Shown here one piece after another: positions 1-64,000 of a stretch of 64,000 bases of DNA; position 1 is the first letter of the stretch; every line of letters begins with the position of its first letter. Location of the stretch: positions 37,253-101,252 of IMG/VR virus record IMGVR_UViG_3300036939_000049; one strand, given 5' to 3'. The notes under the pieces are model-generated. The model made no database searches and was not told the origin of the DNA. It saw nothing but the letters and a program-made list of their open reading frames with translations. The translations under genes were made by a program, and so were the position numbers. The stretch comes from a virus.

Positions 1-1
1 T

Positions 2-1237
2 GAAAGTATTCGGCAGCAACTTTTACAAGAATGGGAGCAAATCAGTCCCAATGTCACTTACAACCAAACCGCTGAATTGACCAAACTGTTAGCCGAACAG
101 TACAACATTCACCTAGAGAAGTTGGATAAAACTGAGCTAGCGGCACATCAAGATAATCCATTGGTTAAGCTCCGGCTTAAACTCAAGGCTTTGGATGTGA
201 AGCTCAACAACCTAAAAGCATTTGCTCGGTCGGCGGTGCGTGATGGGCGTGTGCACACAACCTACCGAACGCTTACGGGATTTGGTCGGTTTAGTAGTGG
301 CGAGTCTAAAAACTTTGACGATTTACCCAACTTACAGTCTATCTCCGCTAAAGACAGCCCGATGATTAGCGAGTACAAACTCCCTAATCCAAGGTCAACC
401 ATCAAACCTCCCCCAGGTTATGCGATGGGTGTTATTGACTTGGCGGGTGCTCATGGTCGGATTGCGGCTGACCAAGCAGAAGATGAAACCGCGATCGCAG
501 GAAATAATGACAAATCAATAGACAACCACAGCAAAGTTGCAGTTTACATTGCTAAATGTCAAGGATTGGATTGGACATGGGAGGACATTGCTCGGCTTCG
601 TGAGGAACCGTCTGACGAAGGGAAGAAAGCGGATGCGTTTCGATCCACAGCAAAAAATACCTATTATGGTTGGCTTAACGGCGCTGGTGCTGGACGCATT
701 CAAGACCAAATTACTGCTAATACTGGAAAAGAACCAAAGCTTGAAGACTGCGAAGCTGCTATTGAAGGGTGTAAGGTGCTTTACCCTAAAGTGTTGAAAC
801 ATCGTGCAGCACTTCACAAGCGTTTAGTGAAAACGGCTGTTGAGGTTGATGGGCGTAAAGTCGCTGTGAATAAAACCTCAGATGGGTTTAGGATTTTGCT
901 CCCATTAGTCGCCAATCGCAACAACCCAGATCGTCTAGAAGCACCCTACACACAATCTCTTGCAGCGATTTGGACGCGAATTGAAGCCACAGCCGTAAAA
1001 AGGGCTTTACCCAAAATCCAATATCTAATCAACCAATACCCTGAATGGGATTTGCAGATTATTGGGGTAGTTCACGATGAAGTGGATGTGTTGGTCAAAG
1101 AAGAATTTGCCCAGGTCGCGATTATGCAAGTTAATGACTTGATTGGGGATGAATTCAAAGCCCAGCTTAAGTACGTGATTGATGGGCGAAAAACCAATTG
1201 GAAAAAATTAATTGTTCCATCGTGGGCTGACAAGTAA
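2..1237 (+). CDS. DNA polymerase family A, polymerase domain (5'-truncated by window edge)
   Basis: Frame is open from position 2. Contains GRFSS..PNLQ, motif A-like IDLAGAHGRIAA, motif B RSTAKNTYYG and motif C VHDE. Confidence 0.9.
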   Translation, partial: ESIRQQLLQEWEQISPNVTYNQTAELTKLLAEQYNIHLEKLDKTELAAHQDNPLVKLRLKLKALDVKLNNLKAFARSAVRDGRVHTTYRTLTGFGRFSSGESKNFDDLPNLQSISAKDSPMISEYKLPNPRSTIKPPPGYAMGVIDLAGAHGRIAADQAEDETAIAGNNDKSIDNHSKVAVYIAKCQGLDWTWEDIARLREEPSDEGKKADAFRSTAKNTYYGWLNGAGAGRIQDQITANTGKEPKLEDCEAAIEGCKVLYPKVLKHRAALHKRLVKTAVEVDGRKVAVNKTSDGFRILLPLVANRNNPDRLEAPYTQSLAAIWTRIEATAVKRALPKIQYLINQYPEWDLQIIGVVHDEVDVLVKEEFAQVAIMQVNDLIGDEFKAQLKYVIDGRKTNWKKLIVPSWADK

Positions 1238-1298
1238 TTTTTGTAGGTTAACTATCGCTGATGCGTTACATCACTATCACATCTGGGACAATTAAAAA

Positions 1299-4200
1299 AT
1301 GAAACCTCCTCACTTCGCCAAACGCCCAAAACCCCCGCTCCCGTCAGACGCCCCTACACTAGTCACTGCGTTTAGCTGCGGCGGGTTGTTTGATGTTGGT
1401 GCGTGGCATGCTGGGTTTCGACCTGTATTAGCCGTTGAGTTTTACCCAGCAAAAGGCAAGAAAGATGACAAAGTTAAACAGCGCCAGTCCGCCGCTGCGG
1501 CGGATAACTACGAGCGAAATTTAGGTAAGCACGTTGTCCGCAAAACCATTGAAGATGCTGTGCGCGATCGCGTCTTCGCCAATCACATTCAGCAACACGG
1601 AAGACCCAACGCCTTCCACTGTTCCCCCAGTTGCACCATGTTTAGTCAGGGGAATACCAAGGGTGTAGAAGATGAAGGGGATATTAGTGCCGCAATTGCA
1701 GTGACACATGCGATCGCACAGCTGAATTTTCCTGAAATTTTTACCCTGGAAAATGTCGATGCTTATCAAAAGTCAAAATCGTGGGCAATCATTCGCGACT
1801 TTCTCTACGCCAACGGGTACGGCGTATCGGGTGATGTGGTATTTGCTTCGGACTACGGAAATCTTGAGACGGGTGAGGGCGTGCCCCAAGACCGGAAGCG
1901 CTTTATTGTTCGCGCTGTAAAAAACCACTTTGCCCCACCGCTCCCGCCTAGACTTCCTCAGCGGATGGGATGGTTGAACGCGATCGTGGACTTAATTGAG
2001 GATCTACCTGAAGGTGAACTCGCACCGTGGCAACTTCAAAGACTACCAGCGTTGGTCAAGAGTGTACTTGTTGACGCAAAGAATATTCATCCCAACGACA
2101 AAATAACCACTAGAGAATTTGATCAGCCTGCATTTACCGTAACGAGTGACGATCGTTGTAGGATGCAAGCGTATTTGGTTCGCAACGATAACACCAAGCA
2201 GGAGTGGGGAAAAGGTTATCGAGAAGGGGAAGAACCATCGGCTACAGTTACTGCTACTTACGTCCCTTCGGCTGTGTTGCTGAACGGGCAGAACGCTTCT
2301 GGTAAAGAGGTTCCGCACAGACAAGAAGCTGAACCTGCATTCTCTATTACGACAGGAGCGAAGTGGGCATCGGCGTTATTAGTTGAGCGGGCCGGCGCAA
2401 GCGATGCGCGTATCACAGTTCGTACTGCCGAAGAACCAGCCTGGACTCTTCGCTCCTCCATCGGCACTGACCAAGATGGACGCAACCGCAATGAAGTGAT
2501 GAACGTGGTGATGGGGTATCGGGTCAAGCGATTGAATGCTCGTGCGATCGCGCGACTCCAATCTGTACCCGACTGGTATGAGCTGCCCGACCAAATGAAA
2601 GACGCCGGTCCACTACTGGGGAATGGGGTGCCATGCCTACTGGCAGAAGCGATTATGAAATCACTACTACGGTTCGTTCAGAAGTCTGAGAGTTCACTCT
2701 CACTTAAATCTCAGTTAACCCTTAATTCAAGTTGCGCTCGAACTGAACTCGACATTCAGTCCTCTGAAACAGCTCTGAACGGACTCTGCACGCCCAGTGA
2801 AAATTCAGTGTCAGTTAACTCTCAGTTCACTCCTAATTCAGATCGCGGACAAAGTGAGTTCACTCTATTAAAGGCATCGAACTCGACCAGTCCTCAAAAC
2901 GAAACACTGAACGGACTCCGAACGGTTACTGAAAATTTAGCGTCACTTCAAGAGCAATTCAATCCCAGTTCAATCCCAGTTCAGTCTCAGTTCAGTCTCA
3001 GTTTAACTCCGGTTAAATCACGGAAACCTTTTTTGAAGTGGGCGGGTAAAAAGACTTGGGCGATCGCACTTCTCGAAGAACTGTATGCTCCGCACCGACA
3101 TAAACGCTACCGCGATTTAACCTTAGGCTCAGGTGCAATCCCACTTGCACTTAAGCCCAATCGCGCTTACCTCTCGGATAAAAACCCGTTTCTTATCCAG
3201 TTGTGGGAGTGGGTTAAGTCTGACGGAAAGCTTACCCTTGACCTGCGGACGGATAAGGATTACTACTTAGAGTGTCGAGAGCGGTTTAATACTGGCGATC
3301 CGCAGCAAGCGGAGTTACTCTACTACCTCAACCACACCTGCTGGCGAGGGCTGTATCGCTCTAGCAAAGATAAGTTTTTCAATGTACCGTGGGGCGAGTA
3401 CAAAGAATTTCACGGGCAGACCGACCTTACCCATTACAAGCAAGTAATTGGAAACTGGGAGTTTGCAGTTGAATCCTGGGACGAAAGCTTGCGCCACGTC
3501 CAGGATGATGACTTTATCGTTTTTGACCCACCGTACCACTCAGTCAGCGGCAAAGGGTTTACTCAGTACTGTGGTTCATTCACAGAAGCCGACCAAGTAC
3601 TAGCCGCCCAAACTTTATCTGAGTTGGGCGTACCCGTTGTGGCATTCAACGCCGCTACTGACTTCATCCTCGATCTGTATCGAGGTCTAAACTTTGACGT
3701 TCAACTACATGAGGCTCCTCGCATGATTTCTTCTACAGGCGATCGCGCACCTGCGCTTGAAATGGTCGCGACCAAAAATACACAAGAGCAAAAGCTGGTC
3801 TATATTGAGAATTTCCTTGAGTCTAGACAAGCACAACCGGATGATTCCGAACTCATGTACACGAATCGTGTACATGAATCTGAAGCTACTGAGGGTGACT
3901 TAACCTACGATGAGCAACGCGATCGCGCTCACCTCGAACGGAAAGTTGAAGGGGCGTTCTATGAGGCCGGTAAAGCGCTGAAGGAGTTACGTGATCTCAG
4001 GTTGTACCGGACAACGCACAACGACTTTGAAAGTTACTGCTTAGATCGATTTGGCTTTGGTCGCCAGAATGCCCATAAACAAATCAAAGCCGCCGACGTT
4101 TTCGAGATTCTGTCTACGAATCATGTACAGATTTTGCCTTCTTGTGTTGATCAAGCTGCCCCGCTGGCACATGCTGACCTGACGGATGAGCAGCGGATTA

Positions 4201-4775
4201 AGCTGTGGGAAGACTTAACTCAAGATGGAAGACCCCCGAATGGGAAAAAAGTCAGGAATGCGGTGGCTGAGATTTGTGATCGGCAGGCTGCGCGAGGAGA
4301 GTACCATAATCCCTGGCAAGTAGGGGATTTGTGCCAGATTCATAAAAAAGGCGACGGGACTTTAGCCAAATACGACGGAATGTGGGGTATTGTCCGCGAA
4401 GTTAAAACCAGACAGTGTATTGTTAAAGTCTGGGATGGGGAGCTGCTGGTGAAAGCTGAAAATCTGGAACCTCTGGAACTAGGAGAAGAATTTGTTGCGG
4501 TGTGCGATCGCGTCCGATCGCTCATGTCCCGCCACATAGATGGGGACATCACCCTCAAACGTGGTCAGCTTAGATTCCTTGAGGCGCTGGGTGAGCAAGC
4601 TAAGTTTTTTGAGCCTGAAGATGTGGATATGCTTGCCTATATCGAGAACTTAACCGCTAACCACGATGCTTCTTTGAAACAGGCTACTCAGTTGCTGGTT
4701 GAGAACATTGAGGACTTGAGTGAAGTCGATGCGCGATCACTTTACGACGCCCTTCGCACTGTACACGAATTCTGA
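1299..4775 (+). CDS. Fusion of C5-cytosine DNA methyltransferase, Ser-rich linker, Dam-like (D12-class) N6-adenine methyltransferase and C-terminal putative HTH DNA-binding domain
   Basis: C5 motifs FSCGG, SPSC, ENV, QDRKR, GNGVP. Dam-like motifs FLKWAGKK and DPPY. The C-terminal LERKVEGAFYEAGKALKELRDLRLYR...FESYCLDRFG domain resembles a family I recognise from cyanobacterial plasmids. Confidence 0.88.
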   Translation: MKPPHFAKRPKPPLPSDAPTLVTAFSCGGLFDVGAWHAGFRPVLAVEFYPAKGKKDDKVKQRQSAAAADNYERNLGKHVVRKTIEDAVRDRVFANHIQQHGRPNAFHCSPSCTMFSQGNTKGVEDEGDISAAIAVTHAIAQLNFPEIFTLENVDAYQKSKSWAIIRDFLYANGYGVSGDVVFASDYGNLETGEGVPQDRKRFIVRAVKNHFAPPLPPRLPQRMGWLNAIVDLIEDLPEGELAPWQLQRLPALVKSVLVDAKNIHPNDKITTREFDQPAFTVTSDDRCRMQAYLVRNDNTKQEWGKGYREGEEPSATVTATYVPSAVLLNGQNASGKEVPHRQEAEPAFSITTGAKWASALLVERAGASDARITVRTAEEPAWTLRSSIGTDQDGRNRNEVMNVVMGYRVKRLNARAIARLQSVPDWYELPDQMKDAGPLLGNGVPCLLAEAIMKSLLRFVQKSESSLSLKSQLTLNSSCARTELDIQSSETALNGLCTPSENSVSVNSQFTPNSDRGQSEFTLLKASNSTSPQNETLNGLRTVTENLASLQEQFNPSSIPVQSQFSLSLTPVKSRKPFLKWAGKKTWAIALLEELYAPHRHKRYRDLTLGSGAIPLALKPNRAYLSDKNPFLIQLWEWVKSDGKLTLDLRTDKDYYLECRERFNTGDPQQAELLYYLNHTCWRGLYRSSKDKFFNVPWGEYKEFHGQTDLTHYKQVIGNWEFAVESWDESLRHVQDDDFIVFDPPYHSVSGKGFTQYCGSFTEADQVLAAQTLSELGVPVVAFNAATDFILDLYRGLNFDVQLHEAPRMISSTGDRAPALEMVATKNTQEQKLVYIENFLESRQAQPDDSELMYTNRVHESEATEGDLTYDEQRDRAHLERKVEGAFYEAGKALKELRDLRLYRTTHNDFESYCLDRFGFGRQNAHKQIKAADVFEILSTNHVQILPSCVDQAAPLAHADLTDEQRIKLWEDLTQDGRPPNGKKVRNAVAEICDRQAARGEYHNPWQVGDLCQIHKKGDGTLAKYDGMWGIVREVKTRQCIVKVWDGELLVKAENLEPLELGEEFVAVCDRVRSLMSRHIDGDITLKRGQLRFLEALGEQAKFFEPEDVDMLAYIENLTANHDASLKQATQLLVENIEDLSEVDARSLYDALRTVHEF
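2691..3021 (+). repeat. Three clusters of degenerate 11-bp tandem repeats (about AGTTCAnTCTC) in the MTase linker
   Basis: For example 2956-3010: aattcaatccc agttcaatccc agttcagtctc agttcagtctc agtttaactcc. Similar clusters at 2691-2756 and 2802-2867. Confidence 0.8.
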
Positions 4776-4778
4776 TAC

Positions 4779-4811
4779 AAGAAACCCCCTCGATTTTGAG
4801 GGGTTTCTTTT
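4779..4811. terminator. Bidirectional intrinsic terminator
   Basis: aagaaaccccctcgattttgaggggtttctttt between convergent genes. Confidence 0.75.
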
Positions 4812-4850
4812 TGGGTGCGCGATCGCGTTAGAACAGACGTGAACGAAAGC

Positions 4851-5603
4851 TTACTCTAGAGCCTTCTTGACTTTTTCTCCCGATTCAGAGCAAGCATTGC
4901 GACACGCTCTGAACCCTTGCAAATCATCAATTCGCATCTTCTTTCGTGCCAGCGCTTCAGCTAGGGTGATAGCGGCGTTTTCCACATCATCTAGAGAATC
5001 CCGAAGATTATCTTTAGCTGGAACTTTGCGCTCCAACTTAATTTCCTTGGCTTCGCCACCTAAGACGGGTTTATAAATTTCATTGGTACAGACCCCATAC
5101 TGCCAAGGCTTGTCAACACCTCGATTTTTTAACTCATCGGTTAAATAATTGCGTCCTTCAATCTCCCTTAGCCGAGTTTTAATCCACTCATCCGATTTGC
5201 CCTCTTTCTTCCACTTGGCGATCGCTCGTCCACGCGAACGAGTTATTCCTAGCTCTGGATTGGCGTCTTCTTCAATGCGCTCGGCTAGTGCGCCCAGTGC
5301 CCAAGAGTGAAACTTAGGACTCAGATATTCGGCGTAAGCAAGAGCTAGTTTTGGGATACCAAACGTCCCACCGCCTTTACCCTTGCGGGTTTCATAAATG
5401 TGGGATAGTCCCCCATTTTCATTTTTAAGGACGACTTGCAATTTTTCTGTGTCAGGTAGTCGTAGCCATTGAGCAGGGTTTCTGTTCTCTGGACAACCTT
5501 GTGCTCTCCACATATCGGTAAGACTAATCCATTTATCCGTCAACCGAATATTGATTGGACATTCGTTGTATTCCACTGCTCGAAATTTGGGTATAGTAGA
5601 CAT
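4851..5603 (-). CDS. KilA-N domain protein (phage antirepressor-like)
   Basis: ISLTDMW..P..WLRLP..KGKGGGT..LALAYAEYLSPKFH is a KilA-N signature. The C-terminus (RNYLTD..TNEIY..NLRD) resembles that of 60863-61636. Confidence 0.88.
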   Translation of the reverse strand: MSTIPKFRAVEYNECPINIRLTDKWISLTDMWRAQGCPENRNPAQWLRLPDTEKLQVVLKNENGGLSHIYETRKGKGGGTFGIPKLALAYAEYLSPKFHSWALGALAERIEEDANPELGITRSRGRAIAKWKKEGKSDEWIKTRLREIEGRNYLTDELKNRGVDKPWQYGVCTNEIYKPVLGGEAKEIKLERKVPAKDNLRDSLDDVENAAITLAEALARKKMRIDDLQGFRACRNACSESGEKVKKALE

Positions 5604-5701
5604 CGTGCATTCCTAGTTGATTAGGCGTGTACTCCCGATGGCTGGTGACACAGCGCGATCGGGGGCGGCTTTTTACGACGTCCGCCGCAGGTCAAGTGGG
5701 A

Positions 5702-5908
5702 TTACCAGTAGTTGGTATATCTCACAGGTCTGTCTGCATCGTCAGGGACAAACTTTTTCTCGGTTACATCGCGTTCTCCTTCTGGGGTTCCAGGCTTATA
5801 CCCTGCTAGAGAGCCATCCCAATTCTTGGCTTGATAAGCCTTAATCTTTGCCCAGTACTCTGTCCCGTATGACTTTTTGACAATTTTGAATGGTTTTGAT
5901 TGTGACAT
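5702..5908 (-). CDS. Hypothetical protein
   Basis: 68-aa ORF with ATG and an upstream GGAG RBS-like sequence on the minus strand. Confidence 0.55.
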   Translation of the reverse strand: MSQSKPFKIVKKSYGTEYWAKIKAYQAKNWDGSLAGYKPGTPEGERDVTEKKFVPDDADRPVRYTNYW

Positions 5909-6032
5909 GATTCACTCCTATCTGTGTTGCATTTGTGAGAGCGCGATCGCGCTATTAGATTTCTGACTTTCGTTGTCTTGGTCGTCGTTTTTGCCGATTT
6001 TTGCAGACCGCAAGACTTGATCATTAAAGAAA

Positions 6033-6242
6033 TTAAGGTTCTAACAAATCCGCAATCTCTTCAATGCCAAGGCCTGTTGCCTTACATAAATTTGCCATTT
6101 GCCTAGGGGTTAACTTTGGTATATGTATACCGCGCTCCCAGTTAGATATTGTCTGATCGGTTACTCCGATTGCATTTGCTAGTTCTCGTTGAGTCATATT
6201 TAGAGATTCTCTAAGCTTTGTCATGCGTTTTCCGGCTGTCAT
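6033..6242 (-). CDS. XRE-family helix-turn-helix regulator
   Basis: LRESLNMTQRELANAIGVTDQTISNWERG. Start placed at MTAGK. Confidence 0.9.
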   Translation of the reverse strand: MTAGKRMTKLRESLNMTQRELANAIGVTDQTISNWERGIHIPKLTPRQMANLCKATGLGIEEIADLLEP

Positions 6243-6247
6243 TCTTT

Positions 6248-6302
6248 GTTTCTTGTAAAACATTCTACTACAAGAAACTTGACCTTTTACAAGTTTCTTG
6301 TA
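6248..6302. promoter_or_regulatory. Probable operator/divergent promoter next to the XRE gene
   Basis: Inverted repeat gtttcttgta...tacaagaaac plus tacaagtttcttgta, overlapping a TTGACC hexamer. Confidence 0.55.
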
Positions 6303-6549
6303 ATACTTAGGTAAATCAAAAGCGATCGCGCCTGTCCTGACAAACTGCACGCGATCGCACTTCTAGCCCTTTCTTAAGAAGGGTTAACATATTATGCCAG
6401 ATTCAGATCAAGATCGTTCTAAAGAAAGTCAAGAGGCTCCGGATGATCGCAACGCTGATCTTTTTGAAGCTCCTGGAACTGATGCGCCTGGTCAACAATC
6501 GCTATGGGAGGTAACGGAAACACCGCCGCCGCGTATCAAGTAAAAACTT

Positions 6550-6951
6550 ATGAGGGCGTTCTACGCCCTCAAGGAAAGAAAAATGCTAGTACATGTTGTT
6601 AATGATTGTCGTTTGTTTGTTGTCAAGTACAAGATTAAGGACACATTTGTCCTGACAACATTTTTCCCTACGTACACGCCTAACGGGAGTTCCATGTTTG
6701 AGACGTTCATGCTGCCTGCGAATGAGGTAATCCCATTTTGTTCTAGTCAACATGTACCAATTCAAACATCAGGTTATGACTTTCAAATAGGCGATCGCGT
6801 TCGATACATAGGGACTGTACGAGCTATCCTTTGTTCGCTTGAAGGGAAGTTTCTGACAATAGAAACTATCGGTTTGAAAGATATTGGGTGTGTTAGAGAT
6901 GATGAGACGCATTTACGGTTTTTTTGTCCAGCTGTCCTTGAACTGATTTAA
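6550..6951 (+). CDS. Hypothetical protein with a KOW/SH3-like FQIGDRVRY motif
   Basis: ORF track; start uncertain. Confidence 0.5.
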   Translation: MRAFYALKERKMLVHVVNDCRLFVVKYKIKDTFVLTTFFPTYTPNGSSMFETFMLPANEVIPFCSSQHVPIQTSGYDFQIGDRVRYIGTVRAILCSLEGKFLTIETIGLKDIGCVRDDETHLRFFCPAVLELI

Positions 6952-7003
6952 TTTTCTTGACAAGCACAAGTACGCGATCGCGTAGACCCTTAATATCGCG
7001 TCC

Positions 7004-7032
7004 AAAACCGCTCCCAGCAGGGCGGTTTTTTT
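7004..7032. terminator. Intrinsic terminator
   Basis: aaaaccgctcccagcagggcggttttttt between convergent genes. Confidence 0.7.
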
Positions 7033-7035
7033 GTC

Positions 7036-7497
7036 TCAGAACAAAAGCTGAGTTGCCATCCGCTTTTCTAGTAGGATGTCATTGAGGCACCGCCCATCAG
7101 GAAAGAAAATCTTCCCCAGATACCTGCCGTATTTTTCCTGCTTGGTTTTGCTCTTAACTCGAATAGTTTCTAGGGTCAGCACACTCCCGATCGCGCACAG
7201 CCCTTCTACAAACTTCGCGACTTCCTTCCCTTCCTCTGTATTTTTCTCTGGTGCGTTCAGCCCATACAGTCGGATTGATTCATTCTTCAGCCACAAGGGA
7301 GAACCCGTTAGGATTTGTGCGACAAACGTGTGGGGTACAAAAATAGAGAAGCCCAGGTCAACTAGTTCAGTATCGGGAAGAATTTCGTGCAACTGGCTGA
7401 ATGAAGCCAGGTTAATATCTATAGCGAGTGTGTCACCGTCTATGACCTTGACTATCGTGACCTGGTAGAGCCATTGTGCTTTTTGCAGCTTTCTCAT
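7036..7497 (-). CDS. Thermonuclease (SNase-like)
   Basis: VIDGDT, IRLYGLNAPE, KYGRYLG, LNDILL. Confidence 0.88.
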   Translation of the reverse strand: MRKLQKAQWLYQVTIVKVIDGDTLAIDINLASFSQLHEILPDTELVDLGFSIFVPHTFVAQILTGSPLWLKNESIRLYGLNAPEKNTEEGKEVAKFVEGLCAIGSVLTLETIRVKSKTKQEKYGRYLGKIFFPDGRCLNDILLEKRMATQLLF

Positions 7498-7640
7498 TTT
7501 CGCAATTAAAAACCCCCGACATTTCGAGGGCTTGACTGGTAAAAATAATCTAAGGTTAGCTACATTTTAGCATCCCTAACTAGCAGTTTTCCCGCGTTTC
7601 TTTGGGTGTGCTTGTTCTTCACCTTTAAATATTGCATCGA

Positions 7641-8471
7641 TTATTTATTTACAGGTGTTTTTTGCGCAAATTCAATCCAATTCAAGATCGCATCTTTAAG
7701 ATTCACCCCAGCAGCTACCAGCGTCTTTACCTTGTCCTGATAGCTATTCCGGCAATGTTCTTCTGTGTCGAAATGCGACTTTCCCCAGCCGACTGCCAAA
7801 GCTTGAGCCAACTCTTGACATAATTCAGGCGATAACTCCGCAGGTAAGTGCGCATTATGATCTTGGCACCAACTAACAATCTGATCTGCACTGTGTCCTG
7901 TCACTTGGCGGATTGCTTTAATTAAGGCATTGTGTTGTGGGTACAACGCTGGTTTGGGTGTCGATGGTTGTGCCTGCTGTTTTGGCTGGGGTTTAGCTTG
8001 AGGCTGCGGAACTTCTCCGCCGAGTCGAGCAAGTGCCTGATTCATCAATGCGCCCCAATCAGCATTTTCCCAGCTACCTGCGCGGATCGGCTCGAAAGTT
8101 TCTGGGTCGCGAGCGCTCACCAGCACGTTATTTTTCTCATCCCCAGCCTTTAGTTCCAACGTGATGGGTCGCTTCAGTTGGTTGTCAGAGAGTGCTGCGA
8201 TTGTTATCAACATTCCTTTAGTGAACGCTGTATCGACACCAGAGCGCAACACGTAACGCCTGTCCGCTATTATCTCAAAGTCTGCTTTCAGTTCGTTGCC
8301 AAAACTGGTTTCAGCTTCCTTAACCTCAAGGCGCTTGAGTGTCCCTGTAAGGGCAGATTCTTGGATGTAACGCTTGGTGCTGTCATCTAAGTAGTACCAG
8401 AGGGAATTCCCTTCATTCTTGATAAAAACGTACAGACGGGTGAGTGGGGCGTGGAATCCCAGCTTAATCAT
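7641..8471 (-). CDS. Hypothetical protein with a P/Q-rich linker
   Basis: 276-aa ORF in a co-oriented block. Confidence 0.7.
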   Translation of the reverse strand: MIKLGFHAPLTRLYVFIKNEGNSLWYYLDDSTKRYIQESALTGTLKRLEVKEAETSFGNELKADFEIIADRRYVLRSGVDTAFTKGMLITIAALSDNQLKRPITLELKAGDEKNNVLVSARDPETFEPIRAGSWENADWGALMNQALARLGGEVPQPQAKPQPKQQAQPSTPKPALYPQHNALIKAIRQVTGHSADQIVSWCQDHNAHLPAELSPELCQELAQALAVGWGKSHFDTEEHCRNSYQDKVKTLVAAGVNLKDAILNWIEFAQKTPVNK

Positions 8472-8488
8472 TGTTAATTAATCCTTGG

Positions 8489-8890
8489 TTATTGGGGAAG
8501 GTTGAGGGTTAAACGTTGAATGTCGTTGGCGATGTCGGACAGGAATGTTTCTGTGAGCATCTTTTTGCTGAGTCGATGGTATTTAAATCCCAACTCCTTG
8601 GCCGCGATCGCTTTTTCTTCATCTTTATCAAATTTGATTCGATGTACTCCGCCATGAATATCGATCAAGACAGCCGGGGGTAAGAGTAATTGGGGTTTCT
8701 CCTCGTAGAAAACAATGTTGCGTCCATAGGCAAAATCAGCGCGATAACGCCGACCCGGAATAAATGGGGCTTGTGTCATTAGCGGAATATTCGGGTATAA
8801 CCGAGTCCACAAAACAGCAAAGTTTTGCTCTAGAACGCTAGAAGACATATTTTTCAAAGCTTTTAGGCTTATATCTTCCATCGTGCTCAA
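8489..8890 (-). CDS. Vsr/DUF559-like endonuclease
   Basis: RRYRADFAY..LIDIHGGVH..DEEK...A...G pattern. Confidence 0.7.
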   Translation of the reverse strand: MSTMEDISLKALKNMSSSVLEQNFAVLWTRLYPNIPLMTQAPFIPGRRYRADFAYGRNIVFYEEKPQLLLPPAVLIDIHGGVHRIKFDKDEEKAIAAKELGFKYHRLSKKMLTETFLSDIANDIQRLTLNLPQ

Positions 8891-9868
8891 TTAAATTGTC
8901 CTTGACAAAATTTTCGATGTTGCGCGATCGCGTTGGTTGATTAATCTCAATGTGTCTTCTGCTACTAGTTTCTCGTCTGGTGCTTGAGCTGGCAAGGCAT
9001 CAGCGATAAGCGCGATTGCGCCTTTCGGGAACCTTGCTTTAACCTCTCCTTGGTATCCGACACGAGAAACAATCAGGTTTTGACCTTCTATCAGCACTCC
9101 GCCAAGATAAGCCCCATCTTTGGTTATTCGTAAACACCAAGTTTCATCATCCAGGAGTGCTGTGAATTCAAGCCCTCGCTTTGTGGCTTCAGCCTCCAGT
9201 TGATCTTTGAGACAGGGCTTGTCGGATGCTGAAATTCGCGAGTTGTTCCAGTCTGTTAAATAAGGGGAGATGTCCGCGATCGCGCAACTACTTGTTTTCG
9301 TACCGTTCCAGTTGTAACGGAGTTTAATGCTGCCGTCCTCAACCGGAATGACTTCTTTGATGGTTGCCCCTATTTTACCCCGCTGCTCCAAGGCGAAATT
9401 CAATGCTTTGACGATTTTACCAGTGGCGACAAAGCTACAGGTTTTCCATCCCGAATCCAGGGTGTAGACCAAATAAAATACCCCTTGCTTGGTTTTTCCC
9501 AACTTAATAACGCTTTTGATTTGGGTGTCGTTGACGAGGGACTCGTATCTGGGTTTACGGCTAGGCGGCTTCAGCTTGATGACTGCAATACCCGCTAACT
9601 GAGCCGCCCAACTGCGCTCTTGTTCAAGAGACTCTTCTAAAGTGTCGGAACGCTGTCCGCGCTGTGCTCGCTCTTTAATCTTGGCTTCTAGCGCCTCAAT
9701 TCTTTGCTCACACAACTTGAGTGCTGCATCTGGCGCTAGCTTGGTGCAGTTGATGACAGCTTTCTCGCCAAAGCGTCGAAAGTCTCCAGCTGTTGCTTCG
9801 TGCAAGCCTTCTACAAAACGGAATTTTGGCGGATAACGTACAGGGTTACTGGCAGGAAGTGCTAACAT
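8891..9868 (-). CDS. Hypothetical protein
   Basis: 325-aa ORF abutting the next gene. Confidence 0.7.
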   Translation of the reverse strand: MLALPASNPVRYPPKFRFVEGLHEATAGDFRRFGEKAVINCTKLAPDAALKLCEQRIEALEAKIKERAQRGQRSDTLEESLEQERSWAAQLAGIAVIKLKPPSRKPRYESLVNDTQIKSVIKLGKTKQGVFYLVYTLDSGWKTCSFVATGKIVKALNFALEQRGKIGATIKEVIPVEDGSIKLRYNWNGTKTSSCAIADISPYLTDWNNSRISASDKPCLKDQLEAEATKRGLEFTALLDDETWCLRITKDGAYLGGVLIEGQNLIVSRVGYQGEVKARFPKGAIALIADALPAQAPDEKLVAEDTLRLINQRDRATSKILSRTI

Positions 9869-9956
9869 ACTTTGTATACTGACACTACAGCTACAGAAAG
9901 AGGGCGATCGCGTACTTGGTCACAGCAGCGCGATCGCTTTGTCTTTTCTTATTATT

Positions 9957-9984
9957 ACAAGTTGACTATCGACTGTCAACTTGT
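9957..9984. promoter_or_regulatory. Perfect 10-bp inverted repeat, probable operator over divergent promoters
   Basis: acaagttgac-N8-gtcaacttgt between divergent genes 9868 and 10037. Each arm contains TTGAC. Confidence 0.55.
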
Positions 9985-10036
9985 TAGTATTCTGAATATC
10001 AGTATTTTGGTATATCAGTAAACGAGAGACAATACT

Positions 10037-10324
10037 TTGGTAGTTTTGCAAGAGGTTAGGTCTGTGCGGGTTTATCTCGACATCAGCGGGTATTGGCCAA
10101 AATATGGCGATGGAGAGCCGCGATCGGTTAACTCCGTTCACGAGGCGTTAAAGGGGACGCCCAACGAAATTGGACGGAATACCCTGCGTTTGGCACTAGA
10201 AGGGCGTTTAGACCGTGGACACTTCGCTCATGTGATTAAGTTGCAGCGTGTTGTGTCGTACTGGGTTGGGAGAAAGGTTTCGTTGGAAGAGTTGATGACA
10301 GTAGAAGAGGAGCGGCGCGTGTAA
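10037..10324 (+). CDS. Small putative DNA-binding protein
   Basis: 95 aa with a Cro/XRE-like segment (IGRNTLRLALEG...VSLEELM). The stop codon overlaps a 19-bp motif copy. Confidence 0.55.
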   Translation: MVVLQEVRSVRVYLDISGYWPKYGDGEPRSVNSVHEALKGTPNEIGRNTLRLALEGRLDRGHFAHVIKLQRVVSYWVGRKVSLEELMTVEEERRV

Positions 10325-10604
10325 ACTATTCGTGTACATCAAAAACCTCTGGCTTGGAGCTAGAGGTTTGTTTTTGGGTGGGCGCGATCGCGAATAATGT
10401 AATAATAAAGAAGATCGCGTTACGGAGTTTTTCTCCCTGAATGGCTTCCAGTTAGACAAAAGTTGAAGAATGAATGGGTGTCAATGCCCTGGAAAACTCA
10501 TTGGAATTTGGTCTAGGTAGCGCGATTACCGCGTGTAAACGTTTCGTGCACAAAAAACCCCTGGCTTGGAGCTAGGGGTTTGTTTTTGGGTGGGCGCGAT
10601 CGCG
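10317..10604 (+). repeat. About 75-bp direct repeat (10317-10392 and 10531-10604) made of 19-bp motif, hairpin terminator and HIP1
   Basis: gcgtgtaaac..ttcgtg.aca..aaaaacc.ctggcttggagctag.ggtttgtttttgggtgggcgcgatcgcg occurs twice. Confidence 0.85.
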
Positions 10605-10622
10605 TTCAATAGATTTCGCTGA

Positions 10623-11390
10623 CTATACAGTCACCAGCAATTCCGGTCTTTCGACTACATCCGATTCTTGTTTTCCACGACTTAATACTAAGTCGCCCAC
10701 GCCCGTTCGTTCACATTGGAAGTGAACTAACATCCAGCCAGCCTTAGTACGAATCCGAGCAGCCTGCTCAAACCGGGTTTTACCCTGTGCATACAGCTGT
10801 CGTTTCTGCTCTAAATCTTCTGGATGCCAGTCTCCAGATGTGTCGCGCTGAATCGCGGCTTTCATGTCTTCCATAGACAAAGCATTGAAATTGAACAAAT
10901 CAACGCTTGCCTTGTTAATACCCCACTGGATAGTGCGAATAACACCACCGTTACTATTTAAGATGGGCTGAACCAAACCCATCGGCTCATCGGAATTTTG
11001 CATTCGGTCAATAACGGCATCCATTTGTAATTTCTGGTCTGGGGTGATAATTCCACCAAACCAGACAAAACGATCGGGCACTTGAATGCTTGATGCTAGA
11101 TTAGAAGTTGATTCCATTGTTTCTCTCCTTGGTATAGGTATTGGTTCTTCGGGAGCCATGCTGGCAAATACCCGGTAACCGTTTACTTTGCCAGGGCAGC
11201 AAATCTGAGCAACGTCCAGCCCTACCCGGCGTAAAAGTAGGGCTATCCGCTCAGAGACACCTGGTTTTTTGATAAGGGTCTGCACAGAAGATTTAGGTAA
11301 ACCCCTTAGCACTAGTTTATTTCCTTCAGCCTGCCAGCCTAACTGCAAAAGGCTTAAATCAAGTTTGTCTACAGCGTTGTCAAACCCCAT
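10623..11390 (-). CDS. Hypothetical protein
   Basis: 255-aa ORF overlapping the end of the upstream gene. Confidence 0.7.
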   Translation of the reverse strand: MGFDNAVDKLDLSLLQLGWQAEGNKLVLRGLPKSSVQTLIKKPGVSERIALLLRRVGLDVAQICCPGKVNGYRVFASMAPEEPIPIPRRETMESTSNLASSIQVPDRFVWFGGIITPDQKLQMDAVIDRMQNSDEPMGLVQPILNSNGGVIRTIQWGINKASVDLFNFNALSMEDMKAAIQRDTSGDWHPEDLEQKRQLYAQGKTRFEQAARIRTKAGWMLVHFQCERTGVGDLVLSRGKQESDVVERPELLVTV

Positions 11391-11913
11391 TCCTCTTTCT
11401 TCCTCTCTTGTGTTTTTGGACGAGCTTGACGATTTCTGTCAAGCTTTCCGCTTCAGTATCTTCAAGGTCTAAAGCCCCTGAAAGCTCTAGGGCATCATCT
11501 GAATCAGCTTTTGCTGTGATCAGCTTTTGAATAAACGCGATCGCGAGCTTGCCCGCATCTTCTATTTCATCTTCTTCATGCGGTAGATTTTCACGCTGCC
11601 GCATAGTGGACTCCGCCTGAGCCAAAATTTCGCGACCCAGCCGAATCAACTGAATTCCAGAAAACCGGGCGAATGATCGACGTACCTCGTCAATTGACAA
11701 CACGCGATCGCTTACGCTGCTTTTTTCGTCTAGCTTCAGTAGCCCACGTGCAAACCGCTCAATAACTTCGGCAAATGAAACCCCCAAGGAATCAGCGATT
11801 TCCTTGAAAAGTCGTTTGCCCGTAGCCGTCAGTTGAAGGTTAAGGCGTTCCGATTTCGGCTCATCCCATGCTTCACCCTGCCCCCGTCGAGATTTGATTC
11901 CTTTTTTTCCCAT
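11380..11913 (-). CDS. Ribbon-helix-helix (CopG-like) DNA-binding protein
   Basis: ERLNLQLTATGKRLFKEIADSLGVSFAEVIERFAR. Confidence 0.7.
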   Translation of the reverse strand: MGKKGIKSRRGQGEAWDEPKSERLNLQLTATGKRLFKEIADSLGVSFAEVIERFARGLLKLDEKSSVSDRVLSIDEVRRSFARFSGIQLIRLGREILAQAESTMRQRENLPHEEDEIEDAGKLAIAFIQKLITAKADSDDALELSGALDLEDTEAESLTEIVKLVQKHKRGRKRNGV

Positions 11914-12317
11914 TTTTTTATCCTAAGGCATTGCACGATACCTCCACCAGCAGAAGCCCCGATATATAGGTACTCTATCATTTATTTATTTATTTGTACG
12001 ATGCCCTTGACAAGGCTCTACAGAGCACCTAAAGTAAGTAACAGGTCGAGCAAAGACCTTTTGCACCTTGCAGGCTACACAAAACCGTGTAAGCCAGCAG
12101 GTTTACACGGTTTCTTTTTCTATGAAAGAACTATTTTGTCTCTCGGCTCTCGCGATCGCGCTCCTCCTTCTCATAGGAATAACCGCGCAATCGACTATCG
12201 AGCTATCCAATCCTTTACTCGAACGAAACGATGAATTTTAAGTCAATGTTTCACCTAACCCTAGAGCTAGGTGCTTGGTTAGTGACAATGCAAGTTTTGG
12301 TAAGTTTAATCCACGAA

Positions 12318-12516
12318 CTAGGGTAGTAGTTTTATCCAAAACTCACACCGTTTACCTGGATTAGCCGCTGCCGCTCTGGCAATCACTTGAACTAACTTTT
12401 CTAATTCCCAGCTTTCTTCATCAGGGCTTCTGAGAATCACCTCAGCTTCTGGTACTGAGAGGAAAGCGTTCACATGCACTGTTTCGCTGACCTTGTACAC
12501 GCCTTTTGTTTCGCTC
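12318..12516 (-). pseudogene. 66-aa gene whose start codon is split by IscB element 1
   Basis: Joining 12516 to 14137 gives CAT on the plus strand, i.e. an in-frame ATG before SETKGVYKV... Confidence 0.7.
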
Positions 12517-12761
12517 GTCAATAACTCGCCGCTAAGTTCTAACGAACTATAGCGGGAGCTTGTGAAAACAGGCTCTAGTTGACCAGACTCAGTTCGCAAG
12601 AACTACGTTATTCAGTTCATGAAACCTACAAATACGTGCCAGTTTGTAGCTCTTTCGTACAACGTTAAACATCTGTAATGAGTTAAGGAAGTGCGTTGTG
12701 CTAAAAAAGGCTGGATAACATTGTCGAGGCAAACTTAACCAGTAATGAGAGTCTCAAAGTA
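12517..12761 (+). ncRNA. omegaRNA (HEARO-like) scaffold of IscB 1
   Basis: Blocks gttgaccag, tacgtgccag, ttaaaca and cgaggcaaacttaacc upstream of iscB are shared with copy 2. Confidence 0.8.
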
Positions 12762-14045
12762 ATGCGAGTTTTCGTTCTAGATAAAAACCTAATTCCTCTT
12801 GACCCTTGCCATCCAGCACGGGCGAGAGAACTACTACAAAAGGGGAGGGCTAAAGTATTCAAGCGATATCCATTCACTATTGTTCTACAAGATAGAACTG
12901 CGGAGGATTCGGTTACACATCCACATCGAGTCAAAATTGACCCAGGTAGCAAAGTTACAGGGTTTGCGGTTGTTCAAGAAGAAACAGGGCGAGTAACAAA
13001 TGCTTTAGAAGTTGCCCATCGGGGACAGCAAATCAAGGACTCCCTTGAGTCTCGACGCGCTTTAAGAAGAGGTCGGCGCAATCGAAAAACTCGATACCGC
13101 AAGCCTCGCTTCTTGAACAGAACTCGTAAAGCTGGATGGCTTCCACCTTCTCTTGAGAGTCGTATTACCAACATTGAGACTTGGGTAAAGAGACTCAGAA
13201 AACTTTGCCCAGTTACTGCAATTTCTCAGGAATTGGTAAGGTTTGATCTACAGAAAATAGAGAATCCAGAAATTAGTGGGGTTGAGTATCAAAGAGGCGA
13301 ACTGTTTGGCTTCGAGGTTAAGGAATATTTATTAGCTAAATGGAACAGGAAATGCGCCTATTGTGGAGTTGAGAACGTTCCTTTCGAGATTGAACATATC
13401 CTTGCCAAAAGCAAAGGGGGTTCAAACCGAGTTAGTAACCTCTGCCTAAGCTGTCATTCCTGCAACCAATCCAAGGGTAACAAGCCTGTTGAGGAATTCC
13501 TCAAGAAAAAGCCTGAAGTTCTCAAGAGGGTATTAGCTCAAGCCAAAGCACCCCTTAAAGATGCTGCTGCGGTTAACGCAACTCGTTGGGAACTGTATAG
13601 CCGCCTTCAATCTACGGGTTTACCTGTAGAGGTTGGGTCAGGCGGTCGAACAAAGTTTAACCGTAAAACCAGGGGGATTGAGAAACATCACTGGACAGAT
13701 GCCGCTTGTGTTGGAGCATCAACTCCAGAACAACTTCTGCTTAAGGGTGTCAAACCTCTGATTGTTAAAGCTAAAGGTCACGGAACTAGGCAACGCTGTC
13801 GCCCTGATAAGTTTGGTTTTCCAAAAGCGCATGCGCCCAGCGCTAAGTATTTTCAGGGCTTCCAAACCGGAGACATCGTTAAAGCCAACATCCCGTCTGG
13901 AAAATTTGCAGGTAATTATGTTGGCAGAGTTGCTATTCGATTTAGACCAAGTTTCGTCTTGCAACTGCCTACTCAAAAATTTGATGTACACCCAAAATAC
14001 TTGAAAACTATCCACAAAGCGGACGGCTATGAATATCAATTCTGA
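12762..14045 (+). CDS. iscB: RNA-guided endonuclease IscB
   Basis: PLDPCHPARAR (PLMP), IDPGSK (RuvC-I), Arg-rich bridge helix, ELVRFD, CAYC..EHI HNH, HWTDAA. Confidence 0.95.
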   Translation: MRVFVLDKNLIPLDPCHPARARELLQKGRAKVFKRYPFTIVLQDRTAEDSVTHPHRVKIDPGSKVTGFAVVQEETGRVTNALEVAHRGQQIKDSLESRRALRRGRRNRKTRYRKPRFLNRTRKAGWLPPSLESRITNIETWVKRLRKLCPVTAISQELVRFDLQKIENPEISGVEYQRGELFGFEVKEYLLAKWNRKCAYCGVENVPFEIEHILAKSKGGSNRVSNLCLSCHSCNQSKGNKPVEEFLKKKPEVLKRVLAQAKAPLKDAAAVNATRWELYSRLQSTGLPVEVGSGGRTKFNRKTRGIEKHHWTDAACVGASTPEQLLLKGVKPLIVKAKGHGTRQRCRPDKFGFPKAHAPSAKYFQGFQTGDIVKANIPSGKFAGNYVGRVAIRFRPSFVLQLPTQKFDVHPKYLKTIHKADGYEYQF

Positions 14046-14167
14046 AAAGGATTCGCTTCGCTCAATTATTCTTGGCGGCAATTCCCCTCCCGCTAACCCT
14101 ATCGGGTATAACGGGAGTCCCCTTGCCGCATTTTAGATGGTATTTTGGGGAACTCTAAAAGGGACAC

Positions 14168-14228
14168 GCGATCGCTAGTGGTCTAGCAGCACAAGTCAGC
14201 TGACTGGGTTCAATTCCTGACGATTGCA
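14168..14228 (+). pseudogene. Degenerate tRNA-like element
   Basis: 7-bp acceptor stem gcgatcg/cgattgc plus A, D-loop-like tagtggtcta, T-loop GGTTCAATTCC. Only 61 nt and no proper anticodon arm. Confidence 0.35.
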
Positions 14229-14670
14229 ACTGAGAGCCAGCAGATTACGAGGCTTCTGGCTCCCAGGTAAACCTTAGTTAGGTTCTACATTATCATGCCA
14301 CCAACCGACGACGAAATTCGACGGACTGAAGAAACTAAAAGAGTTTTAAAAGAGGCGGTCGATAAGCGGGAGGCTGAGCAAGCCGCTAAACAGCGGGGGG
14401 ATAAGCCAAAGTGAAATATCTAATGTTCGCGATCGCGCTGACCACCTTGCTCTGTTTCAAAGCTTGTCCTGAGTCCCCCGACCGAGGCGACTGCCGAGAA
14501 AACTGCCCGAAACCAACTCAACCCAAGTAGTTTCGCGCACCTGCTCATTCCTTTTAAGGTTGAGCGGGATGGGCGAATCAATAAAGCCCCCTAGCGGTAG
14601 AGTTTCTATCATCTCGACCGGGTGAGCCGCTAGGTTTCTTCTTCCAATTAATTAAATAAGGTTAACAGCC

Positions 14671-14883
14671 ATGCCAATGACTAAATTGCAACGTGAACAG
14701 CATCGGTTAGTTTTGCTACGTCGTTATCGCCAGCAATTGATTAACCAGGGTATATGCGAAGACTTGGCGAATGCCGCATTCCGCATCTGGAAGCGCGGTG
14801 TTCAACGTCAAAGAGATACACTAATTCTCGATCGCATCGAAGAACTTCTGGCTATGCCCGTATCCCGTCGTTTAGCGGCTTAG
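14671..14883 (+). CDS. Hypothetical protein
   Basis: First of a tightly packed run of small ORFs. Confidence 0.6.
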   Translation: MPMTKLQREQHRLVLLRRYRQQLINQGICEDLANAAFRIWKRGVQRQRDTLILDRIEELLAMPVSRRLAA

Positions 14884-15148
14884 GTAAAATGCAACAAAAC
14901 TGGAAAATAGGCGATCACGTCCGCTCCCAAACTAAACTACATCGGGTAACCGGTACAAAACCCAATGGTGTTGAGTTGACCTCAGAGGACGGATGTGTCA
15001 AAACTCATTCACAAGAGGTGTTTGAAAGCAATGGCTTCCACAAAGAAGAGATTAACTTTTGTCGAAGTTCGCAAACTAGCGAATCAGAAAGGGTTGTCGA
15101 TGGACAGACATCATAAGCAAGGTTTCCGCATATGGGACAACACTTTCC

Positions 15149-15529
15149 ATGCAGAGAAATACAACAGCAAAAATCTCTACCCAAATTTGCATGCTGCAAA
15201 AGAGTTCATCGAAAGTTACGAACCCAGTACATCTAGCTGAACCTGCTGAGTACGTTTATTTGAGGCACTGGCAAAGCGGGGTCATTATTCGGTGTCGGTT
15301 AACACGCGATCGCGCAGACTTCCAAATCGAAAATTTCTTAGGTTCTCAAGTTCTCGACTACATCAACAGCTTTTGGGAACCAATATCGAGTAGTGCTGTT
15401 TTGTATGTAGGTAACCCACCAAATCTAAAGCTGCGTCATCAGCAGCGTGCATACTATCTCCAAAACTACCTCAATCGTCTACAGTTCCAAAGGATTGAGG
15501 AGTTACTAAAAGCATTAACAGTGAGGTAA
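15149..15529 (+). CDS. Hypothetical protein
   Basis: ORF in a small-gene run; start uncertain. Confidence 0.5.
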   Translation: MQRNTTAKISTQICMLQKSSSKVTNPVHLAEPAEYVYLRHWQSGVIIRCRLTRDRADFQIENFLGSQVLDYINSFWEPISSSAVLYVGNPPNLKLRHQQRAYYLQNYLNRLQFQRIEELLKALTVR

Positions 15530-15717
15530 ATCATGCAGAGAATTGTTACGGTTGCCAAGTATCAGAAAGCTGCTGACAGCGATGTTAAACATCTCTTGAT
15601 AGCAGCCAACAAAGATTGGATTGAATGCGACAAGCTTACTCATTCGCTGGCTTGGAAAACCATCACATCTGGAGGTGTATTTTTTTCAAGTGAGCGCATT
15701 TCAAAGTAAGGCGGAGT

Positions 15718-15961
15718 GTCAACGACCCGCCGCTAACCGCTTAGGCGGTATAGCGGGGGCTTGAAAGAGTCCTACGTTGACCAGCTCACTTGGTAACAAG
15801 TAAACGTTAATTTGGTCATCTCACCTTGGGGTACGTGCCAGCTCCAAGCTCTGAGGTTCAACATTAAACAGCAAGGACGGGAAAACCAAGCAGTGTGTTG
15901 AACGTAAAAAGCCAAGTTAACTGAGCGAGGCAAACTTAACCAGTAATGAGAGGCAGCAGTA
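15718..15961 (+). ncRNA. omegaRNA scaffold of IscB 2
   Basis: Same conserved blocks as copy 1, directly upstream of iscB. Confidence 0.8.
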
Positions 15962-17245
15962 ATGCGCGTTTTCGTTCTAGACAAAAACTTAAAGCCTCTT
16001 GACCCTTGCCATCCTGCACGGGCAAGAGAACTACTACAAAAAAGGAGGGCGAAAGTATTCAAGCGCTATCCATTCACCATTGTTTTGCAAGATAGAACCG
16101 TTGAGGATTCGGTTACACATCCTCACCGAATCAAAATTGACCCCGGTAGCAAAATCACGGGCTTTGCTGTTGTTCAAGAGAAGACAGGTCGCGTCACAAG
16201 CGCCATTGAAGTCTCGCACCGAGGGCTGCAAATCAAGGATGCTCTTGAGTCACGCAGGGCATTACGAAGGGGTCGGCGTAACCGTAAAACCCGTTACCGT
16301 AAACCTCGTTTCTTGAACAGAACTCGTAAACAGGGATGGCTTCCACCTTCTTTTGAAAGTCGAATAGCCAATATTGAGACTTGGGTGCGGAGGATCAGAA
16401 AACTCTGTCCAATTTCAGACATCTCTCAAGAACTGGTAAGGTTTGACCTTCAACAGATGGAAAATCCTGAAATATCAGGAGTTGAGTATCAAAGAGGGGA
16501 GTTATTCGGATTTGAAGTTAAGGAGTACTTACTTCAAAAATGGGGTAGAAAATGTGCCTACTGCGGCATTGAAAACGTTCCGTTCGAGATTGAACATATC
16601 CTCGCCAAAAGCAAAGGTGGCTCTAATAGAGTTAGCAATCTCTGTCTGAGTTGTCATTCATGCAACCAAGCCAAAGGCAACAAGCCTGTTGAGGAATTCC
16701 TCAAGAAAAAACCTGAAGTTCTCAAACAGATTTTAGCTCAAGCCAAAGCACCTCTCAAAGATGCTGCGGCTGTCAATGCGACCCGATGGGAACTGTACAG
16801 ACGACTGCAATCAACTGGGTTGCCTGTAGAAGTCGGGTCTGGCGGTCGGACAAAGTTCAATCGTAAAACCAGAGGGATTGAAAAAGCTCACTGGACTGAT
16901 GCAGCTTGTGTAGGTGCGTCTACTCCAGGGCGATTACTTCTTAATGGGGTAAAACCACTGAATGTCAAAGCCAAAGGGCATGGAAGAAGGCAGCGTTGCG
17001 GTACAGACAAATTTGGATTCCCAGTCCGTCATGCTCCAAGTCAGAAACTTTTCATGGGATTCCAGACAGGTGACTTGGTTAAAGCTGATGTTCTGGCTGG
17101 AAAGTATGCAGGGAGCTATACGGGTCGAATTGCAATCCGATTCAAACCAAGTTTCAAGTTAACAACTGGAGGAAAGAGTTTTGACGTGCATCCGAAATAT
17201 TTGAAGACCATCCATAAGGCTGATGGCTACGAATATGCATCCTAA
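15962..17245 (+). CDS. iscB: RNA-guided endonuclease IscB
   Basis: Same motifs and length (427 aa) as 12762-14045. Confidence 0.95.
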   Translation: MRVFVLDKNLKPLDPCHPARARELLQKRRAKVFKRYPFTIVLQDRTVEDSVTHPHRIKIDPGSKITGFAVVQEKTGRVTSAIEVSHRGLQIKDALESRRALRRGRRNRKTRYRKPRFLNRTRKQGWLPPSFESRIANIETWVRRIRKLCPISDISQELVRFDLQQMENPEISGVEYQRGELFGFEVKEYLLQKWGRKCAYCGIENVPFEIEHILAKSKGGSNRVSNLCLSCHSCNQAKGNKPVEEFLKKKPEVLKQILAQAKAPLKDAAAVNATRWELYRRLQSTGLPVEVGSGGRTKFNRKTRGIEKAHWTDAACVGASTPGRLLLNGVKPLNVKAKGHGRRQRCGTDKFGFPVRHAPSQKLFMGFQTGDLVKADVLAGKYAGSYTGRIAIRFKPSFKLTTGGKSFDVHPKYLKTIHKADGYEYAS

Positions 17246-17403
17246 GAACAAGGATTCGCTATCGCTCAATTTATTTACTGGCGGCAATTCCCCAGACGCT
17301 AAGTTGTCGGCGGTACTCGCCTTACGGCTCGATATATCCGCCTCAACTATAGCATCCGCCCCCTTGCCGCATTCTAGGTGGTGTGTTTAGTTCAGATTAA
17401 AAA

Positions 17404-18507
17404 ATGGTAAAAAGAGGACCAAAGATAAACCTCCGCGAAGCTTGGGAGGATGACGAAGAAGAGGTTCTTCCTGAACCTGAACTGGAGCTTGATGAGGTCG
17501 AATCAGCTCCAGATATTGAAGAAGTCCAGCAAGTTGAAGAAGAGGAAATTGTAGATGAGCGCGATCGCGCCAACCCAGAACCGGACGAACCTCAACAAGA
17601 GCCTGAGCAACCAAAGGCTGAGGAAGTCAAAAAAAAAGATGAGCTGCTTGTCCGTCACATAATCCCAATCGACCCGGAACTGGCGGAGCGAATGTGGGGG
17701 CGACCGTTAACCCCAGAGCAGCGTCAGCAACTTGAAGAAGACTGGGCGTTAGGCTTCCGACAATTAACGGATGAAGAGAGACGCTTCTGCGGTATCTCAA
17801 ACAACCCGGAAACTTATTCTCGGATGGAGGCTCTTTCAAAGAATTACTTGAAGGTATCTTTCCAGCAAGGTAAAGACGACTTAATTGTCTTAGAGTTAGC
17901 CAGCAAACAATACGGCTGGCCGGAGGGCTACCTCCGTGATGAGAACGGACGATTTACCGATCGCTGTGTTTTTGAACTCATGCAGCTTCGGCGTCGCGTT
18001 CGAGAATGGATACTTCCTGAAGAACCTGATGGGAGCATAGCTCTCGAAAAATATAAGCGAGGAGACTTAGCCGCCAAGCGCGGGATTCGGATAAAAAACC
18101 CACGTTACAGCCAACGGTTTGATTATCTAGATGCCCTGTTTGAACGGGCTAAACGCTGGAGGGCATGGAAAGAGGAACGCGATCGCGCAGTCCCTGTTGT
18201 TGTTGATGTTGGCGAAGCCGTGTTTGGGGAATTAGTTCTAACTCCTCAGACTAGAAGTCAACACGAAGCTCAACGCAGTGTCGCCCTTCAAAAGCTGGAA
18301 GAAGCAGAGCACTTACTGTGTTCTGTCCCGGAGCAGTTGAAAGACTCCATCTGGGAAACAGTCCGCCCATTATGGGCAAACGTTGGACTTGAATTGCGAG
18401 CCAACGGTATCGCATATGCGACTCAAATAATGCAAACAGGAGAAATCAATGAAAGCACTGAATCCGATCAGCCAAATGAACAACACCCAGACAGAGAATC
18501 CTATTGA
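17404..18507 (+). CDS. Hypothetical protein with acidic N-terminus, in an operon with the actin-like ATPase
   Basis: 367-aa ORF overlapping the next gene. Confidence 0.7.
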   Translation: MVKRGPKINLREAWEDDEEEVLPEPELELDEVESAPDIEEVQQVEEEEIVDERDRANPEPDEPQQEPEQPKAEEVKKKDELLVRHIIPIDPELAERMWGRPLTPEQRQQLEEDWALGFRQLTDEERRFCGISNNPETYSRMEALSKNYLKVSFQQGKDDLIVLELASKQYGWPEGYLRDENGRFTDRCVFELMQLRRRVREWILPEEPDGSIALEKYKRGDLAAKRGIRIKNPRYSQRFDYLDALFERAKRWRAWKEERDRAVPVVVDVGEAVFGELVLTPQTRSQHEAQRSVALQKLEEAEHLLCSVPEQLKDSIWETVRPLWANVGLELRANGIAYATQIMQTGEINESTESDQPNEQHPDRESY

Positions 18508-19651
18508 GATACTGGGGCGTCCAAACGACCAGACTTGGATTTTCCCAGAGCCTATTAATTTGCCAGAAATCCCTGTTTTGATGTTGGATACAGGAAAATC
18601 TCCTGACAACGGCAACAAAATTGCAATGTTTCGTGATTCACGAACGCTTAATATCAAAAAGGTTCCTTGCAACCTAAACAAGAAACCAGGGCATATTGTT
18701 CAGTCAGACCCCTCCGATTTCTTTGCAGAACAATACAGCGATCCGGATGCATCCTTCTTGGAATTTGAGATGGATGGAGTTGTTTACACAGCTGGTAACC
18801 TTGCCGCTGACGAAAATGCTGGTGTAGGACTAGGTTTGGATAAGTTCGTTGACATAAAACCGCGTGTCACCTCGGCATTGGCTTTGTTTGGCATCACTGG
18901 ACCATTCGCGTTGTGTTTGACAGCAACCTACGAAAATCTGGAGCACTTTCAATATCAGTCTCGCCAGATGGAGAACGCCCTGTTGGGTGGGTTTAATTGG
19001 ACGACAATTTCTGGTTCTTTTTCTGCTCAAATCTTCAAGCAAGATACTGGGGATGACAATCCCGCAAAGAAAGGGTTGTTTACTATTCCTGAAAGTTCTG
19101 AATCCTGGCAGTTCCCTAAGCTTTTTGCTCAGGACAAAAAGCTTTCACTAGAAGGTAAACCTAACGTAACGGTTGAGCTTGGTTTTCAGACAACGAACTA
19201 TATGTTTCGTAAAGCAGGCGCGACGGCACCAGCGCCTGCTTTGTCTGGAGCCGATAAAGAACTGGGCGGAAATCTTTTTTACGCTGATATTGCTCAGCGA
19301 ATTGGTGCTAATAACCCCCAATCTCCGGAATTAATTAACGCTATTAATCGAGGTGACGCTAGTATTTACTTGCCAGAGCTGGGACAAAAGATAGCATTGC
19401 TCTCTGTAGTTAATGCGGCAAAGCCTAGCTTTGAAACTCGCTACATTGATAGCATTCTCAAAAATATGAGGAGCGAGTACAGAATCGTAACGCTATCTGG
19501 TGGAATGGTTTACTTGTTCGGACCCGCAATCAAGCAAGCTTTAGAGCAAAAAGGGTTTGAGGTGCGATTAATTCCGCAGTTTCCTGAATTAGCTCAAATC
19601 GTGTCCATGAGCGTCATGGCTGTTAATCGCTTCTATCGGATGTTTAACTAG
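18449..19651 (+). CDS. Actin-like ATPase (ParM/StbA-type), divergent
   Basis: Phosphate-1 LMLDTG, IPES, phosphate-2 VELGFQTTN, adenosine motif LSGG. Confidence 0.7.
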   Translation: MKALNPISQMNNTQTENPIEILGRPNDQTWIFPEPINLPEIPVLMLDTGKSPDNGNKIAMFRDSRTLNIKKVPCNLNKKPGHIVQSDPSDFFAEQYSDPDASFLEFEMDGVVYTAGNLAADENAGVGLGLDKFVDIKPRVTSALALFGITGPFALCLTATYENLEHFQYQSRQMENALLGGFNWTTISGSFSAQIFKQDTGDDNPAKKGLFTIPESSESWQFPKLFAQDKKLSLEGKPNVTVELGFQTTNYMFRKAGATAPAPALSGADKELGGNLFYADIAQRIGANNPQSPELINAINRGDASIYLPELGQKIALLSVVNAAKPSFETRYIDSILKNMRSEYRIVTLSGGMVYLFGPAIKQALEQKGFEVRLIPQFPELAQIVSMSVMAVNRFYRMFN

Positions 19652-19714
19652 TAGGCTTTGCGCTTCCCGCCCTCTGCAAAGTAGGCGGGACGAGCCAAGC
19701 TCAAGCATAAATCA

Positions 19715-20329
19715 ATGATTAAACACCTTCTATCGTTTTTCAGGAGGCTATTTCTTATGCCACGCAAACCTGCTTCTGGGGGTTCACCCAGGAATAGAAA
19801 AAAATCAACTCCATCACCAGAGATATCGACAGAGTATCAATTCGATACGCTAACAGAAAGTGAAAAAGCTTTGCAACGTGCGGGTTGGAAACCAACCTTG
19901 CTTGATGATTTTGCCGAATTTCGCCGCATCCATAACATTACACCAGAGATTATTGCTCAAAAACGCGCTGAGGGTTTCGAGATTGCCGATATTGTTAGCT
20001 TAGAAGCGACCTCAATTCATGGCGATGTTTTAGAGACAAGTCGTTTACGAGGTAGCTTTCATTCTTTGGCGGTGTCAGAAGACCAACTGGGCTTGGTTAA
20101 AGAGTTGGAAGCCGCACGTCGCGAGAATGCCCGATTGAAAGGTGATGCAATTGTGTTGCCTGTCTCCAAAAGCCAAATTGTTGATTTGTTTTGCTGGTGT
20201 AAAGACAACATGGCATGGCTCATTGTTGGAATGTTAGGTGTTTCCCTGATTTGGGTAGTATTCTTCAAGTCTGCACCTACCCCACATCAAGCGCCTACGC
20301 CAACGGTAACTCAAAAAACGCAACGCTAA
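19715..20329 (+). CDS. Membrane-anchored hypothetical protein
   Basis: Coiled coil followed by hydrophobic MAWLIVGMLGVSLIWVVFF. Confidence 0.7.
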   Translation: MIKHLLSFFRRLFLMPRKPASGGSPRNRKKSTPSPEISTEYQFDTLTESEKALQRAGWKPTLLDDFAEFRRIHNITPEIIAQKRAEGFEIADIVSLEATSIHGDVLETSRLRGSFHSLAVSEDQLGLVKELEAARRENARLKGDAIVLPVSKSQIVDLFCWCKDNMAWLIVGMLGVSLIWVVFFKSAPTPHQAPTPTVTQKTQR

Positions 20330-20381
20330 ACATCAGGGTGCGTCCGCTAGAACTCATCTACCAATCTAAGGACGCACTATC

Positions 20382-20879
20382 GTGTCTAATTTTTTTGCTT
20401 CATTTTTCAAATCATCCAGCAAAGATTCAACGCCACAAACACCAAATGCTGAAATAGAATTTCTAAATTTTGCAGGTCGTAACCTCGCAGGCTATAACTT
20501 TTCGGCAGCTGGATTAAAAGACGCTAACTTTTCAGATGCGGATTTAACAGAAGCTGACTTAAGTTTAGCGATTCTTGCTTGGGGTAACTTTACGCGATCA
20601 CGCATGACCCACACAAACTTAAGAGGTGCCAATTTAATTGGTGCAAAGCTGATTAGTTCTGATTTAACCAAAGCTAATTTAGTTGGGACAAACTTGATTG
20701 GTGCAGACTTAACCGGAGCTAATCTTGTTGGCGCAAATCTTTCAGGAGCCACGCTTCAAGCTGCTGACCTTACAGGCGCGAATCTAACAGGTGCAAATTT
20801 AAGTGGCGCTAATTTGCTAGATGCCATTATTACAGGGACTAATTTCCACGGAGCAATTTTAACGAACGCTAATTACTGA
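20382..20879 (+). CDS. Pentapeptide repeat protein
   Basis: Many A(D/N)Lxx repeats. Confidence 0.92.
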   Translation: MSNFFASFFKSSSKDSTPQTPNAEIEFLNFAGRNLAGYNFSAAGLKDANFSDADLTEADLSLAILAWGNFTRSRMTHTNLRGANLIGAKLISSDLTKANLVGTNLIGADLTGANLVGANLSGATLQAADLTGANLTGANLSGANLLDAIITGTNFHGAILTNANY

Positions 20880-20884
20880 GAAAA

Positions 20885-22609
20885 ATGGTTGGAACATTAC
20901 GCAAGCCTTCTGCTATTCGATCTACCACTACATCTTTACCTGTAGCTTTACCTAAATCTCAATATTGCCTTGCGAGTGAACTTCTTGTAGAACAATCCAA
21001 ACTTCTGGCAAACCGTGTCACTGGACTTAAAGAGCAGGCGTTGCTCGATAGCCAGTGCCAAGAGCTTGCGAGACAAATTGAGGAGCGGGCGCTTCACCTG
21101 ATTCGTAGGTACGAGTCGGGTGAAATTGACCTTAAAGTCTTCGAGAAGCATAAGCGCGAGATACTGGGAGCCGCCGCTGCCATTGGCTTGAGTTTGTTGA
21201 TTTTGAGCAATTTCAATCCAGTCTCAAAAAAAGGGAATACCGAGGTGAAGTCATCCGCAGTCTCAGTTCAGCCTCAAGTTCAAACTTTGTTCTCTGCGCC
21301 AGCTAAGCCTGACACTTTTAAGTCTGTAGACAAATTGAATAGCCCAATCAAATCACTTGCTGAACTAAAAGCGTTGTTCGCCGATCCGAAAGCACCGGGC
21401 GCGATCGCGATAGGTGCTGCCGAAGGTAATTACGACAGTAAAGGTAATCGTCTGAGGAATTGGTATGGGCACTCTGACCCTGGGGATAATCGGTACAACA
21501 AAGGTTTTTGTTCTATTGCCCCTGGTAGAGGTGACCATTTTAGTGGGGGAACACCGGAAGAGGCGGATGCGGCTTGTATCCGGATGCTGCAAGGGAAATT
21601 GGAGAAAGTATTTGCTGACTTCGAGAGAGCTGGCGCAGAGTTAACCTTAGAGCGGGCCATTAATTCTCTTGACCTTTACAACCAAGCTTCTCCTGATGTC
21701 TCAAAGAGGTTCCCAAAGCGTCTTGTTGAATTTGAAAGGAAGTCAAGTGGAGTTGACTTGATTGCCGATGCTCGGACTGCGGCATTCTACAAAGGCAATC
21801 GCAACACCGCTACTGGTTTGCTGAGTATCTGTCGTAGGGAGAATCGCCCGGTTTCGGACTGGAACTGCGTGCGGGGTGACCAGATGCGGCGTGCTGTGGC
21901 AATCCGCAAAACCCTTAACGAACTACCTGCTATTGCGCCAAGCTTGCCCGTTCAAGCTGAATCTAAGAGCAGCATTTTTCGCCCGATTGTCAATTTTTTC
22001 AACAAGACCGCTGGGCAGCAATACTCTGCTGAAGCCATTATTCAATTAATGGAGAAGCGCGGATACAAAGTCACTCGCAATCCACAAGAAGTCAACATTG
22101 TTCACGTTCGCAATGGAATTGAGGCACGCGATCGCTTTGAAGATGATCGCTTGGTTATTCAGTTCGACGCTTCAGGAAAGCCCCAGATCATCGGGCAGTG
22201 GAAAGAAACAACCAAACCAGGTCTAGGTGTGGTACGAACAACCCAACGACGGGATGGCGCCATTACTGTTTCAGAAGGGCAGTGGGAGTATAAAGTTGGA
22301 ACGCACTACGGACAAACGGGCCTGTTTGCCCACGAAGCATTAATTCAGGTATCCCCTAGTAGAGGAAGACGTGACACCAATCGCGATGGTACGCCTGATA
22401 AGCCTGTTTTCGGGCATTACTGGACGAATATCCACGGACCTTGGACAGATGAAGGGGACAGGGTACACAAGAAAAGTGCAGGTTGTTTCGTAACCAGAAC
22501 CAAGAAAGCGCATCAGCAGTTTATGGAAATTGTTAAGCGCGATCGCAGGTATCAACGAAACTCCGAACATGTGTTTTTAGCAACTGTAATCAACGCAGAG
22601 GATTTATAG
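20885..22609 (+). CDS. Putative multidomain endolysin / peptidoglycan hydrolase
   Basis: Hydrophobic segment, then a lysozyme-like region (AIGAAEG..GHSDPG..NKG), then a YkuD-like region (TTKPG..TNIHG..SAGC). Confidence 0.6.
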   Translation: MVGTLRKPSAIRSTTTSLPVALPKSQYCLASELLVEQSKLLANRVTGLKEQALLDSQCQELARQIEERALHLIRRYESGEIDLKVFEKHKREILGAAAAIGLSLLILSNFNPVSKKGNTEVKSSAVSVQPQVQTLFSAPAKPDTFKSVDKLNSPIKSLAELKALFADPKAPGAIAIGAAEGNYDSKGNRLRNWYGHSDPGDNRYNKGFCSIAPGRGDHFSGGTPEEADAACIRMLQGKLEKVFADFERAGAELTLERAINSLDLYNQASPDVSKRFPKRLVEFERKSSGVDLIADARTAAFYKGNRNTATGLLSICRRENRPVSDWNCVRGDQMRRAVAIRKTLNELPAIAPSLPVQAESKSSIFRPIVNFFNKTAGQQYSAEAIIQLMEKRGYKVTRNPQEVNIVHVRNGIEARDRFEDDRLVIQFDASGKPQIIGQWKETTKPGLGVVRTTQRRDGAITVSEGQWEYKVGTHYGQTGLFAHEALIQVSPSRGRRDTNRDGTPDKPVFGHYWTNIHGPWTDEGDRVHKKSAGCFVTRTKKAHQQFMEIVKRDRRYQRNSEHVFLATVINAEDL

Positions 22610-22610
22610 T

Positions 22611-22937
22611 ATGTTACCAGATGAACACTGGCTTAATGTACCAATCGACGACTACCAATACTACGATTGGAAGCTACAGTGTAAACTCGACCCTAAGGGG
22701 ATTTACTTTCGTTACCAAGCACCTGGAATGACTGACTGGTGGGACGGGTTCATTTCTGGGGGTACGCTTGATTATGTCCGCTATTATTTTTCAGCTTGGG
22801 CGGACATGCGCGTGCGATCGCTTCCGTTAAGTCCTAAAAAACAAGCAAAAACTCGGTTGGTAAAAGTAAAAGTAAAACCAGTGCCGTCAACAATTCCAGA
22901 AACTTCTAAATCAAAGAAAAAACAGAGTGTAAAATAA
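22611..22937 (+). CDS. Hypothetical protein
   Basis: 108-aa ORF starting 1 nt after the lysin stop. Confidence 0.65.
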   Translation: MLPDEHWLNVPIDDYQYYDWKLQCKLDPKGIYFRYQAPGMTDWWDGFISGGTLDYVRYYFSAWADMRVRSLPLSPKKQAKTRLVKVKVKPVPSTIPETSKSKKKQSVK

Positions 22938-23018
22938 GAAGGTTAGTAGAACGAGATGCACCCTGTAACCGAAAAAGCGACGTCGCATACAACGTCGCTT
23001 TTTTATGGCTAGAAAAAA

Positions 23019-23399
23019 TCAGGTAACGGTAGTAGCACCCGCGCCGCCACCTCGAACACTAAACCAATCCCCAACCGCTGTTGTATTAATTGAAATAAAA
23101 ATATTTCGACTGACGGAGTTAATGAATACTAAATCAATAAATAGAGGAACGAGGGTTGGTGCCGTCTCGCGAACGACAACGTTGTTGTGACAGATCCATT
23201 TTCTAGTGCCTCCTAACACAGGAGTAATCACAATCGGTTCATAATCTGGAAGGGTGCTATCCAAGAGTGTGTAGCTACAAGGCGGTAACCCTGCTCCAGG
23301 ACTTTTAACAACCAGTGTTGTCCCTGTAAATACGTTGGTTAGATCTATCGCTCTTAGCCTGAATAAATTGTCTAAAACGATTGGGTTACTTGCTGGCAT
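23019..23399 (-). CDS. Putative tail-associated protein, paralog of 23401-23757
   Basis: Shared pattern VxSPG..L.P..YTL...P...W...AP...PLFI...INT/S. Confidence 0.65.
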   Translation of the reverse strand: MPASNPIVLDNLFRLRAIDLTNVFTGTTLVVKSPGAGLPPCSYTLLDSTLPDYEPIVITPVLGGTRKWICHNNVVVRETAPTLVPLFIDLVFINSVSRNIFISINTTAVGDWFSVRGGGAGATTVT

Positions 23400-23400
23400 C

Positions 23401-23757
23401 TTAAATCCTCACCCAGTTTGCACTACTAGTAGTTCCTGTTGATTCGTACACTTGGACAGGGGTTGTAGCGGTGTTAATCCAACGCTGACCAATAAATAGC
23501 GGTGCTGTAGCTGGTGCAGCTGCTGCTGTGAATACTTTAGCCGTATCAGCAATCCAGCAATCAGCTGTTAAAGATGTTGGTATCACGACAACGGGTAAAC
23601 TTTCCGTTTGAGTTACAGCTTTGAATAGGGTATACCAACTGGGCAGTAAATTGGTTCCAGGACTTCCCACAACCCGGCGTGCGCCATTGGGCAAATTGGC
23701 TGTGGGTATTGCTTTTAATGCCGCTACATTAGCGACGTAATAAACAGCATCAGGCAT
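23401..23757 (-). CDS. Putative tail-associated protein
   Basis: VANVAALKAI is a tail-fibre-like N-terminal motif; paralog of its neighbour. Confidence 0.65.
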   Translation of the reverse strand: MPDAVYYVANVAALKAIPTANLPNGARRVVGSPGTNLLPSWYTLFKAVTQTESLPVVVIPTSLTADCWIADTAKVFTAAAAPATAPLFIGQRWINTATTPVQVYESTGTTSSANWVRI

Positions 23758-23763
23758 TGAACT

Positions 23764-24135
23764 TTAAATTTGAATTACACTCAGATCGATTTGCGCGATC
23801 GCGCTCAATGGCGTAATCTCTCCAGGGTTGTCCCAGTCTGAGTTTAGATCCCAGTCTGGAAGGGAGTGCCAATCAATTGTATTTACTTCCATTACTTTAG
23901 CGCTAAAGCCTTCTCCAGCGCGTAAAACAACTTTCCCTGGTAATCGCCACGTAGTGTTTGCAGCTAATCTCACGGTGTACTCTACCGAGGTTTCGCCGGC
24001 AGAACGCACAAGATAGAGATTACACGCTTTGCTGCTAATGGCTAACAAGCTAAATATTATCTCGCCATTTTGGGTAGCCGTATAAATATTAGATCTAGTT
24101 CCTGATAATTGAGATACGCCACGATCAATTTTCAA
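23764..24135 (-). CDS. Putative structural protein
   Basis: In the structural block; beta-rich. Confidence 0.55.
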   Translation of the reverse strand: MKIDRGVSQLSGTRSNIYTATQNGEIIFSLLAISSKACNLYLVRSAGETSVEYTVRLAANTTWRLPGKVVLRAGEGFSAKVMEVNTIDWHSLPDWDLNSDWDNPGEITPLSAIAQIDLSVIQI

Positions 24136-24149
24136 GAGTCACCTCAATC

Positions 24150-26066
24150 TTAATCTGATAATGCCAATATTAGCCCAATTGCATCGCCGATCGTCGGAAC
24201 ATCCAATTGAGCAGGCGTTACTTGATGGGGGTTGTTGGTATCTATGAGGTGACTAAATAAATCCACAAAGCTCCCAGGTACTTCAACCATGCAGCCCTCT
24301 GCCGGATTGTGAGAAATGCGTGACACTTGAGTTCCATCCAGGTAGTACGCGATCGCGATTTCGTATGTACCCGCTATCAGGCTTCCCCCAGATGCGCCTT
24401 GTAGCGTAATGGTGGGAGGGCTAAACAATCCGTGGTCACTACTTGGAGGGGCAGGAAGCGTGGTAATCTCCGTCAATCCGCTTAACGTGCCAATTTGCGG
24501 ATTTGCAATTGCAGGAACTCGCACTTCGTAAATTCTCCCGCCAAATCGAACGAAAACCGCTAAGACGGGTAAATTAAAACTACCTTTAGTATTTCCCCCA
24601 ATTACCGGGTAATCATTCCGGATTGCGTTTGGATAAGTGCAAGTGATGGAAATAGCTTGATTGACTGTTATTGCCACACTCTTCCATTCCCCGGCTTGGG
24701 AGTATCCCACAGCACAATCTACAATCGCTCGGATAGCTTCTGTACTAGGCACACTACCACCACGTAAAAATATTCCTCCGTTCCCATCAATGGTTACTTT
24801 TTGTCCTGTCCTGTTAGGTGCAATCCCATAAACACGATGTCTTGCTTTTGCAGGAAAGCTAAATCGCTCTACCAAGGCACTACCTTCCAAGACGTCTACG
24901 CCGCCCCCATCGTTCGGCAACACACGCAGTAAGTCGCCATTGAAAAATACCAAACTTTTGCCACCAACAAGCTCCCATAAGTCTCCAGCAAAATTCCCAG
25001 CCTGTGCAAAGGGAAACAAGATGATAGACAGCCGAGTCCCTTCCAATATTTCTCGCTGTACCTGTTCTGAGCTAAATTGTAGGTATACTTCTACAAAGTA
25101 TGCCCATCCCGTAGGTAAGTCTGTCCGTAAAGTTAGCAATCCCCTTACGCCGTACTCCCAAGTTCGAGTTCCGCCCAATTCGTTAATTGTGGTGCCATTA
25201 CTATCGACTGTCACCAATGCCCCATTAGCTAGATTGACCATCCCTCTTGGGCGCACAATTAACAAGCGGTCATAAACCTGGCTTCTGATAACCCCTTCTT
25301 GCCTTACCTCTATCCCAAATGTCGTTCCCGCCGACACTGCCATAGAACTGTTGTTGCGCCAATAAAGCTTTAATGGAAAGCTGCGCGACCCATCCATTGG
25401 GTATTTTGGTGGTGCTAGTACCGCATCAAGCGGGACGGTTGTCACGTCTTGAGCACAACCACTGTCTCCGTAAGGGTCGGTAACTGCACTTAATAAAGGA
25501 TTTCCTGCCATCCTCACCCATTTCTCCGTTGGGCGACTTGGAGGTGTAATTACTTGCGTTCCATCTACTGCCCTATACTCCCCTGGATCATAGTAATAAA
25601 AAGCCCCTTTACTACTAATTAAGCGCACCATTCCTTGTAGTAAGTCAGCGCCTATCGGTAACTGTGTGGCGGTATCGACTGCGGGTGCAAGTGTGATGTG
25701 TGCCGCTCTGTTTAAAACGATTGGGGTAAGTACGCGATCGCTAATTCCAATTACCCGCCTATTTTCATCAGTAGCGTATTCATACGTCTTCCATCCACAC
25801 AAAATCATGCCGTCATGACATAACCAGTACCAATGAAAATCAGTTGCGTCTGTTTTATTGCTTATAGGTAGTGTAATTTGAATTGCTTGAGACGCTGTGT
25901 AATTTACGGTTACTTCATTACTGGCAATCGTAAACCCTGCCCTGTTTTGTCCATGCAAGGTTAATGTGAGAGAGCCTGCGGTGCTAAACTGTCCGCCATT
26001 GAGTAACGCGATCACGGAGCTATCAAATGCAAGTTTTGTTAATCCGTAAGCGAATTCACAAGGCAT
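24150..26066 (-). CDS. Putative tail/baseplate protein
   Basis: 638 aa, beta-rich; C-terminal HLIDTNNPHQVT tail-fibre-type motif. Confidence 0.65.
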   Translation of the reverse strand: MPCEFAYGLTKLAFDSSVIALLNGGQFSTAGSLTLTLHGQNRAGFTIASNEVTVNYTASQAIQITLPISNKTDATDFHWYWLCHDGMILCGWKTYEYATDENRRVIGISDRVLTPIVLNRAAHITLAPAVDTATQLPIGADLLQGMVRLISSKGAFYYYDPGEYRAVDGTQVITPPSRPTEKWVRMAGNPLLSAVTDPYGDSGCAQDVTTVPLDAVLAPPKYPMDGSRSFPLKLYWRNNSSMAVSAGTTFGIEVRQEGVIRSQVYDRLLIVRPRGMVNLANGALVTVDSNGTTINELGGTRTWEYGVRGLLTLRTDLPTGWAYFVEVYLQFSSEQVQREILEGTRLSIILFPFAQAGNFAGDLWELVGGKSLVFFNGDLLRVLPNDGGGVDVLEGSALVERFSFPAKARHRVYGIAPNRTGQKVTIDGNGGIFLRGGSVPSTEAIRAIVDCAVGYSQAGEWKSVAITVNQAISITCTYPNAIRNDYPVIGGNTKGSFNLPVLAVFVRFGGRIYEVRVPAIANPQIGTLSGLTEITTLPAPPSSDHGLFSPPTITLQGASGGSLIAGTYEIAIAYYLDGTQVSRISHNPAEGCMVEVPGSFVDLFSHLIDTNNPHQVTPAQLDVPTIGDAIGLILALSD

Positions 26067-26071
26067 TAAAA

Positions 26072-27526
26072 TTATGCTCCATTCTTTTTTGTATAATAAC
26101 TTGCTACAAGCACTTTAGCGTTTGGTAATAAACCTAAAACTGTAACTTTTTTATCTTCTTTTACTACAAGACCATTATTTAGTATTTTAGCTACCCAAAC
26201 TAAGACATCTTTGGTTGTTTTTTCTGGGTTCGTTTTGTCATATATATTGAATTCCCGATAATCTCTAAATCTTTTCTTTACCCATAGACCTGAGCCATAA
26301 GCGCCTTCCATAATATCACTTTCAATAACGTCTTTATCGATAGAAGGTGCTACCAGATAAAAATTGTTTTTGACAAGAGTTGCACCAAACCTAGGATTTA
26401 TTGAGCTTATACTAGTGTTTGTATCTTCATAAGCGTAGCTTGCTAATGTATTAACTATGGTTGAGTTATCAGCACTCATTTGACTAACAATCACTTTATT
26501 GGTGACAACTCTACTAGGTGCAGTCCTAGAGCTACCATCAGAACTTTCATACCTTGTAGATGTGTTTTGTTCAAGATGTACAATTGAGTTATTACATCCA
26601 ATAATAAGAGAGTTTATATTAGTTTCTTCTTTTTGACTAAAAATATCTAAATACCCTCTAGTCCTAGGTGTTTCACTACTTATGTCTATCAGTTTATAAT
26701 CAATCGTAAAACCGTCGTTTCCTATAAAAATAGGTTTTATTTTTTCCTCTGAATCATTCCTAGCGATTCCATTAATAACACCTGCTGAGCTTCCAGCACT
26801 AGTATCGACAACCTTTGAATAAAAAGAGTAATTACCACGTTTTATTATTGTTTTTTTGTAAAAACTATAACTTGTATTTTGTAATTTATAATCAATAGTT
26901 ATGGTTGTTCTTCTTATGGAGTAGTCTGCACTATTATAGTCGTTTTGCTCAACAGTTTGGTTGTATGTTCCTTGGCATTGCAGCAATACGTTATTGCTTG
27001 AATAAGAAGCTGTTTGTGTTGTTATTTCACCTAATCTCCCAAACGTTGAATAGGTTTCTGTAATTGCACCGCGAACAGCTTTTCCTTCTAAATAAGCTGC
27101 CCAGTTACCTGTTCCTAGCCAAGTATACTGGGTTGAAGCTAAATCGGTGTTAGTGTGAGTATACACATTAGAATCATTCCCAAATATATTAGTGATTCTG
27201 CTTTCATTATTAAAAAAACCTACTACCCAATCATTTAGTTTTAGCCCTAAATTTGAAAGGTATGTGCGAGAACGTGTTGGTTCAGTTCTTAAGCCTGAGT
27301 AAATCTTGAGTGGGGTAGCGCGATCGCCTCCGATGTAAAGACTCCATGTCGCGCCTTCTCTAACAGTGAATAGAACCTTGATTGAATATTCTTCGTCAGA
27401 CTTAGGACGCGATCGCGTTTTCTTGAATCCAGTGGAGCGAACAACACGCTGCGGCGGCGCGTCAATGGCAATTTCTTTTCGCAGCGTGTCGGCAATTTGT
27501 TTGATTAATTCGTCTTTATCTGCCAC
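26072..27526 (-). CDS. Putative tail/receptor-binding protein
   Basis: 484 aa, S/T/N-rich; most of the gene is markedly AT-rich. Confidence 0.6.
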   Translation of the reverse strand: MADKDELIKQIADTLRKEIAIDAPPQRVVRSTGFKKTRSRPKSDEEYSIKVLFTVREGATWSLYIGGDRATPLKIYSGLRTEPTRSRTYLSNLGLKLNDWVVGFFNNESRITNIFGNDSNVYTHTNTDLASTQYTWLGTGNWAAYLEGKAVRGAITETYSTFGRLGEITTQTASYSSNNVLLQCQGTYNQTVEQNDYNSADYSIRRTTITIDYKLQNTSYSFYKKTIIKRGNYSFYSKVVDTSAGSSAGVINGIARNDSEEKIKPIFIGNDGFTIDYKLIDISSETPRTRGYLDIFSQKEETNINSLIIGCNNSIVHLEQNTSTRYESSDGSSRTAPSRVVTNKVIVSQMSADNSTIVNTLASYAYEDTNTSISSINPRFGATLVKNNFYLVAPSIDKDVIESDIMEGAYGSGLWVKKRFRDYREFNIYDKTNPEKTTKDVLVWVAKILNNGLVVKEDKKVTVLGLLPNAKVLVASYYTKKNGA

Positions 27527-27647
27527 TGCTACTTCTCACTACATTGACGCTTTGTGTTCGTAATTGCTTCTTGACCTGTGTAAGTAAGTCAGAGTCTCTT
27601 TTTTTTAAAAGATTTGCAATTTCTCTGATTAAATCCTCTTTTGTCAT
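27516..27647 (-). CDS. 43-aa ORF resembling the N-terminus of the downstream gene
   Basis: MTKEDLIREIANLLKK..VVRSSSGR versus MADKDELIKQIADTLRK..VVRSTG. ATGA overlap with the upstream stop. Confidence 0.6.
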   Translation of the reverse strand: MTKEDLIREIANLLKKRDSDLLTQVKKQLRTQSVNVVRSSSGR

Positions 27648-30379
27648 ACGTTGAAGTTCTTTCTACTTGGTAAATTTGGATCTAAAATTTCACCCATAGG
27701 ATACCTATCCGGAATAAACAAGCGCTGCAAAGTTTGACCCTTGGGTTTACGCTCTTGTGCAGGGACGGCGGCTTTCTGTGTGGTATATCGCATGGGTGCA
27801 GCACGTTCTATCCCTAAATTAATACTACAGTTTCTCCCCAGTAAAATAGGTACGCCATTTTTAGAATCAATCAACACTTCTCGCGAAATGCTCAGAAGCC
27901 GCCTGTGTCGCACGGTATTATTCGCTGTATACGTAACGCGATCACCGGCACGCATGGTCATATTAAACTCAATGCTGAAGCTATCTTTCGTACCCCCAGT
28001 GATATTTTGAATAGTCAGGTCTGTCTGCGCCGCTGTCAATGCCTGATTTAAAGTCGTGGCGAAAGGATAGCTTAGACTCCCTCCTTCTACCTTGGCGTCT
28101 GGATTAATCCCACTACTGACGTAGTGCTCTATTTTGTTGGTTGCCGTCGCTCCGCTTTTGTTACTACTACCATTTGCGCCTTCTGGTTCTACTTTATCCC
28201 AGAGCGTTCGCCTTAAATGTGTTGGCGGTCGCCCGTAATTTTTCTCCCCTGTGCTCATCGCAAATGAATTAGCAAACTGGGCATCGCCCGACGAGTAATT
28301 CCTTTGGGTCACAATGTAGCTGTCTTGTTCGTCAAGTCGAGGTTGACCCGGTTGAAGCGTAGGGAGTGGAATATTGAAATTGTCTGTCTTCGTATTTACT
28401 GAAGGGGAGACTGTTACCCACTCCTCGTGATAGCTATCCTGTCCTGTAGTTAACGGCTGGCGTGGATCATCTGGTGGATCGTTTTCTGGATCAAGTCTAG
28501 CTGTGAAGGAACTTTCCCTTGTAATTTTCCGAACCACGAAAAATTCTTCTACCCAGCTAGGATCTTCTACTTGGGCATACTGGGATGTACCGTTAGGGAG
28601 ACATACTTTATAGGTTTCCACAGGACGCGGTGGCATGTCGTTGTAATAGTCACGCTTGGCTTCTAAGTAATATCGTTCTGCGCCAACCATCGGGTGCCAT
28701 CCAAAACGATGACATTGCAGGATTTCCCCCTCAATTTCATCTTGTGGGTCAAGTTTGACGGTTTCTAAGGACGTACTCTCTGACTTGTAGCGGCTGAGCA
28801 TCGACCCCACTAAATCCCAACCCAAATAGTATCCCGTATCTCGCGAAACACTAAATGAGCCGTCTATGTCCCAATAGTGCTTCTTTTTCCACTTCATGGT
28901 TAACTGCCAGCACCCAGAAGAAGCTCCTGTATTGTCAGTCTCCGCGTCACTTCCCGTGGCACCCACCAATATCCCACCATTGGTAAACATGTCTTCCCCG
29001 TAAAACACATAGCCGTACCTGAGAAAGCTACTCTCAACAGGTTGATCATCTTCGGTGATTTCAATTTCCTGTTCTTTGGTTGTACCTCCGCTATCAAACA
29101 CCAAGGAAATGTCTTTAAGCGGGCCTGTACCGGCAGGCGCAATACTGGGGTCATCAGCAGGTTTTGGGATTACTTTTCTTACAGGGACGTGCGCTTTCCA
29201 TCGCGGCTGCTGATATTCAGAATTAGCAGAGGTATCTTCCTTGTCTACATCTTCTGGGGATTCACTAAACTTCCCTTCTAGCTTCCGTTTGGGGTCGTAG
29301 CTAGTTACCCAAGGATAGATAGCAGTTGACTCAGAAAAAGGAATTGAAGGGGTAGCATCTGTAGGGTATGGATACGGAAGACTTTCTACTGGAGTTAAGT
29401 CCGGATGGGCGAACGTCTCTCCTATATTTAATACGCGGCGCTTTCTTCCGACCACAGACGTGGAAATTTCAGATTTTATTTGGGACATCTCTAGGTAATG
29501 TCCTCCTACCCCTGCAAGATTACGGACTTCTACTGCTCCCGGATGCGAATAATCTAAAAATCCCCCGAACATCCGTACCTGCTGCTGAGCCAAATTCATG
29601 AAGTTTCCTGACTCATTCCCTTCAGCCGCAATTGGAACTTGCATGTAGGGACCAATAAACCCATCACCGACTCGTGACGCCAATTCTTGAACACTGGTGT
29701 AGGCAGATGTCGCTTTTTTCTGCCCACCCCCTGGTAACTTCCCGGCACAATAAGGGTCAAGCTCTAAAGCAGGGCTTTGCGTTTGTATTGTTAGGCTACT
29801 CCCCCCTTTAAGAAGAATATCAAAATCGTAATTCTCGTGTCTTCCTCCCAACCCTACTTGTACGGCTATCTCGTGAATCCCGCCACTACTTTCAGTAAAG
29901 CTTAAGGAAGATACTCGAAACCCAATGCCAAACGCTGTAAACTCAGCTCCTTCACAAAGCAGCGTAATTACAGCATCCCGCATTCCCACCCAAGTCACGA
30001 AGTTAAAGCTACCCGATGGATGTCCCTCGAAGCTATCCGTCCAGCTAAAACTGCCCTGCATCGGAATCTGAGAAAAAATAGCTGGGTACGGCGGTGGAAG
30101 ATAAGAAAAATCTGTTTCTACGGTTTCTGCACCGCTACCTATGATTAATTCCCCAGCCACTACACCAGGCGCTACGGCGATACTAATCTCCCCTGTAGGT
30201 AACACTGCAAACTCCCCCGATTGAGGTGTAGGATTGGGAGTCTGAATGTAGGTGGCTCCAGCAATAGTGACTTGTTGCGGTACTACCCCTAAATCTACCG
30301 TGACTGTATTGTTGACGGGAGTAGGCAAGGACGCGATCGCGCTGTCTTGGAAGTCACCGATTAAGGTAAGCTGGGGCAT
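27644..30379 (-). CDS. Putative tail/baseplate hub protein
   Basis: 911 aa in the structural block; C-terminal MRAGDRVTY OB-like segment. Confidence 0.6.
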   Translation of the reverse strand: MPQLTLIGDFQDSAIASLPTPVNNTVTVDLGVVPQQVTIAGATYIQTPNPTPQSGEFAVLPTGEISIAVAPGVVAGELIIGSGAETVETDFSYLPPPYPAIFSQIPMQGSFSWTDSFEGHPSGSFNFVTWVGMRDAVITLLCEGAEFTAFGIGFRVSSLSFTESSGGIHEIAVQVGLGGRHENYDFDILLKGGSSLTIQTQSPALELDPYCAGKLPGGGQKKATSAYTSVQELASRVGDGFIGPYMQVPIAAEGNESGNFMNLAQQQVRMFGGFLDYSHPGAVEVRNLAGVGGHYLEMSQIKSEISTSVVGRKRRVLNIGETFAHPDLTPVESLPYPYPTDATPSIPFSESTAIYPWVTSYDPKRKLEGKFSESPEDVDKEDTSANSEYQQPRWKAHVPVRKVIPKPADDPSIAPAGTGPLKDISLVFDSGGTTKEQEIEITEDDQPVESSFLRYGYVFYGEDMFTNGGILVGATGSDAETDNTGASSGCWQLTMKWKKKHYWDIDGSFSVSRDTGYYLGWDLVGSMLSRYKSESTSLETVKLDPQDEIEGEILQCHRFGWHPMVGAERYYLEAKRDYYNDMPPRPVETYKVCLPNGTSQYAQVEDPSWVEEFFVVRKITRESSFTARLDPENDPPDDPRQPLTTGQDSYHEEWVTVSPSVNTKTDNFNIPLPTLQPGQPRLDEQDSYIVTQRNYSSGDAQFANSFAMSTGEKNYGRPPTHLRRTLWDKVEPEGANGSSNKSGATATNKIEHYVSSGINPDAKVEGGSLSYPFATTLNQALTAAQTDLTIQNITGGTKDSFSIEFNMTMRAGDRVTYTANNTVRHRRLLSISREVLIDSKNGVPILLGRNCSINLGIERAAPMRYTTQKAAVPAQERKPKGQTLQRLFIPDRYPMGEILDPNLPSRKNFNV

Positions 30380-30599
30380 GGAATGTACACGAAAAGTTTA
30401 CACGACTTGGCGCGATCTCGTAGTAATATAATAAGTGATCGCACCCCACCTCCAATTTTTCCGGACGACGATCTCTACCCGATTTTTGCTGATTAATCAG
30501 CAAAAATTGAAAGTCAATCTCCGCCAGGAATCCAGCATTTTCAAAAGCTGCTTTCTTATTATTTTTTCGACTATAACCAAACCGCAACCACGATGTAAA

Positions 30600-30923
30600 C
30601 TATTCGTGTACAAAAACTGCAAGCTTTAAAGTTTTCTGTTCAGTATCCCAGTAAAACTCTCCTGGCTGCGGTTCCCCTAAACTTCGAGTGTACCTGCGAC
30701 CCATGTACTCGATCGCGTCCAGCCTTTTTATCCTCAACCCTTTCACACTCACTTCAATTACGTGTGTTGTAGGGGTAGGGATAGGGAGTGATATGGATTT
30801 ATTACCTTCAAGACCGATTACGGCAATCAGTGCCCCGTAACACTCTTTCCCCGTCCCTAGTTCAAAATGCGCTGAGCTTAGGGCGTTGTTTGTTTCGTTG
30901 TTGGAACCTTCGAGTGTGAACAC
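30600..30923 (-). CDS. Hypothetical structural-block protein
   Basis: PQPGEFY resembles PQSGEFA in the next gene. Ends on a 19-bp motif copy. Confidence 0.6.
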   Translation of the reverse strand: MFTLEGSNNETNNALSSAHFELGTGKECYGALIAVIGLEGNKSISLPIPTPTTHVIEVSVKGLRIKRLDAIEYMGRRYTRSLGEPQPGEFYWDTEQKTLKLAVFVHE

Positions 30924-33900
30924 GTTTGAATGCCGCCAGCGTCTGTTTTCTCTTAAATCCTACAACTTCCATTTCACTTTCTACCTGCAATCGGCGTGCT
31001 CGAATCAATTCCAGCGCTGTCGCTATTTCAATGTAATTTATTGGAGTTTGACTAGTAGCTTTCCCGTCTTCCACCTGTGCTACATACTCACGCCAATTCA
31101 GCGTAGCAAGCTGTTCATCAATAAGCATTCCTAGTGTGTCGCGCACCCAAGGCAATTCTTCAAATTCATTGGTTAAGTCTTGTGCAATTATACGTCGGCG
31201 CACTCGCTGCAAGCTCTTTTGAACCCCAGGCTGACCTGTGTAGCCTTTGAAACCAGGCTCTAATTCATAATTAGGTGCACTCTCATCAAACAAGTCTACG
31301 ACTCGGTAATCTATTCGAGCTTGTAAAAGGTCTGGGACTAACACAATTTTCATCCCTACATCCTTCCGCATTTTTTTGTTAAACTGCTCTAGGCTTTTCA
31401 GGATAGTCTTTGGCACCTGACGCCCTTTAATTTTTTCGGGATTATTCGGATTACCCCATAATTGCTGTTTCTTGGTAGCCAATTCCTGCTCTTTTGTCAG
31501 TAGCCTTACCCGTCTCCTATAAGCATCCAATGCGCCCGTTGTGGCGGCATCTCGCAATGTCTTCTGTTCTGATTCGTTCAACCCATTGATAAACGCCTGT
31601 TCTCCTGCGGTAGGGGTGCGCTCTCCTTTGTAAACTTTTTCAATCCCTTTGGAGTCGGCTGTACTGAGTGGTGCTAGTTTTGCCCAGATGGGAGTTAATT
31701 CATCGCGTCGTCTTGCGATTAGCCGCCCCACCTCTTGTTTGACTCCATTCAATTGAGTACGAATCGCATCCGCACTTAGTTGCTGCCCTCGATACTCAAA
31801 CAGCGTGGGTTGCTGACTGTCTCTAATTAATAGCGCTCTCACTCGCTGTAGTTCAATAATCCTGGCGTCATATTCCTCAACTTGAGATGCAGCCCCCACT
31901 CGTAACTGTTGGATAGTTGCCCATGTAGGAGTCTTTAATAGTTCAACGTAAGCCACTGGGTCAAGCCGTCGCAGCTGTTCCATATCCGCCGCAACAGCAT
32001 TTGCTAATTCTTGAATTTCTACTGAGGTCTGGTTTCGAGTATTCAACAAGTCCTGAAGTGACGCATCTACACTAGCCAAGCGCGATCGCGTCACCACTTC
32101 CGGTAATGGAGGGCTTCCCGCTCCGCCTGGATTAATTACCAATTCAATACGCTGCACGTAGCTATAAGGGAATCCGGAACCCAATGTTCCATTGCTAGTA
32201 ATTAGAGCAGCTGCTCTGTTAATTGCCGTCCTTCGTTGCTTCAGTGCGTCATCCAGTAATCGACCTTGAATTTCTTCTTGTGGGAGCGTCGGGGCTGGTG
32301 GAGGGGTTAACCCCGGTTCGTTTGGAGCCGCAGGTAAGGCGGCAACATCGCGTAGTGCTTGAGTTTGTTTTATAGAACCCATAACATTTGCCATCCCTGT
32401 AAGTGGGTCTGACAATCTTCTTAATGCTGCCAGTTGTTCATCAATTCCTTGGACGCTCAAGTTGATTATATTCTGGGCATGCTCTAATCCCTGCCGTCGC
32501 TCTCGCTCGTATAGCGTCTCTCCTTGCGGAGCTTGCATTGGGGTAACAGTATTGGTGTACTGCTCTACCGTAGAATCTAAATAGCTGCGCGATTTTTGTA
32601 GCCTTTTTTGTAAAGCCGATACATTTCGATCCAATCCCAGATTTGCGCCTTTAATGCGATCGCGCACAGCCTTAGCCTCTACAAATTCTTCCTGCTGCTG
32701 GGGGGCGAGTTCATCAAATGTGAGTGGAAGATTGTCAAGCCTTGCCTGTAATCCTTGAAATCTTTCTTGGGTTTGACTCAGGTAATCGACTAATTCTGGT
32801 CGTTTTAAATTTCGTGCGTTCTGTAAAACGTCATCGACAGCTTGAATCTGTCCGTCGATACTGGTAATGACGGCATTAGCATTAACTTCTCCTACGGACG
32901 TCTTTAAATTATTAAGGCGACCTACTAGCTGCTGAACTTCGGCATAATACCCTCCTAATTCTTGCGGAGTTAATTTTTGCAATGTTGCTACTTGAGTATC
33001 TAAGCTCTGCATTAATTGATTGCGGTCACCACGTAATGTCGTGTTTAATGCTTCGTCAATAACAATGCGTGATCGCGTTCGTAATGCCAGCAATTCTTCT
33101 TTACGCTTTTCTAATTCCCCTCGCACAATATCGGGAAGTGTTAAGCCATCACTAATAATCTTTAGCCCTTGCCGAATACTGCTTCTAGAAAATTGGATTG
33201 TATTTTTAATTTCTTGAGTTAGTTGTCCGTTCTGTTTAAATAATGGGTCGGCTAACGGGTCATCAACGTCTTGTAGTCTAGATTCAATGTTAGTGATACT
33301 TAACTCAACTGAATTTGCCAATTGATTTAAAGCCGCAGCATTAACTTCAGTCCCAATTGCGGTGTTTGTAGCTTTTTCAATTGAACGCTGAGCTGAATTA
33401 AAAAGCTGAGTTTTATATTTACCCAGTTTTAACCCGCCCCCTAAAATTCCTTGTTTAGGCATTCGGGCGTCGTTAACTGTCTTGGTAATATTTCTTTGAT
33501 AATCAGTAACCTGACCCAAAACCTCTGAATATTCATTGAAAGCATTATCTCGCCGTCGGCGTTGGTTATCTTCTGCGCTGGGTACAGCTATCACGCGATT
33601 ACTGGGGGTCGTGGATTGCACCCTATTAGGAATTCCCAGGATGTTGGGTGGCATCGTCGGCTGTTGAGCTGGTGATAACGACGTCTGATTTGGAGGTAAT
33701 GCGGGGGGTATTGTTCCTGAAGGTAGCTGAGGCTGAACAATTCCGGCGGCAGGAGCTTGTGCGGACGGAATTGCACTTCCTATCCCTACCCCCTGAGGTT
33801 GCACCCCACCCACAGGTTGAGTGGGAGGAACAGGCATAAGGTAAATTCGTCCTGCCAATTGTTCTCGAATTCGATTTTTCGTTTCTTCTGTAAACTGAAG

Positions 33901-36624
33901 CCGACCTTCACGTTCTATTCTTTGGCTTACACGCTTAATCAAATCCTCAACGGCGTCTACCCCTGGTTGCCCAAACTGCCCTTTGTCTCGAAATTCTTGA
34001 ACAACCACGCTTGCCAACTTCGGACCAATATCCAACGTCGCGGCAATTAACTCAGTCCCTTCTTTATCCCCTACTTGCAGTAGCAGGTTATTCAAGTTCT
34101 GGGTGTAATTACGCGCCAGCATATTCCGAACGGTAATTTTCCCCACTCCTGGAATAGCTGCCAATTCTTCTAGATTAGTGATTGGCGTACCTAAGCCAGA
34201 CATGCGCCGCAAAGACGTGTAAATTGTCTGCGCGATCGCGCTACGCCGACTTAAGCTCATCCCCGCAGGCAGCAATCTGGCAATCTCATCTACTGTCGCC
34301 GTATTCAAATTCACCCCACCAACCATCAACTCTCCTGGCAGACCATCTACCCTAGCAGGTGGCAATCCCAACACATTCTGTACTCGCTGTTCAATAGCGC
34401 TCTGCACACCTTGGGCTTGCCGCTCTACAGCGGCCAAATCTGGAATGCTGCTATACAGAGACCTTAACTGTCCCATAATTCCAGCTTGAGACTGTGCCAC
34501 TTGAGCGCTAAACGTTCCGGGCGTTCCATACACCTGCTGATACAAGACATCTACGACGTGGGCATAATCTCGCTGGCGCTGTAATAGCTTGATCACAGCC
34601 AAGTACCGTTCGCGATCACTCATCGCTTCATACCGCGTCCCAACCTGCTTACTCAATGCCTCGCGAATATTAATGCCTGTTAAATTCAGTCTTTGCAAAT
34701 AATCTCGATAATCTCGCCCCGTCAATCGATTTGCTAGTTCCTGAGCTTTCCTACTAGGTGTAGCCGCAGGTCTAGGTTCTGGCAGACGTTTCCCTCGTCC
34801 CTGCTCTTGAACTATTTCCCCCCTAGCCCGCAAAATCATTCGAGCTAAATCCTGTAAAGTTAAATCACGCAAATTTCCAGCCTGCCTCAATCCTGGGAAC
34901 TGACTCAAAAAATCAGGCTCCAAGAAAAACTGAGGAACCAACGCCTGTTCTGGAGGGATTATGCGATCGCGCTCGTACTGCTTCCTTAATTCCTCCAAGT
35001 TTTCAGCCTCAGCAATTGTTAACCCATAGATAGTCTGTAGCGAGGTTTTGTTGACTATTCTTAAGTCCAATCTTGATGGTAGCTTGGCAAGTGTTTGCAG
35101 CTGTTCAGGCTCGGTCAGAATTTCCGCCGGAACTATCGGACGCGATTGCACTTCCTCGACTTGCCTCGCCCGTTCTAAATCCGTATTTACCTGCTGCAAC
35201 ATTTGCTCTCCCAACCCACTAGGTTGAGTAGGGGTAATACCCTGAACCTGCATCCCCGGCTGTCCCCCTTGTTGCTGCATCCGTTGAGCTTGTCCGCGCA
35301 TAATCATGTACAGCACCCCCAATGATAGTGCTGTACCTCCGGTCACCATCAGTGCCCGCGCCAGTCTCCTCGCCTGCTCCTGCTTTTGCCTCTCCTCTTC
35401 TTGCTGCCTCTGCAACTGCTGCCGCTGAATATCTTCTACTCCCCGCCTGGTCGCTTGAGCTGCACTCGTGATCGCGACTGTCACTCCCAACACATTCTTC
35501 AGTGAGTTCCATGCCCCCTTAAGTGGCTCAATCTGCCTATTCTCCAAACTACGACCAGGGTCAGCCGCCATATCTGCATCTTTCTTCCGACGTTCTACTA
35601 ATGCCACCCAGAAACAGCGATCTGACGGATGGCAGGGTATTACAAGTTGTGTAGGGTCAATACGTTGTTTAAAAGCAAACTGATGTTGTGCTAACAAAGT
35701 ATCTAGCTCAATCACAATTCCGTTACGAGTCCGACATCTCCTACACACTCGCAAATCTTCTAGGGTCTGCCACCTTACCCGTTTAACCCCAGCTTGGATA
35801 TAAACCTGCAATCGGCTTAAGCTATATGCGGCACCTACCTCTGTTTCCGCTACAGCCTTCGCCCGACTCCGAAACGTCTGCGTATTGGGTACTCTCAACG
35901 AAGTCCTGACTAATTTCTCCCCGATCGCGACATCTGGATCTTTAATCTCCTCCAAACTCTGACGTCCCAGTGCCAGATTAATTTGTTGCAGAAGCTTGGC
36001 GCGATCGCGTTTCGGTATTCCCGCCGCACCGTGCTGGGACACCGCATTCATCACCGAAGCTTGGATGCGATCTCGTGTCTTGTCGTTTACGTCATTTGCC
36101 AAATACAACACCCGCTGCTCTACCGCACCTTGTAAGTCAGTATTTCGTAATGGGTAACCGTAATTTGGTGGGTAGGCTGTGTAAAACGGTTCTTGTGGGT
36201 AATCGGGTAACGGGTAATCCGCAAACTCAGCTCGACTAAAGTTACGCTCGTTAGCCGCTTCTTGAGTCGCAATATTCAACCCTTTCACCGCATGGAAACA
36301 TCCCACGTCCCAAGTATCATTCCATAGACCCTGTAACAACCCTTGGAAATTCCCGTTTAGTTGCCAAGGGGTTTTTTCAATGAGTGCGCGATCGCCCTTC
36401 TCTAATGCAGGCTCTACTTTCTTCCACCACTGATCCGTACTGGTATATCCTACGGTGGTTAGTAATCCCGTGTACCGCGACTCCCGACTATCTAGCGCCT
36501 CAGCAATCTCTTCTTTAGGTAAAATAGGCTCATCATCTGGATACGGAATTGGTTCTTCGTCCTGGAACTGAGCAAGGACAGGGGAAAAAGTAGAGTCAAA
36601 CATGGAAGATAACAAACCAAGCAC
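30862..36624 (-). CDS. Giant phage head morphogenesis (Mu F / SPP1 gp7-like) protein with helix-hairpin-helix and coiled-coil regions
   Basis: RAKAVAETE..AY..W...ED..VC..C...HPSDRC MuF signature. VNLNTAT..EI and LEELAAIPGVG are ComEA-like HhH motifs. Confidence 0.75.
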   Translation of the reverse strand: MLGLLSSMFDSTFSPVLAQFQDEEPIPYPDDEPILPKEEIAEALDSRESRYTGLLTTVGYTSTDQWWKKVEPALEKGDRALIEKTPWQLNGNFQGLLQGLWNDTWDVGCFHAVKGLNIATQEAANERNFSRAEFADYPLPDYPQEPFYTAYPPNYGYPLRNTDLQGAVEQRVLYLANDVNDKTRDRIQASVMNAVSQHGAAGIPKRDRAKLLQQINLALGRQSLEEIKDPDVAIGEKLVRTSLRVPNTQTFRSRAKAVAETEVGAAYSLSRLQVYIQAGVKRVRWQTLEDLRVCRRCRTRNGIVIELDTLLAQHQFAFKQRIDPTQLVIPCHPSDRCFWVALVERRKKDADMAADPGRSLENRQIEPLKGAWNSLKNVLGVTVAITSAAQATRRGVEDIQRQQLQRQQEEERQKQEQARRLARALMVTGGTALSLGVLYMIMRGQAQRMQQQGGQPGMQVQGITPTQPSGLGEQMLQQVNTDLERARQVEEVQSRPIVPAEILTEPEQLQTLAKLPSRLDLRIVNKTSLQTIYGLTIAEAENLEELRKQYERDRIIPPEQALVPQFFLEPDFLSQFPGLRQAGNLRDLTLQDLARMILRARGEIVQEQGRGKRLPEPRPAATPSRKAQELANRLTGRDYRDYLQRLNLTGINIREALSKQVGTRYEAMSDRERYLAVIKLLQRQRDYAHVVDVLYQQVYGTPGTFSAQVAQSQAGIMGQLRSLYSSIPDLAAVERQAQGVQSAIEQRVQNVLGLPPARVDGLPGELMVGGVNLNTATVDEIARLLPAGMSLSRRSAIAQTIYTSLRRMSGLGTPITNLEELAAIPGVGKITVRNMLARNYTQNLNNLLLQVGDKEGTELIAATLDIGPKLASVVVQEFRDKGQFGQPGVDAVEDLIKRVSQRIEREGRLQFTEETKNRIREQLAGRIYLMPVPPTQPVGGVQPQGVGIGSAIPSAQAPAAGIVQPQLPSGTIPPALPPNQTSLSPAQQPTMPPNILGIPNRVQSTTPSNRVIAVPSAEDNQRRRRDNAFNEYSEVLGQVTDYQRNITKTVNDARMPKQGILGGGLKLGKYKTQLFNSAQRSIEKATNTAIGTEVNAAALNQLANSVELSITNIESRLQDVDDPLADPLFKQNGQLTQEIKNTIQFSRSSIRQGLKIISDGLTLPDIVRGELEKRKEELLALRTRSRIVIDEALNTTLRGDRNQLMQSLDTQVATLQKLTPQELGGYYAEVQQLVGRLNNLKTSVGEVNANAVITSIDGQIQAVDDVLQNARNLKRPELVDYLSQTQERFQGLQARLDNLPLTFDELAPQQQEEFVEAKAVRDRIKGANLGLDRNVSALQKRLQKSRSYLDSTVEQYTNTVTPMQAPQGETLYERERRQGLEHAQNIINLSVQGIDEQLAALRRLSDPLTGMANVMGSIKQTQALRDVAALPAAPNEPGLTPPPAPTLPQEEIQGRLLDDALKQRRTAINRAAALITSNGTLGSGFPYSYVQRIELVINPGGAGSPPLPEVVTRSRLASVDASLQDLLNTRNQTSVEIQELANAVAADMEQLRRLDPVAYVELLKTPTWATIQQLRVGAASQVEEYDARIIELQRVRALLIRDSQQPTLFEYRGQQLSADAIRTQLNGVKQEVGRLIARRRDELTPIWAKLAPLSTADSKGIEKVYKGERTPTAGEQAFINGLNESEQKTLRDAATTGALDAYRRRVRLLTKEQELATKKQQLWGNPNNPEKIKGRQVPKTILKSLEQFNKKMRKDVGMKIVLVPDLLQARIDYRVVDLFDESAPNYELEPGFKGYTGQPGVQKSLQRVRRRIIAQDLTNEFEELPWVRDTLGMLIDEQLATLNWREYVAQVEDGKATSQTPINYIEIATALELIRARRLQVESEMEVVGFKRKQTLAAFKRVHTRRFQQRNKQRPKLSAF

Positions 36625-36834
36625 TTATAACCCAGATCTTTATGTTATCGAAGGGTACACCGATGGTTCTAGGTATCATAAAAACGTTGGTGCGATTCAA
36701 TGGTACTTCACAGTCATAGTGTCTTTCCCTTTGCGGTTTTTACCATTATTTAAGCACTATAAATACGTTTATCAACGCAATAAAGTGTTGATTTTTCGTA
36801 GCAAACAAGAAGTTAATTTTTAAATTATTGAAGC

Positions 36835-37491
36835 ATGGCTAATCCTCTGTCCGACAAGCAAAAAGCTACCAATTGGGAAACGCTGAAACATATTGAAATG
36901 GTTATGCAGCTGCTTGCTGTGATGCAGCATGAAATCTCCAAACGGATGTTTAGTCATGATCGCTCAAAACTTGAGTCTCCAGAACTGGAGATGTTTGAGC
37001 AATTTACAGACAGGCTTGCAGGATTGACGTATGGAAGCGACGAATACAAGCAATGTCTAGACGAAATGAAGCGATCTGCACTTCAGCATCACTATGAGAA
37101 TAATCGGCACCACCCTGAATTTTTTGCAGGGTGTCAAAAAGATGTGGACGCGATCACACAATGCAAAAGCGTGCTGACAGGATTAAAACAAATACAAGTT
37201 TCCTACCCTGAAGATGAATATGTTTTCGGTTATGCTAGTGACATCATTGAGGCTCATAAGCAGACCCTAGAAAGTAATGTCAATGGCATGAACCTTATTG
37301 ATATTTTGGAAATGATCTGCGATTGGGAAGCAGCGACTCTTAGGCATGATGATGGGGATATCTATCGTAGCTTAGAAATTAATAAGACACGATTCGGGCT
37401 TTCACCCCAGTTGGTTTCTATAATTCTCAATACTGTTCCGTTGCTCAATAGCATTTACAGTGCTAAAACCCAGAAGTACCTCAATCAATGA
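36835..37491 (+). CDS. DUF5662-like / HD-like protein
   Basis: HDRSKL..HHY..NRHHPE..EMICDW. Confidence 0.75.
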   Translation: MANPLSDKQKATNWETLKHIEMVMQLLAVMQHEISKRMFSHDRSKLESPELEMFEQFTDRLAGLTYGSDEYKQCLDEMKRSALQHHYENNRHHPEFFAGCQKDVDAITQCKSVLTGLKQIQVSYPEDEYVFGYASDIIEAHKQTLESNVNGMNLIDILEMICDWEAATLRHDDGDIYRSLEINKTRFGLSPQLVSIILNTVPLLNSIYSAKTQKYLNQ

Positions 37492-37796
37492 GCAAAGTTG
37501 AACCAATTGCGGCAGGTAATCAAATTGTCGCATACGCATTTTACTGCCCTGGCTGCAAAAACAATCATGCGCCGTACATCAAGCCTTATCAAGCGCCTAA
37601 TGGTTCCTCTTGGCAATTTAACGGAGACTTAGAAAGTCCAACATTCAATCCATCAATCTTGACTAAGGTTGAACGTTCCGACAAAACTAAAACCATGATT
37701 TGTCATCTGTTTGTCAAAGATGGGTGGATTCAGTATTTGTCAGACTGCACTCATGAATTAGCAGGGCAAACCATAGAAATGTTAGACGTTGATTAG
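37488..37796 (+). CDS. DUF6527-like Cys/His protein
   Basis: CPGC..H..WQFNGD..PTFNPSIL..CH..DG.I.YLSDCTH.LAG. Confidence 0.75.
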   Translation: MSKVEPIAAGNQIVAYAFYCPGCKNNHAPYIKPYQAPNGSSWQFNGDLESPTFNPSILTKVERSDKTKTMICHLFVKDGWIQYLSDCTHELAGQTIEMLDVD

Positions 37797-38006
37797 AGAA
37801 ATGCGATCGCATGAATGAAAATGACAAAGAGAGCGAAGAGGATATTAGGCGTCGAGTAATTGGTTACTGTTTGGTCTGCGGCAGTGATGAGCTTTTGGTG
37901 TTAGAAGGTCTAGTTAAATGCCTTGCATGCAACCAGACCTACACTGTTGAATATTTTTTGGTTCATCTAAAAAATAAATGGAGGGCGTGATCGCGTATGG
38001 CTAAAA

Positions 38007-38524
38007 GTGACATCTCCTACACCAACCTGAGTACAGGTATGGTGTCGGCTTCCAAGACAATCCGGCTATCGCTTAGGAGACTCTTGGCTTTATTAACGAC
38101 ACGGGATGCCCCACCGCGCCGGAACAATACAAAAGATATGTTCTGTCCTTTGTACTGCTGGAATTTTACCCGTCCACAGATACGACTATGGATAGCCTGT
38201 TACTGGACGGAACCCCATATTCCAGGTTGTCAAGGTTCAATGCACAGGAAGCGGTTAGCTTGTTTGATTAACCTGTACCATAAAATACTAGCATATCGAT
38301 ATGGTTTTTGCTAGCATGAGTCAGCTTAATATCAGACTGTCCGACCGAGAAAAACAGCATTTAGCAAAGTATTGCGAACATACAGAACGCAGTCAAAACG
38401 ATGTGGTTAGGGAACTCATCCGTCGTTTGTCAATCTCAGGGGTGTTGAACCCCCTCGATTAACCGCCTATCCATCCCACGCCAACCTGAGTACAGGTATG
38501 GCGTGGGGCTTCCGGCGAAGAAAG
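38007..38524 (-). mobile_element. Non-autonomous IS200/IS605-family element without tnpA/tnpB
   Basis: 21-bp subterminal repeat ccaacctgagtacaggtatgg at 38022 and 38481, each within a hairpin. Minus-strand end ...ATGTCAC. Removing it restores an ORF from 37997 to 38661. Confidence 0.7.
38316..38462 (+). CDS. Small ribbon-helix-helix protein inside the IS derivative
   Basis: MSQLNIRLSDREKQHLAKYCEHTERSQNDVVRELIRRL. Confidence 0.75.
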   Translation: MSQLNIRLSDREKQHLAKYCEHTERSQNDVVRELIRRLSISGVLNPLD

Positions 38525-38657
38525 CTAAAACAGGTGGAAGAATTCACTCTAGTGACTACCAGATAGGAAACGTCACAGGAATTAAGCTAGAGGACTGGAC
38601 GGGATCAGCAAATCAGACTCCCCCAGCAAGTAAAGAAGACTGCATAACGGCTGCTTA

Positions 38658-38984
38658 TTGATGCTGAATTTTAAAAAGATTGTACGCGATCACGAAACTA
38701 TACAGCAAAGCGCCGATACAAGACTCAAACTATATCTTCGACTCATTGATGAAAGGGATAAGCGCGATCGCATGACTGATTTCAAAAAGCTCAGAGCCTA
38801 CCTTAATCGTATTGCCGAAGTTGCTGAAGAAGATAGTAACTCGGTTATTAGCCTAGGAATTATCCCTGCGGTGCGAGAAGCAATTCAAGAGTTAGATAGA
38901 CTTGAGCAGGAGCGCGATCGCGAAGCGAGAAGATCGAAACGCAGATCGCGCCATGTACACGATTCGTGTACAAACCCAGACTAA
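38658..38984 (+). CDS. Hypothetical protein
   Basis: 108-aa helical ORF. Confidence 0.55.
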   Translation: MMLNFKKIVRDHETIQQSADTRLKLYLRLIDERDKRDRMTDFKKLRAYLNRIAEVAEEDSNSVISLGIIPAVREAIQELDRLEQERDREARRSKRRSRHVHDSCTNPD

Positions 38985-39277
38985 AACAAAAGCCACCTAC
39001 TTCGAGGGTGGCTTTCTGGGGTAGTTGACCAATTCTGAAATTTGTTCGCGGTTCATCTGTAAACTTTTTGTGTACAAAGCTTGAGCCAAGCCAAGTCGAG
39101 CTGCTTGTTGCTGTAGATTATGCGTGATCGCTCCAGCCGATAGCAAAGAACCAAAACCCAAAAGCATGACAGTAGCCGTCATACCATATTTTGATGTACC
39201 CTAAGTAGCGAGAATCTGAATCCAACCATATCAACCCATCAAGCTTGTATTTTGTCAGTTTTTTGAACATAGTTTTA

Positions 39278-39427
39278 TCAGACCAAGTCTGAAACGATCG
39301 CGCTCATCTTTCCTTGAGCATTTTTCTGGTTATCGTCATAGAGAAGCGACGTATCTGCTTTACTGTGTCGAGAAAGTTTCTGCACCCGTCGCACATCCCC
39401 ATTAGTTGCATCTAGTGCCGCTTTCAG
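39278..39427 (-). pseudogene. C-terminal remnant of a second tyrosine recombinase
   Basis: Translates as AALDATNGDVRRVQKLSRHSKADTSLLYDDNQ (box II H and Y); no N-terminus found. Confidence 0.7.
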
Positions 39428-39428
39428 A

Positions 39429-40007
39429 TTAACTCTTTTTCCTGAAACTTAATGTTGCTACAGCATTTTCTTTCTCTTTGTCAGCAACTTCTAAATACCT
39501 TTGAAGAACAGCTAAACTTCTATGCCCACTGATCGAACGAATAACGTTCAGTGGTATTCCTTGATGATGCATCATTGTTAATGCCGTTCTCCTAAAGCTG
39601 TGAGTGCTGGCCCCTTCAATTCCCCAGCACTGAAATATCTCCCTAAGTATTTTGTCCGCTGAATCAGAACGGATATGTCCTAACCCATGCCGTCCTGGAA
39701 ATAAATACTCTTTGTCTGTGTTGTATTCTAGTAGTAGTTCATGTAGTTCTTTACAAACTGGAACAACTCGTGTACTTAATTTTCCTTTAGTAGTACCGCG
39801 TCGAAAAGTAATGTGGGTCTTTGGCTTTCCACTGTGTCCATAAACATCAGCCTTGTGTAACGCACATGCCTCTGCTATACGACAGCCTGTGTAGAGACAA
39901 ATTCCGAACAAAGCCCGATCTCTTTCATTTAAAAACCCCCGCTCAAATAACAGAGTGATTTCTTCCGAGCTAAGTATCCGTGCTTGACCATTCCGCGCTA
40001 CTTTCAT
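39429..40007 (-). CDS. Tyrosine recombinase/integrase, catalytic domain only
   Basis: YTGCRIAE, K, HSFRRT, SGH, RY. Start placed at MKVARN. Confidence 0.92.
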   Translation of the reverse strand: MKVARNGQARILSSEEITLLFERGFLNERDRALFGICLYTGCRIAEACALHKADVYGHSGKPKTHITFRRGTTKGKLSTRVVPVCKELHELLLEYNTDKEYLFPGRHGLGHIRSDSADKILREIFQCWGIEGASTHSFRRTALTMMHHQGIPLNVIRSISGHRSLAVLQRYLEVADKEKENAVATLSFRKKS

Positions 40008-40058
40008 GCCTCTTATCCTACACCATAAAATCTCCATTTTATGGTGTAGGGGGTTGAA

Positions 40059-40895
40059 ATGGCGACTTTGCGTAGTATGATAAGTGGGTGCAACAAGCAT
40101 TTAAGCGATCGCACTCCTGACCGTGGAAAGTACGGAGGCGATCGCTTGTCCAAACCCCAACGAAGGATTATAGACATGAGAGATCGTACTACTGAGAACG
40201 ACAAGCTTAAGCATGGTTCGACAAAAGTTTACGTTGGTGCGGTATTTGGAAAATTGACCGTAATTAAATATGCGTTCAATACAGACAAGCAAAAATACTG
40301 GGAGTGCCTGTGTGAATGCGGGACGGTTAAAAATTTCCGGCAATCTCAATTAATTGCAAAAATGGCGCAAAGTTGTGGCTGTAGTCATTACAGGCGAGGA
40401 GGCAAGGCGGCTCGAAATACGGAGTACAGCAGGACGTATAGTTCTTGGGATGCAATGCATAAGCGTTGTGACGATCCAAAGCATATAGCATTCCATCGCT
40501 ATGGTGGCGCTGGTATTACAATCTGTGCGCGATGGCATCGCAGCAACCCAACTGGATTTGACAACTTTTTGGAGGATATGGGATTACGTCCTGAAAACAC
40601 CTCTTTAGATCGGATAGATGGGACACTGGGTTATTCTTCGGATAATTGCCGATGGACAACGCGAAGCCAACAACAGAGAAATACATCAACGAACAGATTC
40701 GTTACTTGGCAAGGAGAGACCAAAACGTTAGTAGAGTGGAGTGAAGATTCTCGACTCAAGGAAAAAAATATTACGTATCAGACGCTTAACCAAAGATTAC
40801 TACTGGGAACATGGACGATAGAAGAAATGATGACAACACCAAACCTTGGGCGACGTCGCCGCCCAAGCCTGAAAACTCAAAACTGCTGTAATTAG
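40059..40895 (+). CDS. HNH-type homing endonuclease-like protein
   Basis: FGKLTVI..WECLCECG..SCGC..YGGAGI..SLDRID..NCRW. True start probably near 40176. Confidence 0.8.
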   Translation: MATLRSMISGCNKHLSDRTPDRGKYGGDRLSKPQRRIIDMRDRTTENDKLKHGSTKVYVGAVFGKLTVIKYAFNTDKQKYWECLCECGTVKNFRQSQLIAKMAQSCGCSHYRRGGKAARNTEYSRTYSSWDAMHKRCDDPKHIAFHRYGGAGITICARWHRSNPTGFDNFLEDMGLRPENTSLDRIDGTLGYSSDNCRWTTRSQQQRNTSTNRFVTWQGETKTLVEWSEDSRLKEKNITYQTLNQRLLLGTWTIEEMMTTPNLGRRRRPSLKTQNCCN

Positions 40896-41081
40896 ATTTG
40901 TATTTAGCGCTTATTCAGTGATTCATGAATAAGCGCTTCAACTCTTGATAATGGCTCTTTTCGTGAGTTCAACTCATGTACACGAATCGTGTACAAAGAA
41001 AAGCAGAGCGTAATCACGCTCTGCTTTTTGCTACCCAAGTTTTTTTAGGCATGACTCGATGCTGACCAAGGGATAACATAG

Positions 41082-41537
41082 TTGCAGAGTGTCTACTGTC
41101 GTAAATGCTGGCACGATCGCATGAAATGGACTACTTTAATAAAGAAAATTAATCCTATAGAGGATTTACGGAAACATCTTCAAGGGAACATAACTACACC
41201 TAGTCGTGATTCTATTGAGTTACCCACATGGGTAAAAACATTATTAGAGGCGCGATCGCGTATGCCTGAATTAAAAAGAATCACCTTTGCAAATGGCGAT
41301 CACTTTCTTTCGTTGAGTGCGACTGGGTTTAAAGTGAGAGCAATAAAAGATTTGCCGAGCGCTGACTGGAAGACTTCCGCTATTCATGGTTCTCGCCATC
41401 TCCTCAAAAATGAGGAGATGGTAGTTGACGAGATTTTTATCAATATCTACGGGTTGTACTTACAAGGATCTAATCCACGAGGTCAGCTTGTTAGCCTACG
41501 ACCTGATGACTTACACCTTTTTTCTGAGACTCTTTAA
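41082..41537 (+). CDS. Hypothetical protein
   Basis: ORF flanked by 19-bp motif copies at 40977 and 41547. Confidence 0.55.
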   Translation: MQSVYCRKCWHDRMKWTTLIKKINPIEDLRKHLQGNITTPSRDSIELPTWVKTLLEARSRMPELKRITFANGDHFLSLSATGFKVRAIKDLPSADWKTSAIHGSRHLLKNEEMVVDEIFINIYGLYLQGSNPRGQLVSLRPDDLHLFSETL

Positions 41538-41773
41538 AAGTTAGCGTGCAAACGATTCGTGTACACCACTAGTGAGAAAAATAATTTGTCGATTGTGACC
41601 TTCAAAGCTTGCTTTACCCTTTGGTAAAGCAACTTCATATAAGGATGAAATGCGATCGCGAAGTGCCTCTGCAAAGCGCAGTTTGCGCTTCCAGATTCCA
41701 TGTACACGATTCGTGTACAACTAAAAACCCCTTCAAGACGACAGAGGTTTGATTGCGAGATTTGTGGGGCGCG

Positions 41774-42754
41774 TTACGCTTTAAGTTGCCTTTTGACTAC
41801 TTCAATGTCCGCAATGTTGTAGCTCATATAGCTCATGAATGTGACATCCTGTGCGCCACGCTGGTTAATATGCTCAAGCCAGTCCGTGTATTTGATATGC
41901 TTCTCTGTCTTGACCTTCTCTTCTTCTGGCAGCAATGCCCATTGACACTCAGCGTATATAGCCCGCAGTCCCTTGTAATTAATTCCGGGGTACTTACACA
42001 TTACCCTGCTCAATCCCATTGCATATGCCTTGTTTACCGCATTCCTGTCAGCTTGCTGTAGTTCCGGTTTTAGCCTCCTTCCTTGCTCATTCAAATAATC
42101 AATAGCCGCCTTAAGAATGGCAGCTCGAAACAAAGTAGGGATTGTGTAGTCAGTTGTGTCCTCCATGATTCTAGTTTTGGCTCGTCCAGAAAAATACAGT
42201 TGATAGTCACCAGCTACCTTGAATTTTCCGAGAGAATGCACCTCAGCCATTCTTCGACCTGTTCCAAGGGCAGCAGCGACCGATACTTTAGTCCAGTGGG
42301 GATTTAGTCCACTTGTTAATTGATCTAATGTCTTGTGGCAGTCAGCAATCAACTGACCAATTTCAACGGATGTCTTTTCCCGATTCCTGCTTTTTACCTG
42401 CTGCTTGTAAGTCTTAGTCAGTTCTACAGAGTCCTCTCGCTGGAAACTCAAGAGTTGGTTGTAGAAGTACTCAGTCAGAATTTCCATTGTTTCCTTGAGC
42501 AACGGAATTTCCTCATCCCCCATTACGAGCAATGCTTTCTTGATGTCCACCCTGCGAGTCTTCACAGTTGAGAATGCGTATTCTTGCATCTCAGACCGCG
42601 CGATCGCAGCAACTACCCCATTAATCTCTTCTTTCATGGCTTGGAAATCGCTACCTTTAGTTGCAATTTCCTTCAATCGTTTGTATGTCTTAGTTGCAAC
42701 CTCGGCTACCGGAATCTGATAATTCTCATTTTCAATGAATTCCTTGAGTTCCAT
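41774..42754 (-). CDS. Protelomerase / telomere resolvase
   Basis: ALGTGRRMAEV, FSGRAKTR, YTIPTL, LRAIYA, WLEH, SYMSY give the R-K-R-H-Y pentad of the TelN/ResT family. Confidence 0.85.
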   Translation of the reverse strand: MELKEFIENENYQIPVAEVATKTYKRLKEIATKGSDFQAMKEEINGVVAAIARSEMQEYAFSTVKTRRVDIKKALLVMGDEEIPLLKETMEILTEYFYNQLLSFQREDSVELTKTYKQQVKSRNREKTSVEIGQLIADCHKTLDQLTSGLNPHWTKVSVAAALGTGRRMAEVHSLGKFKVAGDYQLYFSGRAKTRIMEDTTDYTIPTLFRAAILKAAIDYLNEQGRRLKPELQQADRNAVNKAYAMGLSRVMCKYPGINYKGLRAIYAECQWALLPEEEKVKTEKHIKYTDWLEHINQRGAQDVTFMSYMSYNIADIEVVKRQLKA

Positions 42755-42790
42755 TTGGGCTTGCTCTTTTTTTTTTGAATTCAGTGTTAT

Positions 42791-43030
42791 TCAAATTTTA
42801 CACTCACAATTATTGCAGCTACTCTCGTCTTTAACCTTACCCATGACTAACTTCCAGCACCCCATAGATCCGTTTAGCGCTTCTGGATACTGGCACCAAC
42901 TTGGCTGTTGATACCACCGCATGGCAGCTTTACCAGGAATTCTCCCGGCTAGCTCATAAGGCTGTTCGTGGAAATAAGGCTTGGTCATAGCGCGATCACA
43001 TGTACACGAATCGTGTACATGAAAAATCAA
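42791..43030 (-). CDS. Small Cys-rich hypothetical protein
   Basis: QPSWCQYP..GCWKL..C..C. Real start probably at MTKPY. Confidence 0.5.
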   Translation of the reverse strand: MIFHVHDSCTCDRAMTKPYFHEQPYELAGRIPGKAAMRWYQQPSWCQYPEALNGSMGCWKLVMGKVKDESSCNNCECKI

Positions 43031-44349
43031 GCTTCTAGGTGGGGAAGTATCACCTGAATCTCGGTTCCCAGGTTTTCTTGAGATTCTACAATAATTTGAC
43101 CGTCGAGCAGGTCTACAGTTTTTTTCACGATTGCAAGTCCTAGACCAGTACCGGCAACAGCCCCAACATTACTCCCTCTTTCAAACACACCATACAAATC
43201 CATCGAAGACGGGATTCCTATTCCAGAATCCCTGACGATGAAACAAATTGTATTCGATTCTGCAACGACAAGCACAAGCACGGTTCCAGTACTGTACTTG
43301 AGCGCATTGCCGATTAAATTGCTAAAGATTTTGTATAGTAGACCCTCATCGCAGTATATCTCTGCGACTTGGATATTCAATAAGACGCGAGAGCTTTCAG
43401 GGAAAGACTCAATCAGCGCTTCAAACCAAGGACGCAGTTGGATAGTTACAGGATTAAGTTGAACACGTTCTGAGTCCAGCCGAAACACCAACAGTACATC
43501 ATCGGTCATGCGTGTGAGTCGCTCTACTCCTTTTTTGATTTGATTGATATGTCGATGAAACTTGTCGCTAGCTGGTGGATCTTTTTCCAATAACAAGGCG
43601 GCGGTTAAGATAGCGGTCAGTGGCGTGCGATATTCATGAGAAATAGTCTGAATGATTGCCGACTTTGCCTCGCTCACTTCCTCTTGTTTTTTTAAGGCCT
43701 CTTCTTTCGCCAGTCGCAACCCCTCTTCTAATTCCAACGATCGCTCAGCCCTGTCAAAAGCGAATTTCATTGCTTTTGCATTCTGATAGGTAAGCCACAG
43801 CAGTAGTAGCAACGAGGATATCGCAATAATTGTCAGGACTAAATCCCTTCGCTCTCGACGCCGCCGTTCATTAATTAAGCGATCGCGTTCCCCCTCCAGC
43901 TCTGTTTTTAATTCACCCAGAATCCCCCGCAGTTTATCCATGTGCTGCTTGCCTTGCCTTAATAATGCTGGTGATGGATTCTGGATTATTTTATTGGACA
44001 GTATCAAAAACTGATTCACTTGATTATCAAGTTCTGGGAATTGACCCTGGGTGTCTAATTCTTCCAACAGTCCCGGAAGTTGCCGCTGACCTTCCCAGTA
44101 AGGATCGAGAAATCTGGAATCTTTAGTGCCTGCAAATCCCCGTGTTCCAGTTTCTAGGTTGAGTAGTTGCGTGAGTAATTCATCAACGCTATCGGCTTTT
44201 TGCCGCACAGATGTTAGTTGTTCACTGGCGACTTTCTCTTGGTTCAACCGATAGTAAAACAAAGTACTGGAAGGTAAAGATAAAGCCCCGACGACCGCAA
44301 GCGCAAATACTGTACGCCTGTATAACTGACTAAATACTACAAGCGGCAT
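43027..44349 (-). CDS. CHASE3-domain sensor histidine kinase
   Basis: TM, LLNLETGTRGF..FLDPY (CHASE3), TM, SHEYRTPL, NLIGNALKY, DSGIGI, GTGLGL. Start uncertain (ORF open to 44478). Confidence 0.92.
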   Translation of the reverse strand: MPLVVFSQLYRRTVFALAVVGALSLPSSTLFYYRLNQEKVASEQLTSVRQKADSVDELLTQLLNLETGTRGFAGTKDSRFLDPYWEGQRQLPGLLEELDTQGQFPELDNQVNQFLILSNKIIQNPSPALLRQGKQHMDKLRGILGELKTELEGERDRLINERRRRERRDLVLTIIAISSLLLLLWLTYQNAKAMKFAFDRAERSLELEEGLRLAKEEALKKQEEVSEAKSAIIQTISHEYRTPLTAILTAALLLEKDPPASDKFHRHINQIKKGVERLTRMTDDVLLVFRLDSERVQLNPVTIQLRPWFEALIESFPESSRVLLNIQVAEIYCDEGLLYKIFSNLIGNALKYSTGTVLVLVVAESNTICFIVRDSGIGIPSSMDLYGVFERGSNVGAVAGTGLGLAIVKKTVDLLDGQIIVESQENLGTEIQVILPHLEA

Positions 44350-44662
44350 ACGATGAAGGGTTGCTGCTCCGAATTCTTCTATGATAAACGACTCGCTTTT
44401 AAACGTGGTGTAGGCGGATAGTTTATTGAGCACTTTCGTGTACATGAAAGTGCAAGTGTGACGTGAACGTTTAAGCACTCCCGATTACTTTCAACGAAAT
44501 TGTGTAATAATTTTATAAATGCAAAGCCGCCAAGTTTTTGGAGAACTTGGCGGTTGTAAACCATGAAAAGAGTATATGTATAGTATACTCGAATTTTTTT
44601 AAGCTAGTAAACTACAAACGATTACGTACATGTGTTTCGTCTAACCCTATCCACGCGATCGC

Positions 44663-45235
44663 TTGTGGTTTAAACCAATACCATCAATACACAAAGGAAA
44701 CAAAATGAATTCGTTGCAAATACAACAAGAATTAAAGATTCGACAAAACCTCCGCGCTATGCCGTATCAGCGCTTCCTTATCACTTCTTTTTGGAGATCC
44801 GTCAGAGAGATTGCACTAGAAAGAGCTAAACACAGGTGTCAGTTATGCAATAGTGCATCTGAGTTGCAGGTGCATCACAGAACCTACAAAAACAGAGGAT
44901 GGGAAGATCAACACTTAGACGATTTAACAGTTTTATGCGCTAATTGCCATAAGAAACATCATGATATTGTAGCTAATCCCAAGTTAGCCGACAAAGAGGC
45001 TCAAGATCAAAAAGGATGGCGGGAGCCGCATTTTAGTAGCGGGGATGTTACCATGTGCCGTCCAATGACTTCAAATGAGTTAAGACTTTTTAGGGTATAT
45101 CGAGCACATCAAGGTTTAGGCGCTCCAGAACCTTATGAATTAACCCCAGCTTTTCACGCTTATTGGGATTCATTAGAACAACGACAAGCAAAACAGGGCA
45201 TCAAATCCTGGGAGGAGCTTGAATACGGACTGTGA
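44663..45235 (+). CDS. HNH endonuclease
   Basis: CQLC..LQVHH..Y..L.VLCANCH..HH; lies next to the terminase. Confidence 0.85.
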   Translation: MWFKPIPSIHKGNKMNSLQIQQELKIRQNLRAMPYQRFLITSFWRSVREIALERAKHRCQLCNSASELQVHHRTYKNRGWEDQHLDDLTVLCANCHKKHHDIVANPKLADKEAQDQKGWREPHFSSGDVTMCRPMTSNELRLFRVYRAHQGLGAPEPYELTPAFHAYWDSLEQRQAKQGIKSWEELEYGL

Positions 45236-45345
45236 AGCGAACTCTATTTCGCTGACGTTATTCACTGGATGCGCGATCGCGCTCCCAAATGTACACGAAT
45301 AGTTTACACATCAAAAACCCCCGTCTCATGACAGGGGTTTATTTT

Positions 45346-45415
45346 CCAAACCTAAGCCCACCTAACCATACCTGACCTCACCATCCTGACCGCACCACAC
45401 CCAACCACACCCTAA
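45346..45415 (+). repeat. Degenerate pentamer (CCNNA)n tract
   Basis: cctaa ccata cctga cctca ... ccgca ccaca cccaa ccaca. Confidence 0.65.
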
Positions 45416-45499
45416 AAATCAACAACCCGTTACATGTACTTGTTTTGATCGAGTTTTTTTGATGAACAATTTCCATGTACACGATTCGTGTACATCAAC

Positions 45500-47101
45500 T
45501 CAAAAATACCCTCGAATATCCCTAGCTGAACTTCGTCTATCCTCAGACGTTCGTTCTTGCCGACGTCGTGCAGCTCCAAAGAAATCTCTCACGTTCTCAT
45601 CTTTGGTATCTTGCTTTAAGACTTTGCCAGCTTTCTTACGCGCCGCATAATTTGCCAACACCAACGCGATCGCGGCATCACCGTGACGCTTCCCACCATC
45701 TTTACCTTTATATCGACTTCGCTCTGGAACTTTGGGTACACCATTATGTTCTTCAATAGCGGCATGATCGGTTTTTATGTCTTCGTCATATGGCATCCGC
45801 AGACGCTCATCTTCCAACGCTTTTTTGTAATCTGGCATGGCTTCCAAATACCAAGGCTGTGTCGGCATCACTTTCTCAATGCGACTCGCGCCATACTTCG
45901 TTTCAGCAAACTCTGCCAAAGCCGTCCCATTCCCCCTAGCGTCACTAGCCCCACCACAGAAATTAGGGAGGTGGTCGATTACGCCGTACAGTATTTGCTC
46001 TTGCCGTTTGATTGGTACATTCCGCAGTTCTATAAGCAAGGGACAGTAGAGTCTTACCTTCCCTTCAATAGTCACACCACTCCAATCATCTTCGAGTAGT
46101 AACGCGATCGCGCTGATATCTCCCGTGCGTCCAAAGTCCATACCGTAATAAGACTTCTGGTGACGAGGTAAGGCGTTAATTAATGGGTAAATTTTGTCTT
46201 TGAGCCATTCCTGAATTTCTGTTAACTGTACGGGTTGAGACTTGATATTAAATTCATCAGGTAATGCTAGTCGCACCACCGAGTAGCGCCTATCCATTCG
46301 TGCTTCTACCAGTAATGGTGGAATGTAAGCTCCGCCACCTGCTTTTGGATTACAGAACAACTCCTCATCAGCGTCATCCCCATACTGATCGATCATGTCC
46401 TGCCGCCATTTCTCTTGCCCTTTAACAGACCAGTCTTTCCCAGTCATTAAACAAATACGCCTATACAACCCAGCCGCGATCGCGTCATCAAACGTGACTT
46501 TATGCAATGAGTACGGACGCTTCCCAGCCTTAACTTCTTCAATGAGCTGGTTAAACGCATTAGTTACACCGTCATGTGTTGAAATAATGTGTACCGAGCC
46601 GCCCCACATTAAGAGCGCGATCGCGGCTTTAAGTAACTCTAGTGGGTTTGGGTGGAAGGCAAATTCATCTAAGATGACTCGTCCTTTTTTCCCTCGCAAG
46701 TTAGTAGGGCGTGAAGTTAACCCAGTTACTCGATACCCTGATGCCATCTTGATGCGGTAAGCCAGAATATCGCGTTCTGATTGAATTACCTCTTCTGGAA
46801 ATACTACACCTTCCGATACCAGCTCCTGCTTACTAACAGCTGTCACCTCAGTTGCCACTTCTTGATACTGCTTTACCCAGAAAGTGCAATCCTGCATAAA
46901 CTCCAACGCACCTTCTTCGTTCGCGCCAATGTACCAAGTGTCTTTTCCATTTCGTCCCGATGTTGCTGCCATCAACACTGAGTCTGCCGCCTCAGCCCAT
47001 GTAATCCCAATCTGGCGGCTTTTTTCAATAATCTTGACGTCGCTTTTGTCTAATATCCATTGTTGCTGGTATGAAAGCAATACCGCTTTAGTCTCTGTCA
47101 T
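45500..47101 (-). CDS. terL: Terminase large subunit (Mu gp28-like)
   Basis: KSRQIGITW Walker A, VILDEFAF Walker B, IISTH, GMDFGRTGD nuclease, HGDAAIA. Confidence 0.93.
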   Translation of the reverse strand: MTETKAVLLSYQQQWILDKSDVKIIEKSRQIGITWAEAADSVLMAATSGRNGKDTWYIGANEEGALEFMQDCTFWVKQYQEVATEVTAVSKQELVSEGVVFPEEVIQSERDILAYRIKMASGYRVTGLTSRPTNLRGKKGRVILDEFAFHPNPLELLKAAIALLMWGGSVHIISTHDGVTNAFNQLIEEVKAGKRPYSLHKVTFDDAIAAGLYRRICLMTGKDWSVKGQEKWRQDMIDQYGDDADEELFCNPKAGGGAYIPPLLVEARMDRRYSVVRLALPDEFNIKSQPVQLTEIQEWLKDKIYPLINALPRHQKSYYGMDFGRTGDISAIALLLEDDWSGVTIEGKVRLYCPLLIELRNVPIKRQEQILYGVIDHLPNFCGGASDARGNGTALAEFAETKYGASRIEKVMPTQPWYLEAMPDYKKALEDERLRMPYDEDIKTDHAAIEEHNGVPKVPERSRYKGKDGGKRHGDAAIALVLANYAARKKAGKVLKQDTKDENVRDFFGAARRRQERTSEDRRSSARDIRGYF

Positions 47102-47136
47102 ATATAATAGATACAGTGTATTGAGTTAGATAATGG

Positions 47137-47415
47137 ATGAACACGAAAGGGAAAGCAGCATTGAAGCGGCTGCGAGAATTTCTCAATGATAAGCCAGAGA
47201 CACAAGTAATAGGTGTGGGGACGGTAGCTAAGATTTTAGGAGTAACACGCGATCGCGCTCACAAATTCATCCGGTCTAATCCATCACGTCTTAAAGCTGA
47301 GTTAGGACTTGGCTTAAATCCCAGTTACGAAATTAAAGTGGAGGACTTGCGGGAGTTTATTGTGAACGACTACGCGATCGCGGTTCCGGGTAGACCAAAG
47401 CGAGAGGTGTCATGA
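47137..47415 (+). CDS. Excisionase-like HTH protein
   Basis: VAKILGVTRDRAHKFIR...GRPK. Confidence 0.65.
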   Translation: MNTKGKAALKRLREFLNDKPETQVIGVGTVAKILGVTRDRAHKFIRSNPSRLKAELGLGLNPSYEIKVEDLREFIVNDYAIAVPGRPKREVS

Positions 47416-47651
47416 GTATGAATTTAACTTCCGAGCAAGAAAACTTTTTTCGCTACAAGCAACAGATTCGCTCTGAAACTTTGGGTAAGGTTGAAAATGC
47501 GCTGAAGCGCGGGGATATTACCCAAGAGGAATTTCATCAATACAGAGAGCGTGAGTTACAGCATTATGTTGCTTCCGTGGGTCGTTACGCTCGACACCAC
47601 AATATTTCTCTACCGATTACTCCGCCCCAATTGCCGCTTGACTTAAGCTAA
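47412..47651 (+). CDS. Hypothetical protein
   Basis: ATGA coupling to the upstream gene. Confidence 0.6.
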   Translation: MSMNLTSEQENFFRYKQQIRSETLGKVENALKRGDITQEEFHQYRERELQHYVASVGRYARHHNISLPITPPQLPLDLS

Positions 47652-47663
47652 GAAGAAGTTCTC

Positions 47664-47936
47664 TTGATGGCTTCTATCAATCCCCAGCTCTATCCTTGGG
47701 TTGTGAAATGGGAACAGAAGGAGATTACTTGGGAGCAAGCCGCCTATGGTATTATCTGTTCACTGATGTTTGAAGTTAATGCTTGGCGTGATCGATACAA
47801 AGAACTCATCGAGAAGCATCCAATGGGGCTTTGGCTCCAGCCCAATGACTACACCGTCATTATCAAGAAGGATGAGTTCGATAAGTCGATGGGTGTCAAG
47901 TCCAATCAGTCTACAGCGGAGAGCGATCGCGAATGA
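47664..47936 (+). CDS. Hypothetical protein
   Basis: Packed in the same operon. Confidence 0.6.
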   Translation: MMASINPQLYPWVVKWEQKEITWEQAAYGIICSLMFEVNAWRDRYKELIEKHPMGLWLQPNDYTVIIKKDEFDKSMGVKSNQSTAESDRE

Positions 47937-48247
47937 CTATTAGATTTTTCGTTACACCAGCCAAGCTTTTGGATTTAACTGACCAAGGATCTGCTTATTC
48001 CCCAGTTGTTGATGCGGTTGTTTGTAAAGCATTTTATTTAGCTGTACAGGCTGTTGCTTCAAAGTTTGACCTTGACTACATGACGGCAAGAGCAAAGCTT
48101 GTTGAGCTGTACAAATACCAGCAAGTATTTAGTTTTTATGGTATTTGCTCTCATGCGCTGGAAGGTTCTGGGTACGTTTCAGAGGAGTTAACTAAATTCG
48201 CTTTACGCCAACGCGATTACACCCTCAACTCAAATGTACATGAATAG
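47933..48247 (+). CDS. Hypothetical protein
   Basis: ATGA coupling; ends on a 19-bp motif copy. Confidence 0.6.
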   Translation: MTIRFFVTPAKLLDLTDQGSAYSPVVDAVVCKAFYLAVQAVASKFDLDYMTARAKLVELYKYQQVFSFYGICSHALEGSGYVSEELTKFALRQRDYTLNSNVHE

Positions 48248-48256
48248 TTTACATTG

Positions 48257-48925
48257 CTAATTAGCTTCTTCTGCAACTACTACTTCTACCCCCACAGGAG
48301 CTTCAACTGTAACAGGTTGAGGCTCCTCTTCTTTTGCTTCTACTATTCCTAGGATTCGCTTCCTGATTGAATCTGCCATTTCTTCTGATAACCCCCTAGG
48401 TGTGGTTATTCGCTCAGTCCCCTGCGCGATTGTCTGCTTCTCAGTGATACCAGCTAGCTTGATTACGCGATCGCACGCCGCTAATCTATCCACATCACGC
48501 TTGCCGTTTTTCATAATGTCGATAATTACATCAACAGCTTTAACAGCGGCTGTCTTTAGCTTTTCATCCACTTCCGTCAGGATGACTTGCGTTCGCGTGG
48601 CTTGATACTGCTGGGTTACTTTGACACGAGTTTCTTCCCTCGCATCTTTCTCATACGCGATCGCATCACTGATTTTTCCGCGTTTTAACCAAGCCCTTCC
48701 TGTGTTTCTTGCTATACCTGCTATTCTTGCCGCTTCTGAGATACTTTCTCCTCTAGCAATTGAGCTAACAAAAGCTTCCTCTTGGTCTGTTAACCCTATA
48801 TGGGCATTATGCTTAGCCACAATCTTACTCGTTGGTGTTTGCGCGATGCTCAACTGACATGGATAGTTCTGCGCGATCGCCTGAGCAGCTCCGCTCAACG
48901 CCCTGCGCGATCCTTTCAATATCAA
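48257..48925 (-). CDS. Putative terminase small subunit (HTH)
   Basis: LTDQEEAFV..GESISEAARIAGI..WLK, then DRLAA. Co-oriented upstream of terL. Confidence 0.65.
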   Translation of the reverse strand: MILKGSRRALSGAAQAIAQNYPCQLSIAQTPTSKIVAKHNAHIGLTDQEEAFVSSIARGESISEAARIAGIARNTGRAWLKRGKISDAIAYEKDAREETRVKVTQQYQATRTQVILTEVDEKLKTAAVKAVDVIIDIMKNGKRDVDRLAACDRVIKLAGITEKQTIAQGTERITTPRGLSEEMADSIRKRILGIVEAKEEEPQPVTVEAPVGVEVVVAEEAN

Positions 48926-49237
48926 GCTTCTATACGTTATTTGTATCCTAAAATCTTACCGCGCCTCTCACCCCTTGGTTCCCGATCGCGCAGCATACTG
49001 AGATTACTTTTGTATAAAATATTTTTTAGAAATCAGTACAAATACCGATTACACTGTAGACAGTTGAATGTGATAGTAGATGAAGTAACGCGAAAGGAGG
49101 AGACAACAGACGGCAATCATATATAGAAGCGCGATCGCGTAACTCCTTTGTGATCGGCAGCAGACAAACGCAATTACAGCACAGGTTCCGAGCATAGCTA
49201 CCTGTAGGTATAAGTCAAGGATTGCGGTAGGGAGTAA

Positions 49238-49249
49238 GAACCTTGAAAA
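49238..49249 (+). promoter_or_regulatory. boxA-like antitermination element
   Basis: GAACCTTGAAAA matches the cyanobacterial rrn boxA as I recall it; lies in the long leader of the plus-strand block. Confidence 0.55.
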
Positions 49250-49480
49250 GTTAATAGACTGCTAGGACGCCTCTATTAGAGGTTTGACACTAGATTACTC
49301 ACCTGTATGGGTGTAGCGCTGGTTAGTCCCTAGTTAGTCCCTGTAGGCATCTGGTGCTAGACACTTGTAAGTCCTACTATCTATTACGCGATCGCATAGT
49401 GCTCTAAGCGTTGTGCAAGTCAGCGCGATCGCATACCGGATCTGCATTATCCGGCTAATCACACAACACGAGGTAATGTA

Positions 49481-50008
49481 ATGGAAACTGCAACACTTAA
49501 CGGTAATGGTAAGGTTTCTGAAACTGTTACAGATTCTAATTCAATCGTCACAGAATCTAAAACCCAGACAGGCAAAGCAACTAAGAAGAAAGCCGCTAAA
49601 ACCACAAAAGCGGTGGACATTAGTATAGAGCAATTGGAAGGTAAGCGCGATCGCGTCTTATATAAAGAACAGATTGCTCTGAAAAATCCCACGGCCTTAG
49701 CTGAAATTGTCGGCAATTACTACGATGATGAGGCTCATGATATTCGGTACTGGGAAGGGAAAGTTACCGTCTATCTAGTACGAGAGGGCAAGGAGACAGC
49801 AATAGAGGTGGGAACCCTCACTAAGCATGGCTTCGAGATGATTATTCGGGATGTAAAGCTACTTCCCATAGTTGAGCAAATCAAGAAAAAATGGGCATAC
49901 ACAGAGCAAGTCGCCAAGGCTACTAAGAAAGCAACGAAGCGTAAGCTAGAAACCTCTGAGGGTGAAGGTGCGTTAATGGCGCTATTCAACGCTAAGAAGA
50001 AGGGTTAA
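49481..50008 (+). CDS. Hypothetical protein
   Basis: GAGG RBS; first gene of the plus-strand block. Confidence 0.7.
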   Translation: METATLNGNGKVSETVTDSNSIVTESKTQTGKATKKKAAKTTKAVDISIEQLEGKRDRVLYKEQIALKNPTALAEIVGNYYDDEAHDIRYWEGKVTVYLVREGKETAIEVGTLTKHGFEMIIRDVKLLPIVEQIKKKWAYTEQVAKATKKATKRKLETSEGEGALMALFNAKKKG

Positions 50009-50013
50009 GCGTC

Positions 50014-50448
50014 ATGTACAAAACATCTCTTTCGCAAGGCATTGGCAAGCGTGGTAACGGTTCTAGTCAAGTGGCTAACTTTGATGGCAATGAGTTAAGC
50101 GCGATCGCGTCGCACAATCGGACTAGCCGCCGCTACCACATCGAAGTTAAACACGGGATTGTGCTAGTTGTCCTAGCTCAACAATCCCCTGGTAGCCCTA
50201 CCCATGAGGTTGTTGTAGGGGAGGTAGATAGTCATGGACAGTTTGGATTGAAAAATGCCCATATTCTGGCTATAGCCAAGGCTGTCCAATGCGATCCAGA
50301 CAGGTTAATTACTTATATACGCAAGATAGCAGCGGCTAATCCTGCTGTAGAGGGAATATCGTCACGCGATCGATATGGGCATGAGGTAGGCAATCGCAGG
50401 AAAAAGGCTAAGCGCGATCGCATATCCAAGGGTATCCGTATCTGTTAG
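50014..50448 (+). CDS. Hypothetical protein
   Basis: 144-aa ORF. Confidence 0.65.
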   Translation: MYKTSLSQGIGKRGNGSSQVANFDGNELSAIASHNRTSRRYHIEVKHGIVLVVLAQQSPGSPTHEVVVGEVDSHGQFGLKNAHILAIAKAVQCDPDRLITYIRKIAAANPAVEGISSRDRYGHEVGNRRKKAKRDRISKGIRIC

Positions 50449-50940
50449 ATTTTCTTGAGCAAACACCCACTCCTTAACTGGGGTGGGTGTTTTGTGCTGT
50501 CTATCCTCACCCCTATCCAAACCAGGGTAGGGGTGTTTTTTCGTGCCTTGAAATAGGTGGGATACAGATCTGGGTTGTTTCCCGACTGACCAGATCTGTA
50601 CCTAACCCATTTATCAGGAGTAAGTTATGCTTTTTCAAATTCTACTCTCAGACGGTCGCAAAATCTGGAAAGCTGGCAGCGATACTGACGAGATTTGGAA
50701 TATTGTTGAGTACTGGTTTGATGAGGAGCTATGTGATCGCGTAACCACTATCCTTTCTATTGAGCCAGTATAATTCCGTGTTTTTAGGTGCCTCACGAGA
50801 GAATGCGGGTTTCAGGCTATGCAGATGCATGGCTTGATATTTTCCCGTGTTTTCTGATACCTGAACGAGTTTACGTTCTTTCAGCCCTCGATTTACGCGA
50901 TCGGGGGTGTGTTTTTGACCCCTTACGGAATACCACCAGC

Positions 50941-51351
50941 ATGAAAACTATCTATCAGCAACTTAAAGAGATCGTGTCCAACAATTCTCATTTGCTTACC
51001 GCCTACCAGACAGATCTGACTGTTCATGACTTATCAGCGTTGCGACAATCTCGATCTGGTGAGGTATATGTGTGGGGTTTGCGCGAACATGGCACTCAAA
51101 TGACCCCAGTACCAAACGCTTGTAAATGGGCGAACAGTTTTCCTAAGCTAGCGGACAAAGAGAAAGCATGGGAATGGAATCAAGGTTGGATTGCGTCTAT
51201 AGCAAAGAACCACCCAGAAACTCTATGGTTTAAGCTGACCTTGACTGGAAAGAACCAAGGCATCGTTGAGCCAATTTCATCAAATGACGCGATCGCGCTC
51301 TTGAAGTGGAAGTCTGATATTAGCAGTGTGTTCGCACACAAACAAAAATAG
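50941..51351 (+). CDS. Hypothetical protein
   Basis: Start placed at MKTIYQ. Confidence 0.6.
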   Translation: MKTIYQQLKEIVSNNSHLLTAYQTDLTVHDLSALRQSRSGEVYVWGLREHGTQMTPVPNACKWANSFPKLADKEKAWEWNQGWIASIAKNHPETLWFKLTLTGKNQGIVEPISSNDAIALLKWKSDISSVFAHKQK

Positions 51352-51673
51352 ACCAGCTTCCGTAATGGTTGTTGGCTTCTTGTGCTTAGCTTAGGTAGTC
51401 TTAACAGGTCTTATGTGATCGCGAAGCGCTGCTACGAAGCGCAGATCGCGCTCCTAAATCTCACGTACACGAATCGTGTACATCATCGAGCATCAGCCAC
51501 ATTAGCATAGAGCGCTCTCAGTTGTTGTAGTGCCCTTACTCGACTTCTGGGAGACTTGCTCATGTGCCTACCGTTGACACTCACTATGTAGAACCGACTA
51601 CGCTTTCCTTTCCTAACTCGATGCAAATGGTACGGCATAGCAAGACACGGGATTTATTATAATTCTAACCTGT

Positions 51674-51970
51674 TTGATGTTGACGCATGTTCAAACTGGA
51701 CTGTATTGTTTATGTATCATGTTCAGTAGTTACTTACTGGAGGGCGTTACGAAGAAAAAGTATAAAGGCAGAGGCGGCAAGCGACCAGGGGCGGGAGGAA
51801 AGCCGACATGGAAGCTTGGAAAGACGAAATCGGTCAGACTGCCGGAAGCGATCGCGCCACAAATCATTGAATTTTCACGAGCGATTGATGCTGGTGCGTT
51901 GAATGAGCAGGACGCGATCGCGCTCATCGAAAAAGCGATGATTTTTATCCAAGCAGAAACAGACTTCTAA
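51674..51970 (+). CDS. Small DNA-binding protein (GG.R.GAG motif)
   Basis: RGGKRPGAGGKP...TKSVRLP; start uncertain. Confidence 0.6.
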   Translation: MMLTHVQTGLYCLCIMFSSYLLEGVTKKKYKGRGGKRPGAGGKPTWKLGKTKSVRLPEAIAPQIIEFSRAIDAGALNEQDAIALIEKAMIFIQAETDF

Positions 51971-51994
51971 ACACGGGGTAAAGCAAATGACGAC

Positions 51995-52053
51995 GTCAAC
52001 GACCCGCCGCTAACCCTGTCGGGTATAACGGGAGTCCCCTTGCCGCATTTAAG
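51995..52053 (+). mobile_element. 59-bp minimal IS200/IS605 derivative (PATE-like) made of IscB element ends
   Basis: gtcaacgacccgccgctaacc (start of element 2) joined to ct.tcgggtataacgggagtccccttgccgcattt.ag (end of element 1), followed by ATGG. Confidence 0.85.
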
Positions 52054-52287
52054 ATGGAGAAAAGGTGCCAGTCTCTTGTCGTCGTCAATATGGCATGGGC
52101 ATGGGGAGCGAATGGAATGCCAAGTTGATGGCGTAACCCAATCACGAAGTGCCGCTGCAAAGCGCGATCGCGCCCTAACTTTTCCGCCGCTGTAAACTTT
52201 TCGTGTACATCTTCCTTCCCTCAGTTAGCGTCCGACCCGCTACTGGGGGTTTTACTTTACCCTGTTCAAACTAAAGCTTTTTCAATC

Positions 52288-53367
52288 ATGGCAACAACCA
52301 AGAAAACAACAATCGCAAAAGCTAAAGATCCATACGTTCACGAGTTTCCCGCCATGCGTGGTGTTATGGCTGGGCGTGAGTTTTACTCCTGCATTGTCCC
52401 TATTCGAGTCCTCACTAAAATCTTTCTGTTCGATGAAGAAGAAGTTCCGGTTGAACTTCGGGTGCAGCGCACGTTAAACCCAAAGCGTGCTGATGACATC
52501 CGTGACTATGTAATCGATAACCCTAAAGATTACGTTCTACCTTCTCTCACGGCATCCGTTGACGGAGAGCTTGAATTTGTCCCAATCTCTGATGAGGGGG
52601 ACTTGAGAAAATTGGGCGTACTGCGTGTCGCGATCGCGTCCAGATTTATTCTCAACGATGGTCAGCACAGAAAGGCTGGACTGACCAAGGCCCTGCAAGA
52701 AAACCCACAGCTAGCCTATGAGTCGGTCAATGTTCTGTTCTTTCTAGATATCGGGTTGAAGCGATGCCAGCAAATCTTTTCCGATATCAATCGGAACATG
52801 AAAATCCCGGATGCGGCAATCAACATTACCTTCGATCATCGTGACGCGATCGCGGTAATGACTCGTGAAGTTATCAAAGAAATACCGTTCCTACGCCAGT
52901 TTGTTCAACAAGCGGGAGGAACCATTAAGGCTAAGAGTAACAAGCTTTTGGTAGTAACTTGGGTGTACAAGGCTAATCAACGAATCAGTGCGGTGCTGGC
53001 ATCAGGTCAGCAGGAGTTTTGCTTGAAATTCTGGGAAGCGCTGATTGCTAATACACCCAAGTGGCAAGAGGTGCTAAATCAGGAGATATCGGCAGAGGTT
53101 CTGCGACGTGATTACATTTGTTGTACCGCGATCGCGATTGAAGCTTTCTCTCATCTAGGTGTAGCACTAGCTCAAAATCCAACCTATATCGAACATCCAG
53201 AAAAGATGCTAGATAAATTAGCATCCCTTGCGACCGTTGATTGGTGGAAGCAAGAAAAAACTTGGTTGGGTATGGTTGTAGATACCAATGGACGAATGCT
53301 GACCAAGAAAGAGAACATCCAGCTACTTATTCAGCATCTATCACAAGTTACAGGAATACGCGCATGA
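52288..53367 (+). CDS. dndB: DndB-family DGQHR domain protein
   Basis: FPAMRG..REFY, QRTLN..R, YV.PSLTASVD, NDGQHR, QQIFSDIN, FDHRD. Confidence 0.85.
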   Translation: MATTKKTTIAKAKDPYVHEFPAMRGVMAGREFYSCIVPIRVLTKIFLFDEEEVPVELRVQRTLNPKRADDIRDYVIDNPKDYVLPSLTASVDGELEFVPISDEGDLRKLGVLRVAIASRFILNDGQHRKAGLTKALQENPQLAYESVNVLFFLDIGLKRCQQIFSDINRNMKIPDAAINITFDHRDAIAVMTREVIKEIPFLRQFVQQAGGTIKAKSNKLLVVTWVYKANQRISAVLASGQQEFCLKFWEALIANTPKWQEVLNQEISAEVLRRDYICCTAIAIEAFSHLGVALAQNPTYIEHPEKMLDKLASLATVDWWKQEKTWLGMVVDTNGRMLTKKENIQLLIQHLSQVTGIRA

Positions 53368-53675
53368 GCAACGATTGGCAAAATTTCAAGTTCAAGCCAA
53401 ATGAAACGCCGCCAAAAGTAATTGAGGGGGCTGACCCGTTCAATGATCAGATAGAAGCGGCTTCTTATCTTCTATCTACACCACCAGCAACAGAAGAACC
53501 TCCAAAGAGAAAACCGATGCGTGACCTAAAGCGAGGCGACAAGGTAAAGCTTCCTACTGGTGAAATCTTTGAGATGACCAGTGTTGAGGTGATGCGAGGA
53601 ACATTCTTCGCTTTCAATGTAATAGATGAGAGTGACCGACGAATGCTTAAAGCAAAAGACGTTGAAGCCCTTTGA
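53364..53675 (+). CDS. Hypothetical protein
   Basis: ATGA overlap with the dndB stop (MSNDWQ). Confidence 0.6.
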   Translation: MSNDWQNFKFKPNETPPKVIEGADPFNDQIEAASYLLSTPPATEEPPKRKPMRDLKRGDKVKLPTGEIFEMTSVEVMRGTFFAFNVIDESDRRMLKAKDVEAL

Positions 53676-53699
53676 TAGTTTCTGGTTCACACAAGAGAC

Positions 53700-54068
53700 A
53701 TGACAAGAAAAAATAACTACCGCGAAACCATTCTTCACTTAAAGGCTCAACGCGATCGCGCAATTGAGCATCTCAAAAAGTTAGACCCTACCAAGAATTG
53801 GGCATCTATTCTCGAAGCAGAAGGGTACGATTCGTTAACTCCTGAATACAGGGAAACACACATACAGCAAGCGCAGGTCAAGGCAAGAGCAAACCTCAAG
53901 CCCAACGTAGGGAGACGCCCGCCTAAGAAAATTTTAGTCGGTGGTCAAGAGAAAACCTACAAAGAGCTAGCGCAGGAGCGTGGTGTGACGATTGCAACCG
54001 TTCGCAATCAAATCTGGAAACAACAGAAAACCCAAGCACCCGTTGATGCCGATACGCAAGACGGTTAA
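53700..54068 (+). CDS. Putative HTH protein
   Basis: TYKELAQERGVTIATVRN. Confidence 0.6.
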   Translation: MTRKNNYRETILHLKAQRDRAIEHLKKLDPTKNWASILEAEGYDSLTPEYRETHIQQAQVKARANLKPNVGRRPPKKILVGGQEKTYKELAQERGVTIATVRNQIWKQQKTQAPVDADTQDG

Positions 54069-54157
54069 ACGTTAATCCGTAGAAGATGCGATCACGTGAG
54101 ACGTTCCAGTGACTACGTGATCGCTTGTCAACCCAACAATAGGTTAACTCTAAAATT

Positions 54158-54520
54158 ATGCAATTTTACTGTGTCAATGATCACGGTTTTCGGCGTGTTA
54201 TTGGATTTAATGATGTCGAGCGTTGTGTCGTTTCGTTCTATCCTCATTCCCCCCATTTTGATTGGGATTACGCGCAGGCTACAAAAGAAGAGTCACAAAA
54301 ATATCTTAAAGACTATGGAGTACCTTGTAGCCTTAATATCCCGTGTATTGCAGGTTATCTAGAATGGAAGCAGGCTGTAGAAGACGAGATGACATTCTTA
54401 GAACTGATGCGAGAGCCAGAAGACGAGTCTTCACAAATACAGGTATCAGAACTGGTGATGCAAATCTTTTTTTTAAGTGGTTTATCCGTTCAAGAGGTTT
54501 CAAGAAGTTTATGGGAATAA
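54158..54520 (+). CDS. Hypothetical protein
   Basis: 120-aa ORF. Confidence 0.55.
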   Translation: MQFYCVNDHGFRRVIGFNDVERCVVSFYPHSPHFDWDYAQATKEESQKYLKDYGVPCSLNIPCIAGYLEWKQAVEDEMTFLELMREPEDESSQIQVSELVMQIFFLSGLSVQEVSRSLWE

Positions 54521-54650
54521 CTCAACAAATAACACTACGAAAAACCTCGCTATTCACCTAACTCATGCGAATAGTTTACATCGCGATCACGTTGTCGTAG
54601 AAAACCCGTGATCGCGTTTTGTTGACCCTAGATGGCGCAACTAATTTATA

Positions 54651-55031
54651 ATGACACAACAAAAAACACGCAAAATCGAAGATTTCTCTTGGTCGTACAA
54701 GGGATCTGAGTGTCATGCTCAAATAGAAAGCGACGATCCTTTTGTCTGGGCGCAACAACGATGTCGCCAAAACCCAATTTATTGGCAGATAGATTTTCCC
54801 AATTCTTACTTTGTCGAGAAACAACCATTTCAGCAAAGCCTAGATGAATGCATACTCAAGCTTGAAATGCTTATTGAGGCAAGCGGTATCGATCCATTGA
54901 TAAAAAAGCGCCTACCTAAGGAGTTGTTTGATGGGTATCAATTTCAATGTAGCCAAGCTGAGCTAAGAGAAATTCTTGACAAGTTGATACCCGTTCCAGG
55001 TCAACTCTCTTTATTCTCTTCATGGGATTAA
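54651..55031 (+). CDS. Hypothetical protein with a C-terminal QLSLF clamp-binding-like motif
   Basis: GQLSLF. Confidence 0.6.
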   Translation: MTQQKTRKIEDFSWSYKGSECHAQIESDDPFVWAQQRCRQNPIYWQIDFPNSYFVEKQPFQQSLDECILKLEMLIEASGIDPLIKKRLPKELFDGYQFQCSQAELREILDKLIPVPGQLSLFSSWD

Positions 55032-56014
55032 AATTCATGACATTATTTGATCTCGCCGAATACGATCAGCGAACGATCGCGTGCGACAAACACCTCAAAG
55101 AAATTAGTAGTGTTGCTGACGCAGTCGTTGTGAGCGTCTCGTCTGGCAAAACCTCAACCTATCTTGCTCTCAATAAAGATCCAGAAGACAAGCGCCCATA
55201 CTACTATCAGTTTGCCGTTGTCCTGACGAGTGATTTGAATGCGCGCCCAAAAGACAAAGGTTTGCTCAGGGAATGTCAGAAACGCATCCCTTGGTTTGAA
55301 GCTTCTCATGAAGTAGATGATTCGCTCAAGGTCATCTTGCAGCTTGAGCAAGAGCTAGGGCAGGAGGTTCGCTGGGTCGCATCACCAATGACTTTTGAGG
55401 AACTAATAGTAGCGAAAGGACAATTGCCTAACCGATCAAGACGTCTCTGCACTCAATACCTAAAATATGAGCCTCAGTTTTGGGATACTTACCTCAATCT
55501 AGGCGAAGGGTTAGCTGTCCAGAACAACAGCTTTATTCCCAACCCGTTGTCGATAGAAGTCCAGATTGGGTACAGGTGGGATGAGCGGCAACGAGTGTAT
55601 CGTGCTTTGGGTCTTGAAGCTAATAGTAGCGATTGCGATGCATTTGAGTTCGCCTATTGCTGCGACTTAGATGGGCAGTTTACCGGAAAACACCGATGGA
55701 GAAAAGTAGATTGGCGGATACGGACTTTCCCTCTGTACAGTCGCCGCATTACGACCGAAAATGTGTGGAAATATTGGGAGTACAGAGGATGGAACTACAA
55801 ATTTCCAAAAATTTCCAACTGTGTACTCTGTTTTCATAAGACAAAAGAAGAATTACAGTGTCAATCGGCTCTTTACCCTGAACGAGTGCCTAACTGGATG
55901 GCGCAAGAGGCTAAAACAGGGCATACGTTCAATAAGACCGCTAGTCTTCAAGAAATCATCTTTGAGGGCGCATCAGCAGAATCTGATTCTATGCCTTGCT
56001 CTTGTACAGATTAG
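55022..56014 (+). CDS. PAPS-reductase-like (PP-loop) protein
   Basis: VSVSSGKTS, R.CTQYLK, IGYRWDE..R, FPL, NCVLC, C-terminal CSC. Confidence 0.75.
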   Translation: MGLKFMTLFDLAEYDQRTIACDKHLKEISSVADAVVVSVSSGKTSTYLALNKDPEDKRPYYYQFAVVLTSDLNARPKDKGLLRECQKRIPWFEASHEVDDSLKVILQLEQELGQEVRWVASPMTFEELIVAKGQLPNRSRRLCTQYLKYEPQFWDTYLNLGEGLAVQNNSFIPNPLSIEVQIGYRWDERQRVYRALGLEANSSDCDAFEFAYCCDLDGQFTGKHRWRKVDWRIRTFPLYSRRITTENVWKYWEYRGWNYKFPKISNCVLCFHKTKEELQCQSALYPERVPNWMAQEAKTGHTFNKTASLQEIIFEGASAESDSMPCSCTD

Positions 56015-56071
56015 CTTGACTACAATGTACACGAAAAGTTTACACCGTGATCGCGTTCCATATCTTGACTA

Positions 56072-56872
56072 ATGACCAATCGCCAATTAGTAGAGGATGC
56101 GATCGCGTCCATCCAATCCCTTAAATCTGACTATCCTGACCCCAGTACCTTGATTAAATTTCCTGGAGCTGGGGTTCTCAAAGAAGCTGGAGTTCTTACC
56201 AACGATAAACCTGCATGGGTTGTTGCTGCAAGAACAGCACTGCGGCAGCTCCTGAGTGTTGAGGAGTGGGAGGAACTGGTAAATGTGGGAATGCTAAATC
56301 AGCACTTTACCAGTCATGCGATCGCGCAGGAAATGTGGAACTTCGCATTTGAGTTCACGGGTTATCGCCAGCTCAAGGTACTAGACCCTGGGTGTGGGAC
56401 TGCGGGCTTTTATCATACTTGTCCGCACCCGCATCTCATCACCTACACCGGTGTTGAGATAACCAAGGTTTGCTCGGATATTGCCAAGTGTTCTACTGAG
56501 TCTAATGCTGCTATCTGGCAGCGGGACTTTATGAAGTGGGAGTATCCAGTGCAGTTTGACCTCGTGATCGGAAATGTACCATTTGTAAATGGGTGTAAGA
56601 AGGTGTTGCTAGGTGATCTACGAGTTAACTTAGGCTTGCACGCTCAGTTTTTTGTTAAAGCTCTAGGACATTTAGCTCCTGGTGGGCTACTGATGTTCCT
56701 CACTTCCACTAATACGCTTGATTCAGTTGGGGAAGATTATGTGAGGTTTCGAGAGTGGGTACGCGATCGCGCTAAGTTTCTTGGTGCTATCCGCTTACCC
56801 TGCGATGGTTCCACTCATGTGGGTGGGACTGAAGTAACGACAGATTTAGTGATTTTGCAAAAACAGCCTTGA
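56072..56872 (+). CDS. N6-adenine DNA methyltransferase (DarB/COG4646 N-terminal-like)
   Basis: QHFTS, VLDPGCGT, IGNVPF, LGAIRLP, TEVTTDLVILQK. Confidence 0.85.
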   Translation: MTNRQLVEDAIASIQSLKSDYPDPSTLIKFPGAGVLKEAGVLTNDKPAWVVAARTALRQLLSVEEWEELVNVGMLNQHFTSHAIAQEMWNFAFEFTGYRQLKVLDPGCGTAGFYHTCPHPHLITYTGVEITKVCSDIAKCSTESNAAIWQRDFMKWEYPVQFDLVIGNVPFVNGCKKVLLGDLRVNLGLHAQFFVKALGHLAPGGLLMFLTSTNTLDSVGEDYVRFREWVRDRAKFLGAIRLPCDGSTHVGGTEVTTDLVILQKQP

Positions 56873-56961
56873 CACTTACCCCTTTAGGAGTAGATGACAA
56901 CCTGTACGGCTACGGGGATGAAAATCGCTACATTTAGATTCAAAATACAGGGAATAAAAAA

Positions 56962-57309
56962 ATGGGTTGGGATGGATTTCAGGATGCTGTTGGTGGATAT
57001 GTAGAGGAAGTGACGATAAGGCGATTGCTAGTAAATGGGCATGAAGTCATTGTTCGGAATATTGCCCATCGACAAGAGCAAGGGTTGTTGAGTAGTTGTA
57101 CTGCCTTTTATCAGGGCACAACATATAGTGGTGAATGGTTAGTATCGATGCCGGATGATGAGCTGTCTGCTGAGCTTATCAGACGGAATAAAGAGAAGAA
57201 CGAAAGACAGCAGCTAACAAACGAGTTAGATTCTCTCGTCTATCACAAGGGTGTTGTCACAAAGGTGATGAAGCAAAGAATAGCTGAACTTAGGGCTATT
57301 CTGTATTAA
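56962..57309 (+). CDS. Hypothetical protein
   Basis: 115-aa ORF. Confidence 0.6.
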   Translation: MGWDGFQDAVGGYVEEVTIRRLLVNGHEVIVRNIAHRQEQGLLSSCTAFYQGTTYSGEWLVSMPDDELSAELIRRNKEKNERQQLTNELDSLVYHKGVVTKVMKQRIAELRAILY

Positions 57310-57325
57310 CAACAAAAATCTCACA

Positions 57326-58681
57326 ATGTGGATCAAGGCTGAAATAATCTCAGTCCCAGCCCATAAAAGCCAGACAACTGAAGTCAGCGTTAACGAGTGG
57401 TTCATCCAGAATCACTCGTTTTTGTTAGGCACCCCCGTAGCAAGTCAGTTACGGGGGACTGCTGGTGGCTGGGTACAAACTTGTGCAGTGGAAGCGCGAT
57501 CGGGACAAGACACGATCGCGCTACTGCGTGACAGACTTTCTCAAATTCTGGTTAGGGCGAGGGGAGATGATGCAACATCCCCCTCGTGCAATGACCCAAA
57601 CAAAGCAACATCAACACAAGGATATTTTAACATCATGGCTACTATCATTCCGGCTGACCGTTTCGAGTCCAACTCAGTTTACGCTTTCATCCTGCGAGAG
57701 AATCCCAAGGCGTCAGGGATTGAGATTCAGTTTCCCTTAGACTGCACTGAAATTGAGTGGCGGGAGAACACACGCTGGACTAATACTGAGCGGAGCAACA
57801 TACGCGATCGCATAAGCCAATCAACTTCTGGCTTTATCTCAGTGATTGAGAAAGAAGGGTTTCAGCAGGCGAATACTAACCCGTTTTTGTGGTGCGTAAA
57901 GGTGCTTGACTCTGGGATGTTTACTCAGAAAATGTCCAAGGCCAGAAGCTGGGTAAACAAGTGTTCACGGTTAGGTGCCTATGAAATTGAGGCGAGTATC
58001 CCAGTTGAGCAAACTAAATCTCGCCGCCGTAAACCCGCAACACCCGCAAGTCAACCGCAAGTTGAGCTTAGACCTAACTCAACCTTAACTCAACCTTCGG
58101 GTAATAAATTAGCTGATGCGATCGCGTCAGTTCTTTTGCCTCAGATTGTGGAAGCTGTCGGGGCGTCCCAGCAGACTAAGGAATTAGAGCGAGAGCTTGA
58201 TCGCTTAAGGATGCAGGTAGAAGACTTACAAGAAGTACGGGCGAAGTATGAAGTAGAGAACATGCGGCTTCATAATGAACGCGATGCGGCGTTGGCTCGC
58301 ATTGAGGAGATGGAGAGTGCTGCACAAGAACTGGGAAGTGAGGTGGAGAAATTTCGTGAGCTGGCAATTGAGCTAGAGCGCGATCGCGACGCACTCAAGT
58401 TAACTTTAGCTGAAGTCGGGTTAGATCCGGATTCAGATCTAACTCAACCTGAACCCACAGTTAACTGGGATGAATCTCCTACACCCGAACTTGTTTCATG
58501 GGATGACGATGACACGCAGCCAGACACCACGAATTCCACTCAAGCTGTGGACTGGGATGAAGACTTGGGGGAGTCGCAGTTAGGTTCAGAATCAAAGGAC
58601 GAACCCGACGACACCGGCGAAAAAGAGGAATCCGACCCTGAAGGATTTGACCCAGAGCTTTTAGAAAGCTTGGGGGAGTAG
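57326..58681 (+). CDS. Hypothetical protein with a DarB-like N-terminal segment, coiled coil and acidic tail
   Basis: VSVNEWFIQNHSFLLG; long heptad region; D/E-rich C-terminus. Confidence 0.7.
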   Translation: MWIKAEIISVPAHKSQTTEVSVNEWFIQNHSFLLGTPVASQLRGTAGGWVQTCAVEARSGQDTIALLRDRLSQILVRARGDDATSPSCNDPNKATSTQGYFNIMATIIPADRFESNSVYAFILRENPKASGIEIQFPLDCTEIEWRENTRWTNTERSNIRDRISQSTSGFISVIEKEGFQQANTNPFLWCVKVLDSGMFTQKMSKARSWVNKCSRLGAYEIEASIPVEQTKSRRRKPATPASQPQVELRPNSTLTQPSGNKLADAIASVLLPQIVEAVGASQQTKELERELDRLRMQVEDLQEVRAKYEVENMRLHNERDAALARIEEMESAAQELGSEVEKFRELAIELERDRDALKLTLAEVGLDPDSDLTQPEPTVNWDESPTPELVSWDDDDTQPDTTNSTQAVDWDEDLGESQLGSESKDEPDDTGEKEESDPEGFDPELLESLGE

Positions 58682-59460
58682 TGGGGGTAAGCGACCTCAC
58701 ACCGATACTGAACCTGTTCGCCACGGCAGCAAGCAAAAAGAAGGGCGGTAAATTTCCCAAAATTCACTTTGCCGAGTGGGTACTCTATCAGTCCACTAAA
58801 GGGTGGTATCCAGGTTCAGTCTATGTGTCAGCTCCTGGTTTCGATTCCGGTTGGTATGCTCGGATCGAAACCGATGGGTCGCTTACCCTCAATGAAAAAA
58901 CACTTCGACCTGCTGGGTTAGAAGAAGAGTTACGGAAGTTTGCGGCTGACCCTGTAGGTTATGCCGCAAGTTACGGGCGTGAGTCTAGTAACTGCTGCTT
59001 CTGCGGAATCACCATTACTAGTGACGACTCACTAGCTGTTGGGTACGGCCCAATTTGTGCTGATAAGTGGGGGTTACCTTGGGGTATTCAACCACTGCCA
59101 GTACAGGATGAAAAGTTAGAGGCAGAGTTGGCTCAATTCATCAGTTCAGATACAATCTATCGCCACGGCATTTCTAAAATGCTGTACACAGAAGGTGTTC
59201 AGCATCTGGCAGAAAAGGCTGAGTGCTACTGGTTGCTGGATGCGATCGCGTCGTGGCAATTCAAAACCAAAGTTAGCCGCGAATTGTTCCAAGTCTGGAC
59301 ACTTACGGTGAACCAGAAGAAAGAAGCCCTCTTAACCTGTGTTCGGGATACTGGTGCTAAACCCTTAGCAACTCAGCGCATTGAGTACACAGATTTTCCG
59401 TTACCGGAAATCAAGCTATACCTGTGCGATGGGACGTTGATGCTTCCGAGTGAGTACTGA
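58681..59460 (+). CDS. DUF6011-like Zn motif fused to a DUF6876-like domain
   Basis: CCFCG..T...S..VGYGPIC and YTEGV..LA...YWLLDAIAS..FQVW..TDFPL..MLPSEY. Confidence 0.7.
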   Translation: MGVSDLTPILNLFATAASKKKGGKFPKIHFAEWVLYQSTKGWYPGSVYVSAPGFDSGWYARIETDGSLTLNEKTLRPAGLEEELRKFAADPVGYAASYGRESSNCCFCGITITSDDSLAVGYGPICADKWGLPWGIQPLPVQDEKLEAELAQFISSDTIYRHGISKMLYTEGVQHLAEKAECYWLLDAIASWQFKTKVSRELFQVWTLTVNQKKEALLTCVRDTGAKPLATQRIEYTDFPLPEIKLYLCDGTLMLPSEY

Positions 59461-59587
59461 CGCTATTACTCAATGCGTTTTGGGTAGAGATTCAAGCGCG
59501 ATCGCGCCCCACTCTTCAAAACGCGCATATTACCTTGACAATATATTTTACAATTGATACATTCAAGGTAGTTGAGTATTAGGGTTA

Positions 59588-59803
59588 ATGCAAAGAGGGC
59601 AACCGAAGCGTGGCAAACAAATTGCCAAAAATTTAGGTGTGTCTGTAGCTGGGGAAGTTAACAACGGTCTTCAGGAATTAGCTCAAAAATTGGGTTGGTC
59701 TAAGTCATACCTAACTGAGCAAATTTTGAGGAACTACCTCGAACTTCCTTCAGATTACACATGGACAGATTTGGAATTAGCAAAATTAGGATTGCTGGAA
59801 TGA
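59588..59803 (+). CDS. Ribbon-helix-helix protein
   Basis: LGVSV...LQELAQKLGWSKSYLTEQILRNYL; upstream TTGACA. Confidence 0.7.
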   Translation: MQRGQPKRGKQIAKNLGVSVAGEVNNGLQELAQKLGWSKSYLTEQILRNYLELPSDYTWTDLELAKLGLLE

Positions 59804-60024
59804 ACAGAGAAGAGTGGATTAAATCTTTAAAGGTTGACGACAAGGTTATCTATATCCATTCAGAAGAAGTTTGGGATGCAAGAATTGGTGTCATCAAAAG
59901 CATTTCTAATACCAAGCTATGCATTCAGTTTTTCAAAGACCAAAGGAAAGGTGCCATGCTCGATAAAAACACTGGTGCTAGGGCTGATTGGGCGGGTTGG
60001 ATTCAACCATACAAAGAGTTTTAG
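59800..60024 (+). CDS. Hypothetical SH3-like protein
   Basis: ATGA overlap; LKVDDKVI. Confidence 0.55.
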   Translation: MNREEWIKSLKVDDKVIYIHSEEVWDARIGVIKSISNTKLCIQFFKDQRKGAMLDKNTGARADWAGWIQPYKEF

Positions 60025-60188
60025 TGCTGTTTTGCTTTTTTGACGCGATCGCGGCTTATCAAAAAGCTGTCAATCACATCAAGCAAAACTTTAGCATGTA
60101 CACGATTCGTGTACATGACCCAAGCCCGTAGCACCGCCCCTAGGCTACGGGCATTACTGGGCGGACGAAAAAAAGTTTGAGGTAAGCA

Positions 60189-60650
60189 ATGCTGTACATT
60201 ATTGATGAGATCGAAACACAACCTTTTGACAAGCCCGTACAAAAATACCCGCGTCTGTATTTTCACGAGAAAAACGAAGGTGTGTATGGGCAATTAGTTA
60301 ATCGTCGCTATCGTCCGCACACGGAATATCGTAAACTCCTGCCTCAAGTATTTGAACGGTTAGGAATAACAGAAGAAATCCAAGGTAATGCTAAATGGAG
60401 TCAGTACGCAGGGTGTTCTTGTCCATGTAGTCCAGGATTTATTCTTAAAGTGAAGTACGACCAAGATATTTGGGTAACCGTAGTGATGGATGAAGAAGAG
60501 GCACTAAAACTAATGACTGTACCATCGGAGGAACAAAACGTAAGCAATCACGCGATCAGGGAATCCACTGAAGAAGCTGGAGAACAAGACGCGATCGCAC
60601 GCTACCTTAATCCAGAGCAATTAAAAAAAACGTGGGTTATCTACCCTTGA
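60189..60650 (+). CDS. Hypothetical phage protein
   Basis: WSQYAGCSCPCSPGF; GAGG RBS. Confidence 0.7.
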   Translation: MLYIIDEIETQPFDKPVQKYPRLYFHEKNEGVYGQLVNRRYRPHTEYRKLLPQVFERLGITEEIQGNAKWSQYAGCSCPCSPGFILKVKYDQDIWVTVVMDEEEALKLMTVPSEEQNVSNHAIRESTEEAGEQDAIARYLNPEQLKKTWVIYP

Positions 60651-60862
60651 TGATTGGTCAAAAGCGTTTAGTCTCCCTGCATCCGACAATACTTGAACTA
60701 ATACCTATCGCGTAACCTACTGCCAATCTTTTGTCGCATTCCTGACAGTTTCTGCAATTTATTTTGCAGTAAAATAGAGGGGTAATTCCCAGCGCGGGAC
60801 GGAGGATGTTCTCACCATCCTCTTCCGCTTATCAACTGGGACTATCTGAGTGAACAGACAGC

Positions 60863-61636
60863 ATGAATAATGATACAGTACGTGCGGCACGAGCAACCAT
60901 AAAGCTCGGCGGTATCCCACTTGACGTTTTTCAGTTGCCTAATGGCGAATATCGACTAAGCCAGTCGCAGGTGTTGGAGACGATAGATGCCCCAAATAAC
61001 TGGATTACAAGATTGCCGCATTCAGAGGGTACTGAAAGAGTAAAATACTTACAGGGTAAAGGTTTCACTGGTTTACAGCAAAAGATTGAATTTAAGGAAG
61101 AAGGCGCGAGAGGAACCAAGTCCGCCAAAACCCTAAGCATTCCAGACGCGGTATTGGTTTGGCGGTGGTTCGACAAGCAAGGTAACAACAAAGCTGAGGC
61201 AATAATCGACGCCTGTGCTATTGAGTCCATTGAACGGCGTGCTGACAGCGCATTCGGTGTTCAACGGGATGAAGCTGATTACCAAGCCAAGATGAAAGCA
61301 CGGATAGATGGTAAGGTCGTGCGTCAATCGCTAACTGATGCTATCAAAGATTACATCTTGCGACATCCCGAACTGTCGAGTAATGACAAGAAATGGCTTT
61401 ATAAAAACTGCTCAGACAAAACCAACAAAATCATACTTGGCAAAATTGCCAAGAAAGCCGCAGAGGAACTGGGCTGTGAACATGCACAGTTACGGGATTA
61501 CTTGCAAGCCGAACAGCTAATTCGGATTAGCTATCTGGAGGATGTAACCGTGAAGCTTATCCACCTTCAAGACATTCACCCTCTACAAGCTGTTATCCAA
61601 GCCGCTAATCGGTTATTACTCGACTTTGAAGAGTAA
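60863..61636 (+). CDS. Antirepressor-like DNA-binding protein
   Basis: LDVFQLPNGEYRLSQ N-terminus; the C-terminus resembles that of the KilA-N protein (RQSLTD..LRD). Confidence 0.65.
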   Translation: MNNDTVRAARATIKLGGIPLDVFQLPNGEYRLSQSQVLETIDAPNNWITRLPHSEGTERVKYLQGKGFTGLQQKIEFKEEGARGTKSAKTLSIPDAVLVWRWFDKQGNNKAEAIIDACAIESIERRADSAFGVQRDEADYQAKMKARIDGKVVRQSLTDAIKDYILRHPELSSNDKKWLYKNCSDKTNKIILGKIAKKAAEELGCEHAQLRDYLQAEQLIRISYLEDVTVKLIHLQDIHPLQAVIQAANRLLLDFEE

Positions 61637-61713
61637 TATCAACATGCCCGTAGCACCGCCCCTAGGCTACGGGCATTACTGGGCGGACAAACCAAAACAA
61701 CACAACAAACACA

Positions 61714-61950
61714 ATGCCTTACCTAACTCAACACGAAGTCAAGCTATTGGAGCTTTTACAAACTGGTTGTTCGGCATATTCAGTTAATCCCCAAGATGCA
61801 CTACCTTTGAGGTCACTTCAACAGAAAAAGTTAATTCTTATCTGGGACTCATCCCATTGGGACGAAGTAGGTTTTGACGTAACCTATCAAACCTATGGCT
61901 GTTACCCGAATTATGTAGAAGACGGAGAACAGTATCGAATTATCGATTAG
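61714..61950 (+). CDS. Hypothetical protein
   Basis: 78-aa ORF. Confidence 0.55.
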   Translation: MPYLTQHEVKLLELLQTGCSAYSVNPQDALPLRSLQQKKLILIWDSSHWDEVGFDVTYQTYGCYPNYVEDGEQYRIID

Positions 61951-62126
61951 GTAATAAGCCCAGCGCGATCTGCACCTCGCGATCGCGTCTACGACCGGAA
62001 ATAACAAACCAAAAGCATCTCGTCAAGAGGAAAGAAACTATTGTCGAGATGCTGGACAGATTGTTTTAGAAGGGTTTACGCGATCACACGGTACTACACA
62101 AAAACACATCACAAGGTAATCAAATC

Positions 62127-62540
62127 ATGCAACCCAATTCATGCGATGCCGTAAAAGGCGGAGAATCGCCCATCATTCAAGCTGTAGTACTAGGAATCGC
62201 CTCCCAGTGTGAACATCCAGAGCACAGGCAATTCGCATTAGACATGGCGGCAGCAGGTATTGCTACAGCAATAGGAAGTCATCGATTGTACTGGCACGGA
62301 CCTGCGGCGCATGGTGAAGACGTTTCTGAAATCATGTCTCAAACGCGAGTACGATGCATTTGGGATGAGTCCGGCAAAGGTGTTGTTGTGTATCCGCGTG
62401 TGTATACACCAAACAGCCTAATGTTGATGCTAGAAAATCTAGAGTCTGTAGAAATTGGGATTGGATTGTACTGGCATCAAGGACAACCTCTGCACGCGAT
62501 CGCAAAGAATGCCTTAGAGCAAATCAAAGAAATTCTGTAA
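62127..62540 (+). CDS. Hypothetical protein
   Basis: Stop codon lies within a 19-bp motif copy. Confidence 0.65.
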   Translation: MQPNSCDAVKGGESPIIQAVVLGIASQCEHPEHRQFALDMAAAGIATAIGSHRLYWHGPAAHGEDVSEIMSQTRVRCIWDESGKGVVVYPRVYTPNSLMLMLENLESVEIGIGLYWHQGQPLHAIAKNALEQIKEIL

Positions 62541-62579
62541 ACGTTTCGTGTACAAAAACAACCACTACAGCCCCTGCAA

Positions 62580-63026
62580 ATGCGGGGGCTTTTATTTATG
62601 ACCTGGAGAAACTTCACCGTCTACATTTACCCGGATTTTATTCGTATTGTCTTCACCCAAGACCCGCGTGCTGCTGATGAACAAGGCAAGAAAATCATCA
62701 CCATGCTAGAAAAAGCGGAGTTTAAGGAAGAGACACGACCAAACTACTCTCCACAGCTTAGTTGGATGCGCGATCGCACAGACTTCTGGGTCGAGCAATG
62801 CACCAAGCTCGCTCAAAAGTTCGGAGCTAATGTACTACCAGCTAAGGAGGCTCCGAACATTACGCCTGAAGCTCCGAACATTACAGACCCTATAGATAAG
62901 GTATCTAGCCCCATAGACAAAGATGTGCTAGGGCAGATGCAAGAGCAGATGGCTGCTATGCAAGCTGAAATTCTCAGACTTAGAGAGGAGGTGGAGGAAC
63001 TAAAAAAGCTCGACGCGATCGCCTGA
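62580..63026 (+). CDS. Hypothetical protein with short internal repeats
   Basis: EAPNIT twice, PIDK twice. Confidence 0.65.
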   Translation: MRGLLFMTWRNFTVYIYPDFIRIVFTQDPRAADEQGKKIITMLEKAEFKEETRPNYSPQLSWMRDRTDFWVEQCTKLAQKFGANVLPAKEAPNITPEAPNITDPIDKVSSPIDKDVLGQMQEQMAAMQAEILRLREEVEELKKLDAIA

Positions 63027-63115
63027 AAAAACAACATGCGCGATCGCGAAAGCCACTCAAGCAAAACTTTGACCCAACATTCATCCTCGAAGACGGTTCA
63101 CCTAAGTATCTCATC

Positions 63116-63820
63116 TTGCAAGATGGGGATTTGAGCTACCTAGAACGGTTCAGGGGTGGATGTTGGGCAATCCATGAAGGTCAGCTAGGTATCTGCCTTA
63201 AGTCATTCCCTAGCACCTACCTCGACGTTAAGGGTACGTATCTGACAGGGGGAGACGCTTGTGTCTACTTCAGCGGTAATACCTTCATGCCCATCCAGAT
63301 GTCTGGGTTTTGTCGAGAAGTGATTGAAGGGCTACTGGGGATTGCTGAGGCGAGTGAGGAGCTGTCTCGTCGGGAGGCAGTGAGTTCGTCGGATGCGTAC
63401 TGTCAGGACATGCGGATTGTCCTTAATCAGCGCTATGACGAATTTGTTAGTCAGTTCGGTCTACTTCATAACTACAAGAAGTGGATTCATGGGGTTAAGG
63501 CAATCTGGGCTGATTATCGTTTACTGAGCTATGCCTTCCCTCTGGAGACTCCGCAGGGACAAAAGGCGACCATCTTCTTTCAGAGAGTAAACTACCCGCC
63601 CAGCATCCCTACTGGGCAGTTGTTCTTTCAAGAGGACGAGGGAGATCGCGTTGAAGCTGCCTACTACTGGACGCTCAAGCACTTCGACCGTGTTGACCTT
63701 GACCAAATCAGCGAGAAGTCTGCTATTCCACCCCAAGAGTGTGAGGGCATTCTGCGCTATCGCAGGTTGGTTGCACGATGGGTACTGGAGCAACAGGAAG
63801 AAGAATTAGAAAAAGTTTAA
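63116..63820 (+). CDS. DarB/COG4646-like middle segment
   Basis: LNQRYDEFVSQFG.L, LE...KATIFFQRV, VDLDQI. Confidence 0.65.
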   Translation: MQDGDLSYLERFRGGCWAIHEGQLGICLKSFPSTYLDVKGTYLTGGDACVYFSGNTFMPIQMSGFCREVIEGLLGIAEASEELSRREAVSSSDAYCQDMRIVLNQRYDEFVSQFGLLHNYKKWIHGVKAIWADYRLLSYAFPLETPQGQKATIFFQRVNYPPSIPTGQLFFQEDEGDRVEAAYYWTLKHFDRVDLDQISEKSAIPPQECEGILRYRRLVARWVLEQQEEELEKV

Positions 63821-63873
63821 TCAAACCCCCGCTTGGCTGCATTCCATCTGGGGGTTTTTACTCACATCACGAG

Positions 63874-64000
63874 TTGACATTCTCCCCGACCTGAAGGTGC
63901 GGGGATTCCAGAAATCACTTTCTGGGGTTCCTCTTTCCGTGAGTCGGCTTACTTGAAGGAGTTTTCTCACTCAAGCAGAGGTCGTTCTCTCCAGAGGCGT
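63874..64000 (-). mobile_element. Right end of an IS605-family (tnpB) element running off the window
   Basis: Minus strand reads ...ASGENDLCLSEKTPSSKPTHGKRNPRK* (TnpB-like tail), then hairpin tccccgcaccttcaggtcgggga and end ATGTCAA. Confidence 0.75.

Follow-up and report, generated by a model that had tools for sequence, protein, structure and literature searches.

Cluster O mycobacteriophages such as Corndog carry more than 30 copies per genome of a 17-bp dyad repeat, TGTTCGG-NNN-CCGAACA, which has been proposed to bind a dimeric regulator; its function is unknown, and recombination between repeats has been seen (PMC4351075). Cluster A stoperators, read by repressors of the L5 gp71 type, comprise more than 20 near-identical sites dispersed in short intergenic gaps, and these are genome-specific, co-evolve with their reader and silence by blocking elongation (PMC9283540). 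DndB is a ParB-like, ATP-dependent repressor that binds 18-bp palindromes of the form TACG-N10-CGTA, with sites known only from the promoter of dndB itself (PMC4507180; bioRxiv 10.1101/2025.10.10.680097). In Bacillus phage SPbeta, the SPBRE/MrpR system uses a repressor with a tyrosine-recombinase fold (PMC10516654).

The window analysed here is a stretch of 64,000 nt from virus record IMGVR_UViG_3300036939_000049 (positions 37,253 to 101,252). The phage is uncultured, has a cyanobacterial host and combines Mu-like head genes with a protelomerase. A palindromic tag of 19 bp in about 23 copies had been predicted from the sequence of the window.

The 19-bp site family and its restriction to one phage lineage

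Scanning the whole 101,252-bp record with TGTAMACKWWTCGTGTACA identifies 25 complete 19-bp dyad sites, 20 inside the window and 5 upstream of it. Three further copies, at 4760, 44426 and 54562, are partial, so that 20 of the 23 starts in the original prediction are full sites and these three are not. The pattern TGTACACGAWTCGTGTACA, with up to three mismatches, has 19 matches in the window versus 0 in 100 shuffles, and the arm TCGTGTACA occurs 25 times versus 0.27 expected; the dispersed palindrome is real. Each site consists of two 7-9-bp arms at fixed spacing, spanning 19 bp or up to 25 bp with flanks. There are two arm alleles, A (TGTACACGA) and B (TGTAAAC-KW), which give two discrete site forms: a perfect palindrome, A-A' (TGTACACGA-W-TCGTGTACA), and a hybrid, B-A' (TGTAAAC-KW-T-TCGTGTACA), the latter accounting for 15 sites (60%). 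In the arm tables, each position of the A arm is invariant in 28-29 of 29 copies, and the B arm reads TGTAAAC in 14/14 copies; variation is restricted to inner positions. These data support an element-specific, two-fold symmetric site family.

The sites occur in both orientations, some as pairs 104-255 bp apart; none lies in the 10.6-30.3 kb stretch, and they are densest at 38.9-62.5 kb. In all these respects, as in the near-invariance of one arm and the fixed arm spacing, the earlier description holds. The sites within the window are as follows (strand in brackets, with a dot where none is assigned):

3856..3874 (.), A-A' perfect palindrome, 25 bp with flanks; in frame in the methyltransferase ORF (1158 aa), where the C-terminal domain begins
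4111..4129 (.), degenerate copy with 3 mismatches; in the methyltransferase ORF that also holds 3856
4760..4768 (-), partial site, single A arm; at the methyltransferase ORF stop, beside a terminator-like hairpin
10320..10338 (+), B-A' hybrid; forms with a downstream terminator a ~70-bp unit, repeated at 10534
10534..10552 (+), B-A' hybrid, 1 mismatch; second copy of the ~70-bp site-plus-terminator unit
30384..30402 (-), hybrid (A-B' on the + strand); left half of an inverted pair that follows the giant MuF-like gene
30594..30612 (+), B-A' hybrid; right half of that pair; the orthologous junction of G403 likewise carries a pair of sites
38954..38972 (.), A-A' perfect palindrome; end of ORF 38658-38984, convergent junction
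39058..39076 (+), B-A' hybrid, 1 mismatch
40977..40995 (.), A-A' perfect palindrome; bidirectional terminator hairpin directly after
41547..41565 (+), B-A' hybrid, 1 mismatch; 9 nt past the stop of ORF 41082-41537
41701..41719 (.), A-A' perfect palindrome; protelomerase stop 54 nt upstream
43001..43019 (.), A-A' perfect palindrome; 12 nt upstream of the ATG start codon of a conserved 64-aa Cys-rich ORF; G403 B-B' site in exact register
44426..44444 (+), partial site, single A arm; embedded in another palindrome, of 22 bp with TGTACA at its centre, at the 5' end of a histidine-kinase gene
45290..45308 (-), hybrid (A-B' on the + strand); beside a bidirectional terminator, 54 nt past an HNH gene
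45476..45494 (.), A-A' perfect palindrome; 5 nt past the large terminase gene stop
48235..48253 (-), hybrid, 1 mismatch; occupies a 9-nt convergent gap before a TerS-like gene
51464..51482 (.), A-A', 1 mismatch; 15 nt from, and outside, a community-abundant 33-bp repeat
52191..52209 (+), B-A' hybrid; 78 nt upstream of the DndB-like gene, with a terminator-like hairpin after the site
54562..54580 (-), decayed partial copy, 5 mismatches; B arm and centre retained, A arm gone
56026..56044 (-), hybrid; between PAPS-reductase-like and methyltransferase genes
60097..60115 (.), A-A' perfect palindrome; co-directional gap
62536..62554 (+), B-A' hybrid; overlaps the stop of ORF 62127-62540, terminator-like hairpin next

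Among the genomes of 185,579 species, none matches the degenerate 19-mer exactly more than once, and none of the other viral or metagenome contigs searched holds several. A host repeat is thereby ruled out, and the motif is private to the phage lineage. By inspection, the outer TGTA...TACA of the site resembles the NtcA box (consensus TGTA-N8-TACA) and GTTTACA resembles a half-site of HLR1, as would be the case if the phage exploited host transcription-factor boxes of the NtcA/CRP, LexA or RpaB type. Such a role is very improbable: the spacing is N11 rather than the N8 of NtcA, the arms are inverted whereas those of HLR1 are direct, the genome search found no multi-copy species, and the related phage G403 has another arm sequence, as expected of a reader specific to the phage.

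Placement at gene-block boundaries and folding

Although non-coding DNA makes up 14% of the record, 21 of the 25 sites lie mostly within it (binomial p ~1e-14), and only those at 3856 and 4111 are clearly within a gene, which encodes a fused DNA methyltransferase. Sites occupy short gaps at the boundaries of gene blocks, often touching the stop codon, and are found at 6-7 of 12 convergent, 12 of 81 co-directional and 0 of 13 divergent junctions. The hybrid sites are oriented relative to transcription in a ratio of only ~11 to 4. Placement in boundary gaps, contact with stop codons and absence from the divergent promoter gaps of this phage point to a transcriptional role and not to a centromere.

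The explanation favoured, tentatively, is that the sites are lineage-specific double-stranded DNA docking sites for a phage-encoded, two-fold symmetric protein acting on transcription between gene blocks. Judged from the sequence, binding by a dimeric protein is most likely and a transcriptional role probable. A dimeric candidate reader encoded by the phage would dock on the 19-bp duplex site (up to 25 bp with flanks), and the bound protein would act on transcription crossing block borders by silencing, roadblock or insulation, perhaps during prophage maintenance.

A perfect palindrome with its flanks folds well (-14.2 kcal/mol, z = -4.65), and many sites have the placement of enterobacterial REP elements, just past a stop codon or within a convergent gap. 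The sites might accordingly be read as RNA or single-stranded DNA hairpins serving as terminators, as REP-like stabilisers of mRNA 3' ends, or as sites for processing or for an enzyme that reads hairpins. The 15 hybrids, however, fold no better than shuffled sequences (-2.6 to -3.2 kcal/mol), which indicates that the common feature is duplex sequence rather than a hairpin, and where they deviate from symmetry the deviation is conserved and uncompensated. No U-tract was found after the palindromes, the arms in G403 are AT-rich, no Y1 (RAYT-type) transposase was found, and terminator proximity is at chance level (6/25 sites versus 4.3 expected at random intergenic positions; P = 0.25, not significant). 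A hairpin function is thus highly doubtful.

Related phages, recombination and candidate readers

A sequence-distinct counterpart of the kind that the original prediction proposed to look for is present in a related phage, G403 (portal 64%, head genes 54-67% and TerL 67% identical). This phage carries 14 copies of a B-B' site, TGTAAACT-WWW-AGTTTACA (pattern TGTAAACTWWWAGTTTACA), a number far above chance, and 13 of the 14 lie in non-coding DNA, which makes up 10% of G403. Three junctions hold sites in both phages:

junction 1, before the gene following the portal
junction 2, downstream of the MuF-like giant gene
junction 3, 12 nt upstream of the ATG start codon of the conserved small ORF

At junction 3, the A-A' and B-B' sites match position by position in an alignment, but the non-coding DNA on either side is unrelated. 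Position is kept and sequence is changed between the sites of the two phages. The use of A-A' and B-A' in one phage and of B-B' in the other suggests that site and reader have drifted together, in the way of stoperators and their repressors in Cluster A mycobacteriophages. The TTT/AAA centre of the G403 sites has no tie with gene direction and 3 of the 14 sites lie in divergent gaps, which, together with the ~11:4 ratio of the hybrids, leaves a polar, stoperator-like mechanism unsupported. No repeat of this kind appears in the half of the genome available for G404, a relative further removed (portal 54%).

The sites may alternatively be boundary repeats that spread or persist through recombination, with protein binding secondary: short homology linkers, tyrosine-recombinase core sites bracketing exchangeable cassettes, or a selfish palindrome tolerated outside genes. 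This has some plausibility but is unlikely. Arm positions 5, 8 and 9 are completely linked (C with GA in 29/29 A arms), so that the A arm behaves as a single allele, and 8 copies are identical across all 19 bp, a pattern that copy-and-paste spread or gene conversion fits too. At 38.9-62.5 kb the sites divide the DNA of this phage into modules of 1-4 kb, and at 39.8-44.2 kb of G403 nearly every gap holds a site while the intervening genes differ from those of this phage. Both phages encode a tyrosine recombinase within the site-rich region, that of this phage retaining the catalytic R, H-x-x-R, H and Y, and the site taken with its flanks may be viewed as two 9-bp arms separated by a 7-bp spacer, in which the variable positions fall. 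One site lies in frame at a methyltransferase domain boundary, and the usual N-terminus of the protelomerase is missing beside site 43001. Cluster O repeats are reported to cause deletions by recombination (PMC4351075). Against recombination, two presence/absence variants in the source metagenomes (integrase and HNH, 39420-40939; HNH, 44623-45271) end away from sites, and no Y1 transposase was found. Sites at collinear head-gene junctions keep their position while their sequence shifts in step with the other sites of the genome, and 25 active sites in both orientations would scramble it.

Docking of a phage-encoded protein at block borders, the favoured reading, calls for a reader, and two genes are candidates:

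52288..53367 (+), DndB-like gene, ParB-fold family (family match E = 2.8e-94); no more than a candidate reader of the sites
42791..42985 (-), 64-aa Cys-rich ORF; a candidate reader or a regulated gene, with a site in front of it in both phages

The 64-aa product is the best-conserved protein common to this phage and G403 (77%). Since a ParB-fold DndB-like protein is encoded, a clamp-loading reading may apply, in which a replicon-wide protein loads at, or is marked by, the sites. This is the original prediction in its strongest form, with a linear plasmid prophage being partitioned, recognised as self or silenced at a distance; the protein could be the DndB-like one acting as KorB does on O_B, or an adaptor for a proposed actin-like segregation system. 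The protelomerase gene, from which the phage-plasmid label derives, has its catalytic domain but misses the N-terminal 81 residues of its homologues. The DndB family is described as a ParB-like palindrome-binding repressor (PMC4507180; bioRxiv 10.1101/2025.10.10.680097), a site precedes the dndB-like gene by 78 nt, and in the linear phage-plasmid N15 four dispersed inverted repeats are SopB centromeres (PMC7205306). Nevertheless, replicon marking is quite unlikely. ParB_N, ParA-type AAA_31 and StbA/ParM families were not found in the record (~80% complete), and the terminator-like hairpin behind the site that precedes dndB suggests that this site closes the preceding unit. In cyanophage G402 (200 kb, complete) a DndB gene occurs without any dispersed palindrome, while DndB was not found in the motif-bearing G403 contig (56% complete). 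Known replicon-marking sites, among them parS, matS and those of Noc and SlmA, can lie in coding DNA, and the strict avoidance seen here differs from parS, matS and Noc sites. What stands of the original prediction is a private, two-fold symmetric family of element-specific sites; the role suggested for it (in partition, in loading or in self-recognition, as opposed to that of ordinary operators) is not supported, given the families not found in the record and the almost exclusively intergenic placement at block boundaries.

Comparison with described systems

The system is of a type seen in other phages and still unexplained, with Cluster O repeats and stoperators closest. REP elements are hairpins of enterobacterial and pseudomonad chromosomes accompanied by a Y1 (RAYT) transposase; they share with the present sites an extragenic position after stops or in convergent gaps and many near-identical copies, but 60% of the sites here cannot fold, and neither the transposase nor host copies were found. 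The C1 operators of phage-plasmid P1 and the 17-bp conserved inverted repeats of phiC31 are dispersed sites read by a repressor. They and SPBRE resemble the present case in having one repressor and ~10-20 conserved sites across the genome of a large temperate phage, and this phage has a gene for a small tyrosine recombinase, the fold of MrpR; their sites, however, lie in promoter regions, whereas divergent promoter gaps here hold none (0/13), and the recombinase of this phage, unlike MrpR, keeps all catalytic residues. KorB of RK2 is a dimeric ParB-fold protein with about a dozen O_B sites dispersed over the replicon. The KorB and DndB systems share 13-18-bp palindromes bound by a dimeric ParB-fold protein, and a DndB-family protein is encoded here, but no canonical ParB_N domain was found, and G402 combines DndB with a lack of dispersed palindromes. 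N15, likewise a protelomerase-type phage with inverted repeats (SopB IR1-4) dispersed over its genome, has 4 sites rather than 25 and encodes SopA and SopB, neither of which was found here (PMC7205306); strong intergenic, boundary placement is moreover not a centromere trait.

Stoperators would match the present sites in mechanism, elongation-blocking silencing being the one favoured here. Each stoperator is an asymmetric 13-mer to which a monomer binds, oriented strictly with transcription, whereas the sites of this phage are dyad-symmetric with an orientation at best weakly biased (~11:4; none in G403). Cluster O repeats share two 7-bp inverted arms at fixed spacing, a TGT start and an ACA end, a density peak in one genome arm and, with G403, a central triplet that is mostly TTT/AAA and independent of transcription direction. 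They differ in sequence, host and phage type (here a cyanobacterial host and a Mu-like head with a protelomerase) and in having about one third of their sites within genes, against 21/25 intergenic here and 13/14 in G403; two discrete arm alleles combined into hybrid sites are a feature found in this phage.

Forms of the 19-bp site

A 19-bp dyad is dispersed across this phage. Its palindrome pattern, with up to three mismatches allowed, has 19 matches in the window and none in 100 shuffles, and for the arm TCGTGTACA the count is 25 where 0.27 would be expected. Across the whole record there are 25 full sites. The original prediction had named 23 positions, of which 20 are full sites and three proved to be partial copies. 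The sites are built from two arm alleles, A and B. Nine or ten copies are A-A' palindromes, TGTACACGA-W-TCGTGTACA, often lengthened to 23-25 bp by CA...TG, and fifteen are B-A' hybrids, TGTAAAC-[T/G][A/T]-T-TCGTGTACA; a B-B' site is absent from this phage. According to the arm tables, A arms agree at each position in 28-29 of 29 copies, and TGTAAAC of the B arm is constant in 14 of 14, with variation confined to inner positions 8-9. The flanks share no extended similarity, apart from one duplicated site-plus-terminator unit and HIP1-rich stretches.

With its flanks, the perfect palindrome has a folding energy of -14.2 kcal/mol, a value compatible with a hairpin function. For the hybrid sites the energy is -2.6 to -3.2 kcal/mol, indistinguishable from shuffles, their asymmetry is itself conserved, and no U-tract or T-run was found after the sites. 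The property common to all copies is therefore duplex sequence at fixed spacing, and a function of the sites as hairpins is very improbable. An intrinsic terminator, in which a GC-rich hairpin precedes a U-tract, was rejected for want of that T-run. REP/RAYT elements were set aside because the hybrids form no stable hairpin, the record has no match to the Y1 (HUH) transposase family (PF01797), and no genome carries several copies.

Three other readings of the sequence were also discarded. A restriction or methylation target left by avoidance disagrees with the count of TGTACA outside the sites, which is neither under- nor over-represented (20 vs 25.5 expected). A promoter reading, prompted by the likeness of the GTTTACA arm to a -35 box, fails for want of a -10 element at a fixed spacing. 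Nor does the order of orientations along the genome agree with a crossover model that places hybrids where A-type meets B-type DNA.

Placement along the phage genome

The sites lie predominantly between genes. When coding and non-coding DNA are split by ORFs of at least 80 aa, 21 of the 25 sites are mostly non-coding, in a record of which 14% is non-coding (p ~1e-14), and many fill gaps of 9-40 nt in contact with a stop codon. By gap type, 6-7 of 12 convergent and 12 of 81 co-directional gaps contain a site, and none of the 13 divergent ones does. From 38.9 to 62.5 kb they delimit blocks of 1-4 kb, and the stretch from 10.6 to 30.3 kb has zero 19-bp sites. The hybrids show a weak orientation bias of about 11 to 4. 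By eye, terminator hairpins adjoin several sites; a role of the sites as back-up for intrinsic terminators was dropped after a permutation test with random intergenic positions gave no excess (6 of 25 vs 4.3 expected, P = 0.25).

The IMG/VR virus record (101,252 bp), of which the window is bases 37,253-101,252, is classed as linear and about 80% complete, and its DNA is nearly whole in one biocrust metagenome run, with small shares in two others. Its 131 HIP1 octamers point to a cyanobacterial host. Ten 6-bp palindromes (ACGCGT, CCCGGG, CCGCGG, CTCGAG, CTGCAG, GAGCTC, GGATCC, GGTACC, GTCGAC and TTCGAA) have 0 copies in the 101-kb record where 3-22 are expected, GGCC stands at 0.12 of expectation and CGATCG is enriched; such extreme palindrome avoidance suggests a host with many restriction systems. 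Within the collections searched there is no cultured relative, and the portal's only matches are to Pseudanabaena phages, at 24% identity, with none to a plasmid.

Gene content called with Pfam and PHROGs (window coordinates unless the record is named)
Record: Mu-type portal, MuF-like protein of 1920 aa, TerL and TerS-like protein
Record: protelomerase catalytic domain and small Xer-like tyrosine recombinase
41774-42754 (-): the protelomerase, 326 aa
Record: fused C5 and N6 DNA methyltransferase
1299-4775 (+): the fused methyltransferase, a 1158-aa ORF with C5-cytosine and D12-class N6-adenine methyltransferase and a 306-aa C-terminal domain
Record: DndB-like gene, PAPS-reductase-like gene and Eco57I-like methyltransferase
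52288-53367: the DndB-like gene (ParB-fold), one site 78 nt before the gene
Record: several HNH genes and two XRE-type HTH proteins
43027-44478 (-): CHASE3 histidine kinase
Record 19875-20657 (-): REC-FHA protein

Clear placement inside a gene is limited to 3856 and 4111, both in the methyltransferase gene. Site 3856 is in frame exactly at the start of the 306-aa C-terminal domain, which has no family match. Since the domain begins at an ATG in frame inside site 3856 and ends at a half-site, it seems to be a once-separate gene fused across the site, and 3856 may have been intergenic before the genes were joined.

Several local arrangements accompany the sites. Upstream of the window, at record 27069-27861, an HNH_3 gene and a small ORF lie between an inverted pair of hybrid sites with B arms inwards, a geometry identical to that of the pair 30384/30594. 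The two XRE-type HTH genes (record 13278-13685 and 27849-28082) each have a site at the stop codon. The site-free zone holds two paralogous RRXRR-HNH endonuclease genes of 427 aa each (12762-14045 and 15962-17245), 1.9 kb apart; HNH-type genes in the record total at least six. ORFs at 17404-19651 have no Pfam match. The REC-FHA gene is situated in the lysis region, 60 kb from the CHASE3 kinase gene, and the two may form a phage-borne two-component pair without DNA-binding output.

The 19-bp sites were rejected as protelomerase targets (tel/tos), which are single, even-length perfect palindromes; the site is odd-length with a central W and present in 25 copies. A better candidate for a telomere-resolution site, 11 kb from the protelomerase gene, is the unique, spacerless perfect 26-bp palindrome ATTTTTGCTGATTAATCAGCAAAAAT at 30482-30507. 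It lies midway between the inverted pair 30384/30594, 92 and 99 nt from the two sites. On both strands the T-runs come ahead of the stem, which excludes a terminator; resolution here would leave hairpin ends at 30494/30495.

The sites might alternatively have arisen by recombination or a copy-and-paste process. Arm positions 5, 8 and 9 are completely linked and identical copies are numerous; the Xer-like recombinase has all its catalytic residues intact, and the 25-bp form of the site might be a tyrosine-recombinase core (dif, lox or attC-like) of 9-7-9 layout. Against this origin, which we consider unlikely, the two clear presence/absence variants among the listed contig matches of three biocrust metagenomes end 18-343 nt off sites. 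In these variants, a 1520-bp block with the integrase and an HNH gene (39420-40939) is missing, or 31 nt replace an HNH gene (44623-45271); homing endonuclease genes typically show presence/absence polymorphism of this kind. Extra sites, at 44352 and 38 nt ahead of 43001, seem to be present on further contigs of the source metagenomes. Four sites also adjoin, without being part of it, an element of some 33 bp with HIP1 flanks (core CGAAGYGC..CTGCRAAGCGC), which lies at 51417-51449 and 52022-52057 and, in related form, near 38954 and 41701. It reaches about 20 times the surrounding depth in the three biocrust metagenomes and its flanks vary by contig, which marks it as a community-abundant repeat; of the 401 cyanobacterial genomes sampled, 14 contain it in a few copies.

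Occurrence elsewhere and in a related phage

A scan with a degenerate 19-mer, using one genome per species for 185,579 species, found 88 loci, which by our own estimate is at or below chance level, with a maximum of one site per genome. Equal density on a host chromosome, which would have spoken against the original prediction, was not seen within the reach of the collections: no genome of the 185,579 species has more than one copy, and the dyad is not a host repeat. Binding of a host factor is similarly very hard to credit. The box of NtcA, a CRP-family regulator, is TGTA-N8-TACA; this reading was rejected because the spacing here is N11 and no genome contains several copies. With the exact motif, the viral collection gave zero matches to the perfect form and three single matches to the hybrid form, and 13 unrelated contigs with a single copy each came from the metagenome collection; two of the 13 are local tandem arrays without similarity to the phage.

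Portal homologues led to two related IMG/VR phages, G403 and G404. Further portal homologues lie on a 98-kb ENA contig (98% identity), a 110-kb JGI contig (65%) and a 45-kb ENA contig (64%). G403 (48.5 kb, 56% complete) shares the portal (64% identity), head genes (54-67%), TerL (67%) and the MuF-like protein (56%) with this phage. It carries 14 copies of TGTAAACT-WWW-AGTTTACA, a site that keeps the 19-bp frame, has B arms at both ends and is flanked by ATC...GAT of its own, and three additional copies are hybrids with a TGTACA arm. Thirteen of the 14 are intergenic, with 10% of the genome non-coding; the orientation of the site centre has no relation to gene direction, and three sites lie in divergent gaps. 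Within its site-rich region, at 45777-47252, G403 has two genes of note, one for TnpB (IS605 OrfB/Cas12f-like) and one for a GNAT-DUF6610 fusion. The G403-type motif is multi-copy in no other IMG/VR contig.

Three junctions hold sites in both phages:
Common junction 1: directly before the gene after the portal
Common junction 2: site pair downstream of the MuF-like gene
Common junction 3: before the 64-aa Cys-rich ORF
42791-42985 (-): Cys-rich ORF, 64 aa, five invariant Cys, 77% identical in G403

At the Cys-rich ORF, sites of the two types stand in exact register 12 nt ahead of the ATG, and the neighbouring non-coding DNA is unrelated between the two phages. The site system is thus inherited and kept in position, its sequence changing genome-wide at once. 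This is the pattern expected of a site and its reader evolving together.

The dispersed palindrome is not found in relatives that have only one or a few genes in common with this phage: G101 and G084, reached via TerL, and G402, a complete 200-kb cyanophage reached via PolA. In G404 (portal 54%), a dispersed repeat is absent from the half of the genome covered; an apparent one was rejected as a tandem 15-bp coding array, probably of a pentapeptide-repeat gene.

Candidate readers, function and known systems

Clamp loading or partition, as at a ParABS-type centromere, is an improbable role for the sites. The record, about 80% complete, has no match to ParB_N (PF02195), which control genomes match, nor to the ParA-type Walker ATPase (PF13614), matched by 14 of 14 controls; StbA/ParM (PF06406) has zero matches in the record and likewise in the controls. 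By inspection, the arms differ from the parS consensus used in the comparison. parS sites are tolerated inside genes, and 21 of the 25 sites here avoid coding DNA. A centromere of the parS/ParB or sopC/SopB type is not supported by these results.

Candidate readers are the several HTH proteins of the phage, the Xer-like recombinase (39429-40100), the DndB-like protein and the Cys-rich ORF. Further candidates are a regulator at 60863-61636, a KilA-N protein at 4851-5603 and the methyltransferase C-terminal domain (3855-4775). In Salmonella, the ParB-like repressor DndB binds palindromes of 18 bp (PMC4507180; bioRxiv 10.1101/2025.10.10.680097). Two results count against it as reader: G402 has a DndB gene and lacks the dispersed palindrome, and the G403 contig (56% complete) has no DndB. 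The Cys-rich ORF is the best-conserved protein common to both phages; only 3 other homologues were found in 5.8 billion proteins, Pfam and PHROGs give no match, and its AlphaFold model is too poor for use (pLDDT 47.5). The protelomerase lacks the usual N-terminal 81 residues of its approximately 100 homologues (403-410 aa). The idea that the Cys-rich ORF upstream is this lost N-terminus was rejected, as it is an independent 64-aa protein.

We tentatively favour, at a little less than an even chance, the view that the sites are docking sites for a two-fold symmetric phage protein, which would act on transcription between gene blocks. This view is preferred because of the intergenic boundary placement, the empty divergent promoter gaps in this phage and the parallel with stoperators (PMC9283540). 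Like the stoperators of Cluster A mycobacteriophages, the sites are many and near-identical, lie in short intergenic gaps and extend genome-wide. Stoperators, read by a two-domain monomeric repressor of the L5 gp71 type, are however asymmetric and their orientation follows transcription, whereas the sites here are dyad-symmetric with a bias of only about 11 to 4, and the G403 centres are independent of direction. This symmetry, the weak bias and the three divergent-gap sites of G403 disfavour a polar action of the stoperator type; a symmetric roadblock, insulator or repressor fits better.

A more specific and improbable proposal is a genome-wide switchboard, with loading or roadblock sites for an NTP-dependent ParB-fold protein (the DndB-like gene product) or another reader. 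The sites would then insulate and silence gene modules of a linear, hairpin-ended plasmid prophage in a biocrust cyanobacterium. Cyanobacteria are not known to have Rho, and site-specific roadblocks could for that reason replace factor-dependent termination. On this view the two arm alleles, A and B, would reflect a shift in DNA-binding specificity that is still under way, the B-A' hybrids being intermediates.

Independently of the reader, the proposed docking sites can be placed among known dispersed repeats. Stoperators (PMC9283540), KorB O_B sites, the N15 IR1-4 centromeres (PMC7205306) and SPBRE/MrpR (PMC10516654) each offer a partial likeness. The closest known case, by analogy, is the 17-bp dyad repeat of Cluster O mycobacteriophages, which has more than 30 copies, 7-bp arms and a TTT or AAA centre without a tie to transcription; its function is not known, and binding of a dimer has been proposed (PMC4351075). 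With its 25 lineage-specific copies, short inverted arms and fixed spacing, this phage fits that group by architecture only, since the group is defined by neither protein nor function. The system is thus not a new kind but a further case of the known, poorly understood dispersed dyad repeats, which occur in several unrelated phage groups and whose reader and function are mostly not known, Cluster O included. What this phage pair adds is two arm alleles at the same junctions, hybrids within one genome and almost purely intergenic sites, giving a direct route to the reader, as the protein that changes with the site, and to the question of insulation or silencing. It would also be the first such network described for a protelomerase-carrying cyanobacterial phage.

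Follow-up and report, generated by a model that had tools for sequence, protein, structure and literature searches.

A predicted ParB-like DNA-binding tail on a cyanophage double methyltransferase very probably recognizes a virus-private palindrome that is also carried within its own gene

The 64,000-nucleotide window analyzed here (positions 37,253 to 101,252 of IMG/VR record IMGVR_UViG_3300036939_000049) is part of a 101-kb phage of cyanobacteria, referred to as G000. On its plus strand, a gene at 1299 to 4775 encodes a 1,158-amino-acid fusion of two DNA methyltransferases (MTases) and a 306-residue C-terminal tail. The first enzyme is a C5 cytosine MTase (1389 to 2669, amino acids 31 to 457; Pfam DNA_methylase, PF00145, E value of 1.9e-19, 70.7 bits against a cutoff of 22). 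The second is a Dam-type N6-adenine MTase (3024 to 3743, amino acids 576 to 815), supported by MethyltransfD12 (PF02086, residues 581 to 799, E value of 2.4e-29, 103.3 bits against a cutoff of 22) and by TIGR00571 dam (143 bits against a cutoff of 114.85). A bidirectional intrinsic terminator at 4786 to 4803 is shared with a convergent KilA-N gene.

Sequence annotation of the tail led nowhere. Pfam returned only a subthreshold Anticodon_2 hit, with no match to HTH_ParB and related models at E values below 1, NCBIfam returned nothing, PDB searches by sequence and by family profile returned nothing relevant and no ParB hit, and PHROGs returned only phrog_1733, "unknown function." DUF3102 (PF11300) gave no Pfam match, and the only leads were weak: an Atlas cluster at score 0.85 in which 16% of members carry DUF3102, and BFVD DUF3102 proteins at E values of 0.1 to 1.3. 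No homolog was found in 50,697 cultured-phage records. In agreement with the original prediction, which knew of no description of such a system, no family name, Pfam model, or paper was found, and literature searches on in-gene sites, DUF3102, and HTH-MTase autoregulation found nothing on this family.

Structure prediction divided the tail into three parts. Tail residues 14 to 149 (3894 to 4301) form a helical domain (AF2 pLDDT of 96) resembling ParB/Noc/KorB-type DNA-binding domains, in which helix 70 to 88 of the model (4062 to 4118, RQNAHKQIKAADVFEILS) is the putative recognition helix. VIA alignment of this domain matched ParB-parS 6s6h (Z of 8.1 over 118 residues), Spo0J (1vz0, 7.5), SopB (6.8), and KorB (1r71/8qa8, 6.2), while Foldseek matched Noc with TM scores of 0.62 to 0.67. 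ParB-family DNA-binding domains thus recurred in two aligners, but all of these matches (Z of 4.5 to 8.1, TM of 0.5 to 0.67, Foldseek E values above 1e-3) were below firm thresholds, and the best structural match was the Raf1 alpha-domain, which is not a DNA binder. Tail residues 150 to 209 (4302 to 4481) are predicted as a KOW/SH3/Tudor-like beta-barrel (VIA Z of 9.7 and root mean square deviation of 1.4 over 56 residues to KOW6-7 of DSIF; NusG KOW Z of 8.6), and 4482 to 4772 encodes a C-terminal helical domain. A homodimer was predicted with an ipSAE of 0.42 (median of three runs) compared to 0.00 for the best control, a mark reached by 20 of 30 known homodimers and 1 of 23 monomers. Partner pLDDT was at least 76, the runs agreed in at least 58% of contacts, and the predicted interface lies in the first two helices of the ParB-like domain and in residues 271 to 306.

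Three copies of a palindromic motif, TGTACACGAWTCGTGTACA, lie within this gene. At the N-terminal boundary of the tail, 3853 to 3877 reads TCATGTACACGA-A-TCGTGTACATGA, a 25-bp palindrome with perfect 12-nt arms that contains a perfect 19-bp motif (3856 to 3874) and encodes the peptide MYTNRVHE from an in-frame ATG at 3855. A second copy with 3 of 19 mismatches lies 255 nt downstream, at 4111 to 4129 (LSTNHVQ), and starts in the Leu codon that ends the predicted recognition helix, 2 nt before the end of the helix-coding segment. A third, half-decayed copy (4760 to 4779) retains an exact left half plus center (TGTACACGAAT, 4760 to 4770), while its decayed right half overlaps the stop codon (4773 to 4775). 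The chance expectation for a copy of the motif inside the 920-bp stretch is about 0.0003. The observation made in the original prediction, that the gene carries a dispersed motif three times, therefore holds.

The motif is also dispersed across the phage. Allowing up to 3 mismatches, 32 strand matches representing about 20 sites were found in the window, compared to 0.02 expected, and allowing up to 4 mismatches, 25 sites were found in the whole 101,252-bp record. Perfect sites lie at 38954 to 38972, 40977 to 40995, 41701 to 41719, 43001 to 43019 (7 nt after the stop codon of a histidine kinase gene), 45476 to 45494 (5 nt after the stop codon of the terminase gene), and 60097 to 60115. Sites related to gene ends or starts include 10320 to 10338 (overlapping a stop codon, with a terminator at 10343 to 10369), 30384 to 30402 (4 nt upstream of the start codon of a 911-amino-acid gene on the minus strand), 41547 to 41565 (9 nt after a stop codon), 48235 to 48253 (between two convergent stop codons), 56026 to 56044 (in a 57-nt junction between codirectional genes), and 62536 to 62554 (whose TAA is the stop codon of the upstream gene). 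Additional sites lie at 10534 to 10552 (with a terminator at 10555 to 10581), 30594 to 30612, 39058 to 39076 (4 mismatches), 45290 to 45308, 51464 to 51482, and 52191 to 52209. By rough gene calls, 21 to 23 of the 25 sites are intergenic although about 89% of the genome is coding, and the only convincing in-gene copies are those in the MTase gene. The motif is private to this phage, with one exact hit in 596 Gb of species genomes, where about 4 are expected by chance, and none in other IMG/VR contigs.

Because the motif is palindromic, intergenic, and often next to terminators, and because one site-plus-terminator module is duplicated (10320 and 10534), an RNA hairpin or a REP/MITE-like mobile repeat was considered. 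This reading was rejected as very unlikely. The two halves of the dispersed sites vary independently without compensatory changes, pairing at the variable positions being equal to or below what independent halves would give (0.36 against 0.55 in G000, and 0.62 against 0.59 in the related phage described below). Symmetry runs right up to the single central base, which a hairpin would not select, and flanks are not conserved. In G000, a weak half nearly always pairs with a consensus half, as expected for a protein dimer.

A comparison proposed in advance, asking whether palindromes within homologous genes follow the dispersed motif of their own replicon, came out positive in a related 154-kb phage (G001). 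This phage has no copies of the G000 motif, but has 29 copies of its own 19-bp palindrome, TGACAWCGAWTCGWTGTCA, and three of these lie at the homologous N-boundary, after-helix, and stop-codon positions of its MTase gene. The G001 copy at the gene end matches the degenerate consensus of its phage exactly, and its TGA is the stop codon. The putative recognition helices of the two proteins read RQNAHKQIKAAD in G000 and HQNADKKIAAAR in G001. The two phages share only 27 detectable orthologs, and one shared intergenic junction (a35|a36 in G000, b7|b10 in G001) carries each phage's own motif. Scans of viral and metagenome contigs with one close fusion relative (P0026) and with a sequence alignment returned only G001, so the dispersal covariation rests on two phages.

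An in-gene palindrome is a family-wide trait. In the 212 nt around and after the helix end, 18 of 35 loci have a perfect 9+9 palindrome and 27 of 35 have an 18/19-bp palindrome with at most 1 mismatch, compared to 0.2 to 1.2% and 4 to 6% in controls. The palindrome differs between loci and usually starts 2 to 4 nt before the end of the putative recognition helix, at offset −2 or −4 nt in 20 of 33 loci. The G000 copy at 4111 shares this offset (−2), although with 3 mismatches. Helix and half-site behave as cassettes: RNYANK.IAAA goes with GGGTAC, ERRHAYRL with TGTGTCC, and RAHAYRL with TGTCTCC. These pairings hold on unrelated backgrounds, while identical backgrounds carry different cassettes (partial Mantel r of 0.37, P = 2e-4). 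Palindrome arms stay identical while roughly a third to two thirds of the conserved helix codons differ synonymously. Since helix and palindrome lie within about 60 nt of each other, part of this covariation could be due to linkage or cassette recombination. The possibility that another phage protein binds the dispersed motif, such as the HTH_3 protein encoded nearby at 6033 to 6350 or the KilA-N protein, making the MTase gene just one more target, remains because evidence for binding by the tail is indirect. However, it is unlikely, as the palindrome occurs at a fixed offset from this family's own helix in loci of unrelated phages and plasmids that share no other gene, and covaries with that helix.

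The HTH module is fused to four MTase families (C5 DNA_methylase, D12 Dam, PF05869 Dam, and MT-A70), or otherwise sits 2 to 5 nt upstream of ParB-like genes, and stand-alone homologs abound on Nostocales plasmids. One fusion relative (P0028) has a weak ParB_N match in place of the HTH part. Together with the predicted ParB-type fold, these findings raise the possibility of an anchoring or partition role, in which the sites act as dispersed centromere-like or loading sites for maintaining or organizing the phage genome, for example as a plasmid prophage. This is considered unlikely, since no ParB N-terminal (CTPase) domain (PF02195) was found in the protein or anywhere in G000 or G001, no ParA was noticed, and fusion to four MTase families would not be explained.

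The interpretation offered in the original prediction is partly supported: its proposal that the tail binds the 19-bp motif gained support, as did, with matches below firm thresholds, its suggestion to look for a ParB-HTH-like fold, but separate expression of the tail from the internal ATG did not. The Met is absent in three of the four relatives that keep this region (P0025 to P0027) and in the G001 protein, no Shine-Dalgarno-like sequence precedes it, and a promoter-like match at 3779 to 3806 scores only 9 of 12, with such matches being no more frequent than in shuffled sequence. The ATG is simply part of the extended palindrome. The idea that the motif center (GAATC, a GANTC site) is the methylation target was also dropped, since centers differ freely among relatives (CAATTG, CCATGG, and others). 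The prediction that binding guides both MTases to the phage's own DNA as antirestriction methylation that spares the host fits the private motif and the recurrent MTase fusions, but is at this point only a plausible inference.

A competing view is that the tail binds the motif for transcriptional purposes. In this view, the in-gene site would be an intragenic operator or roadblock that feeds back on the MTase gene, the dispersed copies would punctuate transcription units at their 3′ ends as stoperator-like insulation or silencing, and the MTase fusion would exist only so that the enzyme regulates itself. In most relatives, including four smaller phages and two large plasmids, the palindrome exists only inside the gene, and a single site is a weak device for genome-wide methylation that fits autoregulation better. 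In HTH-MTase fusions the palindrome lies between the HTH-coding and MTase-coding parts, and in stand-alone forms it lies upstream of the ParB-like gene. Dispersed sites are enriched in convergent regions (14 against 4.5 expected) and depleted in divergent regions (2 against 9.8), favor stop codons, and in several cases sit in junctions of 0 to 30 nt between codirectional genes, although this pattern fits neutral parking as well as a transcription-end function. HTH-bearing C5 MTases such as SsoII, EcoRII, and MspI repress their own genes. However, autoregulatory MTases are known to use promoter operators rather than intragenic ones, many sites lie just before an intrinsic terminator, where a roadblock adds little, and the sites in this gene lie downstream of both MTase-coding parts. 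Nothing indicates lysogeny, as no integrase was looked for or seen in the proteins scanned. A purely transcriptional role competes, but is less likely than targeting.

The preferred explanation is that residues 853 to 1158 form a dimeric ParB/KorB-type helix-turn-helix module followed by a KOW/SH3-like barrel and a helical end, and that the cognate site is the phage-private palindrome TGTACACGA-W-TCGTGTACA, read as two half-sites. This module belongs to a large undescribed family with one defining trait: the gene carries the protein's own palindrome, so protein and address would be inherited as one unit. In this cyanophage and G001, the address would have been multiplied to 25 to 29 copies parked at gene 3′ ends, concentrating the fused C5 and N6 MTases on the phage's own DNA (cis-recruitment), with the three in-gene copies also giving feedback on the gene. 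The sequence facts, covariation, fold similarity, and predicted dimer come directly from the analysis, while binding itself, including binding as a dimer, is an inference that is strongly supported, and methylation targeting as the purpose is a more tentative inference, somewhat short of even likelihood.

A broader reading is more speculative and, on present evidence, doubtful, but is not excluded. A widespread, unnamed family of ParB-fold HTH modules (about 6,800 detectable members) may be "self-addressed," each gene encoding both the reader and, immediately after it, its private palindromic address. Any replicon acquiring the module would be tagged at once, the nascent protein could load in cis, and fused MTases or partner ParB-like proteins would be directed to the element's own DNA, with large cyanophages having multiplied the address genome-wide to obtain replicon-private methylation. 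The natural helix/half-site cassettes would then also amount to a readable recognition code.

If the tail binds its motif, this would be, as far as we could find, the first defined DNA address for a phage MTase fusion, and would suggest how mobile elements aim epigenetic self-marking, or gene control, at their own DNA rather than at the host's. The family-wide rule that the putative binding site is written at a fixed place in the gene, yet differs from relative to relative, yields hundreds to thousands of natural protein-site pairs without any experiment, a resource that would help in learning HTH recognition rules and in designing orthogonal DNA-binding parts. It also provides a directly testable case of a binding specificity and some 25 to 29 genomic sites changing together between two related phages.

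Comparisons with described systems place these findings in context. ParB/Spo0J/Noc/KorB proteins, which act on parS, NBS, or OB palindromes, have a helical HTH domain that the predicted fold of the tail resembles at middling scores, and bind as dimers to palindromes of 16 to 19 bp. A site can lie inside the protein's own gene (parS in Bacillus subtilis spo0J), and KorB has a C-terminal SH3-like domain and 12 dispersed operators. The G000 protein differs in lacking the N-terminal CTPase domain and any sequence similarity detectable by Pfam or PDB profiles, in having its putative site embedded at a fixed codon offset family-wide, in having sites at gene 3′ ends rather than at promoters, and in its fusion to MTases. 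ParB-CTPase-fold-MTase fusions of phages and plasmids (PMC12704722; related leading-region MTases in PMC7736820), whose function is unexplained, "perhaps in anti-defense," also join a DNA MTase to a ParB-world module in mobile elements. Those fusions carry the N-terminal ParB/Srx fold, while the module here is the predicted DNA-binding part with a defined putative cognate site, and both can occur together as neighboring genes; if the tail binds its motif, the present findings would bear on these unexplained fusions of phages and plasmid leading regions. Stoperators of mycobacteriophages L5 and Bxb1 are likewise two to three dozen copies of one site in short intergenic spaces, as are the 25 and 29 sites in G000 and G001, which are mostly intergenic and in many cases within 12 nt of stop codons. 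However, stoperators are 13-bp, asymmetric, oriented with transcription, and bound by the immunity repressor (gp71), whereas the sites here are palindromic and the presumed binder is an MTase fusion. M.SsoII, M.EcoRII, and M.MspI are C5 MTases with a sequence-specific HTH that binds a palindrome tied to their own gene, but in those enzymes the HTH is a short N-terminal region of a different fold class and the operator lies in the promoter, with no in-gene site and no dispersal, while in G000 the HTH is C-terminal and the sites lie inside the coding sequence and at the stop codon. Phage N15 also scatters palindromic sites for a ParB-family protein, SopB, over its genome, but has four sites, a full SopA/SopB partition system, and no MTase.

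The window (bases 37,253 to 101,252 of a 101,252-bp IMG/VR virus record estimated to be 80% complete) is part of a real tailed phage. It encodes a large terminase subunit (45500-47101, minus strand), a 1920-aa protein with a Mu-F-like head domain, a family A DNA polymerase fragment, a KilA-N protein, and two paralogous 427-aa RRXRR-HNH endonucleases that lie 2 kb apart (12762-14045 and 15962-17245, plus strand) and are possibly homing endonucleases. An auxiliary gene unusual for a phage encodes a full sensor histidine kinase (CHASE3, HisKA, and HATPase_c; 43027-44478, minus strand). The octamer GCGATCGC (HIP1) occurred 96 times where 0.7 was expected, pointing to a cyanobacterial host, while GATC in total was at expectation (253 versus 246).

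Each sequence feature in the original prediction was found where it had been described. A 25-bp palindrome with perfect 12-nt arms surrounds an in-frame ATG at 3853-3877, a copy with 3 mismatches lies at 4111-4129, and an exact left half plus centre lies at 4760-4770, running into the stop codon, with a bidirectional terminator following at 4786-4803. The 19-bp motif TGTACACGA-W-TCGTGTACA has about 20 sites in the window against 0.02 expected, and the whole phage has 25. Although roughly 89% of the genome is coding, almost all sites are intergenic, and the copies in this gene are the only convincing intragenic ones. The motif is private to this phage, with one exact hit in 596 Gb of species-representative genomes, where about four are expected by chance, and none in other IMG/VR contigs.

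The 1158-aa product of this gene contains a C5 cytosine methyltransferase (MTase) domain (residues 31 to 457) and a Dam-type N6 MTase domain (residues 576 to 815), both above curated cutoffs. By analogy with host enzymes, these domains may act on the GATC/CGATCG core of HIP1. The last 306 residues, by contrast, matched nothing in Pfam, NCBIfam, or the PDB in searches by sequence or by family profile. An AlphaFold2 model of this tail built with 77 homologs was confident (pLDDT 91) and showed a seven-helix domain (tail residues 14 to 149; window 3894-4301), a KOW/SH3/Tudor-like barrel (residues 150 to 209; Z 9.7, root mean square deviation of 1.4 Å over 56 residues), and a helical end. Modeled alone (pLDDT 96), the helical domain best matched the alpha-domain of the Rubisco assembly factor Raf1 (Z 10.6, 20% identity to Anabaena Raf1), followed by a run of ParB-family DNA-binding domains, including Caulobacter ParB on parS (Z 8.1, 118 residues aligned), Spo0J (Z 7.5), SopB on DNA (Z 6.8), KorB on operator (Z 6.2), VirB, and P1 ParB. 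Foldseek independently listed Noc (TM 0.62 to 0.67), Spo0J, SopB, ParB, and KorB. Because these scores are middling, the predicted fold is described here as similar to ParB DNA-binding domains but not proven to be one. Since the Raf1 match scored higher than any ParB, the Raf1 alpha-domain may itself derive from a ParB-type fold. A homodimer prediction also passed, with an ipSAE of 0.42 (median of three runs) compared to 0.00 for the best control, a mark reached by 20 of 30 known homodimers and 1 of 23 monomers in the calibration. Partner pLDDT was at least 76, the runs agreed in at least 58% of contacts, and the predicted interface lies in the two most conserved helices and the C-terminal helices.

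The tail has about 6,800 detectable relatives, including stand-alone proteins of about 300 aa on many Nostocales plasmids and C5-MTase fusions on Gloeothece plasmids. One close relative is encoded by a 154-kb, 98%-complete phage (G001), which provided the co-variation test that had been proposed in advance. G001 has no copy of the window motif but has 29 copies of a different 19-bp palindrome, TGACAWCGAWTCGWTGTCA. Three of these lie in the homologous gene at the same three places as in the window: at the N-boundary of the tail, directly after the helix, and at the stop codon, where TGA is both the stop and the first three bases of the site, with a terminator after it. The test was therefore positive, and it involved sites unlinked to the gene.

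To determine whether this arrangement extends across the family, 35 independent loci were examined, comprising this phage (G000), G001, two plasmids, and 31 viral contigs of diverse G+C content. A perfect 9+9 palindrome was present in 18 loci within the 212 nt around and after the end of the putative recognition helix, and 27 loci had one with at most one mismatch, compared to 0.2 to 1.2% and 4 to 6%, respectively, of shuffled and random real windows. In 20 of 33 loci the palindrome starts 2 or 4 nt before the helix-coding segment ends, in the final Leu or Val codon. The palindromes share the outline TG....C.A(W)T.G....CA, otherwise differ, and co-vary with the helix as cassettes. For example, RNYANK.IAAA goes with GGGTAC arms in four loci of very different background, ERRHAYRL goes with TGTGTCC, RAHAYRL goes with TGTCTCC, and TKQR.YQLMD goes with AGTCAAC, while loci whose preceding 35 residues are identical (L014/L019/L020 and L015/L023/L029) carry different helix-plus-palindrome pairs. 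A partial Mantel test of palindrome against helix, controlling for the rest of the domain, gave an r of 0.37 and a P of 2e-4. Helix and palindrome are adjacent, so linkage contributes to this signal, a weakness that the G000/G001 result does not have. Within cassette groups, roughly a third to two thirds of the conserved helix codons differ at synonymous sites while the palindrome arms remain identical, so the DNA palindrome itself is under selection. Some homologs carry several different perfect palindromes in the linker, such as three spaced 36 nt apart in one locus (L003, 10215-10305) and two kinds among repeated peptide units in another (L009, 10233-10372). Because Nostocales plasmids hold 2 to 9 paralogs, these may be cross-recognition sites for paralogs.

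At the variable positions, the two halves of the dispersed sites varied independently. Watson-Crick complementarity was 0.36 against 0.55 expected at position 5/15 in G000 and 0.62 against 0.59 expected at position 6/14 in G001, and in G000 a weak half (TGTAAAC) nearly always pairs with a consensus half. This is the signature of a protein dimer on two half-sites rather than of an RNA hairpin or cruciform, and an RNA or REP element is very unlikely. A site plus a nearly identical 27-nt terminator hairpin is duplicated 214 bp apart in one convergent region (10320-10381 and 10534-10593), the only case where the flanks of a site are also repeated.

Placement of the sites bears on a transcriptional alternative. 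In the two phages together, convergent intergenic regions hold 14 sites against 4.5 expected by length, while divergent (promoter) regions hold 2 against 9.8 expected. Eleven G000 sites lie within 12 nt of a stop codon, including a perfect site 7 nt after the stop of the histidine kinase gene. In G001, the TGA of the motif serves as the stop codon of about seven genes (e.g., at 7026, 8661, 22180, 81986, 99666, and 121318; loci L039 to L046), and TAA within TGTAAAC does the same in the window at 10320 and 62536. Many sites are followed within a few bases by an intrinsic terminator. One site (30384-30402) sits only 4 nt upstream of the start codon of the 911-aa gene, across its likely ribosome-binding region, and is the clearest candidate for a regulatory effect.

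In other phages, the helix-turn-helix (HTH) module sits at the N terminus of PF05869 Dam-type MTases (6 of 10 tested), MT-A70 MTases (2 of 10), or a DUF5131 protein, whereas in cyanobacterial elements it follows C5 MTases. The DUF5131 fusion (radical-SAM-like phage Gp37/Gp68 family; L023, 9926-10777) has the same helix and the same palindrome as the Dam fusion in locus L012. Stand-alone forms of about 200 aa are followed 2 to 5 nt later by a gene of the ParB-like PHROGs 12305 or 1033 in 6 of 9 cases (L011, L013, L030, L032, L033, and L035). One downstream gene is DUF6551, and most show DGxHR-type motifs. This arrangement looks like a ParB split into a reader and an NTPase-fold partner with a ParB-N fold. 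Partition-like anchoring as the purpose of the dispersed sites is unlikely.

In four smaller phages (45 to 61 kb, two of them 100% complete), the palindrome is strictly single copy, even with 2 to 3 mismatches allowed. It is unique on the 292-kb Gloeothece plasmid, and on the 408-kb pCC7120alpha it occurs only inside the gene, as two copies. A single in-gene site is therefore the usual state among the relatives examined and is inferred to be ancestral, in which case the 25 to 29 dispersed copies would be a derived trait of these two large cyanophages.

The interpretation given in the original prediction was supported only in part. The motif counts, the co-variation, the fold similarity, and the predicted dimer come directly from the analysis, while binding of the motif by the tail and targeting of methylation are inferred from them. 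That the tail is the binder of the motif is very likely, and a different binder is improbable. As to purpose, we tentatively prefer cis-recruitment, in which the address would concentrate the two fused MTases on the phage's own, rapidly replicating DNA instead of the far larger host genome, and a site inside the gene would keep reader and address inseparable when the module moves. A site location that is independent of the promoter, fusion to four unrelated MTase families, a private motif, and the presence of many sites in the two largest genomes fit this view. The main rival, which is possible but less likely and is not exclusive, is that the in-gene site is an intragenic operator or roadblock that feeds back on the gene and that the dispersed copies punctuate transcription unit ends. 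The single-site relatives and the 3′-end bias favor this rival, but the frequent position just upstream of a terminator, and the position downstream of the MTase-coding parts in this gene, speak against it. Separate expression of the tail from the ATG at 3855, also proposed originally, was not supported, as the Met is missing in three of the four relatives that keep this region and in G001, and there is no Shine-Dalgarno-like sequence upstream. The ATG is part of the extended palindrome.

In the libraries and papers that could be searched, three things appear undescribed: the family itself, its fixed-offset in-gene palindrome with helix/half-site cassettes, and the concerted change of specificity together with 25 to 29 genomic sites between two phages. 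The ingredients, in contrast, are known, namely ParB-type DNA-binding domains, sites inside the binder's gene, dispersed sites, and MTases fused to DNA-binding modules. A published survey reports that ParB-CTPase-fold-MTase fusions are enriched in phages and of unknown role, "perhaps in anti-defense" (PMC12704722), and the present module looks like the DNA-reading counterpart in that same world.
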